Virus record (IMG/VR): IMGVR_UViG_3300043432_000485 | Coordinates: 128,001-192,000 of that record | Strand: one strand, 5' to 3' | From: a virus | Taxonomy: Duplodnaviria > Caudoviricetes | DNA: 64,000 nucleotides | In this document: positions 1 through 64,000 of the stretch, piece after piece | Position numbering within the stretch: position 1 is the stretch's first letter | How the letters are laid out: the number at the start of each line of letters is the position of its first letter | The notes under the pieces: generated by a model | Told to the model about the DNA's origin: nothing | The model's database searches: none | What the model saw: only the letters and a program-made list of their open reading frames with translations | Translations under genes and position numbers: made by a program

Positions 1-1317
1 ATCGAACAAGGTCCATCCGATCGTTCCATTAGCTACATCGGGGAGAGTAAAGCTGGAGTCCAGCTTCACTACGGTGGCGGACACTCTAGAAGTGATCCGG
101 TAAGTCCCGGCATTCAGGGTCCCGGTCAATGTGATGTAGAGCCCGACGTGCTGAGCAGTGATCACCGCCGTCGGAAGGGTCAGCTGAGTTTGGCTGTTGA
201 TGGTAGCAGTGGCTCCACTCTGCAGAGTGAGCGCGGGCTTCGTGATGGGACCGTGGTCCGTGTAAACGGAACGAGACTCCAGCGCGGGGGAGCCAGTGAA
301 AATCGCTTGATTGAATGTTGGATCGATCGGGTTGCCCGCCACATCGTGAGGTGTTCCGCTCGCATTCACTGCCAGGGTATAGGTCCCGGTCCCCATGCCC
401 ACCGTGGTCAGCATGACCCTCGACGGTGTGATCGTCTGAACCGTCTTGACCTGTACCGTAGAAGGCCCTGTGATTGTGTACTCGCTCGGAGACAGAAGCG
501 TCGGATCAATGCGCATCGTGTCCGAGAAGTCGATGATTACTTGGCCGGAAGCCAGCTGAGAAGCGGACTGCACTCTTGGCTTGTCCGAGACAGCTGTGAA
601 AGATTGCTGATCGTTGTAAGGGGCGCCCGTGTTGGTTCCCAGGCCGGACACAAACAACGTGTAGGGTGCTCCTGAGGTGGGCTTGTTGATCGTGAGACCT
701 ACTCCCTGCAGAGGGGACGTATGGGTCCAGGCTATCTGGCGCTCTTCAGATACAGGGTACTCCCTGTCAAGAATCACCGCCCCATCACCATTGATCCCAA
801 CCACCCTAAACGTGAAAGTGGTAGCGGAATCCTGCAACGTGATGTAGTCCCCAATGCTGAAAGGGACTGTCGCCCCTATGGCATAGAACAACCGCGTGTG
901 TGACGGCTGGATGTAGTCCAGGTCCGCTCGCATCCCGGAGGAACCTTGGGCATGCATCGACGTCTGATGCTGTGCCGACAAGCTCGATTGCCCGGCTAGG
1001 GTGGCTTGCCCTTGCAACAGCATCCTGGCCTGTCCTTGCATCGCCGAGTTGGCCGTGCTGAGAACATGGGCTAGAGTGGCGTTGGCCGTGAACCCTGAGG
1101 ACCCCTGAACGATACAGAAAGGGTTGCCCGAGGGCTTCCCGACGAATCCGAACCCAGTCCCGTATGTGGTGAACAGCAATTCGACGGCTTGAACCCCAAC
1201 AGGAACCGCACCCACGCCCGGCTGCACGCGATAGTGAACCGGATCCGCAGCCCCTCGGAATGCCAGAGGGGTGCTGAATGTCACGGTGAGCAAGGTGCCG
1301 TTGCTGTTTACGATCAT
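1..1317 (-). CDS. Ig-like domain virion structural protein (baseplate/fibre-associated), 3'-truncated at the window edge; missing from the ORF track
   Basis: Manual translation from ATG at 1317 (MIVNSNGTLLTVTFSTPL...) stays open for 439 codons to position 1. It contains a Big/SbsA-like segment (IIDFSDTMRIDPTLLSPSEYTITGP...HDVAGNPID), is beta-rich, and starts 2 nt after the upstream stop. Confidence 0.75.
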   Translation of the reverse strand, partial: MIVNSNGTLLTVTFSTPLAFRGAADPVHYRVQPGVGAVPVGVQAVELLFTTYGTGFGFVGKPSGNPFCIVQGSSGFTANATLAHVLSTANSAMQGQARMLLQGQATLAGQSSLSAQHQTSMHAQGSSGMRADLDYIQPSHTRLFYAIGATVPFSIGDYITLQDSATTFTFRVVGINGDGAVILDREYPVSEERQIAWTHTSPLQGVGLTINKPTSGAPYTLFVSGLGTNTGAPYNDQQSFTAVSDKPRVQSASQLASGQVIIDFSDTMRIDPTLLSPSEYTITGPSTVQVKTVQTITPSRVMLTTVGMGTGTYTLAVNASGTPHDVAGNPIDPTFNQAIFTGSPALESRSVYTDHGPITKPALTLQSGATATINSQTQLTLPTAVITAQHVGLYITLTGTLNAGTYRITSRVSATVVKLDSSFTLPDVANGTIGWTLFD

Positions 1318-1319
1318 TG

Positions 1320-2828
1320 TCACGGATGCAGGAATAGAGAAGGATTCTGCTTGATGAAGCGCTCAAGTGCGCGCCGAGCCCGAGGAGCTACACCAACCTC
1401 TTGGGTTCCCGATCTGTGGGAAAAAATATTCTCACGAAGAGCAAACCGGGCTGCAACCTTGAGTGCCAGCCTCATGACCTGCTTGCCGTAAAGGCCAGAC
1501 AAGGACAGGGCACGCTGCATACGAAACTTAGCGGTTGAGGTCAACTTCTCCGGGGCTCCCATGAACGCCACAAAAGACTCGGCAAAGTCCTCCTTCTCAT
1601 TCGTCATACCGTAGTCTGATACGATCTCAAGTTTGGCCATGGCCTCATCGACTGCCTTAGCAATCGCTGGGTCACTCTCTGACATCTCAGCTACTGTCTC
1701 TGACGGGACACCGTAATCCCCCGCCCAAGTCAGACCAAGCCTATCTGCTATTTGCTCAGCTTTTCGTGTCAAGCGCTCTTGAAAGTCCGGATCCGTTGTC
1801 TCCAACCGGAAGTTCTCTTTCATGTACCTCGCCGGATTGGATAGGAAGTCGAACACTGGCTTACCCTCCTTGGTAAGCTTCCATTGCTTAGCCGTGATCA
1901 ACGGGTTCCCCATCAAAGGGGATCTGAGCCATGCGCCGTATTTGACCTTGGCTGCTCCCTTCAACTTCTTGGCCACACGACCAATGTCCCAGTCGTTGTC
2001 CTTCAAGAGGTCGTAGAACTCCAAGCGTTCCGCATGAGTGATCTTGCCGAACAGGTCGTCCTTGATCTTTTTCTTCTCGTTGACCTCAGCCCAACCTTGA
2101 TCCCAAGCAGCTTTGGCATCGGGCGGAAGAAAATGAAGATGAACGTGATGCCCTACTTCGTGCAGGAACACCTCGTTGACCCACTTCATAAAGCGGCCCT
2201 TACCTGCGCCTGCAGCCTTGGCGGACATTTCGATCTCCCGGGCCGCAGGTATGTAATACCCGAAGGTAGTGAAGTTGCCTTGGCCTTCACCCAGAGCAGG
2301 CATCAGCCTGACTGTCGTAATGGTCTCCCTCAGGATAGGGGTCACTCCCCTTTTCTTGAACAGCGCCACCACATAGTCGACACCTTCTAGGAGCATGCGG
2401 CACTGGACTTCCCCCATGCGCTCTGGGTTTTCAATCTTGAACCCCTGGTAAGAAAAACGTGCTGGTGCGGAGCGGTCCAAAGCCCCCTGAATCTCGGCAG
2501 CATAGGCATCCAAAAGCTCAAAGAACTGAGACGGCTCCGCCTTGCCCTCAAGGACCTCCATGACCTTTCGGCCTGGTATCGATTGCATGCTAGGCATCTC
2601 GGACAAGTTGAAGCACTCGGTTAGCCATCTCTTGAAAGGGCCGTCCCATATCGGAGCCGTCCCATCGTGTCGAAACGCAAACCTCCCCAGCAGCTCTTCG
2701 AACTTCGCTATCTCTTTCTCGGAATCCGGGAGATTGTTCCGGAACTTCTGAGCCTCATCATATTTGCGCTGGAACTGCCTTACTGCATCCATCGCATCCT
2801 CAAAGAGACTGGTAGGCTTAGAAGTCAT
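1320..2828 (-). CDS. Putative zinc metallopeptidase (HExxH plus distal E), possible virion-carried protein
   Basis: FLHEVGHHVH at about 2148-2162 and downstream YGMTNEKEDFAESF, the usual third-ligand motif of lethal-factor/MtfA-like peptidases. Confidence 0.65.
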   Translation of the reverse strand: MTSKPTSLFEDAMDAVRQFQRKYDEAQKFRNNLPDSEKEIAKFEELLGRFAFRHDGTAPIWDGPFKRWLTECFNLSEMPSMQSIPGRKVMEVLEGKAEPSQFFELLDAYAAEIQGALDRSAPARFSYQGFKIENPERMGEVQCRMLLEGVDYVVALFKKRGVTPILRETITTVRLMPALGEGQGNFTTFGYYIPAAREIEMSAKAAGAGKGRFMKWVNEVFLHEVGHHVHLHFLPPDAKAAWDQGWAEVNEKKKIKDDLFGKITHAERLEFYDLLKDNDWDIGRVAKKLKGAAKVKYGAWLRSPLMGNPLITAKQWKLTKEGKPVFDFLSNPARYMKENFRLETTDPDFQERLTRKAEQIADRLGLTWAGDYGVPSETVAEMSESDPAIAKAVDEAMAKLEIVSDYGMTNEKEDFAESFVAFMGAPEKLTSTAKFRMQRALSLSGLYGKQVMRLALKVAARFALRENIFSHRSGTQEVGVAPRARRALERFIKQNPSLFLHP

Positions 2829-3633
2829 CGCTGTGGTCCTCTCCGGTGACCACTTGATTCACCTTGGTGCCAAGCCGATCTCTGTCTTTGATGCCCTGCC
2901 AGTAATGACGAAAGTCGTCATAGTGGTAGATGGACATCTTCCAACGCATGGCGTCCAGAATGCGTCCAATTGTGTCATTGGGGATGTAGGTATCCGTGAA
3001 GATGTACCGGATCCGGAACAGCGTGTGAGCTGGCCTGACCAGATCTAAGAGCTGCCTGATCGCAGAGTCCGCCTCGAAGATGTTTGGTGGGAACCCACCC
3101 CCGGGAGGAGCGATATAGTCGATGTTGAAGATGAATTCATCCGAGATGTCCAGCCCGCTCGCTCCCTGTCGGACGAGCAAGAAGTCCTCGGTCACCGTCA
3201 CGTTGCCGGAGAAAAAGAGGTCAACCACATCCTTCATCGACTGTGGCACTGAGCCCTGGAAGTAGATCCGAACCAGATTGAGGAAGAACTGACGAAACTC
3301 CTCATCCGAGAATCCAAGATCCGGGAGCTTGTTGTTGACCAGTACGAGGTACCCGACGATCGACCAGAGGAAATCGGATCTGGTGTGCTGGAAGTCACGA
3401 TCTCTATCCACGTCCTCCAAGGCAAGCTCAAGCCTGGACAGCTCCACCGCCACAGCCTTCAGAGCCTGGGTGTAGTTGGGGCCTTGAATCGCGCTAGAAT
3501 ACGAACTGGGTAGGAGATTGAGCAGGGTGGAGAAGATCGTCTGGGATCTCTGCATCAAGCGGAGGGAGTACTCCTTCCCGCGTTGTTCCACAGTGCTATT
3601 TAGCCTGTTTGAATCATAAACAAACCTAGCCAT
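2818..3633 (-). CDS. Baseplate wedge protein (P2 gpI / T4 gp7-like)
   Basis: Probable start MARFV at 3633, overlapping the upstream stop. Has LLDLVRPAHTLFRIRY, typical of gpI-like wedge proteins, and lies downstream of the gpJ-like gene. Confidence 0.6.
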   Translation of the reverse strand: MARFVYDSNRLNSTVEQRGKEYSLRLMQRSQTIFSTLLNLLPSSYSSAIQGPNYTQALKAVAVELSRLELALEDVDRDRDFQHTRSDFLWSIVGYLVLVNNKLPDLGFSDEEFRQFFLNLVRIYFQGSVPQSMKDVVDLFFSGNVTVTEDFLLVRQGASGLDISDEFIFNIDYIAPPGGGFPPNIFEADSAIRQLLDLVRPAHTLFRIRYIFTDTYIPNDTIGRILDAMRWKMSIYHYDDFRHYWQGIKDRDRLGTKVNQVVTGEDHSDDF

Positions 3634-4351
3634 TGGCCACCACCTTCCGTGGTCGGTTCTTTGCGGCCTCTGACATACGCTGGCGCGCTTCCGCACTCCG
3701 CTTAGCGCCTAGATGAATCTCAACCAACTTAGCCATGTGTTCTGCAGTATTGGTTCTTCTGCCCCTAAGGGCACTAGCGATTTTGGCCTTAGTTTTCTCT
3801 GGCATAGGCCCGTGAGAAATCTCTCTAGCAACTTCAGACAGACGCTGCTTGTGACTGTCGCTTAGGCTCCGGCCCGACAAAGAAGCAGAGAGCTTCTTCC
3901 TCTGCTCAATTGACATTGTTCGGCCGCTAAGTGCCTCGGACATCCTGGCCCGAGCCTCGGGCGTTCGCTCACGCCCTCGCTGCGCTTCGGAGATTTTTTT
4001 CTTTCCCTCAGCGCTGATTGTGACCCCCGGCAGCCCTCTTCGTCCCCCACCCGTGCCCCCGGGTGAGTGATTGGTCAGCCTGGCTCCGCGCTCACGCTCG
4101 GTAGCGATCATCTGTATTTCTAGGGCATCCAGCTCTTCTTCAGAGCCGGCTTCACGCAGAGGCTTAATCAAGGGGGCCAAGCCCTTGTTCTTCAACTCTC
4201 GCAGCCAGTGAGAGGCGTGCCGTTTCGCCTTTAGATTCACAGCGGCCATGTGACCACGCAAACGCACCTCAAGCGGGACTATGGTTTGTCCAATGTATCG
4301 CAACTCATCAGTTAGAGGGTCGTATAACCCATAGACTACGCCGTAAGCCAT
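3626..4351 (-). CDS. GIY-YIG homing endonuclease with NUMOD3 repeats
   Basis: VVYGLYDP...RYIGQT, R and E catalytic positions, LTNHSPGG, then repeated SxExKxKISxA units. Confidence 0.88.
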   Translation of the reverse strand: MAYGVVYGLYDPLTDELRYIGQTIVPLEVRLRGHMAAVNLKAKRHASHWLRELKNKGLAPLIKPLREAGSEEELDALEIQMIATERERGARLTNHSPGGTGGGRRGLPGVTISAEGKKKISEAQRGRERTPEARARMSEALSGRTMSIEQRKKLSASLSGRSLSDSHKQRLSEVAREISHGPMPEKTKAKIASALRGRRTNTAEHMAKLVEIHLGAKRSAEARQRMSEAAKNRPRKVVANG

Positions 4352-7300
4352 CAGCCCTCCGTGAAGTTGCGGTAGGTGACCGTTAGGATACCAAGGTCAA
4401 TGACCTCCATAGCCGAAACACTGATGTCATGGGATCCGGAGTCCCCACGGATGACATATGAGACTGCGTAGACATGGTTGGCAGGGTTGTCCTGTGGAAT
4501 GCCCGATCCTAGCAAAGAAACTGCCACGTGATTGGCCGTTCGGCGAAGGCGCTCAGCCACATACTGGTTGGATAGGAACCCTTCGCTAGCTAGGGTGGCG
4601 TCATCCGAGTACCCGGCAATGATGGCCCCTCCAGACCCAATGATGAACGCTTGGTTAGCAGCCGTTCCAACCGATGCTAGGTCAGCAGACAGGGACATGG
4701 CAATGTCATCCTGGAACACTCCCTTGTGTTCCGTGTCCAGCCCTCCCCCATCGGTGGTTGAGAACTCCAGAGGGTTGGTCAGGATGTACACCAGGTTGCC
4801 GCCGATGTCCAAAGAGCCAACGTGAGTATACGTGGAGAGTACGCCCTCCCTCAGCTTGTGGCTGCCGTCTGCGTAAGCCATGCGTGCCATGGGCAAGACG
4901 TTGAACTGCACACCAGTGCTATCGTTGATGGCCGAGTCCACATTGGACTGAGCCACACCTTGCCCGATGAGCTTCTTGTCTAGATCCAGCGATACGTTGT
5001 TGCGGATGATGGGATCCGTCTTGTCTTTGGCGGCCCCACTGGCTAGCTGCACCGTGGTCTCGATGTTGATGTCATTTTGCACGGCCTGCTTGACCAGGAC
5101 ATCAGCGGTGACGTGCCGCTTGTTGTTCAGGATCTCCTGGAGTTGCTGCAGCAACTCGTTGACCACGTAGGTCACTGTGAAGTTTTCATCATGCACGTAA
5201 TCGATCGACACCTCTTGCCCATTGGCAATCTGGGACGCTGCTGTGCGGACGATCTTGGCCGGAGTCGTAGACGTTCCAGGTATGATGTCATAGTCCGGAG
5301 TGGATGACTCGGGGCGCAGGAACTCCTGGGTTCGCTGTTCGTTGAACACTCGGATGGTAGCCGTGTTGATTCCAATCGAGTTCAGGGGCTCTTGCTCGAA
5401 CCCAATCATCACGTGCAGCTCGTTGTTGACCGTGATGGTGTCCCCAGATGGGATGCCGCCAGATGGAGTGATGGATACGTAGTTCTTGGCAATCGTGCTC
5501 TCCCCATCCAGCAGGGGGTCGTCCGTTTTGAACAGCTGGTAGTGCACGTCCGGAGTCAGAGCCCCGGATACCTCTCCAACGACTGACACCACTCTCCTGA
5601 CAGGTTGGATGGTCATGAACAACTGGTTCAGCACCTGGAAGCGGTAGTCAGCAATGACCACGTCATCCAGAGTAGTGACCGGCTGAGTGATGATGGTGTT
5701 GTCGATCGTGAATGTCTGGTAGTCGATGATGTTCACACCGGTCAGATCGTAGTCCTGCCCAAGTGTGACGTTCCTGACCCCCAACCCTTGGATCGGGTTG
5801 TTCAAGATCTCGATGATTGGGGTGTTGGGGGTGACGCGAGAGTCCAGCACTCGAAGTGTGACGAGCGTCGGGGTGATGCTCAGGACTTGGCACTGGATGT
5901 TGAGTGCCACATCGAAAGTGAATGCAAACTTGTCCTGTACCTGACGCTCCTGAACGCCTTGAACCCAGACATCGACCTTGCCTCCGATGTGCTTATGCCG
6001 GACGTCGTCATAATCCCTCATCATCAGAGGGTCGCCACTCTTGATGATCTTGGTCCGAATGACCCCAATCTTGGCAGCGGCCGTGGCGGCATACCCGGAT
6101 TCCGTTCCGGTGTCGACTGAGGCAAAGCCCAACATCGAGCGAGAGGCCAAGTCAGCGTTGGTCTCCTGATCATCTCCGAACACCGTCGCCGACTCGTTGA
6201 CAGCTTGCAGCCCGGAAACACCGATCAAAGTCTTGATGGACTTAGGAGGAACGTTGCCAGCGCTTCCCGCTGACTCTGCAACGATGGGCACCCGAATTTC
6301 GTACCTCTTCTCATCGAAGTTGTAGAATGCCTCTGCGTTGGTAGAGGGTAGCACAAACGAGCCACCGATGCGGAAACGCTGAGAGGTGATCCCAGTGGAC
6401 GCATCAGCGGTTGAGACCGCAATGGACCCAGCTGGCACGGGGATGTCTTTAGCCGGGCGCGTTGTCGTGTAGAGAGTGAGGGTGCCGGTTGATTGACGTC
6501 CACCCAAGCGAGTCTTGTTCACGTTGGCCGCCAGCTTGTCGAACTGCTGGTCAATCAAACCCTGGACCGCATTGTCGCTCGTGAAGCCAAGAGCGGACTT
6601 CAGTGCTTGCTTGTACGCACTGCTGGCCACTGGATCCGAGTCCCCGTTGCCGCTCACATTGTCGATAGGCAAGAGAGTGAGAAAGCTCTGGCTACGGTGG
6701 ACGAAGTCCAACAAGAACCAGATGCGGGACGCCTCGGACGAGAATGGATCGATGTCCACGTCCCTGGACACAGACCCAGGGATCAAAGACACTTCCGCGT
6801 TCACGCGAAGGACTGCCCTCATGTAATCGGTCGCGATGTCCGCTTGACGGCGACCAGGAAGGTCTCGGATCGTGGTGTCAATGATCAGGGGTGAACCCAG
6901 CACTTCCTGAGAGTAGGGTGTCTCAATCTCAGTGTTGGTGGAAGGGTTGAAATACACGCCAGTGACGACGTAGTACAGCGGGTCAGAAGACGGGACGCTG
7001 AGGAACTGGTCCGTGTTGATGATCCCATCCCCACCGTTTCGATCATGAGTGAACACCAGGAACTCGTCCAAGGTGTAGTTCTGCAGCAACCCTGAGAATC
7101 GTAACTTACCACCCAAGGTGGTGATGCCATGGAAGGAGTCCAAGCGGACTGCCAGTTCGTTACCGAACTCGTCCTCCTCGGAGATGCGGAGCCTCACTGT
7201 CTTGGCGGCACTGACATCCCACAAGGCTAGATCGTCGAACGATGTGATGTCCGTTTCTTCAAACTGACTAGGGGACGAAATGGGCTTGTCATTGACTCTG

Positions 7301-7836
7301 AAGTACCCAGATGCTCCGGAGGGCTCAGACGAAGCATAGAAGTTGTAGCCTAGGAAGGTGGCGGTCTGGGTGGTGACCAGGACGGCGGTCCCCGTGTCGT
7401 CTATGATGACGTTGGTCAACGGCTGCGGTTTGGCCGCCAGGATTTTGATGTGGTCCCGATACCGAAGGACCCGGATACCCGTTGGGATCTGAGTGCCGGT
7501 AGTGTCCGAGTCCACGATCCTGGTCACGATGACAGAAGAGGTTGCCGATACGCCACCAACAATGTCGATGGTACGGATCAGGATCGTGTTGACCCCGAAG
7601 TCCAAAGGCAGGCCAGTGGGGTAGACAGACAGATTGGGGATCGTGAACGTCTGCAGCACGAAGCTGATGAAGTTTGGGTCAGAGACAAAGGCTCCCCCAT
7701 TGATCGACAACTGCACCGAGACCGTGTCAGGACTCACGGTACCAGTGATGAATATGGCCTCCTCGTTGGTAGAGAAAACCAGATTCGTGGTGAACCCGCT
7801 GCCATCTCTGAGTGCTATTTGTGGTGCTGTAGCCAT
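4351..7836 (-). CDS. Baseplate J-like wedge protein (T4 gp6-like) with extra N- and C-terminal domains
   Basis: Core with GSVSRDVDIDP, FDKLAANVNKTR, VPIVAESAGSAGNVP, AVNESATVFGDDQETNADLASR and GGKVDVWV, characteristic of gpJ proteins. Confidence 0.85.
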   Translation of the reverse strand: MATAPQIALRDGSGFTTNLVFSTNEEAIFITGTVSPDTVSVQLSINGGAFVSDPNFISFVLQTFTIPNLSVYPTGLPLDFGVNTILIRTIDIVGGVSATSSVIVTRIVDSDTTGTQIPTGIRVLRYRDHIKILAAKPQPLTNVIIDDTGTAVLVTTQTATFLGYNFYASSEPSGASGYFRVNDKPISSPSQFEETDITSFDDLALWDVSAAKTVRLRISEEDEFGNELAVRLDSFHGITTLGGKLRFSGLLQNYTLDEFLVFTHDRNGGDGIINTDQFLSVPSSDPLYYVVTGVYFNPSTNTEIETPYSQEVLGSPLIIDTTIRDLPGRRQADIATDYMRAVLRVNAEVSLIPGSVSRDVDIDPFSSEASRIWFLLDFVHRSQSFLTLLPIDNVSGNGDSDPVASSAYKQALKSALGFTSDNAVQGLIDQQFDKLAANVNKTRLGGRQSTGTLTLYTTTRPAKDIPVPAGSIAVSTADASTGITSQRFRIGGSFVLPSTNAEAFYNFDEKRYEIRVPIVAESAGSAGNVPPKSIKTLIGVSGLQAVNESATVFGDDQETNADLASRSMLGFASVDTGTESGYAATAAAKIGVIRTKIIKSGDPLMMRDYDDVRHKHIGGKVDVWVQGVQERQVQDKFAFTFDVALNIQCQVLSITPTLVTLRVLDSRVTPNTPIIEILNNPIQGLGVRNVTLGQDYDLTGVNIIDYQTFTIDNTIITQPVTTLDDVVIADYRFQVLNQLFMTIQPVRRVVSVVGEVSGALTPDVHYQLFKTDDPLLDGESTIAKNYVSITPSGGIPSGDTITVNNELHVMIGFEQEPLNSIGINTATIRVFNEQRTQEFLRPESSTPDYDIIPGTSTTPAKIVRTAASQIANGQEVSIDYVHDENFTVTYVVNELLQQLQEILNNKRHVTADVLVKQAVQNDINIETTVQLASGAAKDKTDPIIRNNVSLDLDKKLIGQGVAQSNVDSAINDSTGVQFNVLPMARMAYADGSHKLREGVLSTYTHVGSLDIGGNLVYILTNPLEFSTTDGGGLDTEHKGVFQDDIAMSLSADLASVGTAANQAFIIGSGGAIIAGYSDDATLASEGFLSNQYVAERLRRTANHVAVSLLGSGIPQDNPANHVYAVSYVIRGDSGSHDISVSAMEVIDLGILTVTYRNFTEG

Positions 7837-7847
7837 GTGATCTTATC

Positions 7848-8984
7848 TCAGCTCGACTGGGTAAAGGAACCGCTCAGGGAGCGGCGGATGGTCCCTGATG
7901 TGTTGCCCACTAGTTCCAAGGATTGGGGGATTCTCAAACCTCTGGTGAGCTGAATGGGGTCGTTAGAACGGTTCTGTATCGTGACCGTCACGAAGATGAC
8001 CGTTGGATCTTGGGTGCTCTGCTCCAGGTTCACTGAGAGCAGTCTGAACGGATACTCTCGGTCGGACACGAACTGGTTGAGGTCCGTTTCCTGCTGGTTC
8101 TTGATGGACTGCCATCGATTGAAAGCTTGATGGATGTCGGACACGATTAGGTTCTGAGCGAAGCCCCCTGCGGTCAACTTCTTGCCAATGGCTTCAATCA
8201 ACCCTGTGCCGTACCAGAGATGGAATGGGTTGCTCCCACGAATCGTGTAGAAGTCCTTCTGCAGCTCCTGAATGAGCAAAGCCTCATCCCTGACCTCAAT
8301 GACATTGCCCCCAGCATCATAGCGCCAGTCGTTCTCAAATCCTGACCCGCCGCAACGCCGGCACTCTTCCCGGACCGTCGTGTAAGAGATCTCCACGAAG
8401 TTGGACCCGCTCCGAAGTGGCGTGTCGAACACGATGAGCCGCGTTGGGCGGTCCGCCAAAGTGGTGGGGTCACTAACCAGGGTCCAACCTGGTACTAGCT
8501 GCTGACCGCGGTACTCGCGGTTGGTCTGGAATCCCAACAGGTCCGCTGCCGTAGATGTGGCGCTCAGAAAGATGCTGGACCCAGGGCCGGATTCTCTGGA
8601 CTCGAACTGCAACTTGGAGTTGGCTACCGAGAACAGCACCCCGTCTAACTGTTGGTTCAGCTTCCCTGCGACTTGAGCCGGGTCCATCTTGAAGGCCGTG
8701 GGCAGAATGGCAGTCTGCATAGGCCCCTGATTCACCTTCATCTGGATCGTGTCATTCACCCCGGAGGTGAATGAAAACGGTCCGCGCCGGGTACCAAAGG
8801 TCCGTGCCGGCAAGGCCACGCCATCTGAAGGAACGGTGATCGAATTGTTGAGCAGAACCTTCACCGAAGTGGAGGACGAGATGGGGCGGATTGGGCGGAT
8901 CGTTGCCCGGTCAGCCGAGAGGTATAGGGCTTCTTCCGAAACGGCATGTGGGCACACTTGATCTACAGCCCTATCTGAAGACAT
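7848..8984 (-). CDS. Baseplate gp25/gpW-like sheath initiator with inserted N-terminal domain
   Basis: C-terminal LIQELQKDFYTIRGSNPFHLWYGTGL...LLSVNLEQSTQDPTVIFVTVTI resembles the gp25 fold; adjacent to the gpJ-like gene. Confidence 0.7.
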   Translation of the reverse strand: MSSDRAVDQVCPHAVSEEALYLSADRATIRPIRPISSSTSVKVLLNNSITVPSDGVALPARTFGTRRGPFSFTSGVNDTIQMKVNQGPMQTAILPTAFKMDPAQVAGKLNQQLDGVLFSVANSKLQFESRESGPGSSIFLSATSTAADLLGFQTNREYRGQQLVPGWTLVSDPTTLADRPTRLIVFDTPLRSGSNFVEISYTTVREECRRCGGSGFENDWRYDAGGNVIEVRDEALLIQELQKDFYTIRGSNPFHLWYGTGLIEAIGKKLTAGGFAQNLIVSDIHQAFNRWQSIKNQQETDLNQFVSDREYPFRLLSVNLEQSTQDPTVIFVTVTIQNRSNDPIQLTRGLRIPQSLELVGNTSGTIRRSLSGSFTQSS

Positions 8985-9679
8985 GATTCTGCTCTCTTTC
9001 TAGCGTGTACAAGCAAGGCTACCTCACGCATGCGTTCCACTCTTTCAGGTGAGAGCTTCCTGCCCTTGTTGGAGGCACTGATTTTCTCTTTTGTCTCTGG
9101 GGGGCATGGCTTGGAATTCGCTGCCGCTATTTTTGCCTTGGCCTCATCTGAATGCTTTTTGCCCATATGAGAAGAGGACATCCGGTTCTTGGTCTCCTCA
9201 GAATGATGTGTTCCTCTCTTGAGGTCCCCTATCAAGGCCTTAGATTCATCGGAATGTCTATATTTGCTAGACGCGGCTGATATTTTCCTCTTGGTCTCTT
9301 CTGAGTGTTTTCTGCCTCTATTTGCGGCTGAGATCTTGGCTCGACTCTCCGCAGTTGGTCTGGAGGACTTGCCCCCTTTGGATACATTATAGCCAACACT
9401 TCGTTCCCAGGTGCCCAGTCTATCAATCCAAGAGGCTTCCAAGGCGTCCAGCACATCTCCTGAACAACAAACACGTTCAACCACTGTCAAAGAAGGGGTA
9501 CCATATTTCTGGATGGCTAAGGTCACGAGACAAGCTCTAGATGTTCCAGTTCGTAGATGACCAGCCAGTCGGGCATCGGCACCTATGGTAGTCTGTCCGA
9601 CATACTTCTTCCCATTGGGGAAATTTAGAACATAAATCTCCCCGCAAAGCAGACCTTGAAGTAGGTTCAAACAGATCAT
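8963..9679 (-). CDS. GIY-YIG homing endonuclease with NUMOD3 repeats
   Basis: EIYVLNFPNGKKYVGQT...R..GH, GYNVSKGG, and repeated HSEETKxKIS; visibly more AT-rich than its neighbours. Confidence 0.88.
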   Translation of the reverse strand: MICLNLLQGLLCGEIYVLNFPNGKKYVGQTTIGADARLAGHLRTGTSRACLVTLAIQKYGTPSLTVVERVCCSGDVLDALEASWIDRLGTWERSVGYNVSKGGKSSRPTAESRAKISAANRGRKHSEETKRKISAASSKYRHSDESKALIGDLKRGTHHSEETKNRMSSSHMGKKHSDEAKAKIAAANSKPCPPETKEKISASNKGRKLSPERVERMREVALLVHARKRAESCLQIGL

Positions 9680-9686
9680 CGATCCT

Positions 9687-10469
9687 CTACTGAGTGGGTT
9701 TCACAAAGCCTTTCAAGCTGCGTTGGTAAGTGTTGGCCTCCGCGCCCTCCCCGCCTGGGGTATACCCGGCAAAGGGAGCCCTAGCGAACTTACCGTGAGG
9801 GTCAGGGGAGTTCCCATCGTCCGTGATCGCCATGTAGCGAGGGTCCGCGGTCAAGGTCTCTATGTTGCTGATCAAGGACTCCAACGAGCCCTCTGTGTCC
9901 GTGCTGGCCTTCAGAAGCTTTAGCTGAGAGATCTCGGCGTCCAGCTGCTCAGCATAGTCGACCGCCCTGCGAATTTTCCTCTCCAGATAGTCCCTACGCC
10001 GGTGCAGATCCGCGGCAAGCCAGCCTCGCATACGCTGCATGAGGATGGCGGATTCAGCGTCTGAGAGGCCCTCAACAGCTATCACCTCTCCGTTGGACAT
10101 CAGCTGAGCAGGTTTGGTCTCATCTCCAGAGATGCGAAACACCGGCTGATTGGTCTGACGAATCTGGAGGTCGAACTCTGCATCTCCGCCCAAGGCCTCA
10201 TAAGCCCCGAACAGCTTCCCAATATAGGTGGTCGGAGGATCACCTGTAAAATGAGTAGGTAACCCACCAGAATCATAGGCAAAGGACAGATCGCCAATTC
10301 GATCACGCTCGGCCTGCAAGTGCACGATGCGAGCGTCGATAAGTGCGACTTGCTCGCGGGCATAGTCTCGAAACCGAGCGAACTGGCTTGCGCTGAAAGT
10401 GCCAAGTATTTCGTGAGCCACTGAGCACCTCCCTTCACGGTTGAAGACGAAACCTACTACACAGCTCAA
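9687..10469 (-). CDS. Hypothetical helical protein (baseplate region)
   Basis: Probable GTG start at 10421 behind a GGGAGG RBS; coiled-coil-like segments; in the operon. Confidence 0.6.
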   Translation of the reverse strand: MSCVVGFVFNREGRCSVAHEILGTFSASQFARFRDYAREQVALIDARIVHLQAERDRIGDLSFAYDSGGLPTHFTGDPPTTYIGKLFGAYEALGGDAEFDLQIRQTNQPVFRISGDETKPAQLMSNGEVIAVEGLSDAESAILMQRMRGWLAADLHRRRDYLERKIRRAVDYAEQLDAEISQLKLLKASTDTEGSLESLISNIETLTADPRYMAITDDGNSPDPHGKFARAPFAGYTPGGEGAEANTYQRSLKGFVKPTQ

Positions 10470-10480
10470 CCATCGAACGA

Positions 10481-12679
10481 TTAGAAAAGTAGGCTGAAGG
10501 CTGTCTTGAACGGGGTGATGTCAGGAGCCACATACGCGAACGCCACACCCCCAGTGTACCCACCCGGGCCACTCGGAGGCTTGGTGCCTCCAGCGTTGTC
10601 GATCAGGGATACCCATGTGTTGACATCACCGTCGGTCTCCGGGACGCTCAAGATGAAGAACCCTAGGGACAGACTCTCGATGAAGTTGAGGATCGAGGTC
10701 AAATACTCCAGGAACCTTTCAAGGGTATCGATCTTCTGAACGATGAGGTCAATGAAAGCCTTCAGCTCAGTCATCACCCCCGAGTAGGCATCCAGTAGGG
10801 CTTGCATCTTGGCCAGCATGTCGTAGATGAGCTGACCTGACCACGGAGCTATGTCCCGTAGTACACTGACCTGGATCCAGTTGATGTCAGATCCCGTCAA
10901 TGTGAAGCCTTTGCAGAAATCCACAGCAGCCAGGACGTTGAGTCTCACCTGGGGATCAGAGAAGCACTTGCTGTACAGAACGCCAGCGGTTTGAACCGCA
11001 GCTTGTCCTGCTGCCTCAGGGTCCTGGACCTTCGTGATCTCGTAAACCAGCTCCTTCAGATTGGTTGCCGTCAACCCCGGGACCACCGGAACTCCCTTAG
11101 GGAAGGCACTCTCCATCAGGCCCTTGAAAGAGACGGCCGAGTTGGCTTGCAACATCGCAGATGCCACGATGTTAGATAGCCGGGCCGCGTTGTGCCGGAC
11201 CAAGGGCTCATCCCAAGGCGGAACCGGCAGCAAGTTGGTTGCCGGGTCTGGCTGGAATTGCGCAGTCACTGCAGTGAACCCAGAGACTGCGTCCCCTATC
11301 CTTGGGATTGCCTCGAAGGACGTTAGGGCTCCCGCTAGCTGCTCAAGGGAACTCTTCCCAATGTCCGTATTCTCAGCCGGGGAGATAGGGAGCCCAGTCA
11401 GAGAATCGAACTGGAACCCCTGAGTCAAGGGCAAGTGGAAGTTGAGCGAGAATGCAGTTTGAAAAATCCTTCGAAGAGTCTCTATGACATCGAACTGCTC
11501 CGGGTACGTCGGGATGGTCATCGCAGTGGTGGGGCTCGCTTTGCCCATTACGGGAGGATCCGCGGAATCGGTGCCCGGCCAATCTATGTACGGATTGGAG
11601 TCGATCACATCTAGCTTGGGAGCATCGAATGTCACCGACTTACCGGACACGGCAAGAGAGCCACTGAATGCCCTCACCCGATAGTAGTAGGTCTTGTTGG
11701 GTTGGACATCGGTGTCGATATACCGGAAGGTTCCCAGCTGTCCCAAGAGGAACGTGGCGGTTTGCTGGGAGGAGTCGATCACGATGTACTGCTGGAACTT
11801 GAGGAACGGATCTTGGTAGAAGTCCACCAGCTTCACGGTGCGCTGGATCAAGTCTCCTTTCCCACGCTCACGGAAATTGGTGGGAACAGACATTACCACT
11901 TGTCCAACTGCCTCAGGATCACCCAAGGCCGAAGCATCAATCTGACCTACCGCTGGATTGATCTCGCTCTTCTCAAGGAGGAACTTAGGCGGGATGAACC
12001 CAGTGGACGCTGCCTGAATGAGGTCCGAGAATCCAGGGTCCCCGGGACTTGATGCCGGAGGCAGGCTCCACTCCACCGCGATTGAGCTTGGCTGCTCCTG
12101 GAAGAGAGCGGTCAAAGCCAAGATCGGATCACCGGCGCCCGTGGGTGTGACCTTGATCGGCAAAACCTTGAAGTTGGCGGGAGCCGGATAGCGAGGGGTT
12201 GTGAACTCCTTGCCAAAGAAACGGAGAAGGACCTGGATGAGGTGAAGCAAAGCCGGCGGGCTCTCTGCGTCGGCTACGATGATGGTGAACCCACCCATGG
12301 CAGTGCCTGGGATTGGCTGCGGCCGATTGGGGTCTCTAGAGTCATATAGCCCAGCTTTGAAGCGGGTGATGAACGCGGGGAATCCACCAACGAATCGATT
12401 GAAGTTCGGGTCCACCAGCGGGTTGGGAACGTCAAACCAGCCATACACGCCGGTGCGATGCAGGGCCTCGAACAAGTCCAAGATGAGAGCCAGGAGAGCT
12501 TCAACCAACGCCTTGATCGGATTGCCAAAGTCTACCAAGAAGGTCTTGACCGTCTCCAGTACAGCCTTCGTGACCTCAAGGTAGACCATCAAGGTCTCCA
12601 TGACGTTGCGAGCCCCCTCCAACAGGTCCTCACCTGGGAGTTGGATCGCTAGAGCTTCCCAATTTGGATTTGCTGCCAT
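10481..12679 (-). CDS. Putative baseplate-associated structural protein
   Basis: 732-aa ORF with amphipathic helical termini and a central FN3-like segment (YIDTDVQPNKTYYYRVRAF); located among baseplate genes. Confidence 0.55.
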   Translation of the reverse strand: MAANPNWEALAIQLPGEDLLEGARNVMETLMVYLEVTKAVLETVKTFLVDFGNPIKALVEALLALILDLFEALHRTGVYGWFDVPNPLVDPNFNRFVGGFPAFITRFKAGLYDSRDPNRPQPIPGTAMGGFTIIVADAESPPALLHLIQVLLRFFGKEFTTPRYPAPANFKVLPIKVTPTGAGDPILALTALFQEQPSSIAVEWSLPPASSPGDPGFSDLIQAASTGFIPPKFLLEKSEINPAVGQIDASALGDPEAVGQVVMSVPTNFRERGKGDLIQRTVKLVDFYQDPFLKFQQYIVIDSSQQTATFLLGQLGTFRYIDTDVQPNKTYYYRVRAFSGSLAVSGKSVTFDAPKLDVIDSNPYIDWPGTDSADPPVMGKASPTTAMTIPTYPEQFDVIETLRRIFQTAFSLNFHLPLTQGFQFDSLTGLPISPAENTDIGKSSLEQLAGALTSFEAIPRIGDAVSGFTAVTAQFQPDPATNLLPVPPWDEPLVRHNAARLSNIVASAMLQANSAVSFKGLMESAFPKGVPVVPGLTATNLKELVYEITKVQDPEAAGQAAVQTAGVLYSKCFSDPQVRLNVLAAVDFCKGFTLTGSDINWIQVSVLRDIAPWSGQLIYDMLAKMQALLDAYSGVMTELKAFIDLIVQKIDTLERFLEYLTSILNFIESLSLGFFILSVPETDGDVNTWVSLIDNAGGTKPPSGPGGYTGGVAFAYVAPDITPFKTAFSLLF

Positions 12680-12684
12680 CTACA

Positions 12685-12861
12685 TCAGGCCCCGTACTGG
12701 AGCTTCCTCAACTTCCGGCGGAGAGCAGAGATTTCCGCCTCCGTGGACTTTACACCTAAACGGATCACTTCCTTCATCTTCTCGTTGATCGCAAACTCAC
12801 GCTTCTCCCATGCGGGGGGAGGGGTTGCGGGCTTCTCTTCTGGCTTGTCTTGGTCGGACAT
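12685..12861 (-). CDS. Small hypothetical protein (58 aa), not in the ORF track
   Basis: MSDQDKPEEKPATPPPAWEKREFAINEKMKEVIRLGVKSTEAEISALRRKLRKLQYGA; GGAG RBS; exactly fills the gap between two operon genes. Confidence 0.65.
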   Translation of the reverse strand: MSDQDKPEEKPATPPPAWEKREFAINEKMKEVIRLGVKSTEAEISALRRKLRKLQYGA

Positions 12862-12862
12862 C

Positions 12863-15800
12863 CTAGCTCCCTTCCACTGCTAGTAGTTTCAACAGTTGGT
12901 TGTAGTTGTTGGTCTGGGCCTTGATGCGATTCGTCACCGCGGTTGTCTGCTGAACCACCAAGCCGCTCTCCAGATTGACCCGAGCGTCTATCCAGACGTA
13001 CCGTTTGTCATAGAGCTTGTCAGTGTTAGCCAAGATGTCCTGTACCTGAAGGGTGATCCCTGAGATAGCCGAGATACGGGAGGTGACCGCTGATGCCCTG
13101 GCATTCAAGTCCGTGGTCAAGGTAGCGCGTGCGAAAGCCCCAGGGTCCCCTGAGACAACCACAGGGGTGGTGATCAATGTGTTGAATGAAACTGCAGCTG
13201 CCAGCAAAGCGGCCACGGCCTGGTATAGAGAGAACAAGGCGGTGGCGGTGGCGGGGGCGACACCGAATAGGGACACCACTCGATACGCCACGCCCAAAGC
13301 CGAGAATGGGATCGCAGACGTCAAGGTGAGCTGTGTCTCGGAGTCCACGCTCTGAATCGCATAGATCCCAGCGTCCACCCCGGTCTTGATGTACACGAAG
13401 TCTGAAGGCGTGACCTTCGAGGTCACGAAGGTCGCTGCGGGATCCGTGAATGTCACTGACGCGCTCAAGTTGGTCGTGGTGGTGCCAACAGATGGGAACA
13501 CGTTGGTGAACACTTGGTCCAACGTGTCGGACAGGGTTGTCTGCTCAGCCGCGTACAGAGGAATCTCTCCAGCCAAAGCCGAGACGAGGGATGTCATGTA
13601 GTCGTTAGGAGTTCCACCATAGGTAGCCAGGGAGTTGTCCACCCGATACGAGTGCAATGTCATGTTGATCGAGGTAGCCGGAGTCACCGTGACCGTAGTT
13701 GCTGTGAAGGAGGAGATCTGACGGCGCTCACCCGTGTCAAAAGTGATGGTCCATCCAACCTGCACCCCGCTGAATGGGGAGACCCCAAACCCAACGATTG
13801 TAGTGAGAGTTGTGCCAGCTATCACGGAACCACTGATGGTGGTGCTGCTAACCGCTACCTCATACGTGAAGGGACTCGGGTCGAAAGTGAATGGCACCGA
13901 TACGGTCACGGTGCTGGCCCCCGCCCCGGAAGCTATGCGGAAGGATGAGCCGGCATTGACTCCGGACAGTATCCGAATCAGGTCGAAAGTCTGGGGAACA
14001 GGAGCCGGGAATGGTCCACCCGAGTCAGTGATGATTGTCCCCGCCAAATTCATGGTGCCAGTCGACACAAACGTCGGAGTAGTTGACGTCCGGATCAACC
14101 CAGAAGGACTGCTGATCAGCTGGTTCTCCGTGTAGAGATACCCGTTCTGTTCACAGTTTGGGTCTGGATTCTGGATGGGGAAGCTAAGGTCCCCGTCATC
14201 ATCCGAGATGCCTCCATACAGGGCTGGGAACTTGAACGGGGCGGTCAGAGTGTTGACCTGAGTCAGCTGGCCAGAGAGAGCTTCTTGGTTCGTCAGCGGA
14301 GTGGTGGACGGCGGGCTGACTATGAACGTCAGTTGCCCGGTCTCACCATGGAACGAGTAATCCAGTCCGAACACATGGTTTTTAACCCCGGCATCAGTTG
14401 GATCTTGATAGACAGTTGCACCCACCAAAGCGGTGCCTGTCAAAGGTGCGCTCAGAGACAACTGAGTCGAACTATCCACGGTAGCTGTAGTGCCTGGGGA
14501 AGACACTATGGAACCATCCTGGTTCTGAACAATGACCTTCATGCCAGTGGTGAAGAGAGGACGCAAGAACGAGCTGGAGCCGGAGGTGTTGTCAACCTTG
14601 AGGATGGAGGACCCAGATGTCAGGCTCGACTCCGTGACGATTGCCCACGCTTGCCTGGTGTGAAGGTTTGAGACGCCCGTGACATTCGTAGACCCGGTAT
14701 CGGCCACCTCATCCCCCGTATGCGGGGTGCCAGACAAGATGGTGGCCCCAAAGAAGTTGCGAGCAGTCGGATAAAGCCTGCTCAGGGGGCTTGCCACATA
14801 GTACTTCCGGTACGTCCCAATGGAAGTAGCAACGAAGGGAGGCCCTGTGAACGTATATGGGGCGTTCGAGATCTTGATCAGGTCGTCAATTTGGTTTCCG
14901 ACTGGAGGGGCTACGTTTCCAAGCACCCCATCGAACAAGAATGGACCATCGTTGTTGCCCACTACAGTGCCATCAAGTTCTCGCCGGTACTGCTCCAGCA
15001 GATTGATGGTGTCGTTGTAAAAGAGCAGGCTGGAGCGCGCCACTATGTCCTGGTTCGCTAGATGCCGCTCTGTGAAATACAAAGACTCCCTGCCCTGGTT
15101 GAACAGCTTAGGCTGAGAAGCGTTAGAAGTCTGAGGTCCGGATGAACCGCTACTGGCCGAGCTTGCGATCTCTGCCGCGTACTCCCCTCGAAAGTTGGTC
15201 ATAGTCTCGACACGGTAGAAGAAGGTGTCTGGGGACTTGATCGAGTAATCGGCAAGCAATGTCTGACCAAGCAATCCGTTAAGAGAGCTTGGGGTGACCT
15301 GGCAGGTATACGAAGAACGCAGTCTGACCCCGGCTTGAGCCACCACCCTCCCCGTGTAGAAGATCCCAAACTCCTCGTTTGGCCCAAGGGGTGTGGAGAA
15401 CACGATCCTACCCGTGTCATCAATCTTGTAGTCCGTTGGGGACGACAGAATCACCCCAAGCGCTCCTGCGACCCTCCTGTACACGACATAGGGCTGGGTC
15501 AGAACCGGAAGCCTGGAAGTGGTGACCTCCACAGTCGGGGGCTCGAAGATTGGGCGCAAAGAGTAGCTGAGGAACTGAGCTGGCAGTTGGTACTGACGAG
15601 GGGCCTTGGCAAGTAGCATCACCTTGGTGCGATCCGCGGCTGAATCGTACTCAGCTCCGGACACCTCCAACAGATCGGTGAATGTCGGACCGGCGTCCTG
15701 GAACAACACCACGGTGCCGGGTTTGTAGACTTTGCTCTTGTCCCCCGCCACGAAGAACGTGTTGCTGCCCCGGGCCACCGCCTCATAGGCCGCCATCTCT

Positions 15801-18709
15801 GGTGCAAAGTAAGTGGCGAGAGGAGTGACCCCCGAAGAGACGTAAACCTTGGGGGTCAGGAAGGAGTCCTGAAAGACTTGAGAGCCGGCAAGGGTGACGG
15901 TGGTCTGGTTGGATCCAACGTCAAAGGTTGAGCTTCCAATGAGGTAGACCTGCTCGTTCTCGATACGGAGCAGCAAGTCAGGCTGGAACACTGCGGTCTG
16001 ATCCCCGTATACCACGAACTGGTTGTTGGGGTTCCCATCCACGTCTGAGTCGCTGATGTTCACAGCTACAGAGAGCATGGGAGGCTGCAGAACCGTGAAA
16101 GTGTTCTCTCCTCCGACTGCCTTGGTGACGTAGTAATCGATGTAGACACGTTCGGAGGGTCCAATGGTGGCTCCGTGTGGAAGGGCATTCGTGATTTGCG
16201 AATCGGGCAAGAAGGTGATCGTGGAGCTAGCGGGGTCCACCACACACTGAGTGCCCAGCTTCTGAGGGCGACCACCGCGGAACACTGCCGGAGACGGGTT
16301 TGCCACTACCGGCAACCCGTCCACGTTGAAGTTCAGGGTTGATGTCGGGACAGGATGATCTTGGGTGATTTCCTTTCGGATCAGGAAGCTTGCCGCTTCT
16401 GTGATCGGAGCCCCTGGTAGAGTTGGGGGTGTGGTCGAAGGAGGAGCCACCGTATAGGTGATTCTGGCCTCTTCCCCAGAGAGCATGCGATCCGTTAGCT
16501 GAACCAACCCGAGCTGTGGCTGAATCACGTAGTCGACCTTAGGGGTCAAGACGCGCGCCCAGTAGACGTCCACCCCAAGGTCCGCGGCTACAAAGTTCAG
16601 CTCCCCAGTGGACGACTTGATCTGAACGGTCCCAGCCGGAGGGGAAGTGAAGCTTCCAACCACTACTGTGGTGGCAAACTGGGTGTCCCCCAGCCTGAAC
16701 CCCGAGCTGTTCACGTACGCGAGAGGGACGCTGAGGCGCGGAGAGTTGGAGGCCACCCCGAGTAGACGAATCCTCTCCACCTGAGTGGATGGGTCCAACA
16801 GAACCACCTCATCGAAGTAGCGATCAGCCAGTATCTCACTAGCTGAGTAGATCGTGTAATGAGCGGCTGGTTCTGTCAGCGGCGCTGGGGAGATTGGAAC
16901 AGTATCAAAGCTCGGACCAGCCGAAACCGTGTACACTCCTTTGGCCGGAGTATCCTGGATCACCACCAGATAGTCTGGCTGAACCCCATCCACCAAGAAT
17001 TGGGCTGTAGGGTCCGACAGCTCCGATAGCACGTTGCTCAAAGAGCCGATGCCTTGGGCCAAGGGCGCCGTGGTGGAGGTCAGGGATACGGCCCCAGAAG
17101 CGGCGTCCACAATCGCGTCTTGCCCAAGCACCAACGGCGTATAGACATTGGAGCCCGGAGCTGTCTCCATCTCCAACACCAAGTTCCCCGTCAAAAGCAG
17201 CGGATCAGGGAGCACCACATCAGTGGCGGGGAGCTGGATAAGGGTGAGCTGCTGATACTTCTGCTGAGCGAAGAACAGAGCCCCCGCGTCAAAGTCAATG
17301 TAGTACCCAAATCTTCCCGATGTCACGGGACCATCGAGGCGAGGGAAGTTGTCACTGGTTAGGGTGCCCTGGCCCTGAACCACCTTAACGGTCAAGGGGT
17401 ACGCAGGGTCATCAATCGGGATCGAAGGCAAGAAGACTTGAGGGGATTGGATGATGGGATCCGCCCACGTGGCTCCGACAACCGTGTAGAACTCCGTTAC
17501 GTCTTTCACGTCAGAGAGCGCCGCGTCAAGGTTTACTGGCGTGCGCAATAGGCGCACTGAAATACCGCGTTCGATCAGCAAGTCCCCAAACGTTACGAAA
17601 ACGATCTTCCCCGCATACTTGGTCTGATCCGCGGAAGAGAACTGGACGGCCCCTGTGCCTGGATTCACCTGGACCACCCCAGATTGTCCAGGTGATGAGA
17701 AGGCAGTCGTGTATGTGAACTGAGGGAACTGATAGTAGGGGTTAGCCGACGGCACAGAGAAGATCAGATCCGCCCCAATCGAAGGCAGTCCCACGATAGC
17801 GCTGGGGGAACCGATCAACCCCAAGGGCTGGGATGGCAGTGAGAGCCCAGTAGCGAACAACACTCCATCATAGTAAACGGGCAGCCCAGCAGCGGCGTCC
17901 GTTGGATTGAAGTTGAGACGGCCGGTGGTCAGTGCCCACTGAACGGTCCCGCTTGGAGGCACGGTAAAGGCGCCCTCGGTAGCCACCTCCACGGTCTGTA
18001 GATACAGCCCATACCCAAACCTCAACAGAGGGAACTGTCCCGTTCCGGGTTTGGGGCTCAGAATCAGAACTGGGTCCCCCACCAGCAACGGGGGTATGCC
18101 TAGGCGGCCGGTGGATTCCTTGGAGTCGAAAAACTGCTGTTGCTGAAAACGTACGAGCTGCCCTGAATAGGTAGTCAGGTCCCCCGTGTTCCAGTTCAAG
18201 TTGCCAGTATCGAGAGACAGTTGAACTGTGCCAGGTGCTGGAAGTGTGAATCCCAGGTCGTTAGCAACTACCGCGATGGGGAATGTGGTGCCGCTTCCAG
18301 TGGCACCCACAGAAATCCTGTAGGGAGCATCTGGGACCGGTGCCGCTTGCACTGGGGGGCGCACCTTCAGTCGAGTGGTGTTCGAGTTGCTGTCAAGCGT
18401 CCCAACTTGCGCGGGAGCAGACCCCGGCAATGGCTTGAAACTTCCAGCCGCGGCGGCATACCCAAAACGATCCACGATCTCGTTCTTGGTCCATCCGAAG
18501 TTGGCGGACGTGAGCAACCCCGGGCGCGGGGCTCCTTCCCCCGTCACCATCACCAGGTATTCGGTCCGCGGTTGGTCCTCCGCCGATGGGTACGCGGCAT
18601 CAAAGGCGATCGCATCGGACACCAAATTGTCCGGCGTCTGGGTGAAAGGGGAGTTGGATTGCCCCACCCTGATCGACTCAAGCACATATCCGCTGATCTT
18701 GAAGCTCAT
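12863..18709 (-). CDS. Very large (1948 aa) baseplate/tail structural protein with repeated beta modules
   Basis: About 10 copies of a GTVQ...TGxLNF / YxIDxxxGxIxF module; Thr/Ser/Gly-rich; downstream of the spike gene. Confidence 0.65.
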   Translation of the reverse strand: MSFKISGYVLESIRVGQSNSPFTQTPDNLVSDAIAFDAAYPSAEDQPRTEYLVMVTGEGAPRPGLLTSANFGWTKNEIVDRFGYAAAAGSFKPLPGSAPAQVGTLDSNSNTTRLKVRPPVQAAPVPDAPYRISVGATGSGTTFPIAVVANDLGFTLPAPGTVQLSLDTGNLNWNTGDLTTYSGQLVRFQQQQFFDSKESTGRLGIPPLLVGDPVLILSPKPGTGQFPLLRFGYGLYLQTVEVATEGAFTVPPSGTVQWALTTGRLNFNPTDAAAGLPVYYDGVLFATGLSLPSQPLGLIGSPSAIVGLPSIGADLIFSVPSANPYYQFPQFTYTTAFSSPGQSGVVQVNPGTGAVQFSSADQTKYAGKIVFVTFGDLLIERGISVRLLRTPVNLDAALSDVKDVTEFYTVVGATWADPIIQSPQVFLPSIPIDDPAYPLTVKVVQGQGTLTSDNFPRLDGPVTSGRFGYYIDFDAGALFFAQQKYQQLTLIQLPATDVVLPDPLLLTGNLVLEMETAPGSNVYTPLVLGQDAIVDAASGAVSLTSTTAPLAQGIGSLSNVLSELSDPTAQFLVDGVQPDYLVVIQDTPAKGVYTVSAGPSFDTVPISPAPLTEPAAHYTIYSASEILADRYFDEVVLLDPSTQVERIRLLGVASNSPRLSVPLAYVNSSGFRLGDTQFATTVVVGSFTSPPAGTVQIKSSTGELNFVAADLGVDVYWARVLTPKVDYVIQPQLGLVQLTDRMLSGEEARITYTVAPPSTTPPTLPGAPITEAASFLIRKEITQDHPVPTSTLNFNVDGLPVVANPSPAVFRGGRPQKLGTQCVVDPASSTITFLPDSQITNALPHGATIGPSERVYIDYYVTKAVGGENTFTVLQPPMLSVAVNISDSDVDGNPNNQFVVYGDQTAVFQPDLLLRIENEQVYLIGSSTFDVGSNQTTVTLAGSQVFQDSFLTPKVYVSSGVTPLATYFAPEMAAYEAVARGSNTFFVAGDKSKVYKPGTVVLFQDAGPTFTDLLEVSGAEYDSAADRTKVMLLAKAPRQYQLPAQFLSYSLRPIFEPPTVEVTTSRLPVLTQPYVVYRRVAGALGVILSSPTDYKIDDTGRIVFSTPLGPNEEFGIFYTGRVVAQAGVRLRSSYTCQVTPSSLNGLLGQTLLADYSIKSPDTFFYRVETMTNFRGEYAAEIASSASSGSSGPQTSNASQPKLFNQGRESLYFTERHLANQDIVARSSLLFYNDTINLLEQYRRELDGTVVGNNDGPFLFDGVLGNVAPPVGNQIDDLIKISNAPYTFTGPPFVATSIGTYRKYYVASPLSRLYPTARNFFGATILSGTPHTGDEVADTGSTNVTGVSNLHTRQAWAIVTESSLTSGSSILKVDNTSGSSSFLRPLFTTGMKVIVQNQDGSIVSSPGTTATVDSSTQLSLSAPLTGTALVGATVYQDPTDAGVKNHVFGLDYSFHGETGQLTFIVSPPSTTPLTNQEALSGQLTQVNTLTAPFKFPALYGGISDDDGDLSFPIQNPDPNCEQNGYLYTENQLISSPSGLIRTSTTPTFVSTGTMNLAGTIITDSGGPFPAPVPQTFDLIRILSGVNAGSSFRIASGAGASTVTVSVPFTFDPSPFTYEVAVSSTTISGSVIAGTTLTTIVGFGVSPFSGVQVGWTITFDTGERRQISSFTATTVTVTPATSINMTLHSYRVDNSLATYGGTPNDYMTSLVSALAGEIPLYAAEQTTLSDTLDQVFTNVFPSVGTTTTNLSASVTFTDPAATFVTSKVTPSDFVYIKTGVDAGIYAIQSVDSETQLTLTSAIPFSALGVAYRVVSLFGVAPATATALFSLYQAVAALLAAAVSFNTLITTPVVVSGDPGAFARATLTTDLNARASAVTSRISAISGITLQVQDILANTDKLYDKRYVWIDARVNLESGLVVQQTTAVTNRIKAQTNNYNQLLKLLAVEGS

Positions 18710-19291
18710 CTAGATTACCGTCCCGAACCCGACACCGGAGCTGCCCACAATAGAAGGGGTCCCAACAATGGGAATGCCAGGCTGCACGAATGAAGCGAAA
18801 ACCATGTCCAAGGCTGTGCCGATGGCTTGGGCCATCTTGGTTGGCCCAATGCCAGTCATCCCCACCGCAGAGAAACCAGCCAACATGGCCGGCACCGCCG
18901 TGGGTCCAGTGATACGAGCTACACCTGCGCCGACGCCAACGGTGGGGTGATTGGTCTGCAAAAGAGCAAGAGCGAGCCACCCCGTGCACAAACCCGTCGT
19001 CAAGCCCTGAATGAACAGCGGCGCAAGGGTTCCAAGGATGCCCACAGACACGAAACCGGTAACTAAAGAGGATTGCACCAAGGGATTGGGCACGATCAAT
19101 GGGATGATGCCCGTCCCTACCCCAAGAGTCCCAGCGTCCACCGTGGTCACCTTGGATTCTATGGTCAAAAACTGACACACCCCCATCGAAAGACCGAGGG
19201 CAAACTTGGGCACACCAGTCCCTAGATTCCCTGTGGAGATCAGGTTGGGGGTGATGAACCCGGCAGCCAGAGCTGGAGGATTCAATGGCAT
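18710..19291 (-). CDS. Gly-rich hypothetical protein next to the spike (possible spike-tip/baseplate component)
   Basis: Position just downstream of the spike and its endonuclease; small hydrophobic Gly/Ala-rich sequence. Confidence 0.45.
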   Translation of the reverse strand: MPLNPPALAAGFITPNLISTGNLGTGVPKFALGLSMGVCQFLTIESKVTTVDAGTLGVGTGIIPLIVPNPLVQSSLVTGFVSVGILGTLAPLFIQGLTTGLCTGWLALALLQTNHPTVGVGAGVARITGPTAVPAMLAGFSAVGMTGIGPTKMAQAIGTALDMVFASFVQPGIPIVGTPSIVGSSGVGFGTVI

Positions 19292-19782
19292 CGCCCCTCC
19301 TTCAGGTAGTTTGCCAGCCGAATGAATACTTCCGGGTCAGTGCAATCCTGCTTGATCGTGTTAGCAAGATGGCTGATTACCGCAATGTTACCTGGAACGT
19401 ACCCGAGGGCTGGAATGATGCGATCCAGTGTCATGGATGTGGGTCCAACCTTCCTTACCCCACGTTTAAAAGGCACCAAGGTGATCGGGCAGCACCCGTC
19501 TAAAGGTATGACCTTGCGGATGTCCTCGGCAGTTATACCCCACGGAAGGTTCTCTTTTCTCGCCCTTTGCTTTGCACACTTCAAGAGTAGGATCTCTGGA
19601 TTTGCTATGTAATATTCGCGCTCTTTGTTTCGGACCTGCTCCAGATGTTCCTTGCGATACTGTTTGGCATCAGCACGGAATTTGTCGGAATGATCAGCGT
19701 AGTATTTAGTATTGTAGGCTCGTCTACTCTGACGATGAGCGTCCAACTCTTCTACGGACATGGAGGATACTGGTTTAGTCAT
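19282..19782 (-). CDS. His-Me finger (HNH-like) putative homing endonuclease
   Basis: CPITLVPF...TLDRIIPALGYVPGNIAVISHLANTIK motif; ATGA overlap with the spike stop. Confidence 0.75.
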   Translation of the reverse strand: MTKPVSSMSVEELDAHRQSRRAYNTKYYADHSDKFRADAKQYRKEHLEQVRNKEREYYIANPEILLLKCAKQRARKENLPWGITAEDIRKVIPLDGCCPITLVPFKRGVRKVGPTSMTLDRIIPALGYVPGNIAVISHLANTIKQDCTDPEVFIRLANYLKEGRCH

Positions 19783-21938
19783 AGGAGAGACCTAAATGTA
19801 GCTGAACCAGCCAGAGGCAAACCGGTTATCCAGTCCAGGCTAGGGGATCCTGGGGGCATCATAGGGCTCCCGCGGCAGACGCCCAGAGAAGCTCCAGCAC
19901 CTCCAACCATGACCTGAGCAGACGTAAGAGTGATCGACGTCGGGGCGGTCAGATTCATGGTGGTCCCAGCGTTCACCGACACCGCTAACCCGGCGGTTAC
20001 CGTAACCGATCCTGCTCCTGACGAGAGGGTCATGGAACCAAGGGCAGTGGAAATCGATACGGACCCTGTACCCACCGACACCGTGTACGAGCCGGCGGCT
20101 ACCGTGGTGGACATCGAGCCTCCCAGCACATTGATCGTGCGGTCCCCCACAACTGCAGTCTCAGTCAAGCCACCAGACAAGATTGTGGATGTCTTGCCTC
20201 CTGTGACGATCGTTTCGGTGACCGCCTGAGCGTACTGGAACTGGCTCTTCCCTGAACTCAGGACATCGATGCTGCCAGTGTTCAGCGCGAACCCAGAAGG
20301 GGAGTTGATGCTGAGCCGATCGGCCAAGATGGAGTAGCCACCACTGACATTCGTGATCTTGGCTCCGTTCACTCCTTCTGTGCTATCCGCGGATGTGAAC
20401 GACTCTCTGTTCCCTTGGAGTTGCTCAGAGTATGCGACGTTGTTGTTGTCAGGCACCCCCTGAGCTTCTATCACGTAGGAGGAATGGGTCCTGAACTTCA
20501 AGCCAGCACCAGAGGAACCCCCGCGGAAGTCGAAAATAGCACCGCCATCCAGGGTCAAATGCAGAGCTATGTTGTCTGGCTTGGCGGCACCAAGACGCAT
20601 CTTCAGAGCGCCTTCCATGTTGATTTCAGCCGATACGTTCTTGGTACCAGATGGGTAGTTCTCTACCCTAGATCCGGGAATGTTGACGAACAGCTTACCT
20701 TGCTTAGACACCGCTGCCGCAAAGGCGCTGATGGTGTCGGAACGCCCAGCGGGGTTGGCTGGAGGGGTTATCCTGAGCAAGTAGGCGCCGGCTGTTGTGT
20801 ACGCCTCAGTATCGTCTAACGGGGACCTGGCAATGGCCTCCGTGGTGAACGTAGAGAGCCCGGTAGCTAGGAAGTCGTCGAAGAGCTTGGGGCGTAGAAG
20901 CTGGCCGTATTGCTGCAACCCCGTATCCGAGGACGTGTCGTTGCCAATCAGGGTACCCATCACGCGTTCGATGTAGATGGCTTTGCGGTCCATCTGGAAC
21001 CCATCGATCTCTTCCCGCACCTCCTGCACCAAATCAGTGGTGTGGGTCATCTCAACGCGGTCTTCCGTGTAGGGCTCCGCCCCAGCACCGGTATCAGGGT
21101 CCTCGAAGTTGACTCCGGAAAATGTGCTCTGGTAGTACGCCTGACGCCCATTCGAGAATGTGACCGGCGGCGATGCTGTTGAGTCGTTGATCGTGTCGAA
21201 CACGGTGTTCTCGCTGACCGTGAGACGCTTCAGGACGGTATCCCCGAAGAAGCGCTGTGCACTCGTCTTGAGAGTCTTGCCGTCGGCAAAAATGTCTGGT
21301 GGCAAGAAGAACCCGGAGCGCCTGGCTGGCCCGGACATTCGAAGAATGCCCGCCTCGTTGTCGACACGATGGACGGATTGAGACACTAGGGTGCGATCGG
21401 AGTCCCGGATCTCCAACAGGTCACCCGCTCGGTTGGCCATCTTGACGTCGTTGGACAGCACAAGCTCAGATCCGCCAGACGACATGCCTCCTACGTCTCC
21501 TGGGCGCAGCTTCAAACGCTTGTAGCGAATCTGAGGGGTGAAAATCTTGCTGTAGTTGTCAGCATCCTCTGGGGAAATCTCAGATGGGTCCGACGGGCTG
21601 AACGGATCGAAACGCATCGCTGACCGCTTGCCAGCGATCGGCAGGTAACCGAGTATGACGGCTTCATGCAGCTGCTTGTGCTTCCGACGATACCCGATGA
21701 TCACCATCGAGTTTACTTCGGGGATGCCTCCCCAGAAGCTACGCGGCCCAACTTGGGCTTGCGTCAGGTCAATCTCGACGCGCTCCCCTCCGCCAGTGAT
21801 CACCTTGATGTCACATTTCAGCTCTTGCTCATCCACACGGGTGATGATGCCGATCTTCAGGCCATAAGGGGCTCCCGTGTCCACGAACTCAGAGCCCGGG
21901 ACGTATCCTGAAGGATTCTTTGGTCTGTAGTCTGACAT
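19779..21938 (-). CDS. Baseplate central spike (gp5/gpV/VgrG-like)
   Basis: N-terminal OB-fold (IGIITRVDEQELKCDIK...GGIPEVNSMVIIGY), C-terminal Ser/Thr/Val beta-helix repeats, and a terminal LDWITGLP tip motif. Confidence 0.8.
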   Translation of the reverse strand: MSDYRPKNPSGYVPGSEFVDTGAPYGLKIGIITRVDEQELKCDIKVITGGGERVEIDLTQAQVGPRSFWGGIPEVNSMVIIGYRRKHKQLHEAVILGYLPIAGKRSAMRFDPFSPSDPSEISPEDADNYSKIFTPQIRYKRLKLRPGDVGGMSSGGSELVLSNDVKMANRAGDLLEIRDSDRTLVSQSVHRVDNEAGILRMSGPARRSGFFLPPDIFADGKTLKTSAQRFFGDTVLKRLTVSENTVFDTINDSTASPPVTFSNGRQAYYQSTFSGVNFEDPDTGAGAEPYTEDRVEMTHTTDLVQEVREEIDGFQMDRKAIYIERVMGTLIGNDTSSDTGLQQYGQLLRPKLFDDFLATGLSTFTTEAIARSPLDDTEAYTTAGAYLLRITPPANPAGRSDTISAFAAAVSKQGKLFVNIPGSRVENYPSGTKNVSAEINMEGALKMRLGAAKPDNIALHLTLDGGAIFDFRGGSSGAGLKFRTHSSYVIEAQGVPDNNNVAYSEQLQGNRESFTSADSTEGVNGAKITNVSGGYSILADRLSINSPSGFALNTGSIDVLSSGKSQFQYAQAVTETIVTGGKTSTILSGGLTETAVVGDRTINVLGGSMSTTVAAGSYTVSVGTGSVSISTALGSMTLSSGAGSVTVTAGLAVSVNAGTTMNLTAPTSITLTSAQVMVGGAGASLGVCRGSPMMPPGSPSLDWITGLPLAGSATFRSLL

Positions 21939-24900
21939 CAGGTGCTCAGTTTAGCTCGATTGTTCTGAATTTGGGCTTGCAGGTCTGCAATCTGCTTGTC
22001 GATGGAAGCAATCTGCCTAGTGAGGTCGATGCCAACCACGGACACAGAGGTGTTCTTTTCGTGCTCCAGCTGATTCCGGGCAGCAGTAAGACGGGCAACG
22101 CTATTCTGATCCTGACTGATCTGGGTTGACAGATTGGCCTTCTCCGCATTGGATCTAAGCCCGGCCCCAAAGTCACTCCACGCCTTGGAGATGTTGTTGG
22201 CATTTGTCTGCACTGATCCCACCGCCGCGTTGGCATCCCCCACCATGAATCGGTTGGAAGCCGAGAATGGAGGAGCGAATTCAGAAGGCGGGTTCGATAC
22301 AGCGGCATTCAGGTTGGATGTGTCAGCCGCTTGCCCAGGTAGTAGGTCTCCTCGAATGGCCTGCTCGAACTGTTGATGAGCCAAGTCCAAAGCCGAATAC
22401 AGGTGGGTCAGGAACTGGTCCACACGGGAGACTGTGTCTGGGGAAGATGGGTTGAGAAATCCGCTGGAAGGCACCGGATTGATCCGAGAAGCATTCAGCT
22501 GTTCCTCTGCAGCGTTCAGCTGTTGTTCCAAGGAGGCCACCTCTGCTAGGGCCTCCTGCACGGCTTGCTTCTTGGCAGGATTGGTAGGATCGGCTTTAGA
22601 AATGTCAAACAGTGAGTTGGCTCTCTCGATGGCCTGCGTTTGTTTGGCTTGCAGGATCGCGACTTGTTTCTCCTGCTCAGGGATAGAGTCGGCGTGGATG
22701 CTGCCCCCATCCACGCTAGACACCCCAAGGTTCTTCAGGGTAGACACATCTGCAGACGCCGGATTGTTCAGAGTCTTCACTTGGTAGTCGGTGGCCATGA
22801 ACGCCAGATCCGCACGCCCCGTGACGCACACACAGTCCTCATCGGGTTTCGTGTTGGCATCCTTCACAGACATCTCAGCCAAGGTCAGAGCCCGAGAAAG
22901 TTGGGAGGCCTCTACCGAAGGGGAGCCCTTTTGCTCCGGTGACCCAAGGGTGGCGGTAGACACGAAGTTGTCCCCCACATCCACAAACTTTGGGGTACCC
23001 ATGTCCAATACGGCAGCGGTCTGGCTGTCATCTGGAGTCATGGCTGAAAGAACAGAGGCAGGATCGGCGTACCCAGTGCTGACCGTAGAGAGACCTTGAG
23101 ACTGTGCAGTCAGCATCTCACTCAGCCCGCCGGAAAGCGCGAGCTGCAGGTCCACCGTCGCTCTCTGGCTAGAGTCCTGAGTAATCAGGCGTCCATCTTT
23201 GAGGGACACGCGCCGCCCGTATTGAAAGTGTCCAACGACTTCGAATCCCCGCTCATCACTTACGGGACGAATGAGGGCTGTCTGACTGGTTGGGATGTCA
23301 ATTACAGCTTTGTCCTTTGGGGTCACAGTAAGGTTGGCCCCTGGTAGCACCAACATCTCACTGATCACCCCGTTACCAGCCGAGGAGTCATGAGCATAGA
23401 TGAACACCCCAGCGGAGTTCAAGCCGTACTGATACCTGTTGCTGAGGTACTTACCCCTGATCGAATCGTCAATGTTGGTCAAGAACATGTTCTGGAGATG
23501 CTGGCGATACGCGTCCCGGTTCTTCAGCGCGATGGCTTGCTGACTCTGAGCCACGTTGGGATTAGGGGCGGTGGACGACTTCTGTCCCGCTTGATCGCTG
23601 AAATCCACGGGGTTGAAGGGTCGGGTATAGGCCATTACCACATTGGGATAGCCAACGATCCTCCCTGTCTTTGGGTGGCGCAGAATGAGCGGCTCATTGG
23701 GATCGGTTGCTCCAGTCTCAGAGCCAAACGCGCTGGATGAAGATGGGATCGATGCCGCATTGGTCACGTCTAGCTTGAACACTCCGTGTAAAGCTAGCTG
23801 TTGGGAGCTGAAACGAAAGGCGCGTGGCAACCCATCCTTGTCTGGTTCCGGGACCCCGTTGAACTTGTCGAGCTTCAGATTGCCGATGCCCTTAGGGGCT
23901 ATGAACTTCACTCTTCGAGCGGTTAGGGTGAGGGTCGTGGTGGCACGGCCTCCAAACGCAATGCTGTGACTGATACCCGACACATACCAAATCTGATCCT
24001 TGTCCTTGGAAGCCAAGTAGATGGGGAATCCCAGGCGCAACTCAGGACGCATCGGGATAGTGACTGACCCCCGGAAGCGCTTGGAGTTGATTCGGTCCAG
24101 GACGTCCAGCCCATGGAAGAACATGAGCTGCGGGTCCTTCAAGAACTCGCTGTTGTACGGATGCGTGCGCCAGCCGTACTTCCGCAACAGATGGTAGTCT
24201 GTGACGGTCGTGAGAGGAGTGATCTCCTCACCCGTTCCGTAATCGGTAGTGCCGCCATAGCTACCCTGCATTGTCAGCTGGGTGACCACTTCAGACTCAG
24301 ACTCGGAGAACTCCCAATCAATGACATCCACATCCTGGACCCAGGAGATCGGTTTGTTGCTCAGTACATCCAGGTTGTAAAACGGGGGCTTGAATACGAT
24401 GTCCCCAGTGACGTCCATGTAGAACTCAAATCCGATCGCCTCCTTGGCGGCGTTGGCAAGCTCAAGCTTGGTCTGGTACTCAGACTGCCAAAGCCCTATC
24501 TGACCAGCATTGGACGTGACCGTTTTGAACGCAGCCACTTTGTTGGACGCCGGGTCGAACACAAATTGCCCGCCCTCGCTAGACGTAGCATCTCGTACCG
24601 ATGTGGAAGCGATGTGAGCAACATCTACCACACCCTTCTTCTGAGAGTACTCCTGGAACAGCTTGTCCCCTCGAACCGAGACTCCGCTGGCCCCGTACAG
24701 GACGAGGTTGTTTCGCATCCTAGCGAATCTCTTTTCCCAGTAGAGCATCATGTCGGAGAGGGCAGAGTCGAACGTCTGTTGCTGGGTGGTGTCCCGCACC
24801 AAAGCGTTCATGGACCCCGTGCCAACAATGACATCACCGAAGGACTGATTGGCTAGAGAGAAGATGATGTCATAGGGGTTCGAGGAAGCGAACACGTTTC

Positions 24901-25399
24901 CTACGAGGTTTCTTCCCTGCTGCCCGGATGAAGCCGTGTACGCTGGGTTGATATTGATCTTGCACAATTCCCACCATTTCAGGATGTCACTCGCGTGTAT
25001 CGAAACAGTGTGCTCCCCACTGGAATAGCTATCAGTGACCTCCGTAATGATACCCCAGAAGATCGGGTAGTACTGCGGAAGGCCCTCCACCAAGTAGTAG
25101 CCCTTGGCATAGATTTCGATCTCCATCATAGTAGTGATGACTGGACTACCGTCGAAGTAGAAGTCGTCGATAGTGTGCCTGGGTATAGCCAGGGATATAT
25201 TGGCACTTCCTGGAGAGCTTTCGACGCTCAAATCCATCTGAATGTTTGTGATGTACTTGTTCAGATCAAAAGAACGGGAGCACTGTGGGCATCCTATGAT
25301 CTCCATCTCCCCATTGATGTAGACCACGGCATCAGGAGCCGTGGCAATCGTGGGTCTCACGTTAGGCTGGAATGTGCCTTGAAAGGGACTACGAGGCAT
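21938..25399 (-). CDS. Baseplate hub protein (gp27/gpD-like) with C-terminal coiled-coil extension
   Basis: IFWGIITEVTDSY, EFYMDVTGDIVFKPPFY, GSVTIPMRPELRLGFPIY and WYVSGISHSIAFGGRATTTLTL are typical hub signatures. Confidence 0.78.
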   Translation of the reverse strand: MPRSPFQGTFQPNVRPTIATAPDAVVYINGEMEIIGCPQCSRSFDLNKYITNIQMDLSVESSPGSANISLAIPRHTIDDFYFDGSPVITTMMEIEIYAKGYYLVEGLPQYYPIFWGIITEVTDSYSSGEHTVSIHASDILKWWELCKININPAYTASSGQQGRNLVGNVFASSNPYDIIFSLANQSFGDVIVGTGSMNALVRDTTQQQTFDSALSDMMLYWEKRFARMRNNLVLYGASGVSVRGDKLFQEYSQKKGVVDVAHIASTSVRDATSSEGGQFVFDPASNKVAAFKTVTSNAGQIGLWQSEYQTKLELANAAKEAIGFEFYMDVTGDIVFKPPFYNLDVLSNKPISWVQDVDVIDWEFSESESEVVTQLTMQGSYGGTTDYGTGEEITPLTTVTDYHLLRKYGWRTHPYNSEFLKDPQLMFFHGLDVLDRINSKRFRGSVTIPMRPELRLGFPIYLASKDKDQIWYVSGISHSIAFGGRATTTLTLTARRVKFIAPKGIGNLKLDKFNGVPEPDKDGLPRAFRFSSQQLALHGVFKLDVTNAASIPSSSSAFGSETGATDPNEPLILRHPKTGRIVGYPNVVMAYTRPFNPVDFSDQAGQKSSTAPNPNVAQSQQAIALKNRDAYRQHLQNMFLTNIDDSIRGKYLSNRYQYGLNSAGVFIYAHDSSAGNGVISEMLVLPGANLTVTPKDKAVIDIPTSQTALIRPVSDERGFEVVGHFQYGRRVSLKDGRLITQDSSQRATVDLQLALSGGLSEMLTAQSQGLSTVSTGYADPASVLSAMTPDDSQTAAVLDMGTPKFVDVGDNFVSTATLGSPEQKGSPSVEASQLSRALTLAEMSVKDANTKPDEDCVCVTGRADLAFMATDYQVKTLNNPASADVSTLKNLGVSSVDGGSIHADSIPEQEKQVAILQAKQTQAIERANSLFDISKADPTNPAKKQAVQEALAEVASLEQQLNAAEEQLNASRINPVPSSGFLNPSSPDTVSRVDQFLTHLYSALDLAHQQFEQAIRGDLLPGQAADTSNLNAAVSNPPSEFAPPFSASNRFMVGDANAAVGSVQTNANNISKAWSDFGAGLRSNAEKANLSTQISQDQNSVARLTAARNQLEHEKNTSVSVVGIDLTRQIASIDKQIADLQAQIQNNRAKLST

Positions 25400-25913
25400 G
25401 GCATAGCCCCCTAAGATGTCGAACTATGGACTCAAGTTCTTCGAGAGTGGCATCCGATTTGATCCTATTGGCCCTCCAGGAGACCACTTCTACGTTACTT
25501 TTGACGTAACCGAGGGCCGGATTGATTCGATCAAGAGTAGGAGAGTTCTGGCACATTCCTCCTGAACCATTGCCCCTGAATAGAGGCAACCCTAGCACCG
25601 GGCAGAGTTCTGGTATAACTATATCCTGTAGTTCCAGGGAAAACTCTAAGCCCTTCGTTTTTGCCCTATGGGCCGCAGCCCTTAGCATCCTATCCTCAGT
25701 ACTCCTGTTTCGAGAGCGAGCCTTTGCATTGGGGTGAGAGTTGCCTAATGCGGTAGATACCCTGCCCTTGGGTGACTTCTTGTACGCAGAGTTGTCTTGG
25801 TTGTGGCAGCCCTTGCACCAAGAGGCCCGGCCATCCCTTCGTCTCTTGTCTTTACTGAACTCCACCAAGGACTTGGACTTCAGGCATTTTGAGCATTGCT
25901 TTTCCATCGTCAT
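25389..25913 (-). CDS. His-Me finger (HNH-like) putative homing endonuclease with N-terminal Zn finger
   Basis: CSKC...CKGC, then PTLDRINPALGYVKSNVEVVSWRANRIKSD; same family as 19282..19782. Confidence 0.78.
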   Translation of the reverse strand: MTMEKQCSKCLKSKSLVEFSKDKRRRDGRASWCKGCHNQDNSAYKKSPKGRVSTALGNSHPNAKARSRNRSTEDRMLRAAAHRAKTKGLEFSLELQDIVIPELCPVLGLPLFRGNGSGGMCQNSPTLDRINPALGYVKSNVEVVSWRANRIKSDATLEELESIVRHLRGLCHAS

Positions 25914-27718
25914 CCAAGAAGGTTGTCAGGATTGTTCAAATCCCCCAGAGCGTCCGGAGGAGGAGCTACACCAGGACTAGGTTGAGCGTTGTTGCCTCCA
26001 AACGTAGGGCTATTGGTGGTCCCTACGGCCAAGGGGGAGGTTGTCGGTTGTCCATAGGTATATTGGGCGTCGTCTAGATGATCCAGAAGGTACCAAGCCC
26101 TGACTGTAAATGAGAACGAGTACTCTAGAGAGAATGGAGTGGTCTCTGATTCCGTGAGGCTGAATGTATCGAACGAACCGATGTACAAGATGTCATCATA
26201 GTACAGGTACACTGAACCAACCACCGATAGGTTCTTGACTCTGGCCCCTTTTGGGGAGAGTGGATCTGGGAACCATATCCCAGCGTTGTTTTTGTACAGT
26301 AGCCACAGGCTCAGCAGGTTCTGGTAGCTGGCCGAGAACTGGCGGGCCGTACGAGTCAATCCAGGGCCATTGGCATTCAAGGCATCCATTGAGTAGAAAG
26401 CCGCGACCTTCCCGGACCCTTCAATCTTGTCCTGGTCCTCTCCCCAATGCTCGATGATTGGCCCACTACGGGACCAGCTGCCATCCGCGATGTGCTTGTT
26501 TGCCTGCACCCGGAAGGATTGCGGGTTCACCAACAATCGGAGCGGGGGAGTCTTAGCCATCGTGTTCAGGGCATCCTGCATCATCAGAATGGTGGCCTCT
26601 TGCTGATCCAGGAACTTCTTGCCTAGATTCTGTTGGTTCAGAGTCTTGTACTGGACCAGTGCAGCATTGCGTGAAGACTCCTGCGCATTGAACTCGCCTC
26701 GCGCCTGCCAGGATTCCTGGGTCGTAGTCACCGCATCAGAGCCCACAGGGGCTGCCTCTGAACTGGGCTGCTCTCCCAGCCGGGCCTTAGCTGAATCAAT
26801 CGCGGCTTGGAACTTGGGGTTCAACGAATTCTTGGCCACGCGCTGATCGAGGTCTGCGGGAGTGATGTACCCCTTGTAGTGGGGTACATCCAAGGGTTGA
26901 TTCTGTTGATAGGCTAGCTGCTGGAACGCTGGGTTCTTGTATGTCGGAGCTGTTGCCTTTGAGCTGTAGATCGAGCCGTCAGGATTGTTGAATCCACCAA
27001 ACGTGATGGCCTTCAACTCTGATGCATTCTTCCCCCTGGCTCGACCCTGATAGTACTTCTCGACCCAGAACAGCTGGGAAGTGTTGTCGGTGTTCTCGAA
27101 GTTGTTGTACTGCTCCTCAGTCATGCCCAATCCAAGAGCTGTCTTCTTGGTCAGCTGGTTGAGCCCTTTGGCCACCACGTGCGGTTGCCCGTCCTTGCCT
27201 TTGCGAATAGCCGGTACGGATCCATCGAAGCTACTCTCCGATTGAATCACCTTAGCAAGCTCCTCCGGTTGGCAACCGAGGCGATTGCACATCGCCACAT
27301 ACTGGTCCCAGAACTCCGGGCTACTAGTCGATGTTGGACCCGTAGGAACGGTAGTGCTGGTTGCGACTCCGCTTGTTTGACCGGGAGTGTCTCCAGTGGA
27401 AGATGAACCAACATCCGGGTTGTTAGAGATGATGGTACCGTAGCTCCCATCCAAAGCCTGGACAGATGCAGTGCGATCCAGAATCCTTCCCGTCACACGA
27501 GATGAAGGGGGGATCAACCCAACCGCGAAGATCTTGACCTCGCTAGGGCTCCTCTGTGGAACAGTGGTCAAGGGGATAAACTGACCATCCAACGGCTCGC
27601 TCTGGTTCTCCAGGGCGTGGTAGAAGGACAACAGTTCATACACGGCCGGCTGATACAGGTCCGAGTCAAGCTCGATCTGCTGAGCGATGCTCTGAGCCTG
27701 GTTGTTATCTGTTGCCAT
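25910..27718 (-). CDS. Tail tube initiator-like baseplate protein with inserted lytic transglycosylase (SLT/lysozyme-like) domain
   Basis: Middle LAKVIQSESSF...KGLNQL (catalytic E and GLxQ); C-terminal LRLLVNPQSF...IEHWGEDQ is paralogous to 27718..28395. Confidence 0.65.
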   Translation of the reverse strand: MATDNNQAQSIAQQIELDSDLYQPAVYELLSFYHALENQSEPLDGQFIPLTTVPQRSPSEVKIFAVGLIPPSSRVTGRILDRTASVQALDGSYGTIISNNPDVGSSSTGDTPGQTSGVATSTTVPTGPTSTSSPEFWDQYVAMCNRLGCQPEELAKVIQSESSFDGSVPAIRKGKDGQPHVVAKGLNQLTKKTALGLGMTEEQYNNFENTDNTSQLFWVEKYYQGRARGKNASELKAITFGGFNNPDGSIYSSKATAPTYKNPAFQQLAYQQNQPLDVPHYKGYITPADLDQRVAKNSLNPKFQAAIDSAKARLGEQPSSEAAPVGSDAVTTTQESWQARGEFNAQESSRNAALVQYKTLNQQNLGKKFLDQQEATILMMQDALNTMAKTPPLRLLVNPQSFRVQANKHIADGSWSRSGPIIEHWGEDQDKIEGSGKVAAFYSMDALNANGPGLTRTARQFSASYQNLLSLWLLYKNNAGIWFPDPLSPKGARVKNLSVVGSVYLYYDDILYIGSFDTFSLTESETTPFSLEYSFSFTVRAWYLLDHLDDAQYTYGQPTTSPLAVGTTNSPTFGGNNAQPSPGVAPPPDALGDLNNPDNLLG

Positions 27719-28395
27719 CAGACTCCCGGGCCTCCGATGGTAGTGTTGGACTTCTGGAAATTCGGCACGTTCAGGTAGTCATCTTTGCCACGGGCCGATG
27801 GCGTGATAGCAGTCCCAGGAATCTTCATCATCTCCTCTTCCACCTTGAAGGTCCAAGATACCTTGAAAGCGAAAGGCTGGTCATCGGTTTCCTCAACCTC
27901 AAACGAGCGGAAGTACCCTAGGTAGGTACCCCGATCGTACATGAGCATAACTTTTCCCTGTAATACGATGTTGCCAGAGGGATCATACACGCTGCCGTTG
28001 TTCCTGTACAAGTCATGCAGGTCCCGGTAGCGGTCCCATGCAATGGTCTTGTGTCTCAACGCAGAGCTGAGCCCTGTGTAGATGTTGACGAAGGCTCCCG
28101 TGCTGCCGTCAGCGGTGATCTCAGTCAGGTCATCCCCCCAATGCTGCTCTACCCAACCCCCACGCGTTTGGATACGCTCCACCTTCTTGGTGTGGCTCTC
28201 CGCGAAGTTCTGCGGGTTGATGTGCATCACCAAGGCATGCGGCAACAGAACCCGACGGCTGTTGAATGGGCTGGTGATCTGGAAGGCGATCGGAATGAAG
28301 CTCTTCCTCTGCTCCAGCCCGTGACTGTAGTTCGGGTTGTCCGTTGGGACTGTCAGATGATCGAAGTCAGGATTAGCTGATGGGATGTGAGGCAT
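27718..28395 (-). CDS. Tail tube initiator-like protein (gp48/gp54 class)
   Basis: LVMHINPQNF...QTRGGWVEQHWGDDLTEITADGSTG; directly downstream of the tape measure gene. Confidence 0.6.
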   Translation of the reverse strand: MPHIPSANPDFDHLTVPTDNPNYSHGLEQRKSFIPIAFQITSPFNSRRVLLPHALVMHINPQNFAESHTKKVERIQTRGGWVEQHWGDDLTEITADGSTGAFVNIYTGLSSALRHKTIAWDRYRDLHDLYRNNGSVYDPSGNIVLQGKVMLMYDRGTYLGYFRSFEVEETDDQPFAFKVSWTFKVEEEMMKIPGTAITPSARGKDDYLNVPNFQKSNTTIGGPGV

Positions 28396-28402
28396 TCAGT
28401 TC

Positions 28403-31400
28403 TCAGCGCAGTCGCTTGTTGCGATCGTGCTCGGCTGCCCCCTCTACTACGCGTGCCTTGATGAACTGCTTCAGGTCCCCCTTAAGCTCCAGCTGAACAT
28501 TCATGTTACCAGCTGACGCTACTGCAGCATTGCCACCTGCAGGAGTGTATCCTCCGGCCGGGCCTTTGTACCCGGCAGATTCGGTCAAGCTAGAGAGTGC
28601 GGTGGCTGGGTCCACTCCATAGCGGCCCATCTGTTGAATGCCCCGAGGATCTACGCCCGCGCTTATAGAAGCGGCCACAGATTTCCTGTCTAGGCCTGAG
28701 TACATGTAGTACTCGAACAGAGCTTGAGATGCACCGTCATAGACTGACTTGGCCATGGTGTCACCCAGCGGCCCGGTGATCGTTGACTTGTCAATCTTGA
28801 TCCCTGATGTCTCCATTGTTCGATTGACATCCTGAATGCCGGAGACAGTAGCGGCCTGCTGGGTGGCTGTCGGAGCCTCTTTGGCAGCCTCAACTACCGC
28901 CGGATGAGTGGCCGCCACCGCTGCAGCGGGGGATGTTCCTGGAGCAGCATGCCCAACGCCCGCCGCTTGAGCAGTCTTGACCGCCTTCTCCAGATTGTTG
29001 AGGGTCTCGAACGTCTGATGAGCCCCTCCTTCCATCGAGTACAGGCTCTTCTTCGTGGTTCCGCTATAAGCAACAGCACCTGCCAAAGCCTTCTTTTTTG
29101 CTTCTAACGCGGCGATCTTGTCGTTGTCCCGCCCGGGACCCATGATGCCCTTCTCAGTCTCCAACTCCTGGGTGACCTTGCCAAACTCCTTGACGATATC
29201 CGGCAACTGTTTGAGCAAGGCTGCCCCCACAGTATCAACAGCGGTGTTCTTGGCTTTGGTAAGGTCCCCATTAGCTCCCGCAAAGGCCGCCATGATCCCG
29301 GCATTCTTTGTCTTGGCAGCCGCAATCTGCTCCTTCTGGAACGCCTGCTCCTTAGCTGACCGTCCGAAGGCCCCCGCAGTCATGAAGTGCACAAGCTCGG
29401 AAATGAGGTCCGTGAGACCTCCGATGGACTCCCATATCCCTGTCATGATGTTGTAGATCTGGTTCATCAGGATGTCGGCAATGATCCCGATTTTGTCGAG
29501 AGCGCTGGTCTGGAATCCAGAAGTCTCCTTCTGGTAGTCGATCTCTGTCGCTGAGTCGCTGAGAAGCTTCTTCTGGTTGTCGTTCATGCTGGCCACGAAC
29601 TTCTTGTTCCCAGGGTCCTTCTGTATCGCTTCTCGGATCCCAGCTACAGTATCCGCGGTATTGGACTGATCATACTTGATGTTCAGCTTGGCGAGCTGAG
29701 CTATGTCATCTTGCGTGACGTTCCCCGACTCGACGCGAGCAATCAGATCCTCTTGAGCGGTGATGATCCCTTGAGTGTACTTCTGGTATGCCCTAATCTC
29801 TTGTGCGGACGCGATGCCGGCTTGCTCCACTGCCAACAGATCCAACCCAGACAGTTGGTCAAACCCTTTGCCCGTCAATCTCTTGACTTCATCTTGGGTC
29901 ACATCCATCTTGGCCAACGGACTCAGCTGATCGATGATTGACGCGGTGTCGATCTCGTTACCAGAGGCAAGCTTGACCTGCATGTTAGCGGCATCCAACA
30001 AGCTGCTCATGATGGGACCGGAGATCTTGGTCTGATACTTGGCCTGCCATTTCGCGATGGCCCGCGGGTCTCGCTTAGGGTTCTTGATCAAGTCCAGAAT
30101 CTCTTGGGTGGCATCTTTCGTACCGGGTTGGTTACGACCCAGAGCTGATGCTATGTCGTCCCCTAGCCCGGACAACCGGTCATTGAGGTCCTCTTGGGCG
30201 CGAGCCCTAACCTTCTCTGGGCCGGCCACCACGGTGTGCTTGAGGTTGTCAGCCAATCCACCACTGAACTTCGAAGATATGGTGTGCAGGAACTTAGACG
30301 CCTCACGAGGATCCATGGTCTTACCTAGCGTCTTCATGACACCTGTCAGCTCTTCCATGCGAAGCGTAAACAAGGTCAGGTCAGCAGAGAAGGAGCGGAT
30401 GATTCCGAAGAACTTGTTGGATGCGATACCAGCCTGATTGGCGCTCTTGACCATGTCCTGGAAGCTGGCTTGAACCGAGTCCAGGCTAGCCCCCATATCG
30501 GACATCATCTCTCCCTGCAACTGTGAGATCTCATTCAAGCTGACCCCGAAGGCGCGCGAATAGGCCACGCCCATCTGGATCACAGAAGCATGGTCCTTGG
30601 CATACCCGGTGGCGATCTTGGTCTCATCCCCAAGCTTTGAAAGGGACACTCCCTCTGCGGTCAAAGCGCTTTGGAATGCCACTGCAGTGTCCTTGGAAAT
30701 GCCCCACTGAACATTGCTAAAAGCCATCGCCCCATCACGAGCGGAATCTAGACTCTCTTGCAGGGCTTCTGCTCCGGCCCCTACATTGCGCATGCCCTTG
30801 TTCAAGAACTCGGAGGTGCCTGTGGTGGAGAGAAGCTGCTTGTTGTAGTCCTTGGCCGCGGACTCAGCGTCAATCATGATCTTCACGAAGGACATCATGA
30901 ATGAGCTGGCCACAGAGAGGATGGGGCCTAGTTTGGCAAACGTTCCGAGGATCGGGCTCAGTACTTTGGAGATTCCTTCCAGCCCTTTCAGTCCCATGCC
31001 AGCAGCCTTAGCGGCTCCGCCCTTAGCCATCAGTCGATCACCGTGTCTGCCAAGAGCGCCGCCACCTGCTTCCACTCCCTTTTGAAGCTTGCCAGCAAGC
31101 TTGCCAACCGTCTTGTCCAGCCCCATGGCAAGGAGGCTAGAGTAACGCTTGAACATCGCAGGGGCATCCTTTCGGAAGACCTCGTTCAATGGCTCGGCCA
31201 GAGCTTCACCCGCCTCTTCGGCGCGATCATGCAGCTCCTTCATATTGAAAGCGGACTCGTTAGCATCCTTCAAGGCCGCCTTTACGGTTCCGGACGCAGG
31301 GTCATCCCCTGTGCCTTGGGCTTGAATCTTCTCCCTGGTTTTTGCTGCCTCTTGGAAGGCTCGGATCCGAGCGAACGCTTGCTTGCGCTCCTCTCCCGTA

Positions 31401-31690
31401 GTTCCCTTGATGAGCTTACGCATGTCCTTTAGGACGTCGATGTCCTTCTGGATGCTGGCACCCAAGGTTCGATAATGGGTGGTGAGTTCCTTGACTCCCT
31501 GGTCCTGCTTACGCATCCCCTGCACATGGCGGATGAACTTCATCATCCCCTTGTCGAGCTTGGTGGTCTCCTTCTCCGCATCCTTCATGCGCTTAGTGAA
31601 GCCCTTAGTGAAACGGCTGATCTCCTTGACCGCGTTGCCGGGGGAGACGCCAATCTCAAACTCTAGTAAGGTCTTGTCTTTTGCCGCCAC
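28403..31690 (-). CDS. Tail tape measure protein
   Basis: 1095-aa Ala/Lys-rich helical ORF after the tube and chaperones. At the usual ~0.15 nm per residue this implies a tail of very roughly 160 nm (inference). Confidence 0.85.
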   Translation of the reverse strand: MAAKDKTLLEFEIGVSPGNAVKEISRFTKGFTKRMKDAEKETTKLDKGMMKFIRHVQGMRKQDQGVKELTTHYRTLGASIQKDIDVLKDMRKLIKGTTGEERKQAFARIRAFQEAAKTREKIQAQGTGDDPASGTVKAALKDANESAFNMKELHDRAEEAGEALAEPLNEVFRKDAPAMFKRYSSLLAMGLDKTVGKLAGKLQKGVEAGGGALGRHGDRLMAKGGAAKAAGMGLKGLEGISKVLSPILGTFAKLGPILSVASSFMMSFVKIMIDAESAAKDYNKQLLSTTGTSEFLNKGMRNVGAGAEALQESLDSARDGAMAFSNVQWGISKDTAVAFQSALTAEGVSLSKLGDETKIATGYAKDHASVIQMGVAYSRAFGVSLNEISQLQGEMMSDMGASLDSVQASFQDMVKSANQAGIASNKFFGIIRSFSADLTLFTLRMEELTGVMKTLGKTMDPREASKFLHTISSKFSGGLADNLKHTVVAGPEKVRARAQEDLNDRLSGLGDDIASALGRNQPGTKDATQEILDLIKNPKRDPRAIAKWQAKYQTKISGPIMSSLLDAANMQVKLASGNEIDTASIIDQLSPLAKMDVTQDEVKRLTGKGFDQLSGLDLLAVEQAGIASAQEIRAYQKYTQGIITAQEDLIARVESGNVTQDDIAQLAKLNIKYDQSNTADTVAGIREAIQKDPGNKKFVASMNDNQKKLLSDSATEIDYQKETSGFQTSALDKIGIIADILMNQIYNIMTGIWESIGGLTDLISELVHFMTAGAFGRSAKEQAFQKEQIAAAKTKNAGIMAAFAGANGDLTKAKNTAVDTVGAALLKQLPDIVKEFGKVTQELETEKGIMGPGRDNDKIAALEAKKKALAGAVAYSGTTKKSLYSMEGGAHQTFETLNNLEKAVKTAQAAGVGHAAPGTSPAAAVAATHPAVVEAAKEAPTATQQAATVSGIQDVNRTMETSGIKIDKSTITGPLGDTMAKSVYDGASQALFEYYMYSGLDRKSVAASISAGVDPRGIQQMGRYGVDPATALSSLTESAGYKGPAGGYTPAGGNAAVASAGNMNVQLELKGDLKQFIKARVVEGAAEHDRNKRLR

Positions 31691-31696
31691 TGCTGG

Positions 31697-32971
31697 TTAC
31701 CTTCTGAAGGGGGTCGTTGGGGTACGGGGTCTGACATTCAAAGGCACCGCATTCGTGGTATCCCGATCTGTAGTGGAGACTTCCGACGAAACCCCCTCCG
31801 AACCGATCATGCCCCACCTATCCAAAAACTGTTCCGTACGCTCGTCCGGAGCCTCCGGATGAACCTGTGCGCGTGAGGCGGCCTGTGCCTGTAGTTGCTT
31901 CCTCCGAGCGATGCGCTCCATCACCTGTGCCTGGGTAAGCCCTTCTATAGATGAAGTGCCGACAACCGAGTGATCACCAAACTGCGCAGCACTTCCTTTC
32001 GCGGCTTCCTCCAACTGTTGCTGCCGAGCGTTGTACCTGTTGCGGATCCTGGCCTCGTGCTCCTCAATGACCTTGTCGTGCCAATCCTTCTCCCCTTTTA
32101 GGTCGTTCTCCAGCTGCACGGCCAGCTCTTCTACCGTCTTGGGAGCCATGACGATCATCCCGGACTTTTCCAGCTTGGATTTGGGGCGTTCTCCGAGAAC
32201 TACCTCCCGCAGAATCCGATCCTTTCTGGCTACCCTCTCCTCCCGATCCTTTCGACGGCGCTCCACATCTTGGGAGTACAGCTTAGACAGCCCCTTACCA
32301 GCGAAGCAAGATCCGATGAACTTGGAGTTCTCCCAATCCCTCTCATGCTCCTCGTTGCGGTCCTCTACATGGTTGAGGGCACGCCAAAGCTGCTGTGCCC
32401 AGTTCAATCCTAGGCGTTGGGTGCCATCGATCCCGGTCACCGCTGTGCTAGTGAGGTCCAGGCCTTTCAGCTGCAGCCAGCGATAGCGAGAAGCCATTTC
32501 CATCGAATAAGCTTCCGTGAGCTGCACCGCGTTAGCGGCGCGTCGATTCAGCTCGCTTATGTGTCTAACGATCCTGGCCAACGAATCCTGAGGCAAAGCC
32601 GAAAAGGTTGCCACCTGGTGAGGTATCTGTCGGTCACGATCCGGTAACACGTTGATCCCATCAACCATGAACACGGCGTAGGCCAGGAACGTGCACCAGA
32701 ACTTGGATGATGCGAACTGAAATCCCCCACTGAAATGCAGCAACTCCATCTCGTGATGGTTGAGGCTCTTGAACACGAAATGGATGTTGTTGATCTCCGC
32801 AGCCACCGTCAGAAAGCCGCGATAGAGTATGGGTTCCACGTCTTTGTAAACCTCAGGGTTTACCTCCGGGTCCTTCGGAGGAGCGATGTGGATCTCACCG
32901 CTAGAACCTCCTTCGTACTCAGCCTTGAGCTTGGCCTGCTCCTCCTCGTATGTGGCTAGCTTGTCGCCCAT
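31697..32971 (-). CDS. Tail assembly chaperone-like protein 2
   Basis: EINNIHFVFKSLNHHE...LAYAVFMVDGINV resembles gpG-type chaperones; immediately upstream of the tape measure. Confidence 0.55.
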   Translation of the reverse strand: MGDKLATYEEEQAKLKAEYEGGSSGEIHIAPPKDPEVNPEVYKDVEPILYRGFLTVAAEINNIHFVFKSLNHHEMELLHFSGGFQFASSKFWCTFLAYAVFMVDGINVLPDRDRQIPHQVATFSALPQDSLARIVRHISELNRRAANAVQLTEAYSMEMASRYRWLQLKGLDLTSTAVTGIDGTQRLGLNWAQQLWRALNHVEDRNEEHERDWENSKFIGSCFAGKGLSKLYSQDVERRRKDREERVARKDRILREVVLGERPKSKLEKSGMIVMAPKTVEELAVQLENDLKGEKDWHDKVIEEHEARIRNRYNARQQQLEEAAKGSAAQFGDHSVVGTSSIEGLTQAQVMERIARRKQLQAQAASRAQVHPEAPDERTEQFLDRWGMIGSEGVSSEVSTTDRDTTNAVPLNVRPRTPTTPFRR

Positions 32972-32973
32972 GT

Positions 32974-33660
32974 CTACTCAACCCGAGATAACTGAGTCTC
33001 ATGAGGGCAGTACCCTATTTGGCTTCTTACGTGATTGCAGTTATGACACAGCACTCTATACCCATCTGGGTACGAGTTAATTTTCAACCAACGAAGCTGC
33101 CCCTGTCCGTTTCCGGTAACAGTTCTGCGATGCTGACCACCACCCCCATGAATATGATCTATGGTTAGTGCTCTCATTTCTATATAGCCACAACAGGCAC
33201 ACTTCAATTCTGGGCTGTAATGAGATAGCACCTCTAGCCTAAGAGAGTGGTAGTAGGCCTTCTGAAACCCTTGTTTCCAACTTTCTACCCGGACCAAATG
33301 GTTACAATTATGACACAGGACTCTGAGCCCTTTGGGGTATCCAGAGCCCCTTAGACTGCGCAAAAAGCTGACGCCCGTTCCCCTCGCCTTGCGATCTCTT
33401 ACCCCCGCTCCGTTGCCAGCTTCATGATCCAGTACCAGGAACTCGTAGGTAGGCTCACTGCATAGGGCACAACAAAGATTTCCGTTGCTGTAATGGGACA
33501 GAGCCTCTAGCCTCAGCCCCTTGTACAATTCCCTCCAATACCCTAGGTTAGATGAATAGTACTGTTTGCAATAGGTATTGCGACATGATCTGCACTGAGC
33601 CCTTCCTGAAGGAAACTCGGAGGTGACTTTGTGCTCACCACATTTGGAGCAGGTCTTCAC
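32974..33660 (-). CDS. Putative homing endonuclease with two tandem HNH-type domains
   Basis: N-terminal CxxC...CxxC, then two copies of LRLExLSHYS...CxxC...LxxDH...YPxGxRVLCHNCNH; AT-richer than its flanks. Confidence 0.8.
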   Translation of the reverse strand: MKTCSKCGEHKVTSEFPSGRAQCRSCRNTYCKQYYSSNLGYWRELYKGLRLEALSHYSNGNLCCALCSEPTYEFLVLDHEAGNGAGVRDRKARGTGVSFLRSLRGSGYPKGLRVLCHNCNHLVRVESWKQGFQKAYYHSLRLEVLSHYSPELKCACCGYIEMRALTIDHIHGGGGQHRRTVTGNGQGQLRWLKINSYPDGYRVLCHNCNHVRSQIGYCPHETQLSRVE

Positions 33661-34715
33661 ACTTTTGGCCCAGGGCGAAACTTTGGGTTGATTCCGGCGG
33701 CCGGGGGCTTATCTAAGATGGCCGCTACAACTTTGACGTCTACAGGGGCCTGCTTGCGAATCTCCACCACCTCGGTAGCAGCTTCTGGATGCAGTGAATA
33801 AGCCTCCGGCACCCGCCCTTCCTCCAAAGCAGCAATCTGGGAAGCCCTAGACACAGCAGGCGCCTCTTGCGACTTGACAACCGGTGGAGGCTCAGAAACG
33901 CGGCGATTGGCAATTGCTTGCTGGAAAGTTGCATGAGGGTCAACCACGGGAGAACGTGTCCCTTGGTTCAGAGGGCGCCTGACCGTTGGCTCAGGCTCGG
34001 GCTCCGGATAAGGCTCAGGAAGGGGCTCAGAAGCCTGCCTGGCTGGCAGTGGAGGAGACTCTGGCTCGGGTGGGGACGTGGGCTCACTGCCAAGGTCCTT
34101 GGCCAACTGAGCGGTTTTTTCCTCAACCCTCCGCAGCTCCTCAGCAGACGCTTTGCGAGTGAGCCCGATGTCCTCCAAGATGGTGTCGATCATGGTGTCC
34201 GGGATCTCAGCCTCGCACGCCTTGGCCTCTAGCAAGAGCCTACGATACTTCTCCTCGTTGGACTCCTCAGGCAGGAGGAAGTTGATCCCCTCCTTAGCCT
34301 TGCGCTCGGCCATCTCGATGACGTCGTAGAACTTCCGCATGGCCGTGTAGATGGACTCCAGGCTCCATGAGTTCAGCATGTGAGTCATCAAGTACTGGTG
34401 CAGCTCCAGTTTCACCTTCTTGGGCTGATGCGTCTTCGGGTCCTCTTCCTCTACTTCCACGAAATCGACGTCTCGCAGGTCTACTCCGTTGACCGATACG
34501 ATCGCCCGAGACAGATGGGCCTTCTGGTAGGCATGCATGTACGCTCTGCCTGCCTCAGTGCCCTGGCAATCTTGCTCGGCAGCAACGTATTGCTCCGGGC
34601 GCAAGTTGCGGAGCACAAGCTCGCAATCCTCAATTGTGAACGTCTCTTCCACCAGGCCCACATTGCGGGCCTTGGCTAGAGCGGTGTGAAGTTTCTTGGC
34701 TGCGATTGTCGACAT
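33657..34715 (-). CDS. Tail assembly chaperone-like protein 1 with Pro/Glu-rich C-terminal tail
   Basis: FTIEDCELVLRNLRPE...LSRAIVSVNGVDL; directly downstream of the tube gene; PEPEPEP low-complexity tail. Confidence 0.6.
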   Translation of the reverse strand: MSTIAAKKLHTALAKARNVGLVEETFTIEDCELVLRNLRPEQYVAAEQDCQGTEAGRAYMHAYQKAHLSRAIVSVNGVDLRDVDFVEVEEEDPKTHQPKKVKLELHQYLMTHMLNSWSLESIYTAMRKFYDVIEMAERKAKEGINFLLPEESNEEKYRRLLLEAKACEAEIPDTMIDTILEDIGLTRKASAEELRRVEEKTAQLAKDLGSEPTSPPEPESPPLPARQASEPLPEPYPEPEPEPTVRRPLNQGTRSPVVDPHATFQQAIANRRVSEPPPVVKSQEAPAVSRASQIAALEEGRVPEAYSLHPEAATEVVEIRKQAPVDVKVVAAILDKPPAAGINPKFRPGPKV

Positions 34716-34718
34716 GTT

Positions 34719-34742
34719 ATCCTCATCTGGGAAGAAGAGGAT
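34719..34742 (-). promoter_or_regulatory. Hairpin pairing the Shine-Dalgarno of the chaperone-1 gene
   Basis: mRNA AUCCUC-U-UCU-UCCC-AGA-U-GAGGAU-AAC-AUG: 6 bp, a U.U mismatch and 3 bp, with GAGGA inside the stem. Confidence 0.45.
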
Positions 34743-34895
34743 GACAGCGCTGGAAACTGAGGACGTGATCTAAATCTGGGTCTGGGACTTCTCAACTACA
34801 GGGAGAAATGCACATGTTTGGTTTGATCTAATCTGTTCACATCTAGTTCGTTACGCCGTCACCCGTATCAACCGTTCAGGGCCTGGAGAATCCCG

Positions 34896-35606
34896 TCAGA
34901 CCGGGACGACCGTGTTGGAGTTGTTTGCGAAGCGAAGAGAGAAGCCTTTGCCAGGACCACCGTTGGCAGACACAGGAGCAAGGCCCGAGTCAATGAACTC
35001 GCCGTATTGCGATACACCATCGATGATGTCCGTGACGGTGACCGAGCTGGTCTCCGCTACGATAGCTGAGTCGCTGGCGTAGGAGGCTCCGTACTGGTTG
35101 AACCAGCAGCCCTCAAAGAAGGTCAGCAAGGCGCGGGGAACAACAATCGGGTTGTCAGCAGCCGTCGGACCCGTGGTCACGGTAGCGGTGACAGACGAGG
35201 TGTTGGGATCCTGCAAAGAGGTCAACTCCGAGAACACCAGCTCCTGCTTGATGTCGAAGGGCCAACGGTGGTGACGCAAGCTGCGCACCAAACCATCGAC
35301 ACCACCCTTGTAGCCAACGATCTGAAACAGGTTGGCATTGTAGAGCAGGGTCTTGTTCAGCGTCAAGGTCATAGCCTCAGTGACACCGGGCACCAGCTCA
35401 GCGATCTGATCGCCGTAACCAACGCCACGGATCGGGTCAACCGCACGACTCTCGTCATGGCTGAACTCGCTGATCACTCCGAGCTGTTGAAAGCCGCCTA
35501 CACCGACCGTGTAGCCGTAGATCTTGTTCTTCTGGGATACAGCAGCTCTCGTATTGGGAGCAGTTCCCATACGATAAATGTAGTTCGAAGTTGTCACGTT
35601 TGCCAT
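34896..35606 (-). CDS. Tail tube protein (contractile tail, gp19-like)
   Basis: IGVISEFSHDESR-type region, ELVPGVTEAMTLTLNKTLLY, PFDIKQELVFS and FEGCWF...YASDSAIVAETSSVTVTDI are typical myophage tube motifs. Confidence 0.8.
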   Translation of the reverse strand: MANVTTSNYIYRMGTAPNTRAAVSQKNKIYGYTVGVGGFQQLGVISEFSHDESRAVDPIRGVGYGDQIAELVPGVTEAMTLTLNKTLLYNANLFQIVGYKGGVDGLVRSLRHHRWPFDIKQELVFSELTSLQDPNTSSVTATVTTGPTAADNPIVVPRALLTFFEGCWFNQYGASYASDSAIVAETSSVTVTDIIDGVSQYGEFIDSGLAPVSANGGPGKGFSLRFANNSNTVVPV

Positions 35607-35617
35607 ATTTTCCCTCT

Positions 35618-36430
35618 TTACGTACCAAGCATTACTAGGATTGAACGAGTACCCTTACGGGAATTACAAAACCGGCACGCCGGCACAACGTTATCCGCGG
35701 TATGAGTACCACCGCGCGACAATGGCACCATATGATCCATTGTCATCTCCTCACTAGAAGATAGGCAATAAGCACAACTTCGATTAAAGTAGTCAAGTAC
35801 CTGCAGCCACTCATTAGATGTTAGAGTGGCGTCGGCAGCCAGCTTCCTAGCCCTACGTTTCTGATTGATCGCATTTATTGCCTGATTGTTCTCTTTGGCC
35901 CAGCGGTAGAACCACTGGTCATGGCGCTCTTTGTTCTCTGGGTTCGCATACCACTCACGGGATCGCTTAGCCGCAGCTTCGCGTTCCTCTGGAGTCCAAT
36001 CTTTAGCAGACCACGTCGCTCGCCGCTTTGCGTTGTGATCTTCCCTGTGCTCATCGGTCCAATCACGGGTGTATTGCCGTTCACACACGCGACACCAAGA
36101 TGATCTTCCGTAGAGCCCTCTTTCAGTCTCACGAAATTCTCTGAGGTTCTTCTCAACCCTGCATTGAGAGCACGGCTTGGCCAAAACTTGGCCTTCTAGC
36201 GCCGCCTTTGCCTCTTCCCTAGCCTTCACGCGAGCGTCTTTGACTTGCCGATGCTGATCTGGGTTTTCACGACGCAGCTTGTTGTCTGCAACGGTGCAGC
36301 GCTTGCAGAGTGTCGAGTTGATCCGGCCATCCTTCAAGTAGAAGGCCTCTGCCCTCAGCTCGTTTCTACAGCCCTCACATATCCTTGACTCAACTCCGGC
36401 CAAGCTACGGATTCCAACCACTGCACCCAT
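35618..36430 (-). CDS. HNH homing endonuclease with N-terminal Zn fingers
   Basis: CAYC...TMDHMVPLSRGGTHTADNVVPACRFCNSRKG, a canonical HNH motif. Confidence 0.9.
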   Translation of the reverse strand: MGAVVGIRSLAGVESRICEGCRNELRAEAFYLKDGRINSTLCKRCTVADNKLRRENPDQHRQVKDARVKAREEAKAALEGQVLAKPCSQCRVEKNLREFRETERGLYGRSSWCRVCERQYTRDWTDEHREDHNAKRRATWSAKDWTPEEREAAAKRSREWYANPENKERHDQWFYRWAKENNQAINAINQKRRARKLAADATLTSNEWLQVLDYFNRSCAYCLSSSEEMTMDHMVPLSRGGTHTADNVVPACRFCNSRKGTRSILVMLGT

Positions 36431-36451
36431 TTCTACAGTTACACCAAGGGG

Positions 36452-37036
36452 TTAGGACGTGGGGAACAAGCTCTGGATCTCGGATGCTTTGGCAGCAAGA
36501 TCAGAAAGGTCGTTGCCAACCCACGGTTGTGCCAGGTCAACGTTCTGCGCAATTTCCGCCACACGAGAGGCAATCTTGAGCAGGTCCTGCTTGGCTCGGA
36601 CCGAATTGAAGCGCTTCCCCGCGGCCACCAGCCGGTTGACGGCTTCATCGGTGGCCGCTACTTTGGCCACGATTTCCTCGGCCAACTCTACGTGAGCAGC
36701 AAAGGTGTCATAGGATGCAGACTTGAGCATGGTATTCTCCAGGGCCGAAGGCCTATGATTTGGCCTCCCCATAAGTGGGTTAGTAGACGAATAGCGGGAC
36801 CTTTTGAAAGGCAGTAGAGACCATAGACGATCGAGGTCCACAGCCATCATGACCTGCTTGTCCCGCAAGAAGGAATCGAGAGTTTGACGGGCAACGCGCG
36901 CCGAGCGCGTCAGGTTTGAGACGAGCTTCAGGACCGAAACCGGTCCGAGAGTGTACTTCTGACCGTCGGGCATCTGGACGAAGTCCACAAACCCGTCCGT
37001 CCCAAAGGTGACCATAGCTTTGCGCCCGTCTGGCAT
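36452..37036 (-). CDS. Hypothetical protein
   Basis: Clean 194-aa ORF with an AGGT RBS and operon-like codon usage. Confidence 0.65.
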   Translation of the reverse strand: MPDGRKAMVTFGTDGFVDFVQMPDGQKYTLGPVSVLKLVSNLTRSARVARQTLDSFLRDKQVMMAVDLDRLWSLLPFKRSRYSSTNPLMGRPNHRPSALENTMLKSASYDTFAAHVELAEEIVAKVAATDEAVNRLVAAGKRFNSVRAKQDLLKIASRVAEIAQNVDLAQPWVGNDLSDLAAKASEIQSLFPTS

Positions 37037-37074
37037 CTACCCTAGCGGCTGCACTAGTAGAAGCTCAGGGCACT

Positions 37075-37464
37075 TCACCAGGTCACGAACCTACCGGCCT
37101 CGATGTCATCCTCATGGGTGTCATAGTCCTCCATGCAGTCCTCGATCCGGTCCTTCAAGTTGTCGCGCCAACCTTTGACGCGCTTGACCATGGGAGCTTT
37201 GCCAGGCTTGAGCTGCTTGCCCTTACGAAAGCTGTACAGCTGGACCTTGATGGGCGTCTCTCCAACGTCTTTGACAACCCCAGACCCGGCTGGGATGGAT
37301 GACCATACACGAACCCCTGTGGTGGGGCTGAGCCCCAAGTCGAACACGTAATTCCCCATCACCACCGTTTTCTTGGGGTGAAGGGCATAGAACGCCCTCT
37401 TGAGAAAGGTCTCCATCTCTTCCATGGTGACCTGCACATACTCGGCGGCGCGCTTATAGGTCAT
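37075..37464 (-). CDS. Hypothetical protein
   Basis: 129-aa ORF coupled to the helicase stop by an ATGA overlap. Confidence 0.65.
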   Translation of the reverse strand: MTYKRAAEYVQVTMEEMETFLKRAFYALHPKKTVVMGNYVFDLGLSPTTGVRVWSSIPAGSGVVKDVGETPIKVQLYSFRKGKQLKPGKAPMVKRVKGWRDNLKDRIEDCMEDYDTHEDDIEAGRFVTW

Positions 37465-40400
37465 GACTGTCTCCTGTCGTATCCAGGCATGTCATCATCA
37501 GAAATGTCGATCTCGGAGCTGTACCGCTCGAACAACTCCTGGATGTCCGGGTCTAGAACCGCTGCAGTCTTGACGTCAACCTCGGGTGCCGGGGCGGGCT
37601 CTTTGGGAACGTTCTCCCCCATCTTCAGACCGGCCTCGAAGACGAACTGACTGATTCCTCCAGCTTTACCGCCAGTGCGCTCAGGACAGAGAATCTCAAG
37701 ATTCACCGCGGCGCGAGTGAGGGCCACATACGCAAGATTGCGCTCGGCCTTCATCTTCTCCGCCTCTTCAATCGGATCGGGCGGTGGCTCATCCTCCCTG
37801 GGCTTACGCTCCGGTGGGAATTTGCCCTTTGGCATGAGCACCGATACGTTGTTCCACTCTAGGCCCTTCACGCCATGGACAGTGGATAGAGTGATCGCAG
37901 GCGGCTTAGCGTGGCTACCAATCTTGGATTGCTCTCGCTCCCATTTGTCCGGGTCAATGCGCAGTGTCTCAGACAGCTTGGCGTACCGGGCAATCTTGGC
38001 CACGAAGCCTTGAGCAGTAGACGGATCGGTGTTGTTCTGCTCATCGTTGGCATTTGGTACCGCCAACTGGTACAGAAACTGTACCGCGCCCAGTCCCTTG
38101 CCTTGATCCTCTACTTCTTCCTTCTTGGGGGCGTTGAGGGTGCCCTCTTCGCTGATCTCCGGGGCTACCTCGGTCTCCTCCTCATCGTCATCATCGTCAT
38201 CGTCTGAGAAGATGGAGGTGTCATGCGTGATTTGTTCACGCAGAGTAGTGGTCGTTGTGAAGGCGCCTCGCCCACGCTCCCAGCCAGCTACCTTAGAGGG
38301 CATGCTGTCTAGGATGAAGTTCAATAATGACTTGGTGTCATTAACCCCGGACGCAATGAAGTCGTTCAGGTCCCGGAGATTACCCGCAAGGCCTCTGAGA
38401 TTCTCGGCAAGCTCATCTACACGCTTGCCATACATCCACTCGCCCGTCTTCCTGTCTTTGGCTGAGTTGACGATCTTGAGCTTGTACGTTTGCTTGAGGC
38501 GATCCGCCAAGTTTCGAACATTCTGCCGTTCTAGAAGAACCGTTGGGTTCACGGAACGGACGTCTACACGCTCGCGCCTAGCGACGTCATCTAGAGCCTC
38601 ATCAACCGCTTTCAGCACATCATCGGGACCCATGAACAGGCTCCGATCAGGCTTCATCAGCACAGCTACCAAGCTCTCTTTCATCTTCTCGTAGTTGCTG
38701 CCGGTGACGAGATCCATGTAACCCAGCACGGCTTTAGACTCAGGAGCTTCTAGGAAACCTTTGCCTCCGCGACGCACGTAGGGGATCTCATTGATGATGC
38801 ACGCCGTCTCGAAGTCGTTCAATTCTGCGTTGGTGCGAGCAAGCACCGCGTAGTTCTCAGGCTTAGCATCTTCAGTGGCGATGTCCTTAGCCACCCCACC
38901 GATCGTTGAGATTGCGGCATCCGTGTTGTCAGCCGGTGTCTCAACGATGATGGACGCCTTGCCTCTCTGTTTAGAAGGGTTGGCGCGAGCTTCCATCGGG
39001 ATGTTCCCGTCATTGTGCGCAACCAAGCGATTGGCAGCATCGACGATCTCCGCCTCACAGCGGTAGTTCGTCTTGATCATGCGCGTCTTCCAACCCGGCT
39101 TTCCATCTAGGCTGGTGAACAGCTCAGGGCGGGCGCCGCGGAACTGGTAGATGGCCTGCTTGTCGTCTCCGATCATCCACAAGGATTTACCGTCCGACCC
39201 ATCCCCAATGTGCTCGGTCAGCATATCGAAGATCTGGTGCTGAACCAAGTTCAGATCCTGGCACTCGTCAACCAGGAAGTGGTCAAACATCCCTTGGATC
39301 TTGGCCTTGGCGTTTGAGTCACGAGCAAGGATGCGCTTGAACACTTGGAGCATGTCGTCCAAATCTCCAAGACGCTCTCCCCCGGGGCGGTTCTTCTTCA
39401 TGAACCGATCATAAGACTCGGACATGCAGGGAGGGCGCCACCCAGGGAGGTCACCCTTAAGCCCCAAGTACATCTCATACCAAATGACAGCCTGAGCCTC
39501 CGCTTTGGAAGTAACACTCTTCTTGGCCGCATCCAACCCAATGTCATTGCCGCGCCATTTGTTCAGCAGCAAGCCAGCCTTCTTGGCCTTAGGCGGCTCC
39601 CGTACCCATTCGAGAGGGAAACCGTAACGGGCTGCCATCGCATCAGAGTCACAGTTCACCCACAAGTTGCGGATCGCAGTTGAGAGAGACGTAGGGGAGA
39701 TGGTCTTGGCGCCCTTTTTGGGTGGCGCGATCAGGCGGGGAGACTTGAGCATGGCCTGCTCTTCGGGAGTCCCGAAACCAGGATTCTGCTTGTCCCCTAC
39801 GATGAAGCGATAGAAGAGGCTGTGCATCGTGCCCACTTGCACGCTATCCGCACCCCCAAGCTTCTTGGCAATCTTGCCCTTCAGCTCATCGGCAGCCTTC
39901 TTGTTGAAGCTGCACGCTAGAATTCGGGAAGGATTGGCCTTGCGATCCTTCACCAGGTAGTCGATACGCGATACCAACGTGGTGGACTTGCCCGCGCCAG
40001 CGCCCGCGGCAACCAGCACTTTGCCATCGGTCAGGGCCGCTGCCAGCTGCTCAGGGTCAAGAGACTTCAGGGGCTCAGGGACGTTCGCTGGTGTCTGAGG
40101 ATTGCTCAACGCGGATGCGACAGCTGCTGCCGCGATACCGATCACCTCGGACTTCGTAGGGGCCACATCCGGCTCACCAGAAACGGACATGGAGCGAGCT
40201 GCCGCGTCGGTGGCTTTGGTCTGCACTTGGAGCAGAAGTTGATCGTGCTCATCAGCGGCTTCGCGACTTGCCTCAGACGCGGGCTCCGCACTTTGCTGCT
40301 GAGCCTTAGCGTCGAACAAGGCTGGGACATCGGCCGCCGCCTCGTTCGATCCAGCGGTCACTGCATTCTGAAACGTGCCCGATCCCGCCTGCTCCGAAGC

Positions 40401-40907
40401 CGAGTCAATCCACTTGCGCAAACGTTGGTTGCGCATTGGGATGACAGCAAACTTGTCGAGTGCCTCATCGGCATCATCCACCGCAGAGGCGGCCATCGCC
40501 AACCGGACATCTTGCAGAGCCTTGTTGGTCTTGAAGATGGCGCGCATCGTTGACGGTCCGCCCCGTGACAGCACAGCACGGATCTGCAATGAGCGACGCC
40601 CGATCCCCTGAGTGTTGGGCAGGAAGCGGAAGGCCTTGTCCAACATTTTCTTGTGGCTGGCATTCGGAAGGTGCTCACCCATGAAAGCATGAATGACCGC
40701 CATGTGCCGACGGTCCGCGAGCTTAACCAGCATGATGGCCTTACGGATCAAGTCATCCTCTGACCCTGGCCCTCCTTGCTCCCCGACGTAACGAATGTAC
40801 GTGCCCAAGGCCAGGATGAAAACAAGGTACTCTGCGATGTCAAGCTCGCCGATGTCTTCTTGCTCAATGTCTACTTCTTGCTCTGGGGTAGTCATAGTTC
40901 GGCTCAC
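37461..40907 (-). CDS. uvrD: UvrD/PcrA-family SF1 DNA helicase with long N-terminal extension
   Basis: All SF1A motifs present: AGAGAGKST, SFNKKAA, GTMHS, VDECQD, IGDDKQAIYQFRGA, TNYR, ARTN, STVHGVKGLEW and AYVALTRA. The symbol is family-level only. Confidence 0.93.
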   Translation of the reverse strand: MSRTMTTPEQEVDIEQEDIGELDIAEYLVFILALGTYIRYVGEQGGPGSEDDLIRKAIMLVKLADRRHMAVIHAFMGEHLPNASHKKMLDKAFRFLPNTQGIGRRSLQIRAVLSRGGPSTMRAIFKTNKALQDVRLAMAASAVDDADEALDKFAVIPMRNQRLRKWIDSASEQAGSGTFQNAVTAGSNEAAADVPALFDAKAQQQSAEPASEASREAADEHDQLLLQVQTKATDAAARSMSVSGEPDVAPTKSEVIGIAAAAVASALSNPQTPANVPEPLKSLDPEQLAAALTDGKVLVAAGAGAGKSTTLVSRIDYLVKDRKANPSRILACSFNKKAADELKGKIAKKLGGADSVQVGTMHSLFYRFIVGDKQNPGFGTPEEQAMLKSPRLIAPPKKGAKTISPTSLSTAIRNLWVNCDSDAMAARYGFPLEWVREPPKAKKAGLLLNKWRGNDIGLDAAKKSVTSKAEAQAVIWYEMYLGLKGDLPGWRPPCMSESYDRFMKKNRPGGERLGDLDDMLQVFKRILARDSNAKAKIQGMFDHFLVDECQDLNLVQHQIFDMLTEHIGDGSDGKSLWMIGDDKQAIYQFRGARPELFTSLDGKPGWKTRMIKTNYRCEAEIVDAANRLVAHNDGNIPMEARANPSKQRGKASIIVETPADNTDAAISTIGGVAKDIATEDAKPENYAVLARTNAELNDFETACIINEIPYVRRGGKGFLEAPESKAVLGYMDLVTGSNYEKMKESLVAVLMKPDRSLFMGPDDVLKAVDEALDDVARRERVDVRSVNPTVLLERQNVRNLADRLKQTYKLKIVNSAKDRKTGEWMYGKRVDELAENLRGLAGNLRDLNDFIASGVNDTKSLLNFILDSMPSKVAGWERGRGAFTTTTTLREQITHDTSIFSDDDDDDDEEETEVAPEISEEGTLNAPKKEEVEDQGKGLGAVQFLYQLAVPNANDEQNNTDPSTAQGFVAKIARYAKLSETLRIDPDKWEREQSKIGSHAKPPAITLSTVHGVKGLEWNNVSVLMPKGKFPPERKPREDEPPPDPIEEAEKMKAERNLAYVALTRAAVNLEILCPERTGGKAGGISQFVFEAGLKMGENVPKEPAPAPEVDVKTAAVLDPDIQELFERYSSEIDISDDDMPGYDRRQS

Positions 40908-41479
40908 AGATCACGGCGGGAAGGTGGGAAGCAGTCAGCTTGGGGCAGGTTCGAAGGCGGGTTGGGACAGACTGGAGGGCTGTCTTGAGCTTGTGGCACC
41001 ATAGGTATGTTAGGGAACACCCGAATGACCCGGGGCCTGAAGCTTTGGTCAAATGCAGGGTTAGCTGGGAATGCCCTTCCATCGGCCAACATGACGCGGT
41101 AGGAAAAGCAGTTCCACACCGCCTGGGGGATCGGAATCGAGTTGTTTTCCCACCCCACCACCGTAGCCTCCAATACACCATAGAGGGCAGCCACATCGGC
41201 TACGGAGAGCTGCAACGCGTATCGAAGGAACGCGAAAGTCTCGCCCCTCACCAACCCCATTTGAACCAAGGTGGAGGCGGCCCGCAGATACGCGGCGTGC
41301 TCCACCGGTGGGGTGAACGTAGGCCCCCAAAGGTACAGACGACCGGGCATTGCAGCGATGAAGATCAGCCCCGTGTCCCCGACTGGCATCTGAATGTCAA
41401 ATAGGCCGACTTTTCCTACTTGTTCAGGGTAGTCATTCTCTAGGACAACTATCGGGTAGTCTGCAAGGTCATCGGCCAT
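40904..41479 (-). CDS. XRE/MqsA-like HTH protein
   Basis: LRYALQLSVADVAALYGVLEATVVGWENNSIPIP is an XRE HTH; probable start at the TGATG overlap at 41479. Confidence 0.65.
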   Translation of the reverse strand: MADDLADYPIVVLENDYPEQVGKVGLFDIQMPVGDTGLIFIAAMPGRLYLWGPTFTPPVEHAAYLRAASTLVQMGLVRGETFAFLRYALQLSVADVAALYGVLEATVVGWENNSIPIPQAVWNCFSYRVMLADGRAFPANPAFDQSFRPRVIRVFPNIPMVPQAQDSPPVCPNPPSNLPQADCFPPSRRDL

Positions 41480-42237
41480 CAGTCCCAAGACCCCAATTCT
41501 ATTGACTTACTGCCATCAAATGGCACCAGAATCTTGCGCGTGCGCAAGCCATTGGTGCCCCAACGACGTTTGGCCACTTTGTCGGCGTCTTTGATCAGCT
41601 TGGCCTCCACTGCTGAAGGAATCTTGCAGCTGAACTTCTCCTCGATCCAACGCAGCTGCTTGGCAACCGCGTCTTTGATGGTGTCCTCGTTCTTAGCGAA
41701 ATGAACCAGCTTCTCCATCAAGTCTGGGCTCGGGTCGCTAAAGTCCTGTCGAAGGGGGTGCCAATCAGGGTCGATCACAATGCCTTCCGGCTTACCATTC
41801 ATGGCTGGGCGGTATATGTTCTTGTAAAACTGCGGAAGGATTGAGAAAGACCACAGATTGATGCCACCCAAAAGAGTGACATTGATGGCACAATTCTTGC
41901 CGGGGGACCACCATGCGTGCTTCTTGGGGAACTTCTCCAGCTCCCGATTCAACACGTCTTCAGGGCGGAAAGGGACCTGACCGCTATCCGGGTCCCGACG
42001 ATCGTAGCTGGACTCACTAGAGTGCTCGATCAAGAAGTCGAACGCACGGTTCACATCTTGCATCTTCTCGGTAGAACCACCCTTATCCGGGTGTGCATCC
42101 CGAGCGGCGGCGCGCTGCGCGGCCTTCAATTCAGCCGGAGTCGGGTTGTCGGTGGGCTTGAAGCCCAGCAACCCAAGAGCCTGAGACCTGGTCATGTCCA
42201 GGATGCGGGCCTCTCTGAAGTCGTAGTGGTTCATCAT
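41479..42237 (-). CDS. J-domain (DnaJ-like) protein
   Basis: ALGLLGF...ELKAAQRAAARDAHPDKGGSTEKMQDVNRAFDFL with an intact HPD motif. Confidence 0.85.
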   Translation of the reverse strand: MMNHYDFREARILDMTRSQALGLLGFKPTDNPTPAELKAAQRAAARDAHPDKGGSTEKMQDVNRAFDFLIEHSSESSYDRRDPDSGQVPFRPEDVLNRELEKFPKKHAWWSPGKNCAINVTLLGGINLWSFSILPQFYKNIYRPAMNGKPEGIVIDPDWHPLRQDFSDPSPDLMEKLVHFAKNEDTIKDAVAKQLRWIEEKFSCKIPSAVEAKLIKDADKVAKRRWGTNGLRTRKILVPFDGSKSIELGSWD

Positions 42238-42284
42238 TAGGCACGGAATAACAAAGCATCACCACAACGGTGTAGAGGACTTAC

Positions 42285-43139
42285 ATGGAACTCAACGTGC
42301 GCATTGAAAAAGCTCTGCCGGCTCTGGTCCCCGGGGCGATCAGCTTTGAAACCGGAGCGCGGTGCGCTGACCTCGATGCCCCAGACGTCTTCGCTTACGA
42401 GCACCATGGGGAAGAGTTCAGCCCGTCCGATCGCGGGGCCTTGCCTTGCTTCTTCGAGGACCTCCTCCTGGGCCGGCCGCTTCCGCTCACGTTCGCGACT
42501 CACAGCATCCAGGACATCGACACTCTGGTGGCCATTGCTGTCTTCCTACACCGAGATCTGGCCACCCATCCAGCCACACCCGAGCTGGTATACACTGCAG
42601 ACTTCGTACACCGCCTAGGGCTTCCTGCCTTGGCGCACATAGCGGAGGACAAGGCTCGGTTCCTGAGCGCTCTGAGGGGCTATTTCCCTGAGAAGGGACT
42701 GTCGCAACGCGAGCTGAGTGAACGCGTGGTAACTGCGGTTGGATGGGTCCGAGAATACCTCCAAGAGGGCCGGATTCCCGTGCTGGGTCCGGTACCACAG
42801 GCTGACATCAGGGTGCTGGATCATGGCACCTCGGGGTTCGTGGTGGCTGAAACGCCGGGCAACCTTTTGGACAGCTGGGTGGAACTCTTCCGGCTCGGGT
42901 TCTTGCGCGGCGTGCTGTTCGGGCACAGGGCCGGGGATCGCAAGGCTGTGTTGGTGGCGAGAAAGAGCCATTTTGTGGCGCTGGATTTGCCAGCCGCTGC
43001 GCGAGCGCTCAATCAACTGGAGGTCACCATGGGCGAGACGCCAGAATGGACCGTATCAAGGGACGGGCTCTGGCTAGAGCACCAAGCAGGTACCTTGCTG
43101 CTGCTGTCACAAGTCCTCGCGGTTCTGGTGCGAGCGTAG
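42285..43139 (+). CDS. Hypothetical protein, possibly a divergent DHH-like phosphoesterase; only convincing plus-strand gene
   Basis: GAGGA RBS; globular sequence with YEHH and THSIQDIDTLVAIAVF metal-ligand-like motifs. Confidence 0.6.
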   Translation: MELNVRIEKALPALVPGAISFETGARCADLDAPDVFAYEHHGEEFSPSDRGALPCFFEDLLLGRPLPLTFATHSIQDIDTLVAIAVFLHRDLATHPATPELVYTADFVHRLGLPALAHIAEDKARFLSALRGYFPEKGLSQRELSERVVTAVGWVREYLQEGRIPVLGPVPQADIRVLDHGTSGFVVAETPGNLLDSWVELFRLGFLRGVLFGHRAGDRKAVLVARKSHFVALDLPAAARALNQLEVTMGETPEWTVSRDGLWLEHQAGTLLLLSQVLAVLVRA

Positions 43140-43482
43140 ACTCGATCCTTCGCAACAACGCTACGTGGTCCCCGCTGAAATCGCAGCCGGACAGCACCGA
43201 ATTCTCGATTGCTTTCCGGACTTCACGGGCCGCATGAGGAGCCACCTCTGGGTCGTGCTTCAGGATGTAGCGCTGAGCCATGGGACCCTCGATCCAAACC
43301 ATGCAAAGGTCATGGAATAGCTCAAGTTCGTCCTCGCTGAGGGGCATGCGCTCGACCTCCGAGAAATCGCAGGCTGCGATCTCAATTAGGAGTTTGCGCA
43401 AGGACTTTAGCGGGTGAGCCCACCACGATTCGGCCAAGGACATGTGGCAGCAACTGGGCCACATGTGGGATTGGAGGCTCAT
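43024..43482 (-). CDS. Hypothetical protein (3' end overlaps the plus-strand gene)
   Basis: 152-aa helical ORF filling 43140-43482; start uncertain. Confidence 0.45.
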   Translation of the reverse strand: MSLQSHMWPSCCHMSLAESWWAHPLKSLRKLLIEIAACDFSEVERMPLSEDELELFHDLCMVWIEGPMAQRYILKHDPEVAPHAAREVRKAIENSVLSGCDFSGDHVALLRRIESTLAPEPRGLVTAAARYLLGALARARPLIRSILASRPW

Positions 43483-43547
43483 CCTGTTACTCTACCTAAC
43501 CCGGGGTGGAAAGTCTAGTCACCATACACCGGGCAATGAAACCACGA

Positions 43548-43601
43548 GCGTTATCAATACACAATGTTGACCCTGGTGGCAACTTAACGTATTGATAACG
43601 C
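43548..43601. repeat. Perfect 13-bp inverted repeat with a 28-nt spacer
   Basis: GCGTTATCAATAC at 43548-43560 and GTATTGATAACGC at 43589-43601, in an intergenic gap. Confidence 0.9.
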
Positions 43602-43604
43602 CTT

Positions 43605-44324
43605 TCAATGGAATAACTCAGCGTCCGTGTGATGTAGGATCCAAACGGCATTATCTGACATCCCGCTCATATTTGGATCCCATTTTTGGCATCCACGTTG
43701 AGGCTTATGCAACTTCCTCAGCTGATTTCGGTAAATGCCCATAACTGTTGTAATATCTATGATCGTTTGGGCCTGATCTCGACGTTGATCCATATCGATG
43801 ACCCCGGATAGGCGCTCAAGTCTAGCCTCATCGGCTATCCGTTTTTGTGCCGCCCTGAGGTCATCTCGCTCTGCACAGAGATGCCACCAAATAGCCTCAA
43901 CTTGTGCGCCCGTGTCTCTGATGGCAGCCGCATTCTTCTCTCGAACACGTTCAGCCTCGGCTTCCTTGACATCACGAATCCGCTGGGCCTCGTCCTTTCT
44001 AGCCTGCACCTCAGCCGCCTCTTTGGCAGCGCGCGCTTCTTTCTCAGCCTCCCTCCGGACCTCTTCCAGTATCCGTCGTGTCTGCTGCTCTTGCTCCCTA
44101 CGGGTCTCTTCTTTCGCCAAGAAACTCTCTTTCTCGGCCCTTGTTTGCTTCAAGGCTGATATCTGCTGAGCGCAGGACTTCAAACTGGTGTCTTGATCTT
44201 GGCACGCCTGATAGTCCAATACCGCGGCACGGGCGCGATCATAACATTCTTGCGCAGTATTGCATTCCGCGTACGCGGATTTGGGTACCAGTAAGAGCAC
44301 AGTCGCAATCACAAAGCTACGCAT
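43605..44324 (-). CDS. Signal-peptide-bearing coiled-coil protein
   Basis: Probable start MRSFVIATVLLLVPKSAYA|EC at 44324 (Sec signal with AxA site), followed by a long E/R/A-rich coiled coil. Confidence 0.6.
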   Translation of the reverse strand: MRSFVIATVLLLVPKSAYAECNTAQECYDRARAAVLDYQACQDQDTSLKSCAQQISALKQTRAEKESFLAKEETRREQEQQTRRILEEVRREAEKEARAAKEAAEVQARKDEAQRIRDVKEAEAERVREKNAAAIRDTGAQVEAIWWHLCAERDDLRAAQKRIADEARLERLSGVIDMDQRRDQAQTIIDITTVMGIYRNQLRKLHKPQRGCQKWDPNMSGMSDNAVWILHHTDAELFH

Positions 44325-45753
44325 AAATACCCAGTTGTTCTGCCAGCCTACGAATATAGGGCACATCCGTGTAGGGCTCATCCTCTCGAAGTACCAGGTA
44401 GCGTAGCACTGGATCAGCAAGAATCATGTTCTCCTTGATGCGATCCCGCTCTTGCAGCTCACAATACAGTTTTTCATCCCTAATGTAAAACGACGGGAAG
44501 ACATAGTGCTGATGACCGTGGAATTCTACGATAAGGTTGAGTTCTTGGAAATACCCGTCAAATCGGAATCGACGTCCAGATGAGGGATTCACGAACCTCC
44601 TCGCCTCCCACTCCTGCTCATAACGTGCACCTCCAAGGGCTTTAGAGACGGCTTCCAAGCAGAGAGTCTGGCGGATCCCCCGGTTGAAGGTTGACAACCC
44701 ATGGCGTTCACATTCTCGCTTGATGACCTTGTAATCCCTTCGGAGCCCAACCATCGCGCGTCCAATGACCACTTTCCCGTTCCTCAACGTATAGGGCAGA
44801 AACTCCTCTTTTTCGAGACAGATTGTCTGACGTTCCGCACGGGCATCCACATACTGAGTCGACAACCTGAGGCCCAATGTTTTCATGTATTTGGTGACCG
44901 TCACCTCATCAAATCCAGTCTCGTCCGCCATCGTCTTACGGTCCACAGCCCCGGTTTCATCCAAATACGGAGTGAAATCAATCCCGGTCAAATCGGCCCT
45001 GAGGCCGTTAGACCAAGGCCTCCGCTCTCCAGTGAGTTTGGACAGTTTGTCCGCTGTGCTTTGCAGGCTAGGGTGCTGAGCCTTGGTAAGGCCCTTAGAC
45101 CATGGGGTGCGCCCCATCATGCCTTCCGATATCTTGGCCATGCTGGGATGAGTGGATTTAGTGAGCCCTTTGTTCCAACGTCCCGCGTTCCGGGACATCA
45201 AAGCCTTTGTCTCGGGGGTATGATGAGTGCCCAGTAGGGCAGCCTTATCCCGTACGGCTGAATTCAAAGCCACCATCTGCCCACGATAATTCCCGATCAG
45301 GTCAGGATGGGCATTCTGTACGTGACTTGTGAGGTTCTCAGCGCGGTAACGACATTCGGAGCAATAGACGAAATCCAGGCCTTCCTCTTTACCCTCCCAT
45401 CGTTGGGATTCCTCAATAACATCCGCCGCATTCCGGCAAGCCTCGCATCTTGCGTCATGTGTTGATGCCGCAAAGCTCCAACCAACCTCCCGGAGCACCC
45501 CGCACCCGGGACACGTGATCGTTTTGGTCTTGCCCTTGTTAGTGGGCCTCTCTTTAGCCGCCTGCTTACGTTTCTCGGTAAGCAGAGTGCAGCGAATCAG
45601 AGCGCTCGGGTACTGTTCCCGGTACTGGTCAGCATTGATCTTATGCTTACCAAGCAAATGGCGGGCCAAAGTGGTGGTTTGGTAACCGCATACCTTGCAC
45701 GTCACGAAATCCTCAGGCTCAGACTTTACTTTCCATTCAAGTGAGTACGCCAT
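44317..45753 (-). CDS. Putative homing endonuclease: C2H2 Zn fingers, NUMOD-like repeats and a Vsr/DUF559-like PD-(D/E)xK nuclease
   Basis: CKVC...HLLGKH, CSEC...HVQNAH, two WxKGLTKxxHPS repeats, and C-terminal FRFDGYFQELNLIVEFHGHQHY. Confidence 0.78.
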   Translation of the reverse strand: MAYSLEWKVKSEPEDFVTCKVCGYQTTTLARHLLGKHKINADQYREQYPSALIRCTLLTEKRKQAAKERPTNKGKTKTITCPGCGVLREVGWSFAASTHDARCEACRNAADVIEESQRWEGKEEGLDFVYCSECRYRAENLTSHVQNAHPDLIGNYRGQMVALNSAVRDKAALLGTHHTPETKALMSRNAGRWNKGLTKSTHPSMAKISEGMMGRTPWSKGLTKAQHPSLQSTADKLSKLTGERRPWSNGLRADLTGIDFTPYLDETGAVDRKTMADETGFDEVTVTKYMKTLGLRLSTQYVDARAERQTICLEKEEFLPYTLRNGKVVIGRAMVGLRRDYKVIKRECERHGLSTFNRGIRQTLCLEAVSKALGGARYEQEWEARRFVNPSSGRRFRFDGYFQELNLIVEFHGHQHYVFPSFYIRDEKLYCELQERDRIKENMILADPVLRYLVLREDEPYTDVPYIRRLAEQLGIYA

Positions 45754-45804
45754 CGGAACAGACTGTAATGCCTGTATCCGATGGCGTCAAGTGACTACTC
45801 ACTT
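45739..45804 (-). promoter_or_regulatory. Long hairpin sequestering the start codon of the 44317..45753 nuclease
   Basis: 45748-45757 pairs with 45777-45786 (10 bp), plus a 4-bp inner stem and a 9-bp outer stem (45739-45747 with 45796-45804). The ATG at 45753 lies in the 3' arm. Confidence 0.7.
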
Positions 45805-45825
45805 ATATTTCTGTTACAGTGGCCC

Positions 45826-48800
45826 CTAGACCCTTGCTCTTAAATTAAATGTCAAGAGCAGAAATTCCAATGGAAAGATGGGGCTGTAGAACATTTCGAA
45901 CCGCAGTACCGTGGGGTCCTGCTCGTCGATGGAGGCGGTCATGCCCTGGAAGGCGCCGACGATCTCGGCCTGAACCAGCGAGCGGAACAAGCCCGTCATG
46001 CTGACCACAACCTCGTTTGTGCGGCTCGCGAGGAACTTGGTTCCCACGAAGCTGTCCAAGATGGCACGGCTCTGTTGCTGCACGTGGTCCGCGATCTGGG
46101 TGACCGTGGGCAAGCGCGTCAGCACATTCGTCATGTTCGTGGTCAGACCGTGGCGGATGCGGATGATGGGATCCAGATCTTCGAGGATCGTGATACCGGC
46201 AACCGCAGTCTGGTTCGCCTCCACCGGGTCCATACGACGGGGGATTCTGGTGAAGCCCTGAATCCGGCGGCGCGTGTACGGGGTAGCGACGTCAACCGCG
46301 GGGCTGACCACCGCGCCAGCAACCGCAGCAGCGAAGAAGCTGCCATCGATGATGGCTTCAAAATTCTGACCAAGCTCATCCGTGAGGGTGACGATGGCCG
46401 AATCCGGGTAGTAGGCAACCATGCGGCTGGAGTTCAACCCGCGTGCCACCGTTTGAGCGGTGGTCGGGCTCGTGCCGGACGCGAAGCCGATGAAGCCCAT
46501 GCGCTCCGCCTGATTGCGGATGTTGCTCTGGGTCTCACAGTGCGACGTCAAGTGCGAGTACACCGAAGTGCTGGTGGCCAGCGGGACGATGATGTCCGGC
46601 TTGATGTTGCCCGGCAGAGGAACCGCTAGCTCGTCGATAGCCGCGTTGAACGACTGATCCGAAGCCTGGTTCGTGTTGGGAACCTTCAGAACCTGCTTGA
46701 TGATGATCAAGACAGCTCCGTTCAGGATCGACAGGTAACCAGCCAGCGTTACCCGATTCTCAGGAGAGGTCTTGCCGAAGTTGGCTTCGATCGTCTTGAG
46801 CTGCTGGTAAACCTGAGCCGAGAAGTCCTGCTTCCGGTAGAGGTAGCTGATGAAGTAGAAGTCGCCTACCGTCGGCTCCACGCCGCTCGGGTTGTAGGTG
46901 GTCAACGTGGCGGTGTCGTTTACTCCAACGCCAACCGTGTTGGACACCAACAGTTCGAGCCCGCCGATCGAGTACCGAGGCACTGACGGGGACACGTGGA
47001 AGGTAGGTGAAACCTCCAGCGTGAAGTTACCAGCCGAGTACGAACCCGTGCTGGCCGGCAATACAGTGAAGCGCAGGCCGGTGCGGCTATCCGTGTAGGT
47101 CTGGCCCGGGATACCCGAACCTGAGGACCCAACCGGAGACGTGCTGGACACCGTGTAGCTGTTCTGAGCGTCTTCTCCGTTATCCCCGTCCACGCCCGTC
47201 GTAACGTTCGTTCCCGTGGTCGGGTTGAACGCCGAGTTCGCAGAGGCGACAAAGGCGATGCTACTCGTCGCGGCACCGGTGGTCAGAGACTCGAAGGTGA
47301 CATAGTCCTGTCCACCGAGCGAGTCCACATAGGCAACCGCCGTGGTCAGGAACGAAGCAGTAGACAGCAAGCTGTCGACAACCTCTTGCGCCGTAACCAA
47401 GGTCTGACTGGCGAAGTCGTTCTGGTTGAAACCAAGGACCGCATTGGCGGAACCCGAGTTGATCAGAATGGACGAACCGGAGTCGTTGGTGGTGCTCGTC
47501 AGACGAACGTGGTTCAGGTTCACCCCTGTGCCAGCCGACGCAACCGAGCTACCAATCACCGTGTTGATGTCCGTGACAACCGTAGCGGCCGTCACTGCAG
47601 GACCAGCGGTCAAAGTCACGCTGTAGTCCACGCCATTCACGCGAACGTTGAATGCGTCATTCAGGCCAGCGGTGATGTTGAACGGACCCGCCAACGAACC
47701 CAGCATGGTGGCCGGCTTGTTGATGGACCCCGTGGTGCCATCGGCACTCTGGAAGGTCTTGAATCCGAGCACGGTCTCGACAGTACCCTGCTCGACCGTG
47801 ACGTTCGACACGTCGTCGAATCCGCCGGGTAGAGCGCCAGGCACTACCGCACCCTGGACGATGAAGAACACGTCTCCACCAGCGATCTGCTTGAAGCTGG
47901 CGGTACCATTGACACCCAACGCCGTGTTGATGTCCGAAACGATCTGCGTAGGCGTACGAGAGCCGGACGTGATGGTGACAGGGTATGCCACGCCATCAAC
48001 CAAGAGGTTCAGCACGTTGCCTGGAGAGGCGGGGATCGTGATGTTACCACCACTCAAGGTCACGTGTCCGCTGACCAAGAAGGCAGCTGCGGCAGAGGCC
48101 AGGTTGGTGACACGGTTGGTGCCATTGACCTTCGTGGTCCACGTTGCAGAGAACGGGCTGTAGAACGAGTAAGGGGCAGCGCCCTTGATCGTGTAAGCCG
48201 CGTTCGTTGCACCAGTGGTGCCAAAGGTTACGGTCACAATCTCGGCAGCGGGGGTACCGTTACCAGTGTGGAATGCGTCGGGGATCTGCTCCACGCCGCG
48301 GGGCCACTGAATGATCTCACTGACCGTCTTGGAGCCGAACTTGACTTCGTAGAGGTTGGCGTCACGCGTGGAGCTGAACACCGTGTACTGACCAACGCCA
48401 ACGGGACCCGCCACCGTGTTGGTGATGATGTAGGTGTCGTCAGCCAAACGGCTGTAGTAGAACGTTGCGTACGCGTTGTAGTCAGGCGGCTGGGCCGTCT
48501 TGAGAACGATGCGACGATTCACACCATCCACAACCGTGACAGGAACCGCCGGGCGGTTCAAAGCATCGCGCAGCGTGCGGCCAGTGTAAACTTTCACCAG
48601 GTCCGGGCGGTTTGTGGCCAAGTCCTGCCGGCTGTTGGCAACCGAGTTGAACGTCGACAGTCCGAGCGTGGTGCTACGGCCGTTACCAGTGGTCGGAATC
48701 TCCGGCAACAGGTAATCGGTAGGTGACACGGTGGCCGGGATGGTGCTCGTGTTCGTGACCCGCGTGCACAGGCCAAGGAACATCTGGTCGTCCAGGAGGG

Positions 48801-50061
48801 TTCCGACGATCTGACCACCGGAGCCGGTGGAACCATCGAACGGGGTGGCACCCGGGCTGGTAGAAGAGGCAGCGACCTGGAAGCTGGAGCCCCAGTTGAT
48901 CACCGACACATCGTTGGTCGGATTGGCGACCACGAAGTCTGAGCCCTGGATGTAATCGTTACGTCCCGGAGAGATGCCGCAGCGCAGAACCGTAGTGACC
49001 TGACTGTTGGGCAGGTAATCAAACGTATCCTGCCACGTGTTGGCCCAGTACTGAATCGTTACCGTGGAGCCAGGGGCCGGAGCAAAGGGCAGCGTAACGG
49101 TACCATTGGCGCCGTCAACAGCTTCCGCAACAACCTGAGTACCATCAACCTTGGCCACAACCTTTGTGGGATCCGTGGTTGTGGTTCCGCCGCCGGTACC
49201 ATCAACGATGGGGCGCTGAAACACACGGAACTGACGGGTACGCGCCGAAGCTGCGCCTGCAGTGAATCCGAGAGGTCCGTTAGCCGTTCCTTCACCGATC
49301 GTGAGGCCAAGCGTGGTGGTCAGCTGAAGGTGATCCAGATTCTGGTTGTCCGTGAATACGGAGGCCACCAGGTTAGGCACCAACGCGGCATTGATCGTGG
49401 ACGCCACCGTAGCGGCAGCCAGAGAACCAGCCGGAAGAATCATTGAGGCGACTACGCCGTTCACATTCACGATGAACTGGTCGTTGACCCCAGCAGTGAT
49501 GGAGAACGGAGCGAATCCTGGGGAAACCAAGACGGCGTTCGTGGTGGTAACCTGATCCGACACATCATCCGTGAAAGACGTGTCACCACGGTGGAAGAAA
49601 TACGTGGCGCGAACAACATCGTTGGGCTGCGTCGGAACCTGTAGGGTGACAACACCCTTAGCTCCCTGAACCGAACCCAAGGACACGGCCAGGCCGTTCA
49701 CAGTGACCTGCAGGCTGCGCACGTCATTGGTGGTGCGGCCGATTCCCTGACCGTCTACGATCGGGTAGTTGCGAACACGGAAGGACGTCAAGGTCCCGTC
49801 CTGAGTTCCCAGGATGAGGTTGTTGGGGTTGGCCGAGTTGACCACCCAGCTGGCGGATACATCCTCGTTGACGATCTGCTGATCGACAGTAGCCGAAGAA
49901 CCGCGCACGATCTCGAAATCGGACTGCTCCAGCTCCTCTTGGCCGACGCCAATCAAAGCGGGGATTCGAAGACCCGCCACCAAGTTGGAGGCATTGGTAT
50001 CCGTAAGCGTCCTAGTGTATACCCCAGGAGGAGAATATGAGAGAAAAGGCCCCAAACTCAT
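45826..50061 (-). CDS. Contractile tail sheath protein, unusually large (1411 aa)
   Basis: N-terminal YSPPGVYTRT; C-terminal sheath core (ERMGFIG, AGAVVSP, AGITILE, IRHGLTT, LRFEMFYSPIFPLEFLLLTF); AGGAG RBS. Confidence 0.92.
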   Translation of the reverse strand: MSLGPFLSYSPPGVYTRTLTDTNASNLVAGLRIPALIGVGQEELEQSDFEIVRGSSATVDQQIVNEDVSASWVVNSANPNNLILGTQDGTLTSFRVRNYPIVDGQGIGRTTNDVRSLQVTVNGLAVSLGSVQGAKGVVTLQVPTQPNDVVRATYFFHRGDTSFTDDVSDQVTTTNAVLVSPGFAPFSITAGVNDQFIVNVNGVVASMILPAGSLAAATVASTINAALVPNLVASVFTDNQNLDHLQLTTTLGLTIGEGTANGPLGFTAGAASARTRQFRVFQRPIVDGTGGGTTTTDPTKVVAKVDGTQVVAEAVDGANGTVTLPFAPAPGSTVTIQYWANTWQDTFDYLPNSQVTTVLRCGISPGRNDYIQGSDFVVANPTNDVSVINWGSSFQVAASSTSPGATPFDGSTGSGGQIVGTLLDDQMFLGLCTRVTNTSTIPATVSPTDYLLPEIPTTGNGRSTTLGLSTFNSVANSRQDLATNRPDLVKVYTGRTLRDALNRPAVPVTVVDGVNRRIVLKTAQPPDYNAYATFYYSRLADDTYIITNTVAGPVGVGQYTVFSSTRDANLYEVKFGSKTVSEIIQWPRGVEQIPDAFHTGNGTPAAEIVTVTFGTTGATNAAYTIKGAAPYSFYSPFSATWTTKVNGTNRVTNLASAAAAFLVSGHVTLSGGNITIPASPGNVLNLLVDGVAYPVTITSGSRTPTQIVSDINTALGVNGTASFKQIAGGDVFFIVQGAVVPGALPGGFDDVSNVTVEQGTVETVLGFKTFQSADGTTGSINKPATMLGSLAGPFNITAGLNDAFNVRVNGVDYSVTLTAGPAVTAATVVTDINTVIGSSVASAGTGVNLNHVRLTSTTNDSGSSILINSGSANAVLGFNQNDFASQTLVTAQEVVDSLLSTASFLTTAVAYVDSLGGQDYVTFESLTTGAATSSIAFVASANSAFNPTTGTNVTTGVDGDNGEDAQNSYTVSSTSPVGSSGSGIPGQTYTDSRTGLRFTVLPASTGSYSAGNFTLEVSPTFHVSPSVPRYSIGGLELLVSNTVGVGVNDTATLTTYNPSGVEPTVGDFYFISYLYRKQDFSAQVYQQLKTIEANFGKTSPENRVTLAGYLSILNGAVLIIIKQVLKVPNTNQASDQSFNAAIDELAVPLPGNIKPDIIVPLATSTSVYSHLTSHCETQSNIRNQAERMGFIGFASGTSPTTAQTVARGLNSSRMVAYYPDSAIVTLTDELGQNFEAIIDGSFFAAAVAGAVVSPAVDVATPYTRRRIQGFTRIPRRMDPVEANQTAVAGITILEDLDPIIRIRHGLTTNMTNVLTRLPTVTQIADHVQQQSRAILDSFVGTKFLASRTNEVVVSMTGLFRSLVQAEIVGAFQGMTASIDEQDPTVLRFEMFYSPIFPLEFLLLTFNLRARV

Positions 50062-50193
50062 GTGGTGACTCCTAAAAACAGAAAGACTTTACATCTGATT
50101 AGTACAAGGAAGTTAGGCGTTCTTATCCAGGTCTACATCTGAGGTTCCACCTATGAGGAAAACAAAAGGAAAACCTGAAACTGCCGTCTACGA

Positions 50194-50583
50194 CTATCTT
50201 CTTATTTCCAGATATTCCGCTGCTCTCTGGAGTAGGGTAGGGTCATCACGCATGCGCCCCAATGTCAGGTTGCACCCGAGACACAACAATCCTCTAATGA
50301 TTCCCGTCTTATGGCAGTGATCAACTGCAAGACGTCGGTGCAAAGGAGGCTGACGGCAGATCGCGCATCCCCCTCCTTGTTCATCTAGCAAAAGTTGGTA
50401 TCTTTCCGGGGAAACTCCGTACAGACGTTCGGTACGTAATGGGTAATCTTTGAATCGGCGATCACGATTGTAGGACCGGATGCAGGGGCGACACCAACTG
50501 CCAAGTCCATCGGACGAAGATTTACGAGTGCGGAAATCGGTGGACTCTTTCGTCTCACCGCACTTGGTGCACCGTTTACTCAT
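50194..50583 (-). CDS. Endonuclease VII-family putative homing endonuclease
   Basis: CAICRQP...LAVDHCHKTGIIRGLLCLGCNLTLG; probable start MSKRCTKC at 50583. Confidence 0.88.
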   Translation of the reverse strand: MSKRCTKCGETKESTDFRTRKSSSDGLGSWCRPCIRSYNRDRRFKDYPLRTERLYGVSPERYQLLLDEQGGGCAICRQPPLHRRLAVDHCHKTGIIRGLLCLGCNLTLGRMRDDPTLLQRAAEYLEIRR

Positions 50584-50584
50584 C

Positions 50585-51001
50585 TCAGCGGTCATTCTTC
50601 AACTTGGTTAGGGCCTCTTTAGCCAGAGAACGTCTTGCAGTTCTACCCTGTTCGCTCATTGGCTCATAGTCGATGTAGTCCTTGCCCGTGTGTCGAATTA
50701 ACGCGTGAGTCTGACCTTGCTCACGTGCAGCTTTCTTCACAGCCTCTCTTGCTCGGATGTGCTTCCAACGATCCTCCGCGCTACGTCCGACAGCCTTGTC
50801 GGCTGTGGGGTAGTCATGATCGTGGACTCCAGAGTTGGCGGTGGCACCCGTACCAACCGCGAAAGCAAACCCAAATCCGCTCACCACCAAGGGGGCGGGT
50901 TCCTTGCACGAAGGGCAGTCATGGGTCGAGTGTTCCCCGACCTTGAGGTTCCTTTCAAACCGGAGGGAGCACTCGGGGCACTCGAAAGCATACTTTGGCA
51001 T
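50585..51001 (-). CDS. FmdB-like zinc-ribbon protein
   Basis: MPKYAFECPECSLRFE...CPSC, the classic FmdB-type N-terminus. Confidence 0.75.
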   Translation of the reverse strand: MPKYAFECPECSLRFERNLKVGEHSTHDCPSCKEPAPLVVSGFGFAFAVGTGATANSGVHDHDYPTADKAVGRSAEDRWKHIRAREAVKKAAREQGQTHALIRHTGKDYIDYEPMSEQGRTARRSLAKEALTKLKNDR

Positions 51002-51002
51002 T

Positions 51003-52199
51003 TTACAGAATCCTCTCGAAGTCGTTGCTGCGCCCGGCTATGACGGGCATCGTGGAGAGCACCAGCTTGTTCTGAACGTCCCCTATGATGGTGGACTCGT
51101 TGAACCGATCCAGCACTTTGGAACTCGCGTCCGTGGCCGGTGTAGTGTCTGTCACCCTTGTGATGGTCAGCGGGAGAGGGAAGTGAATTTCCCAGCGAGT
51201 TTGGATCTGAACCGAGGTAGAGATTGTGTACGTGTAGTCATCCGAGGTTTCATCGTATGTCTCCTCGGCCTCCCCTCCTATCGAGACGTCAGTGATCTCT
51301 ATGCCCTCTGAGGACAACCTACTTCTCTTGACCGCAATCAAGTACATGAAGATTAGGTCAGCCAGCTCCTCGCTCTGCACCGAATCCCTGGAGATGGCGT
51401 CCAGCTCGAAGGTCACGTCAAATAGCCCCCCGAAAGCCTCCGCCACTACCACTCGATCCTCATAGACAACGATCGCTACCTTGTCCCCTACCTTACCCCG
51501 TTTGCCGAAGGCCAAAACCACTCCGGGCAACGTTGAAAAGTCCGCCTTGTTCCACTGGTATGAAATTGGACCGACCGACGGTACTGCATAGCGGTAGTCA
51601 GCCGTCACCGTGGACCCAGGATTGGATCTGTCAAGAAATAGAATCGCCCCCGTTTGGTAGTCCACCGTGTAGTGGGTGCCTTCCTGGAGAGGGAAACGGC
51701 GGTTCTCCCATAGGCGTAAAGTTCCCTGCACAGGGACCCGTTGAAGCTGGCCCTCAGTCTCTACCCCAGAGACGAAGCGCAGCACCGGCTCTCCATTGAC
51801 CGTAAGCAATGGATCCAAGATGTACTGACCCTCTGATTGTGCGTCCTCAGGGACTGACAGGATCTCCAGGTAGTAGATTCCTGGTGGAGTTGGCATCACA
51901 TCCCCATTGGCCTTGATACAGGCCACGTCCTCCCGAATCCATTCCAAGGGGAATACCGGGGCACCCACGTAAGCCAACATCACGTGGCTCTCTACTGCAC
52001 CAAGAAAGTTGTCGGCCGACAGCTGCGCTTTGTTGCCGCTACTCCCCTTGACGACGATCCCCATTTGGGGGCGCTCGTCAAAAGCGAAACGATTCTGGAT
52101 GAAGGGCACGATCTTATCGTAGATCGGGTGCTCCGAGAATGAGTCCTTGAGTTCAAGGATCAACCTCCGCTTCATGGATGAGATCAGGTTGAAGTACAT
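51003..52199 (-). CDS. Tail terminator / tail completion protein
   Basis: Upstream of the sheath gene; C-terminal DVTFELDAISRDSVQSEELADLIFMYL...SIGGEAEE fits a gp15/gpU-like fold. Confidence 0.55.
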   Translation of the reverse strand: MYFNLISSMKRRLILELKDSFSEHPIYDKIVPFIQNRFAFDERPQMGIVVKGSSGNKAQLSADNFLGAVESHVMLAYVGAPVFPLEWIREDVACIKANGDVMPTPPGIYYLEILSVPEDAQSEGQYILDPLLTVNGEPVLRFVSGVETEGQLQRVPVQGTLRLWENRRFPLQEGTHYTVDYQTGAILFLDRSNPGSTVTADYRYAVPSVGPISYQWNKADFSTLPGVVLAFGKRGKVGDKVAIVVYEDRVVVAEAFGGLFDVTFELDAISRDSVQSEELADLIFMYLIAVKRSRLSSEGIEITDVSIGGEAEETYDETSDDYTYTISTSVQIQTRWEIHFPLPLTITRVTDTTPATDASSKVLDRFNESTIIGDVQNKLVLSTMPVIAGRSNDFERIL

Positions 52200-53231
52200 T
52201 TAGCCGGAGTGCTCCTCGGTGGCCAGCACCAAGAGCCCCTCAGCCACCGCTGTCATCGGGTCCTTGGCCATCCTAATTTCGCTGATCTGGATGGGGAAAC
52301 CCTTCTTCTTGACAGCCTCAAACTCCTCATTGAAGACCTGCATGAACCCAGTGGCTCGGCTTGTCCCTCCAGACACCACAAACGGGATCGGCTCAGGAAG
52401 GTCCATCCCAGCGGACACCTTCTTGAACTGAATCGCGATGTTCTCCAGCACGTACTTGATGAGAGCCCGAATGTACATCGCTAGGGCCTCCTCATCTCTA
52501 CTCTTGGGTGCTGCGAGGTCCACGCCCTTCTCCTTGATCGAGCACATGCGCGCAGCCGTTGATCCGGTTGCCTTAGCGGCATGTTGATCAATCCAGTCAC
52601 CCCCGCGGGCCACTGAGAAGTCCATACCCTTTACGGTTTGGTACGCGAGAGCGATGTTACCCATACCGGAGCCGAAGCTCACCGAGAGCCCGGAGAAGTT
52701 GTCTTGAGCGCACTGACTGTAGATGATGGCCATGGCCTCATTCATCGGGTGCGGGGTGTAACCAAGCTCCACCAGGATCTTCTTGAAGACCTCTTGGTGG
52801 TAGATGATGTCCTGGTGCTCATCGTCCACAGGGGCGGCCGGCACGCTGTAGTAGCAATGCTCTTTTGGTGCCACCGGTGTACCCACCACATTGGCGATCA
52901 ACAGGCTCAGGATCTGCTGGGCATCCAACTCACCGGCCGAGATCACACCGCGGCTCAAAGGCCGGCGCACCTCCCGCTTGAACAGATTGGCCATCGTGAG
53001 AGCGGAATCCCCCAGTACGATTAGAGAGCCATCCTTCTCTACGTAGTCTACTTTGGACAACCGGAGCGTCTTCTTGACCTCCAGGTCCAGGTCCAAGAAC
53101 GCATCACGGATGCGCTTGGTCTCCACTTGATCCCCGGAGCCCGTTTGCCGAGCAGATACCAAGTTCATGGTGCCGATGTCCAGCCCGCATCCGGGCTTGT
53201 ATTCTGATTTTGCCATCTGATTTTTCTCCAT
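52200..53231 (-). CDS. Actin-fold ATPase (MreB/ParM/FtsA-like)
   Basis: Phosphate-1 GLDIGTMN, connect-1 MNEAMA, phosphate-2 VSFGSGMGN, RGGDWID, adenosine VVSGGTS and connect-2 DPMTAVAEG; probable start 53216. Confidence 0.85.
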   Translation of the reverse strand: MEKNQMAKSEYKPGCGLDIGTMNLVSARQTGSGDQVETKRIRDAFLDLDLEVKKTLRLSKVDYVEKDGSLIVLGDSALTMANLFKREVRRPLSRGVISAGELDAQQILSLLIANVVGTPVAPKEHCYYSVPAAPVDDEHQDIIYHQEVFKKILVELGYTPHPMNEAMAIIYSQCAQDNFSGLSVSFGSGMGNIALAYQTVKGMDFSVARGGDWIDQHAAKATGSTAARMCSIKEKGVDLAAPKSRDEEALAMYIRALIKYVLENIAIQFKKVSAGMDLPEPIPFVVSGGTSRATGFMQVFNEEFEAVKKKGFPIQISEIRMAKDPMTAVAEGLLVLATEEHSG

Positions 53232-53250
53232 TTGCCCCTAAAGGGGATAG

Positions 53251-53901
53251 TCATCTGAAATCGTAGCCAGCGGAAGCCTCCCGCACCCCCGCACGTTGTT
53301 GAAGCAAGTAAACGAACTCTTCGTGCTTGTCCGCCACACCCTGCAATAGGTTGTCAGTCCCGTCTGAGAGCTGGCCCTTTTGGTCCAAGTCGTAACGGGC
53401 GCTCTTGAGGCAACCCAACACGCAATGCTCTACACTGAGACTCTCCTGGATCATGCCAAGATCTGTGTCATCAGCATCGGCACTTGAGCACCAGTAATTG
53501 ATCAACGCGTGCACAAGATTCGCCTGAAGCCGGGCATCCACCAACGCTCGGTTGCCAGACCCTACCGAGCGTTCGGCAACCTGGTCGATGAAACCAACCG
53601 AGTCATTGTAGAGGCGCTCGAACAACAAGTGGTCACCATAGAAGGAACTCCCGCTGGAGCGCCAGTGGTGGGTCTGATGAATGATGGACGCCGCACGCAG
53701 AACTGCGACCAAAGCCCCCAGCTCGGCCATTTCCATGCCCTTGGGGAACATGCCCATCAACTTGGGCAGCACTGGGTCAACACTATCGGCAGCCATCTTC
53801 AACCTCGATTCAAACCCTTCCGGTAGATACGGAGGACCGTTGCGCAGAGCTTCGAATGCGAGAGGGTCCACCCAGATCGCATGTAGGGAGTCCTTACCCA
53901 T
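53251..53901 (-). CDS. Dps/ferritin-like protein
   Basis: HQTHHWRSSGSSFYGDHLLFERLY...IDQVAER matches the Dps ferroxidase pattern. Confidence 0.8.
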   Translation of the reverse strand: MGKDSLHAIWVDPLAFEALRNGPPYLPEGFESRLKMAADSVDPVLPKLMGMFPKGMEMAELGALVAVLRAASIIHQTHHWRSSGSSFYGDHLLFERLYNDSVGFIDQVAERSVGSGNRALVDARLQANLVHALINYWCSSADADDTDLGMIQESLSVEHCVLGCLKSARYDLDQKGQLSDGTDNLLQGVADKHEEFVYLLQQRAGVREASAGYDFR

Positions 53902-53903
53902 CT

Positions 53904-54203
53904 TCAGTCGTTTTCGAAGGGATTCACGAACGCAGCGACCTTGGGGGCAGCGGCCTCAGCCTTGGCGTCTTCCTTCATCTCCTGGCCCACCTGAGCAGGA
54001 GTGTGGCGCTTGGGCTTGGCGGTGAACACTTTGCCCGTGTAGGGGGAGCGAATCGAAACCTTCTTCTCTTCCAAGTAGAAGTTGTGCCCTTCCGGGTCCT
54101 CGTACTTCCAGAGAACGGGGGCGGCTGCCTCTTTGGCCTGACCGCTGATACGAGCCGAAACCTCTTTGGCTTGGGCCAGAACGCTAGCTTGACGTGGGTG
54201 CAT
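53904..54203 (-). CDS. Small hypothetical protein
   Basis: Probable start MHPRQAS at 54203 behind an AAGGAG RBS. Confidence 0.65.
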   Translation of the reverse strand: MHPRQASVLAQAKEVSARISGQAKEAAAPVLWKYEDPEGHNFYLEEKKVSIRSPYTGKVFTAKPKRHTPAQVGQEMKEDAKAEAAAPKVAAFVNPFEND

Positions 54204-54256
54204 GGATGGACTCCTTTTCAACGGTAGCAACTCTAAGCAAGCTTTATTGAAACGGG

Positions 54257-54877
54257 TTAGCCCTTGCGCATCTTCCTGAGGCGCTCAGCCGCTTCAGATA
54301 CCCCGGACTGAGTCGACTCCCCTTGGATATCTATATGAGCATCCATGTCTTTGGGCCTAATCTCCGAAGGCAGGAACGTGGGAGCCGTCCCGTCAGCAAC
54401 CTCGGACTTCTGCGCAGTTACATTCCCACGTGAAGCCCCTGTCCCTGTCACCATGGGTACCCCAGATTTCAGGGCCATCAAGATAGAGTCCAACTTGGAG
54501 TCCATCTCCTGCCCACTCTTCTGTAACTGTTCCCGTAGGGCCTTGTTCTCAGACTCCAATCGAACCACATGGCTCTCCAGTTCGGTCACATACCGTTCGA
54601 GTCGGGATTTCTCTGGGTCTGCTGTCATGGGCTGGCTGGTAGGAATCGTTGGCAACTGGTACAGGTGCTTCTGAGAAATGCCCCGCCAAAGGTCCTTGGA
54701 CATCAAAGCCAATTCAGCCGGGATCACCACCGTTGCGCCATAGGCTACGTCGCGACCGATGTCCTCGATCAGATGAGTCCCGGCCACCAATCCAACGACG
54801 CGTATGTCCCCATTCACATTTGGTTTGTTCATAATGAGTGCTCTGAGCCATAACCAGAGCCGGTGTAACCAGCTCAC
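54257..54877 (-). CDS. Hypothetical coiled-coil protein
   Basis: GTGA overlap with the upstream stop; central LERYVTELESHVVRLESENKALREQL heptads. Confidence 0.65.
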   Translation of the reverse strand: MSWLHRLWLWLRALIMNKPNVNGDIRVVGLVAGTHLIEDIGRDVAYGATVVIPAELALMSKDLWRGISQKHLYQLPTIPTSQPMTADPEKSRLERYVTELESHVVRLESENKALREQLQKSGQEMDSKLDSILMALKSGVPMVTGTGASRGNVTAQKSEVADGTAPTFLPSEIRPKDMDAHIDIQGESTQSGVSEAAERLRKMRKG

Positions 54878-55413
54878 TTCTTCTTCAACGATGCCTTGAT
54901 TTGCTTCTTCAGCTCCTTGGCGAACTTGTCCTTCAGGAACTCTCTCGATTCTGCTTTAGCCACATCCACGAAGTTGGATGGCTTTCGGCCCGGGTGAACC
55001 CAGCCCTTCTTACCCTCACGCGGACCGCCTCCTGCACGACGCATGGATCGGGCGGTGGCGTTCCGGAAGATGAGCTTGCCCGTGTCCGTGATGATGGGGA
55101 TCGGAGTCTTGGACTTCACCAGCCACTTCATCTGCTGCCTGTTTTGACCGTGAACCAATGGCCCAAAGGCCGGGTGGTCCACAGTCACCAAAAGGCTGGC
55201 CGGCTTGATCTCGATCGCCATCGCTTTGGCTAACGCCTTCTTGGCTCTCTTGGAGAATGCCTCAGGGGTTAGCTTGGCCTTGAGTCTGCGCAACAGGTCC
55301 GCCCGTGACTTGGCCAACGCGTCCTTGATCTGCGCGTCCGTAGCCGAAAACGAATCAGACGTAGGGAGTAAACCCCGTAGGTGCATACGGGTGGCTATGA
55401 ACTTGACTGCCAT
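54874..55413 (-). CDS. Putative neck/tail-completion protein (HK97 gp10-like)
   Basis: Basic protein ending WVHPGRKPSNFVDVAKAESREFL; position between neck and terminator genes. Confidence 0.45.
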   Translation of the reverse strand: MAVKFIATRMHLRGLLPTSDSFSATDAQIKDALAKSRADLLRRLKAKLTPEAFSKRAKKALAKAMAIEIKPASLLVTVDHPAFGPLVHGQNRQQMKWLVKSKTPIPIITDTGKLIFRNATARSMRRAGGGPREGKKGWVHPGRKPSNFVDVAKAESREFLKDKFAKELKKQIKASLKKK

Positions 55414-56774
55414 CAGTACTCAGTGTTCTCCCAGACCTTGGAGCGCCCGCGCAGTTCCCGCTCATCAGGGATGTTTGGTTTGCCAGTGATGCTGGCATCA
55501 GCCTCGCTCTCCGGACCGCGAGGGGAGAACTGCACGGCCGAGTACTTCACAGGATTGCCAACCGGCACCTTGTAGCGGATATCCTTCTCGTCCAGATGGC
55601 CGATGTTGAAATGCTGCTGCAAGACCATGCCTCGATTGGAGGGGAATCGCACCGGACCCACCGAGTACCGCTCTCCGTTGATCTTAACCAAGAAGTCGCG
55701 CTGAGACAGGATTGGAGAAGGGCCGGTCCAGACTTCGTATGCGTGCTCCAGCGTCCTGCCGACGTCCTTCTGAGCAATACGCCTCTCAGCGTCATCGGGA
55801 GCGATCAGCACGTCATACGGACCTTCGAACCCTCCTAGGATCCCGGTCCCGTAGCACTTCAAGCAGTCGTTGAGGGGCTGCTTGTGAGTGTCATCCGGGA
55901 AGCACGAGCAGGGTACTCCAACGAGCTTGCGGATGAACACCTTTACGCGCTCTCCGCCTTGCTCAAGAATGAACCGGTTGCGGCGCACGCCCTCACGCCA
56001 GATGTAGTCGATCTTCTCGACTTCCATCGAGCTGGTTGCAGTCGCGTTCTCAAGCGGGGTCTCGATCAGATCCTGGCACTGCACCTTACTGAGGTCACAC
56101 CCGACGCGTACCCCCACCGATGTAATGCGGTAGAAAACCCTCTGCCCAAGATCGGTTTTGAGCAGGCTCCTGTTACGCCGGTACGTGCACGTCACTCGGC
56201 TGTTGGGGCCTGGCACCAACGATGGATCAAACTTCTGCCGCGTCACGTCCGCGTAGATGTACGGATTGATCTCCACTTCCCCTGAGAACCCATGGACCGC
56301 AAGAGGACGTACTGTCACACCGTCAATCTGGACCCTCACGTCATCCGGGGAGTCCGTGGTGACCGCTTGCGACCCCTCTTTGATGATGGGGCTGTGAAGC
56401 GTCTTGAACACCCATCTGGGACCAGCTTCGCTAGAGCCTGAGCACTCCCCATCAAGCACGAACTTGTCCGGAGTGATCTCCTCTTCGATGATCAGCTCAT
56501 TGTCTGTCTGGTCCCTCCAGAAATTGGAGCAGACGAGCAGTTCCGAGATGCGATTGAATGGACCGAACTCCGAATCGAAGGATCGGTACACGTTGACCCC
56601 CAGCAGCTGGTACGTGCTGTTGAGAGGCAGGGTGGTGGGATCATCCCATCGAAGATCGAAAACACCCGGGGTGTACCCGCTCGTCAGGAACAAGTTCAGC
56701 GGAGGCAACGGCCAAGGGGTCTTGGTGTACTCCAGCTCGCTGATGTTCCAGTCTCTTTGAGATGAGTAAGCCAC
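55413..56774 (-). CDS. Neck / head-closure protein with Zn-finger motif
   Basis: ILEQGGERVKVF...CSC...CLKCYGTGILGGF, resembling large-myophage neck proteins; N-terminal FN3-like domain. Confidence 0.6.
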   Translation of the reverse strand: MAYSSQRDWNISELEYTKTPWPLPPLNLFLTSGYTPGVFDLRWDDPTTLPLNSTYQLLGVNVYRSFDSEFGPFNRISELLVCSNFWRDQTDNELIIEEEITPDKFVLDGECSGSSEAGPRWVFKTLHSPIIKEGSQAVTTDSPDDVRVQIDGVTVRPLAVHGFSGEVEINPYIYADVTRQKFDPSLVPGPNSRVTCTYRRNRSLLKTDLGQRVFYRITSVGVRVGCDLSKVQCQDLIETPLENATATSSMEVEKIDYIWREGVRRNRFILEQGGERVKVFIRKLVGVPCSCFPDDTHKQPLNDCLKCYGTGILGGFEGPYDVLIAPDDAERRIAQKDVGRTLEHAYEVWTGPSPILSQRDFLVKINGERYSVGPVRFPSNRGMVLQQHFNIGHLDEKDIRYKVPVGNPVKYSAVQFSPRGPESEADASITGKPNIPDERELRGRSKVWENTEY

Positions 56775-56827
56775 TCGATAAACCTCTCCCCTCTAGCCCT
56801 GCTACAAAGGGAAAGGCGAGAAGCCGC

Positions 56828-57121
56828 CTACTCAGGCTGGGCCGGTGCCGGAGTGGGCGAGAGCAAGGTCATCGCACCTGTCTTGAAATCGATTGAGACT
56901 TTGGTGTCCGAGGGTAGCCCGCGCTCGGTCAGGACGCGCTCGAACATGCGCTTCTTCTGGGCGTCCACCTGGTGAGCCGCGGCCAGTAGCTTGATGCGCT
57001 CCTGTTCGAGGTCCAGCAGGTTGGACCCAATTTCGTACCGCGCACTATCCAGCGCAGTGAATTGTTGCATCGTATCCGGGTCAACGGGATCTTGAATGGT
57101 GAGTCTCTTGGCTTCAGACAT
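56828..57121 (-). CDS. Small coiled-coil hypothetical protein
   Basis: Probable start MSEAKRL at 57121; the longer track ORF overlaps the GT gene. Confidence 0.55.
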   Translation of the reverse strand: MSEAKRLTIQDPVDPDTMQQFTALDSARYEIGSNLLDLEQERIKLLAAAHQVDAQKKRMFERVLTERGLPSDTKVSIDFKTGAMTLLSPTPAPAQPE

Positions 57122-57129
57122 GAGGGTCC

Positions 57130-57981
57130 CTACACCAAAGAGTAGAAAATTCGCAGAAGTAGTTGCAGGAACCAGACGAATCTCCAGTTGTGCCAGCAGC
57201 GGCACGAGCAGTTCGTCTGGGCACACCCCTCATCCACCAGGGCACGCATTTTGGCCCGGTCCCCCGTAGCGCGATTGTAGCGAGACGCCAAGTTGGCGTT
57301 GGTCCCCGGGGTCTGCTGGCCTTCCCACATGCGATCCGTCACCGAAGAGCCAATGCTCGGGTGCCACAGATGCAGGACATCAGCTTTCAGAGTCTTGTGC
57401 TTGGCGTAGAGGGTATCCAGAGCCCGAAGAAAGGCCACGTCCTCACCTCCCCAGCCCTGAAATCGTGGATCCATGCAGCCCACCGTCTCGAAGGCCTCCC
57501 GCGGCATGATCTGGATCATCGCCCCGAAGTGGTGCCCGTGCATGGAGCCAACGGTGGACTCGACCTCGTCCAAAGCCGGCGGGGAGGTGAAGCGATACGG
57601 GGTCCTCGGTTCAGAAGTGAGCACCATCTCTGTACTGGCTTCAGTGAGCCGGTACAGATGGCGGTACGGGATGAACCACAGCTTGTGCCCGCGCCGCGCC
57701 GCCTCTTCAATCGCACGGGCGCAACGCAAGATCGACTCCCCTCTTACGTAGGCATCGGAATCCAGAATGACGAATATCCTCCCAGCAGCCCGGCTGGCCG
57801 CGTCATTGACGGCTTCGGTCTTGGAGAAGGCCGCGCTCGTCGAATGGCCGATCACGATTTCAGCATCGGGCAGCTCGTAACTCCAGTACTCCTTGAGCCA
57901 TTCCCATATCCTGGTTCGATGCGGAGTAGCCGAGTTGGGCCGGAAAGGCACCAGCAGGGATATCTGAGGTCTGAGTTTCAT
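57130..57981 (-). CDS. GT2/GT-A fold glycosyltransferase
   Basis: ISLLVPFR, FSKTEAVN, FVILDSD (DxD-like), RFQGWGGEDVAF and HLWH. Confidence 0.88.
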   Translation of the reverse strand: MKLRPQISLLVPFRPNSATPHRTRIWEWLKEYWSYELPDAEIVIGHSTSAAFSKTEAVNDAASRAAGRIFVILDSDAYVRGESILRCARAIEEAARRGHKLWFIPYRHLYRLTEASTEMVLTSEPRTPYRFTSPPALDEVESTVGSMHGHHFGAMIQIMPREAFETVGCMDPRFQGWGGEDVAFLRALDTLYAKHKTLKADVLHLWHPSIGSSVTDRMWEGQQTPGTNANLASRYNRATGDRAKMRALVDEGCAQTNCSCRCWHNWRFVWFLQLLLRIFYSLV

Positions 57982-58727
57982 AGCCGTAACCCCATCAATC
58001 TCTGCTCAACATCCTGGAACACGTCATACAGCTCGTGCTGGCGATCCTGAACCTTCGATCTTGGGGCATCTTGGGTGACCCCTACTTTGAACTCAAGTCC
58101 CACGGTGGCCGAGTAGTCTCGGAACTTGAAGTCCCCTCCCTCTTTGGCGAAACGCTCGGTCATCTCAATCCTCCTGGGTATGCCATAGGCATCTGCAACA
58201 ATGATCCCATGAAGAGATGACGCCACGATCTTCCTACACTGACCGATCTGCCGAATCACCTCCAAGGGGTCCCCAGATGGACGAATGATCACCGGATTGA
58301 ACTTCTTGAACTCGGGGCGGTGCTCCAGCTTGGTGTCAGACCAATGGGGAACGATGCCCAGCTGGTGAATCTTCTCGACCTCGGGCACCAGTTCGTCGGC
58401 TAGAAGTCCTGGGTCCCCCAGCACGAAGCCCTTGCGGGCGTTGACACTGGCCGCCGTCAGAGGCCCTCTCAACGCAAGGACAGTCGCCTTGGACAGGTCA
58501 ACCTTGCTTGTGTCCCGGAGCTTACCTGACCCAATGACCATGCCTTCCCATTGTGGTGGAAGCATGTCCAGCACTGAACCAACGCATACTAGAGATGCGC
58601 TCTTCACTGGAGCCCACTCTACCCTGGTATTAGAGAAGCGTGCCAGTAGAAGAGGGGTTAGAAGATCACCAAAATTGGGCTTCCCAGTCCACCAATATCC
58701 AGTCGGAATGACCCGAGACAATGTCAT
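57978..58727 (-). CDS. Polysaccharide pyruvyl transferase family protein
   Basis: NFGDLLTP, VGSVL, LRGPLT, GDPGLL and SSLHGIIVADAYGIP. Confidence 0.85.
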   Translation of the reverse strand: MTLSRVIPTGYWWTGKPNFGDLLTPLLLARFSNTRVEWAPVKSASLVCVGSVLDMLPPQWEGMVIGSGKLRDTSKVDLSKATVLALRGPLTAASVNARKGFVLGDPGLLADELVPEVEKIHQLGIVPHWSDTKLEHRPEFKKFNPVIIRPSGDPLEVIRQIGQCRKIVASSLHGIIVADAYGIPRRIEMTERFAKEGGDFKFRDYSATVGLEFKVGVTQDAPRSKVQDRQHELYDVFQDVEQRLMGLRL

Positions 58728-58775
58728 GCGCAGCGTCCCTCAAGTAAGGAACGGCAATAAATGCACTACCCCTGG

Positions 58776-59588
58776 TCAGACCAATCCCTCTTCGGAAAAC
58801 GCACTGTAAACCGCGGAAAGGATCACATTTCGATTGCGCGCGGTCAGATTCTTTTCGATCAGCTTCCACGTGGTGGACATCCTCAGAGACATGTCGATCA
58901 GCTTCCGCGGGTTGCCCCGGAAGTGCTCCTGAAGCTTGGTGCCACTTCCGACCGTTTCATCGACAATCTGCTGCATGAAGGCCTTGACCTCTGCCGGGTC
59001 ATTTACGTACTTGCCCTGGTCCTTGACCTTCTTGTTCTCGTCATATTCGTACTGGAGCTTCTTGCGGAACATGGACTCAGCCACGTGTGTGGTCTCATGG
59101 ATCAGAATCGAGTAGAGCCCGTAAGGCACACAGGCTTCAGAAGTGCACCCACCAAGAGGCTGAAAGCGATCCGTAACGTATTTGGAAAGGTCTCGATTCT
59201 CCCCGTTGGTAGCCAGATACTCGTTCGGGGATAGGCCGCCATTCAACCAGAGGGTCACCTGAGCGTGCGCTTCCCCTTCTTCGAACTTCCTCTTCCCGGC
59301 CCCTCCGCCCAGCACAGGGAATGCCTTTCCTGTGGCTGGAATGGACACCACCTCTACATCAATCCGAATCTGCTCAGACCGGTCAACCGAATCAACGTAG
59401 AAGGATCCCTCAGCCAGTGCAGAGTTGTTGCTGCTGCCAATGGGCTTGTCCGGGTGGGGGTGGTGCTTGAGCCAGCTCTTCAACTGAGGGACCAATGTCC
59501 CTTCGACAAGTCGACGAATCACCGCCTTGTCGATGTGGATAGGGCGCGCGGTCAGGAATCGCCGCAAAACTGTGGCGGCGGTGGTCAT
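58776..59588 (-). CDS. Putative HExxH metallopeptidase
   Basis: ILIHETTHVAE followed by YVNDPAEVKAF. Confidence 0.55.
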   Translation of the reverse strand: MTTAATVLRRFLTARPIHIDKAVIRRLVEGTLVPQLKSWLKHHPHPDKPIGSSNNSALAEGSFYVDSVDRSEQIRIDVEVVSIPATGKAFPVLGGGAGKRKFEEGEAHAQVTLWLNGGLSPNEYLATNGENRDLSKYVTDRFQPLGGCTSEACVPYGLYSILIHETTHVAESMFRKKLQYEYDENKKVKDQGKYVNDPAEVKAFMQQIVDETVGSGTKLQEHFRGNPRKLIDMSLRMSTTWKLIEKNLTARNRNVILSAVYSAFSEEGLV

Positions 59589-60508
59589 CAGAACCCGATG
59601 AACTTCTGAGGGGACAACACACCACGTCCAGAGAACGGTCCGAAGGCGGAGCGAATACCCATTCCAAAGCGCGGTTGCTGCAAGCCTCGAATGACGTTGA
59701 CCGTGGCCTTTGCCTTCTCCATCTGCTTGTCAAACTGATCAGCGGCAGCCTGATAGGCACCCTCATACTTGCTGGATTTCTCCAAGTTCAAGGACACGCC
59801 ACCGATCGAGTAGTCGAATTCCTCCGCAACCCAGTTGATCCGGAGCGCCTGAAGAGCGAACGTCATCGCCCCAGTGAGCAAAAGAGTTCTCCACTCTGGC
59901 CGGAACGCCACCATTTGATCCACTGACGCAAAAGGCGTACGGGGTGGGGCAGCTGAGATCATGTCAAGGGATCGCAGGATGTACTCTTGCAGCTCAACGT
60001 CCTCCCAGATGTACCCAAATACTCGGTTGAACTGCTGAACGGTCTCCTCGTGGCTGGGCGGACGAAAGTGGTAGTTTCGATCTGGGTTGTTATCGCGCAG
60101 TAGCATGCGCAGTCGTCCCATCAAATCCAATACCACAGTGCTCGCGTTCAAAGCGCTGCCTGTGATCATGCTAGCGCTAGCTGTGGAGAGCCCTGCCTTG
60201 TCAGTTACCTCGAACTCTTGCACCACCTGCTGAATCGAGCCGCCTACGATTTCTCGGAACGTCCACCGAACTCGGTAAGACCCAAGATTGGCATCAAGGG
60301 GGACCACGATCGAGGCGTAGTACTCACCCACGGAAGGGTTGGCAGGTGTGCGTAGCGGAACTCCCACCAAGGCTTCTTGTCCCGTCGTGAAGTCGTAGAG
60401 AGCGTACGAGATCTCTGCAGCGTTGACAGGAGTGCTGGCAGCGTTGACCAGAAATATGTTCAGGTCGTTACGCCCCAGTTGCTGGCCTCGGTAGAACGTT
60501 GTGCCCAT
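59588..60508 (-). CDS. Head-tail adaptor protein with N-terminal Ig-like domain
   Basis: RLRMLLRD...WEDVEL...LLTGAMTFAL...FDYSIGGVSL, a gp13/gp15-like adaptor pattern. Confidence 0.6.
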   Translation of the reverse strand: MGTTFYRGQQLGRNDLNIFLVNAASTPVNAAEISYALYDFTTGQEALVGVPLRTPANPSVGEYYASIVVPLDANLGSYRVRWTFREIVGGSIQQVVQEFEVTDKAGLSTASASMITGSALNASTVVLDLMGRLRMLLRDNNPDRNYHFRPPSHEETVQQFNRVFGYIWEDVELQEYILRSLDMISAAPPRTPFASVDQMVAFRPEWRTLLLTGAMTFALQALRINWVAEEFDYSIGGVSLNLEKSSKYEGAYQAAADQFDKQMEKAKATVNVIRGLQQPRFGMGIRSAFGPFSGRGVLSPQKFIGF

Positions 60509-60509
60509 G

Positions 60510-60791
60510 TTACAGGTCCTTTACAAACCTATCCACCACTCGCTCGGGGATCAACGCCTCGGCGGTTCGATACAGGGGGCTCACCATCTTCCCGTCCCAG
60601 CTGACCATGCCCATGTTCTTCAGGCTATCGATCAGCATTTCCAGGGACCCGTGATCCCACCCATGGAAGTCGGGCAGCTTTGACAAGGTGCGCAGGGTGG
60701 CTGGTTTCTTGAGCCGATGCAAGTGACGTAACAGCGTAGATTCGCCTGGAGACAAAGCTTCTAGTTCCTTCTGTGCGAGTTTGGATTTCAT
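60510..60791 (-). CDS. Small winged-helix-like protein
   Basis: ESTLLRHLHRLKKPATLRTLSKL...LEMLIDSLKNMGMVSWDG fits a wHTH pattern. Confidence 0.5.
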   Translation of the reverse strand: MKSKLAQKELEALSPGESTLLRHLHRLKKPATLRTLSKLPDFHGWDHGSLEMLIDSLKNMGMVSWDGKMVSPLYRTAEALIPERVVDRFVKDL

Positions 60792-60797
60792 GGCCGG

Positions 60798-61046
60798 TCA
60801 TCCCCGAGAACCGGAGTGACGCTTCGCGAACTTGTTGGCCACGGACTCCACCACAATAGCACGCGCGAACTCGTCTGCGGCGCTCTTCTCTTTGTAGTGA
60901 GGGTGTGCCCCTTTGCCCTTTTCCCACCAAGCGAGAGCCCACGGATTGTCGATCTCCGGGTGTTCCTTCATCTTTTCTACAGTCTTTTTCCACCCTGGGG
61001 GTGACACTGCCTCGTGAGACTCTGATGCTTTTTCCTGTTCACTCAT
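60798..61046 (-). CDS. Small hypothetical protein
   Basis: Probable start MSEQEK at 61046 (ATGA overlap); PPGW...IDNPWALAWW. Confidence 0.6.
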   Translation of the reverse strand: MSEQEKASESHEAVSPPGWKKTVEKMKEHPEIDNPWALAWWEKGKGAHPHYKEKSAADEFARAIVVESVANKFAKRHSGSRG

Positions 61047-61798
61047 AAGTACCTCCAAACATAACCACCGGCCGTCTTGCGCTTACCTCTGCAGCATTCG
61101 GAAATATGGTTAACTCCCACCCCTGTCACCTTGCTGGCATCGGTCAGACTCTCGAATGTGGACATGACCATGTCCCTCTCGGATTGGACAGCCTTATGGA
61201 GGACGTTCTTCCCGGAGCCCAGCTTAGATCTGGCTTCACTTGATAGCACAGGAGCTGGTAGTGCTCCTGTGCGGATCTGTTCCCACCTGTGTAAACCGGC
61301 AATGCGCTTTGCTTCTCGTGTAGATAAGCTCTCTGGGCCTTTAGGTCCGCATTTCTTGGACCGGGCGGCCTCAGACATTGTGAACCCAGATGCTTTGAGC
61401 ACTGCCCATGCTTCTTTAGCCGTCCGGCTACGCTCACTCCGGGCCTCTGATGTAGACAAACGAGCCATTTGACGAGCGCTGGCAGCTTTGCGCCAGACGT
61501 CTGGAGCTTTCCATCCGGTGCTACCTCCAACCCCGCCTTCAGAAAAATTGGCGCCCCAGTTGCCCGCCAGCTTAACCCTAGTCCTTAGACTTGAGATCAG
61601 CTCTTTCTCTCTCGTGAATGCCTCAACCTCATCAGAGGTTGAGAAAACCACCTCACGTCGCATGCCATACTTGGCTGAAATTTTGCTGTGAACAGTATTT
61701 CTCACTCTGTCTTGAACTCGATGTCTGGTTCCTTTGCCTACGTAGAAAGGCCTAGGAGGAGACTCCCGTGTCCAGTCTATGTAAACGAAGAATTCCAT
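61043..61798 (-). CDS. GIY-YIG homing endonuclease with NUMOD1-type C-terminus
   Basis: FVYIDWT...FYVGKG, NFSEGG and ISECCRGKRKTAGGYVW; probable start at the TGATG overlap at 61798. Confidence 0.85.
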   Translation of the reverse strand: MEFFVYIDWTRESPPRPFYVGKGTRHRVQDRVRNTVHSKISAKYGMRREVVFSTSDEVEAFTREKELISSLRTRVKLAGNWGANFSEGGVGGSTGWKAPDVWRKAASARQMARLSTSEARSERSRTAKEAWAVLKASGFTMSEAARSKKCGPKGPESLSTREAKRIAGLHRWEQIRTGALPAPVLSSEARSKLGSGKNVLHKAVQSERDMVMSTFESLTDASKVTGVGVNHISECCRGKRKTAGGYVWRYL

Positions 61799-62616
61799 CA
61801 ATCCCATCCGTACTTGCATTCCCGAACTAGGGTATCTCCCGGAACGGGACACAATACCGAGTCCAAGACGTAGAAGTAGCAGTCTCGCACTACTGAAGGA
61901 CCACCAAAAGTTCCTTGATAGCTCCAGCGAATCACCCACAACCCTGGTTGCCCGCACTCACCAGCGGTCCCAGTCGCGTAGTAACACCCTACCCTAGAAG
62001 TCCCTGGGTGGCGATTGGAGGGTCCGACTTGCTTCAGGGCACACCCCTTCTGAACTTGGTACATGGTAAAAGAAATACACACAGGACCCATGGGGTTTCC
62101 ATTGGCTCCCGTCACGAAGGTTTCGAGATCCCCGGCCACGAATTGATGGCCCCATCTGAACCTCTTCTCTACCTGCGGGGTTTCGCAGATCGGGAACCCA
62201 ACATGGACGACTTCCATGTACGCGGTCACGATCGCTACACCGAAGATCGGTTCAGGCACCGAAAGCGCCGTGGCTCCCGACCCAAAAGTAAACCCCTGGA
62301 CACCAATCGTGCGTACCAGGGTGCCGGTCAGGTCCCCGGATCCGATTGCCAGCCCCTCTGCATCCAGCACCCGGGCGTCAATCGCATCCCCGGCACCCAT
62401 CGAGTATCCGGACATGTTGAACACGTGCTGTGTAGAGGCGCTCACACTAGAGCCACCGGTCAGCACTTCCAGGAAGTCGTGTTGGACGGGTTGGGACAGG
62501 AATCCCGAGGAGCTGCTACCCCCGGTTGCCTCTGACATGCCGAACAACACAGCCAATGGCGCATCCGGCACATTGGCCGTTCCAATCGCGGTACCGTCGA
62601 TGTCGATGATCGCCAT
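61798..62616 (-). CDS. Putative virion protein with Gly/Ala/Ser repeats and C-terminal Ig-like domain
   Basis: GxSxxxG-type spaced repeats; C-terminal domain resembles the N-terminus of 59588..60508. Confidence 0.55.
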   Translation of the reverse strand: MAIIDIDGTAIGTANVPDAPLAVLFGMSEATGGSSSSGFLSQPVQHDFLEVLTGGSSVSASTQHVFNMSGYSMGAGDAIDARVLDAEGLAIGSGDLTGTLVRTIGVQGFTFGSGATALSVPEPIFGVAIVTAYMEVVHVGFPICETPQVEKRFRWGHQFVAGDLETFVTGANGNPMGPVCISFTMYQVQKGCALKQVGPSNRHPGTSRVGCYYATGTAGECGQPGLWVIRWSYQGTFGGPSVVRDCYFYVLDSVLCPVPGDTLVRECKYGWD

Positions 62617-62647
62617 TACCTAGAAGTCCCAAGAGAGGTTTAAACGA

Positions 62648-62680
62648 GTCACCCCGAGAGCGCAGGGCTCCCGGGGTGAC
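62648..62680 (-). terminator. GC-rich hairpin, probable intrinsic terminator
   Basis: GTCACCCCG / CGGGGTGAC 9-bp stem plus a 4-bp inner stem, downstream of the 62700 stop. The U-tract is weak on the minus strand and better on the plus strand. Confidence 0.55.
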
Positions 62681-62699
62681 CTTTTGTGTTAGCCTTACG

Positions 62700-62960
62700 T
62701 TACGCCGACGGGGGCGCCGACTTCGGGAACAAACCAACCACCACAAGCGCCACAGAGGCGATCACGTAGTTGACGAAGTCCACCGTTGTCTTGGACTGGC
62801 CGATCATCTCAGCAATCTGCGGGATCATGGCGACCACCACAGGAAGGGCCACCGCTACCACCTTGGGAAGGCGATCCCACATGGGCTTGGCGGCGTTGAG
62901 GAAGCGGCTCGCTACCATCAACACGGATACGACTGCTGCTGCAATTTCGACTACCGACAT
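62700..62960 (-). CDS. Small membrane protein, holin-like
   Basis: Probable start MSVVEI at 62960; 86 aa with 2-3 hydrophobic segments. Confidence 0.45.
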   Translation of the reverse strand: MSVVEIAAAVVSVLMVASRFLNAAKPMWDRLPKVVAVALPVVVAMIPQIAEMIGQSKTTVDFVNYVIASVALVVVGLFPKSAPPSA

Positions 62961-63013
62961 ACTTGACTCTCTCCTTGTGAAGTGACGTTTGAATCTACAC
63001 CAACCAGAAACTC

Positions 63014-63397
63014 TCAGGTCTCTTGGCAAACGAGTTGCCCGGCGGGAAATCTTACTTGGTCAGAAGCGAGCACCAAACGTGGGGTACTCAAGTTTCCGAA
63101 ATAGAGCATGTTGCCACCCGAGCTTGCGTCCAAGAGTGCAAATGCCACGATAGTGCCCCAAGTGGCTAGGGCTACCGGGAACAGAATGTCAGCCGTAGAG
63201 ATGACTTGCCCACTGGCAGGCACCGTGAAGGTTGCGACTTGGCGCCCATAGCCACCACCCACCACTTCGGTTCCGCCGCCTCCAACACCCGGAGCAACCG
63301 TGTAAAGGGCCACGTTGACCGAAGTCGGTGGTGTGAAAGGAATCCCGCGAAGCGCGAGATTCAAGAAGTTGTTGTCAAGGTAGTAGGTCTTGGGCAT
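63014..63397 (-). CDS. Small virion structural protein
   Basis: VALYTVAPG...EVVGGGYGRQVATF...WGTIVAFALLDASSGGNMLYFG, a pattern common in phage virion proteins. Confidence 0.65.
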   Translation of the reverse strand: MPKTYYLDNNFLNLALRGIPFTPPTSVNVALYTVAPGVGGGGTEVVGGGYGRQVATFTVPASGQVISTADILFPVALATWGTIVAFALLDASSGGNMLYFGNLSTPRLVLASDQVRFPAGQLVCQET

Positions 63398-63411
63398 GTC
63401 GGCTCCCTAGG

Positions 63412-63828
63412 TCAGCAGTTGCAATCCCCGCTACCCTGAGGTTTGATAAATGAAGCGTGGATCCCTGACTCCATGGCGGGTGCAGACTGCACCACATCGA
63501 AGTCCTGGGCGGAAATCTGCATGCCAGGAGGGTAGGTCAAAAGGTTGCGCCAGAAGCCAAGGCTGTTCGGCTTGAATCGCACGTTGTAGAATCCCGGGGC
63601 TCCTGGGACTTCGTTGAAGTAGATGCGCCCCGCGGTGACCTGGGTATCCGTAACCCCAAGTCCCGACACAAGAGGCCAGGGCTGGATGACGTTGTTGAAG
63701 AAAATCTGGGACACCAGAGAGGCTGGTACGAGCCCCACAACACGTGTGAACCCATCAGGCTGGAAGAAGTCGACCTGATCAAGCACAACCTGATTCGCCT
63801 GTACTACTCGACCGCGAGTCGTCGCCAT
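63412..63828 (-). CDS. Hypothetical beta-rich (Ig-like) virion protein
   Basis: 138 aa, in the operon; EVPGAPGFYNVRFKPNSLGFW. Confidence 0.55.
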   Translation of the reverse strand: MATTRGRVVQANQVVLDQVDFFQPDGFTRVVGLVPASLVSQIFFNNVIQPWPLVSGLGVTDTQVTAGRIYFNEVPGAPGFYNVRFKPNSLGFWRNLLTYPPGMQISAQDFDVVQSAPAMESGIHASFIKPQGSGDCNC

Positions 63829-63983
63829 TAGCTCTCCTTAGGCTGCACGGGGGGTGTTGGCCGCCCTCCCGTACCGCTGCTGGCTTTGCCTGCAATCGTA
63901 ACGACGGCCGTGATGATCCGAATGGGCATGGCCGACGCATCGGCTGAGCCTTTGATAGTTGCTTGAATATCGATCAGTGCCAT
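63828..63983 (-). CDS. 51-aa hypothetical protein, not in the ORF track
   Basis: MALIDIQATIKGSADASAMP...; AGGAAAGG upstream; TAATG overlap with the next gene. Confidence 0.5.
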   Translation of the reverse strand: MALIDIQATIKGSADASAMPIRIITAVVTIAGKASSGTGGRPTPPVQPKES

Positions 63984-64000
63984 TTTCAGAGGCCTTTCCT

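Follow-up and report, generated by a model that had tools for sequence, protein, structure and literature searches.

About a dozen unrelated accessory proteins of an uncultivated huge phage share a 12-residue peptide, hereafter the tag, with the full form L-A-x-R-V-A-x-R-[F/Y]-L-x-A. The tag is a portable module and tracks a distinct clade of phage ClpX by both presence and position, which constitutes a correlative link. We suggest that the most likely reader of the tag is the phage's own ClpX acting through its N-terminal zinc-binding domain, with a probability of roughly 50%. The tag was recognized in a window of 64,000 nucleotides (positions 128,001 to 192,000 of IMGVR_UViG_3300043432_000485). 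The initial annotation of this window described a short V-x-x-[RK]-F motif near the ends of several proteins and proposed a role in head packaging or protease maturation.

The motif is real and exceeds chance expectations. A PSSM trained on other phages only, with hits called at a minimum of 14 bits and shuffled and reversed proteomes as controls, retrieved six hits in the 203-kb genome fragment compared to 0.03 expected. The enrichment over a shuffled background, which the initial annotation had put forward as a check, is hence clear. The same profile yielded 14 hits in the complete relative G001 (0.25 expected), 19 in G011 (1.6 expected) and 34 in 80 connector-anchored related loci (4.4 expected), where 21 of the 34 were located within 10 aa of a protein end. 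Real proteomes were separated from shuffled or reversed ones 10- to 200-fold by the extended profile across six independent data sets, and the sister genomes G019, G020 and G025 showed no tag excess in the profile search. The short pattern V..[RK]F occurs eight times within 12 aa of an end genome-wide (1.8 expected). The genome outside of the window alone provides an independent replication with five occurrences versus 1.3 expected. By terminal enrichment, V..RF ranks 6th among 13,200 comparable patterns.

Tag copies are distributed over both protein ends and internal positions, with 61 N-terminal, 49 C-terminal and 44 internal copies (~29%) among the 154 detected. The terminal bias anticipated by the initial annotation is evident, as 110 copies are found within 12 residues of an end. 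The tag is portable because orthologues can bear it at either terminus or where two domains join. Adjacent linkers are gapped and variable, whereas the motif is retained across homologues sharing 28-49% identity. Some carriers contain two or three copies. In AF2 models, the tag appears as an appended helix of low pLDDT beside well-folded cores (pLDDT ~90). Carriers number about 10-25 per genome and include HExxH/SprT-type peptidases, topoisomerase IB, SAM lyase, winged-helix and SWIM proteins. BLAST among the tagged proteins detected no paralogy to one another, which upholds the initial view of a tag shared by unrelated proteins. The core tail and neck families contain no tagged members among 27-66 proteins each, matching the earlier remark that core tail proteins lack the tag. 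Structural regions account for about half of the tagged genes, and the others are found elsewhere in the genome.

The four tag instances of the window are all located within the late structural operon, beside the connector gene and on the minus strand. All motif strings quoted in the initial annotation are present where it had placed them. KVAARF, TVLRRF and RVVDRF proved solid. SVANKF matches only weakly, although its family is tagged. The first carrier is a 502-aa HExxH protein ('metallopeptidase 1'; ORF 1320..2828, minus strand) with tag copy LALKVAARFALR at residues 454-465 (1434..1469, minus strand), scoring 22.0 bits on the PSSM from other phages. KVAARF covers residues 457-462 and is 40 residues from the C-terminus. 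The copy is followed by a 38-residue extra tail, and close homologues stop about 6 residues past the motif. Among 95 homologues, 68 are tagged, either close to one of the termini or at the junction of a fusion. The domain search produced no significant Pfam hit for this protein and only a sub-threshold PHROG peptidase match.

The second carrier is a 270-aa protein ('metallopeptidase 2'; 58776..59588, minus strand) with an invariant H164-E165-x-x-H168. Tag copy TAATVLRRFLTA occupies residues 3-14 (59547..59582, minus strand; 13.9 bits on the same PSSM), with TVLRRF at residues 6-11. The AF2 model places a helix at residues 3-12 (pLDDT ~48) and an unstructured linker at residues 13-20 ahead of a core with pLDDT ~90. 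The protein has 16 homologues, and in an alignment certain orthologues have the tag at the N-terminus while the rest of the tagged ones bear it on an added tail at the C-terminus. A fold search against the PDB returned no match. The metallopeptidase labels of the two proteins derive from the HExxH motifs and are backed neither by a significant Pfam hit nor, for the 270-aa protein, by a fold match. The next gene (59588..60508, minus strand) is an untagged core gene between tagged genes. Its product is by homology a head-tail connector, with 29% identity over the full length to Tunturi_5 gp319 ('head-tail connector protein'), and none of 64 members of the connector family is tagged.

The third carrier (60510..60791, minus strand) is a 93-aa protein for which the initial winged-helix label agrees with the fold search. 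Its AF2 core has a pLDDT of ~90 and the top Foldseek matches are all MarR/ArsR/Z-alpha winged helices (probability 0.9-1.0, E ~0.03-0.1). Tag copy LIPERVVDRFVK, which includes RVVDRF, spans residues 81-92 (60516..60551, minus strand; 16.5 bits on the same PSSM) and is modelled as a helix at residues 83-92 (pLDDT 38-44). Homologues at 28-49% identity retain [ES][RK]VAxR[FY] past a gapped linker and one of them has two copies. The 82-aa protein encoded at 60798..61046 (minus strand) contains the degenerate copy VVESVANKFAKR with SVANKF (60819..60854, minus strand), whose 4.3 bits are alone within noise. This copy is counted only because its family is tagged elsewhere, with strong tags (15.9-28.8 bits) in three of four homologues in relatives. 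A possible further carrier at 62700..63029 (minus strand) would have VLMVASRFLNAA (11.6 bits) near its N-terminus if translation started at 62960. The start codon is uncertain, and the hydrophobic context of VLMVASRFLNAA could alternatively represent a membrane segment.

The phage ClpX gene is located 46 kb upstream of the window (genome positions 81809..83080) and is flanked by tagged genes. The 423-aa product is a ClpX as judged by its architecture, with matches to PF06689 (zf-C4_ClpX, 1.7e-12), PF07724 (AAA_2, 4e-27) and PF10431, and aligns to E. coli ClpX over residues 8-404 (E = 2e-106). Its recognition elements are altered. The four Cys, GYVG and [IMLV]-G-F-G are invariant across 14 phage ClpX sequences, with MGF corresponding to an IGF-like loop. 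The RKH loop, which helps E. coli ClpX to read ssrA, is missing from the phage ClpX (E. coli GGRKHPQQ is aligned to GSRAVSGM). The N-domain of tag-associated ClpX is characterized by C-x-F-C-x-R-P-R-N-E-V-K, including the clade-specific RPRNEV. Variable sequence has replaced the L-I-A-G-P-x-V-x-I-C segment of bacterial ClpX, which is lost.

Presence of the tag follows presence of this ClpX. The 18 of 30 related records with a phage ClpX contain 235 tag-pattern matches versus 80 in controls, and the 12 records without it contain 50 versus 46. ClpX with PF06689 is encoded by all seven tag-excess genomes that are at least 86% complete. The four tag-free complete genomes (G019, G020, G025 and Tunturi_5) all lack a phage ClpX. 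Since these genomes also show the greatest distance (connector identity 50-57%), phylogeny confounds the phyletic signal. Furthermore, ~26 genes follow the same presence-absence pattern, among them a gene for a Cdc48-like AAA+ ATPase whose profile is identical. By position, the tag is associated most strongly with clpX. A total of 31 tags were found in 19 ClpX neighbourhoods compared to 0.8 expected, and the gene adjoining clpX is tagged in 11 of 18 genomes (8-10% baseline), with the neighbours belonging to different families. Eight phage-type ClpX loci on further contigs replicated this association with 15 tags versus 0.0 expected. The 61 loci with bacterial-type ClpX contain a single tag across 1.1 Mb. 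Bacillus phage G encodes a ClpX with a bacterial-type N-domain and shows no tag excess. The clpX flanks of G011 and G005 contain no tag, and many tagged genes are located far from clpX.

A precedent for the tag is the XB peptide. The C-terminal XB peptide of SspB (RGGRPALRVVK) docks directly onto the ClpX N-domain. Substrates including lambda O and MuA are recognized by the same domain, and the motifs read by ClpX can be N- or C-terminal (PMC3983244, PMC8808172). The central A-L-R-V-V of XB scores +13 bits on the tag profile. Over the seven columns in common, however, XB reaches only 4.2 bits (top 0.19% of 7-mers), with the invariant R-[F/Y] missing. Both are short peptides joined to a protein end by a flexible linker, with a similar core A-L-R-V-[V/A], and in both systems more than one copy per carrier occurs. 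The likeness extends to the system, as a ClpX with a zinc-binding N-domain is encoded beside tagged genes. However, XB matches only half of the longer tag and lacks its invariant R-[F/Y]-L. XB is found on one adaptor, while the tag is found on 10-25 unrelated proteins per genome, at the N-terminus, C-terminus or a domain junction. The presumed reader differs as well, being a phage ClpX with its own N-domain signature RPRNEV and without LIAGPxVxIC. The bound form of XB is an extended strand, in contrast to the helix modelled with low confidence for the tag. The degradation signals of Flynn et al., as relayed in PMC3983244, comprise ssrA (C-motif 1), MuA (C-motif 2) and N-terminal motifs. The tag resembles these in being a terminal peptide at either end of unrelated proteins with one AAA+ unfoldase as the presumed reader, but has no sequence similarity to LAA or RRKKAI and is in part internal.

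The 12-residue docking peptide, appended by a flexible linker to either end of accessory proteins or placed between domains, would bind the ClpX N-domain in the way SspB XB tethers cargo to E. coli ClpX. Tagged proteins might then be handed to the phage ClpX together with host ClpP, because the phage ClpX keeps the ClpP-docking loop even though the phage encodes no ClpP. The tagged protein could be a substrate for timed removal or remodelling, or an adaptor bringing bound targets. More speculatively, and with a low probability, these huge phages may operate their own addressing system in which a ClpX with a rebuilt N-domain reads the label. A library of 10-25 labelled proteins could act as adaptors delivering chosen host proteins to host ClpP for destruction. 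Alternatively, ClpX could unfold labelled enzymes and thread them into the procapsid for injection, which would join the head-loading idea of the initial annotation to the ClpX link. AAA+ unfoldases reading short terminal labels are textbook bacterial biology. A virus with its own ClpX of altered recognition domain and proteome-wide matching labels was not described in the literature searched, and a 2021 overview notes only that some jumbo phages have ClpX (PMC7824862). The labelled proteins include anti-defence and DNA- or protein-modifying enzymes. If the ClpX link holds, the label marks proteins sharing one fate and thereby gives access to dozens of orphan proteins of huge phages. Such a link would also suggest that, during infection, the phage exerts its own layer of control over protein turnover or delivery, and offer a compact, orthogonal tag-and-reader pair for protein engineering.

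The tag could instead be a capsid-targeting signal that binds the capsid interior, scaffold or a portal-associated protein, so that enzymes are packaged and injected with the DNA. We consider this reading unlikely. The gene context is suggestive, with window tagged genes flanking the connector gene in the late structural operon, varying small tagged ORFs occupying the slot directly upstream of the connector in relatives, and several tagged genes inside the G001 head module. A tagged 899-aa protein of G001 directly follows the portal gene, a frequent site of MuF/gp7-type minor head proteins, although this assignment concerns position only. The domain repertoire of the carriers (LPD1, Zn-peptidases, TopoIB and anti-restriction SAM lyase) also resembles that of 'polyvalent' proteins, whose delivery together with phage DNA has been proposed (PMC5512222). 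Proteins with several tag copies would be well suited to bind a repetitive lattice. Yet head packaging or protease maturation as initially proposed found no specific support, with neither a conserved cleavage motif beside the tag nor a head gene tracking it. Information content around the tag drops to background outside positions -4 to +7. No head gene tracks the tag because the MCP (74-83% identical), portal, protease and decoration-like genes, like the actin-like genes, are also found in tag-free relatives. Scaffold candidates and the prohead protease are untagged, and the large share of tagged genes beyond structural regions and the primacy of clpX in positional association also argue against head loading. 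Tagged-peptidase homologues were absent from all cultured phages in the collection searched, including relatives with virion proteomics, and the cultured relative Tunturi_5 has no tag.

Known loading signals differ from the tag. The T4 capsid-targeting sequence of internal proteins and Alt is likewise one short peptide on unrelated large-phage accessory proteins, and some tag carrier genes lie among head and neck genes. However, the T4 sequence is strictly N-terminal and removed by the prohead protease at a conserved site, while the tag also occurs C-terminally and internally. In 'polyvalent' fusions with MuF or portal domains, Zn-peptidases, LPD1 and DNA-acting enzymes are similarly found near virion genes, but there an entire structural domain, fused to the enzymes, serves as the address, and the enzymes form one giant polypeptide (PMC5512222). 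Here, separate enzymes each have a 12-residue label. Encapsulin cargo-loading peptides are also short, located at the termini of unrelated cargo proteins. By analogy, the tag would be read by a shell protein with the HK97 fold, and these phages do have one. The encapsulin peptide sequences show no similarity to the tag, though, and the MCP is equally present in tag-free relatives. The phage ClpX could in principle be the head loader itself.

Another clade-specific hub might read the tag, foremost the Cdc48/p97-like AAA+ ATPase (genome positions 90141..91757) or any of the other genes with the same distribution, but we regard this as quite improbable. The ATPase gene is always a few kb from clpX and is found in exactly the 18 of 30 records that hold ClpX, among 26 candidates left by the phyletic screen. 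The protein is single-ring and Cdc48-like, and its N-domain comprises 280 residues with no assigned fold. Members of this family usually engage substrates or adaptors through the N-domain. However, by inspection rather than formal count, tagged genes in the 19 neighbourhoods abut clpX and not the ATPase gene, and a sequence precedent of the XB kind is lacking for the ATPase.

That the tag is merely an amphipathic helix of a generic kind, without one dedicated protein reader and serving in membrane targeting or as a self-associating sticker, is highly improbable. One face of the peptide is hydrophobic (L, V, F/Y, L, A) and bordered on one edge by two arginines, and the multiple copies in some proteins would fit such a role. 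Residue identity is far too specific, though, with V at 94%, R at 97% and F/Y at 95% of 148 instances, and several copies have a low mean hydrophobicity. That a motif of low information recurs by chance, helped by helical periodicity, could be argued from V-x-x-[RK]-F alone, which is weak (~0.6 of 13,200 patterns expected at its P value) and also ~2-fold enriched internally, but is effectively refuted by the profile excess in this genome, G001, G011 and the 80 loci, by the tagged majority of peptidase homologues, by conservation of the motif next to variable linkers and by the sister genomes without excess.

The weaker variants proposed by the initial annotation found no support. TAAARY (43024..43482) scores 2.2 bits in an ORF overlapping a better-scoring plus-strand ORF, and KVAAF (53904..54230) scores -5.1 bits with none of 24 homologues tagged. 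The profile check of the helicase, Dps-like, 36452 and 37075 proteins revealed no tag. A [KR]-x-A unit said to recur near termini is not enriched (83 versus 70 +/- 8). The narrower [KR][TS]A unit is found beside ~12% of true tags compared to ~1% expected.

Unrelated proteins of this phage share a short peptide near their ends, and the tag is almost certainly real. The initial annotation had proposed a V-x-x-[RK]-F motif for such ends, and every string it quoted was found in the sequence. This pattern alone is weak, yet the terminal 12 residues of proteins contain it 8 times where 1.8 would be expected. Outside the window, which serves as an independent test of a hypothesis born within it, 5 such occurrences near protein ends compare with 1.3 expected. 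V..RF ranked sixth among 13,200 comparable patterns for terminal enrichment, below start-methionine artefacts and CxxC zinc knuckles, a rank that is only suggestive on its own because so many patterns were tested. The first strong sign of a tag came from a whole-genome listing of terminal words. Other unrelated proteins, encoded elsewhere in the genome, have the same words at their very ends (MNVVTALKVAARFL…, …KTASERVAARFLVP and …KTASERVTNRFVGAAVAARFIEGS), and no paralogy was detectable between any two carriers in this genome. A profile trained solely on phages other than this one separates real from shuffled proteomes in every data set tried. Matches in this genome numbered 6 at 14 bits or more (0.03 in shuffled proteomes) and 11 at 10 bits or more (1.2). 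At 12 bits or more, 34 matches were found in 80 connector-anchored loci (4.4) and 19 in the tag-rich relative G011 (1.6), and the complete relative G001 yielded 14 at 14 bits or more (0.25). Of the 34 matches in connector-anchored loci, 21 are no more than 10 residues away from a protein end, a zone that makes up 9% of positions. The tag family is not described in the literature searched.

The logo of 148 distinct copies reads L-A-x-R-V-A-x-R-[Y/F]-L-x-A, with flanks devoid of conservation. The 154 instances behind the logo are N-terminal (61), C-terminal (49) or internal (44). At the level of sequence, the comparison of homologues settles the reality of the tag. For the 502-aa HExxH protein (1320..2828, minus strand), 95 homologues were compared, and LAxRVAxR[FY] is present in 68 of them. 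It stands close to the N-terminus (5-10 residues away), close to the C-terminus (about 5 away) or where another domain, for example topoisomerase IB, is fused on, and single proteins have as many as three copies. The 270-aa HExxH protein (58776..59588, minus strand) matched no solved fold, and its orthologues bear the motif either N-terminally or on a tail appended at the C-terminus, depending on the phage. Homologues of the 93-aa protein (60510..60791, minus strand) share 28-49% identity and all keep [ES][RK]VAxR[FY] after a gapped linker; its core is a winged helix according to predicted structure and fold match. AF2 models render the tag as a short helix at low confidence (pLDDT 38-48), joined by a linker to a well-folded core. 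The 502-aa protein continues for 38 residues beyond its tag (1320-1433), and close homologues end about 6 residues past it. This extra tail contains a degenerate second copy, RRALERFIKQ, scoring 0.8 bits.

Carriers are variable accessory genes, frequently found immediately upstream of the connector (59588..60508). A Pfam search of 63 tagged proteins recovered SWIM fingers (4), topoisomerase IB (2), SAM lyase, DUF5662 and LPD1. The SAM lyase bears its tag within a 40-residue N-terminal extension, and the tagged peptidase family includes SprT/Mx-type fusions. Core structural families are free of the tag (0 tagged among 27-66 members each), in agreement with what had been noticed for the core tail proteins. 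Other parts of the initial annotation did not hold. Neither TAAARY (2.2 bits) nor KVAAF (-5.1 bits, with none of its 24 homologues tagged) is a tag, the [KR]-x-A unit thought to accompany the motif is not enriched near ends, and no tag was found in the Dps-like protein. A [KR][TS]A unit flanks about 12% of real tags. For SVANKF, in the 82-aa protein at 60798..61046, membership of a family tagged in relatives was borne out, but its own score is weak (4.3 bits). In G001, the gene that immediately follows the portal gene (L117:11503-14202) encodes an 899-aa orphan protein with an internal copy at residue 625 (GGRTARSRVASRYL). This gene order is reminiscent of minor head proteins of the MuF/gp7 type, but the protein matched no family.

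A census of 30 related records, with confirmation at the protein level, showed the tag to be clade-specific. Pattern matches reached 25 against 2 for the control in G001, 23 against 6 in G011 and 18 against 4 in G015. The tag-free complete genomes G019, G020 and G025 gave 2 against 2, 4 against 9 and 6 against 5, respectively, and the Tunturiibacter phage Tunturi_5 gave 3 against 5. G001 shares 26 candidate genes with G011 that are missing from the three tag-free genomes, which do have the major capsid protein (MCP), the portal, a protease with an extension and the actin-like gene. Two candidates lie in a tag-rich island and have an identical distribution, co-occurring in 18 of the 30 records: a Cdc48-like AAA+ ATPase and a 423-aa protein (genome 81809..83080) with tagged genes on both flanks. 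From its domain content, the latter is identified as a full-length ClpX, with a C4 zinc finger, an AAA_2 domain and a small domain (E = 2e-106 to E. coli ClpX). It retains GYVG in the pore loop and an IGF-like loop reading MGF, but not the RKH loop. Tag-associated ClpX proteins have the N-domain signature C-x-F-C-x-R-P-R-N-E-V-K in common and lack the bacterial L-I-A-G-P-x-V-x-I-C segment. In a further relative (G017), the clpX open frame spans 780 aa (L217:8835-11177), and the roughly 350 extra residues, which separate the zinc-binding domain from the AAA+ module, could represent an intein or a domain insertion.

We suggest that the N-domain of the phage ClpX might be the reader of the tag, with a probability of about 0.5. 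Records with this ClpX contain 235 pattern matches (80 for the control patterns), and those without it 50 (46). The gene is present in all seven tag-rich genomes at least 86% complete, and the ClpX zinc finger is missing in all four tag-free complete genomes. ClpX neighbourhoods are rich in tags, with 31 in 19 neighbourhoods against 0.8 expected. In 11 of 18 genomes the immediate neighbour of ClpX is a tagged gene, where the baseline is 8-10% (binomial P ~5e-8, with lineages that are not fully independent), and these neighbours come from different families. An alignment-based scan of viral contigs, where a single-sequence scan gave none, provided a fresh sample of contigs not seen before, in which 8 phage-type ClpX loci hold 15 tags against 0.0 expected. 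Bacterial-type ClpX loci (61) hold one tag in 1.1 Mb. Viral contigs that bear a ClpX number at least 534. The ClpX N-domain directly binds the SspB peptide RGGRPALRVVK (XB) and also recognizes substrates that include lambda O and MuA; the signals that ClpX reads can be N- or C-terminal (PMC3983244, PMC8808172). The central A-L-R-V-V of XB scores +13 bits on the left half of the tag, its best conserved part, but over 7 columns the score is 4.2 bits (top 0.2% of 7-mers), and the R-[F/Y] half has no counterpart in XB. ClpP is not encoded, even in the complete G001; ClpX would therefore pair with a host ClpP, or else work by itself. A possible role of phage ClpX as a translocase or assembly aid was raised earlier in a jumbo-phage overview (PMC7824862).

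Several observations weigh against a ClpX reader. The phyletic signal is confounded by phylogeny, with about 25 other genes sharing the distribution, Bacillus phage G has a ClpX (with an N-domain of bacterial type) without the tag, and the carriers in the window are located about 100 kb away from clpX in a structural operon. On these grounds the original proposal of head loading, with a head component reading the tag, keeps standing as an unlikely alternative. Its best argument is the likeness of the carrier repertoire to "polyvalent" proteins thought to accompany phage DNA (PMC5512222), together with the location of some carrier genes in head and neck modules. However, head components gave nothing specific. 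A complex prediction of the tag-bearing tail (residues 58-93) of the 93-aa protein with the HK97-fold MCP of G001 scored 0.00 without controls and is neutral on binding. Recognition by ClpX and loading into the head would be compatible rather than exclusive. That another clade-specific hub reads the tag is more doubtful still. Other candidates were rejected: no tag-like sequence that would point to scaffold mimicry stands at the ends of the G001 scaffold candidates (399 aa and 212 aa) or of the protease; the C-terminal protease extension at first seemed specific to tag-rich genomes and full alignments show it in G019, G020 and G025; the actin-like gene (52200..53231) does not track the tag because tag-free relatives have it too (51-53% identity); and the Dps-like protein is itself untagged.

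The window spans bases 128,001-192,000 of a viral contig that comprises 203,362 bp and is about 43% complete (CheckV), with nearly all genes of the window on the minus strand. The gene set was a hybrid, as codon-usage callers alone omitted real genes. Judged against Tunturi_5, the window holds the neck and tail module with the connector, a "minor tail" gene (55413..56774), the terminator (51003..52199), the sheath (45826..50061) and the tube (34896..35606). For the sheath, identity is 38% to its counterpart in an uncultured phage of 485 kb and 33% to the one in Tunturi_5. The sheath-tube-chaperone order of Tunturi_5 is broken by Endonuclease VII/HNH (homing-endonuclease) genes and an 1148-aa helicase (35618-36430, 37461-40907, 44317-45753). 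The helicase and a small gene (37075..37464) were seen only in tag-positive relatives. Neither an MCP nor a protease or portal turned up in the record in searches with PHROGs, Pfam, PDB sequences and a protein atlas; the head genes, absent from this fragment, lie 30-50 kb upstream of the connector in complete relatives. Cultured phages gave no match to 20 kb of sequence (megablast) or to the tagged peptidase (tblastn). The actin-like gene adjoins the tail terminator and is kept in 51 of 80 related loci. Amid minus-strand genes (42237-44317), a 284-aa plus-strand open reading frame (42285..43139) has a good coding score, and the reality of the overlapped frame 43024..43482 is therefore doubtful. 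A 272-aa protein (61798-62616) has its N-terminal 87 residues in common with the connector protein (30% identity) and is found in tag-rich relatives and missing from G019, G020 and G025.

Other motifs were noticed along the way. The HK97-type MCP of G001 (L117:5834-6712) has an invariant internal H-D-L-R-V-A-R-I-Y that resembles the tag (8.3 bits, one residue out of register), probably by coincidence. Besides V..RF, the one non-trivial pattern enriched at termini was W..[FL]R (6 occurrences, 0.6 expected). There may thus be a second C-terminal motif, L-W-[EK]-x-L-R with acidic or basic residues after it (SLWEQLRDDI, GLWKMLREEGDDEVD and SVWKRLRRALKRK), which occurs outside the window at L002:4672-5154 (genome 22672..23154), L003:2206-2841 (genome 38206..38841) and genome 17137..17313.
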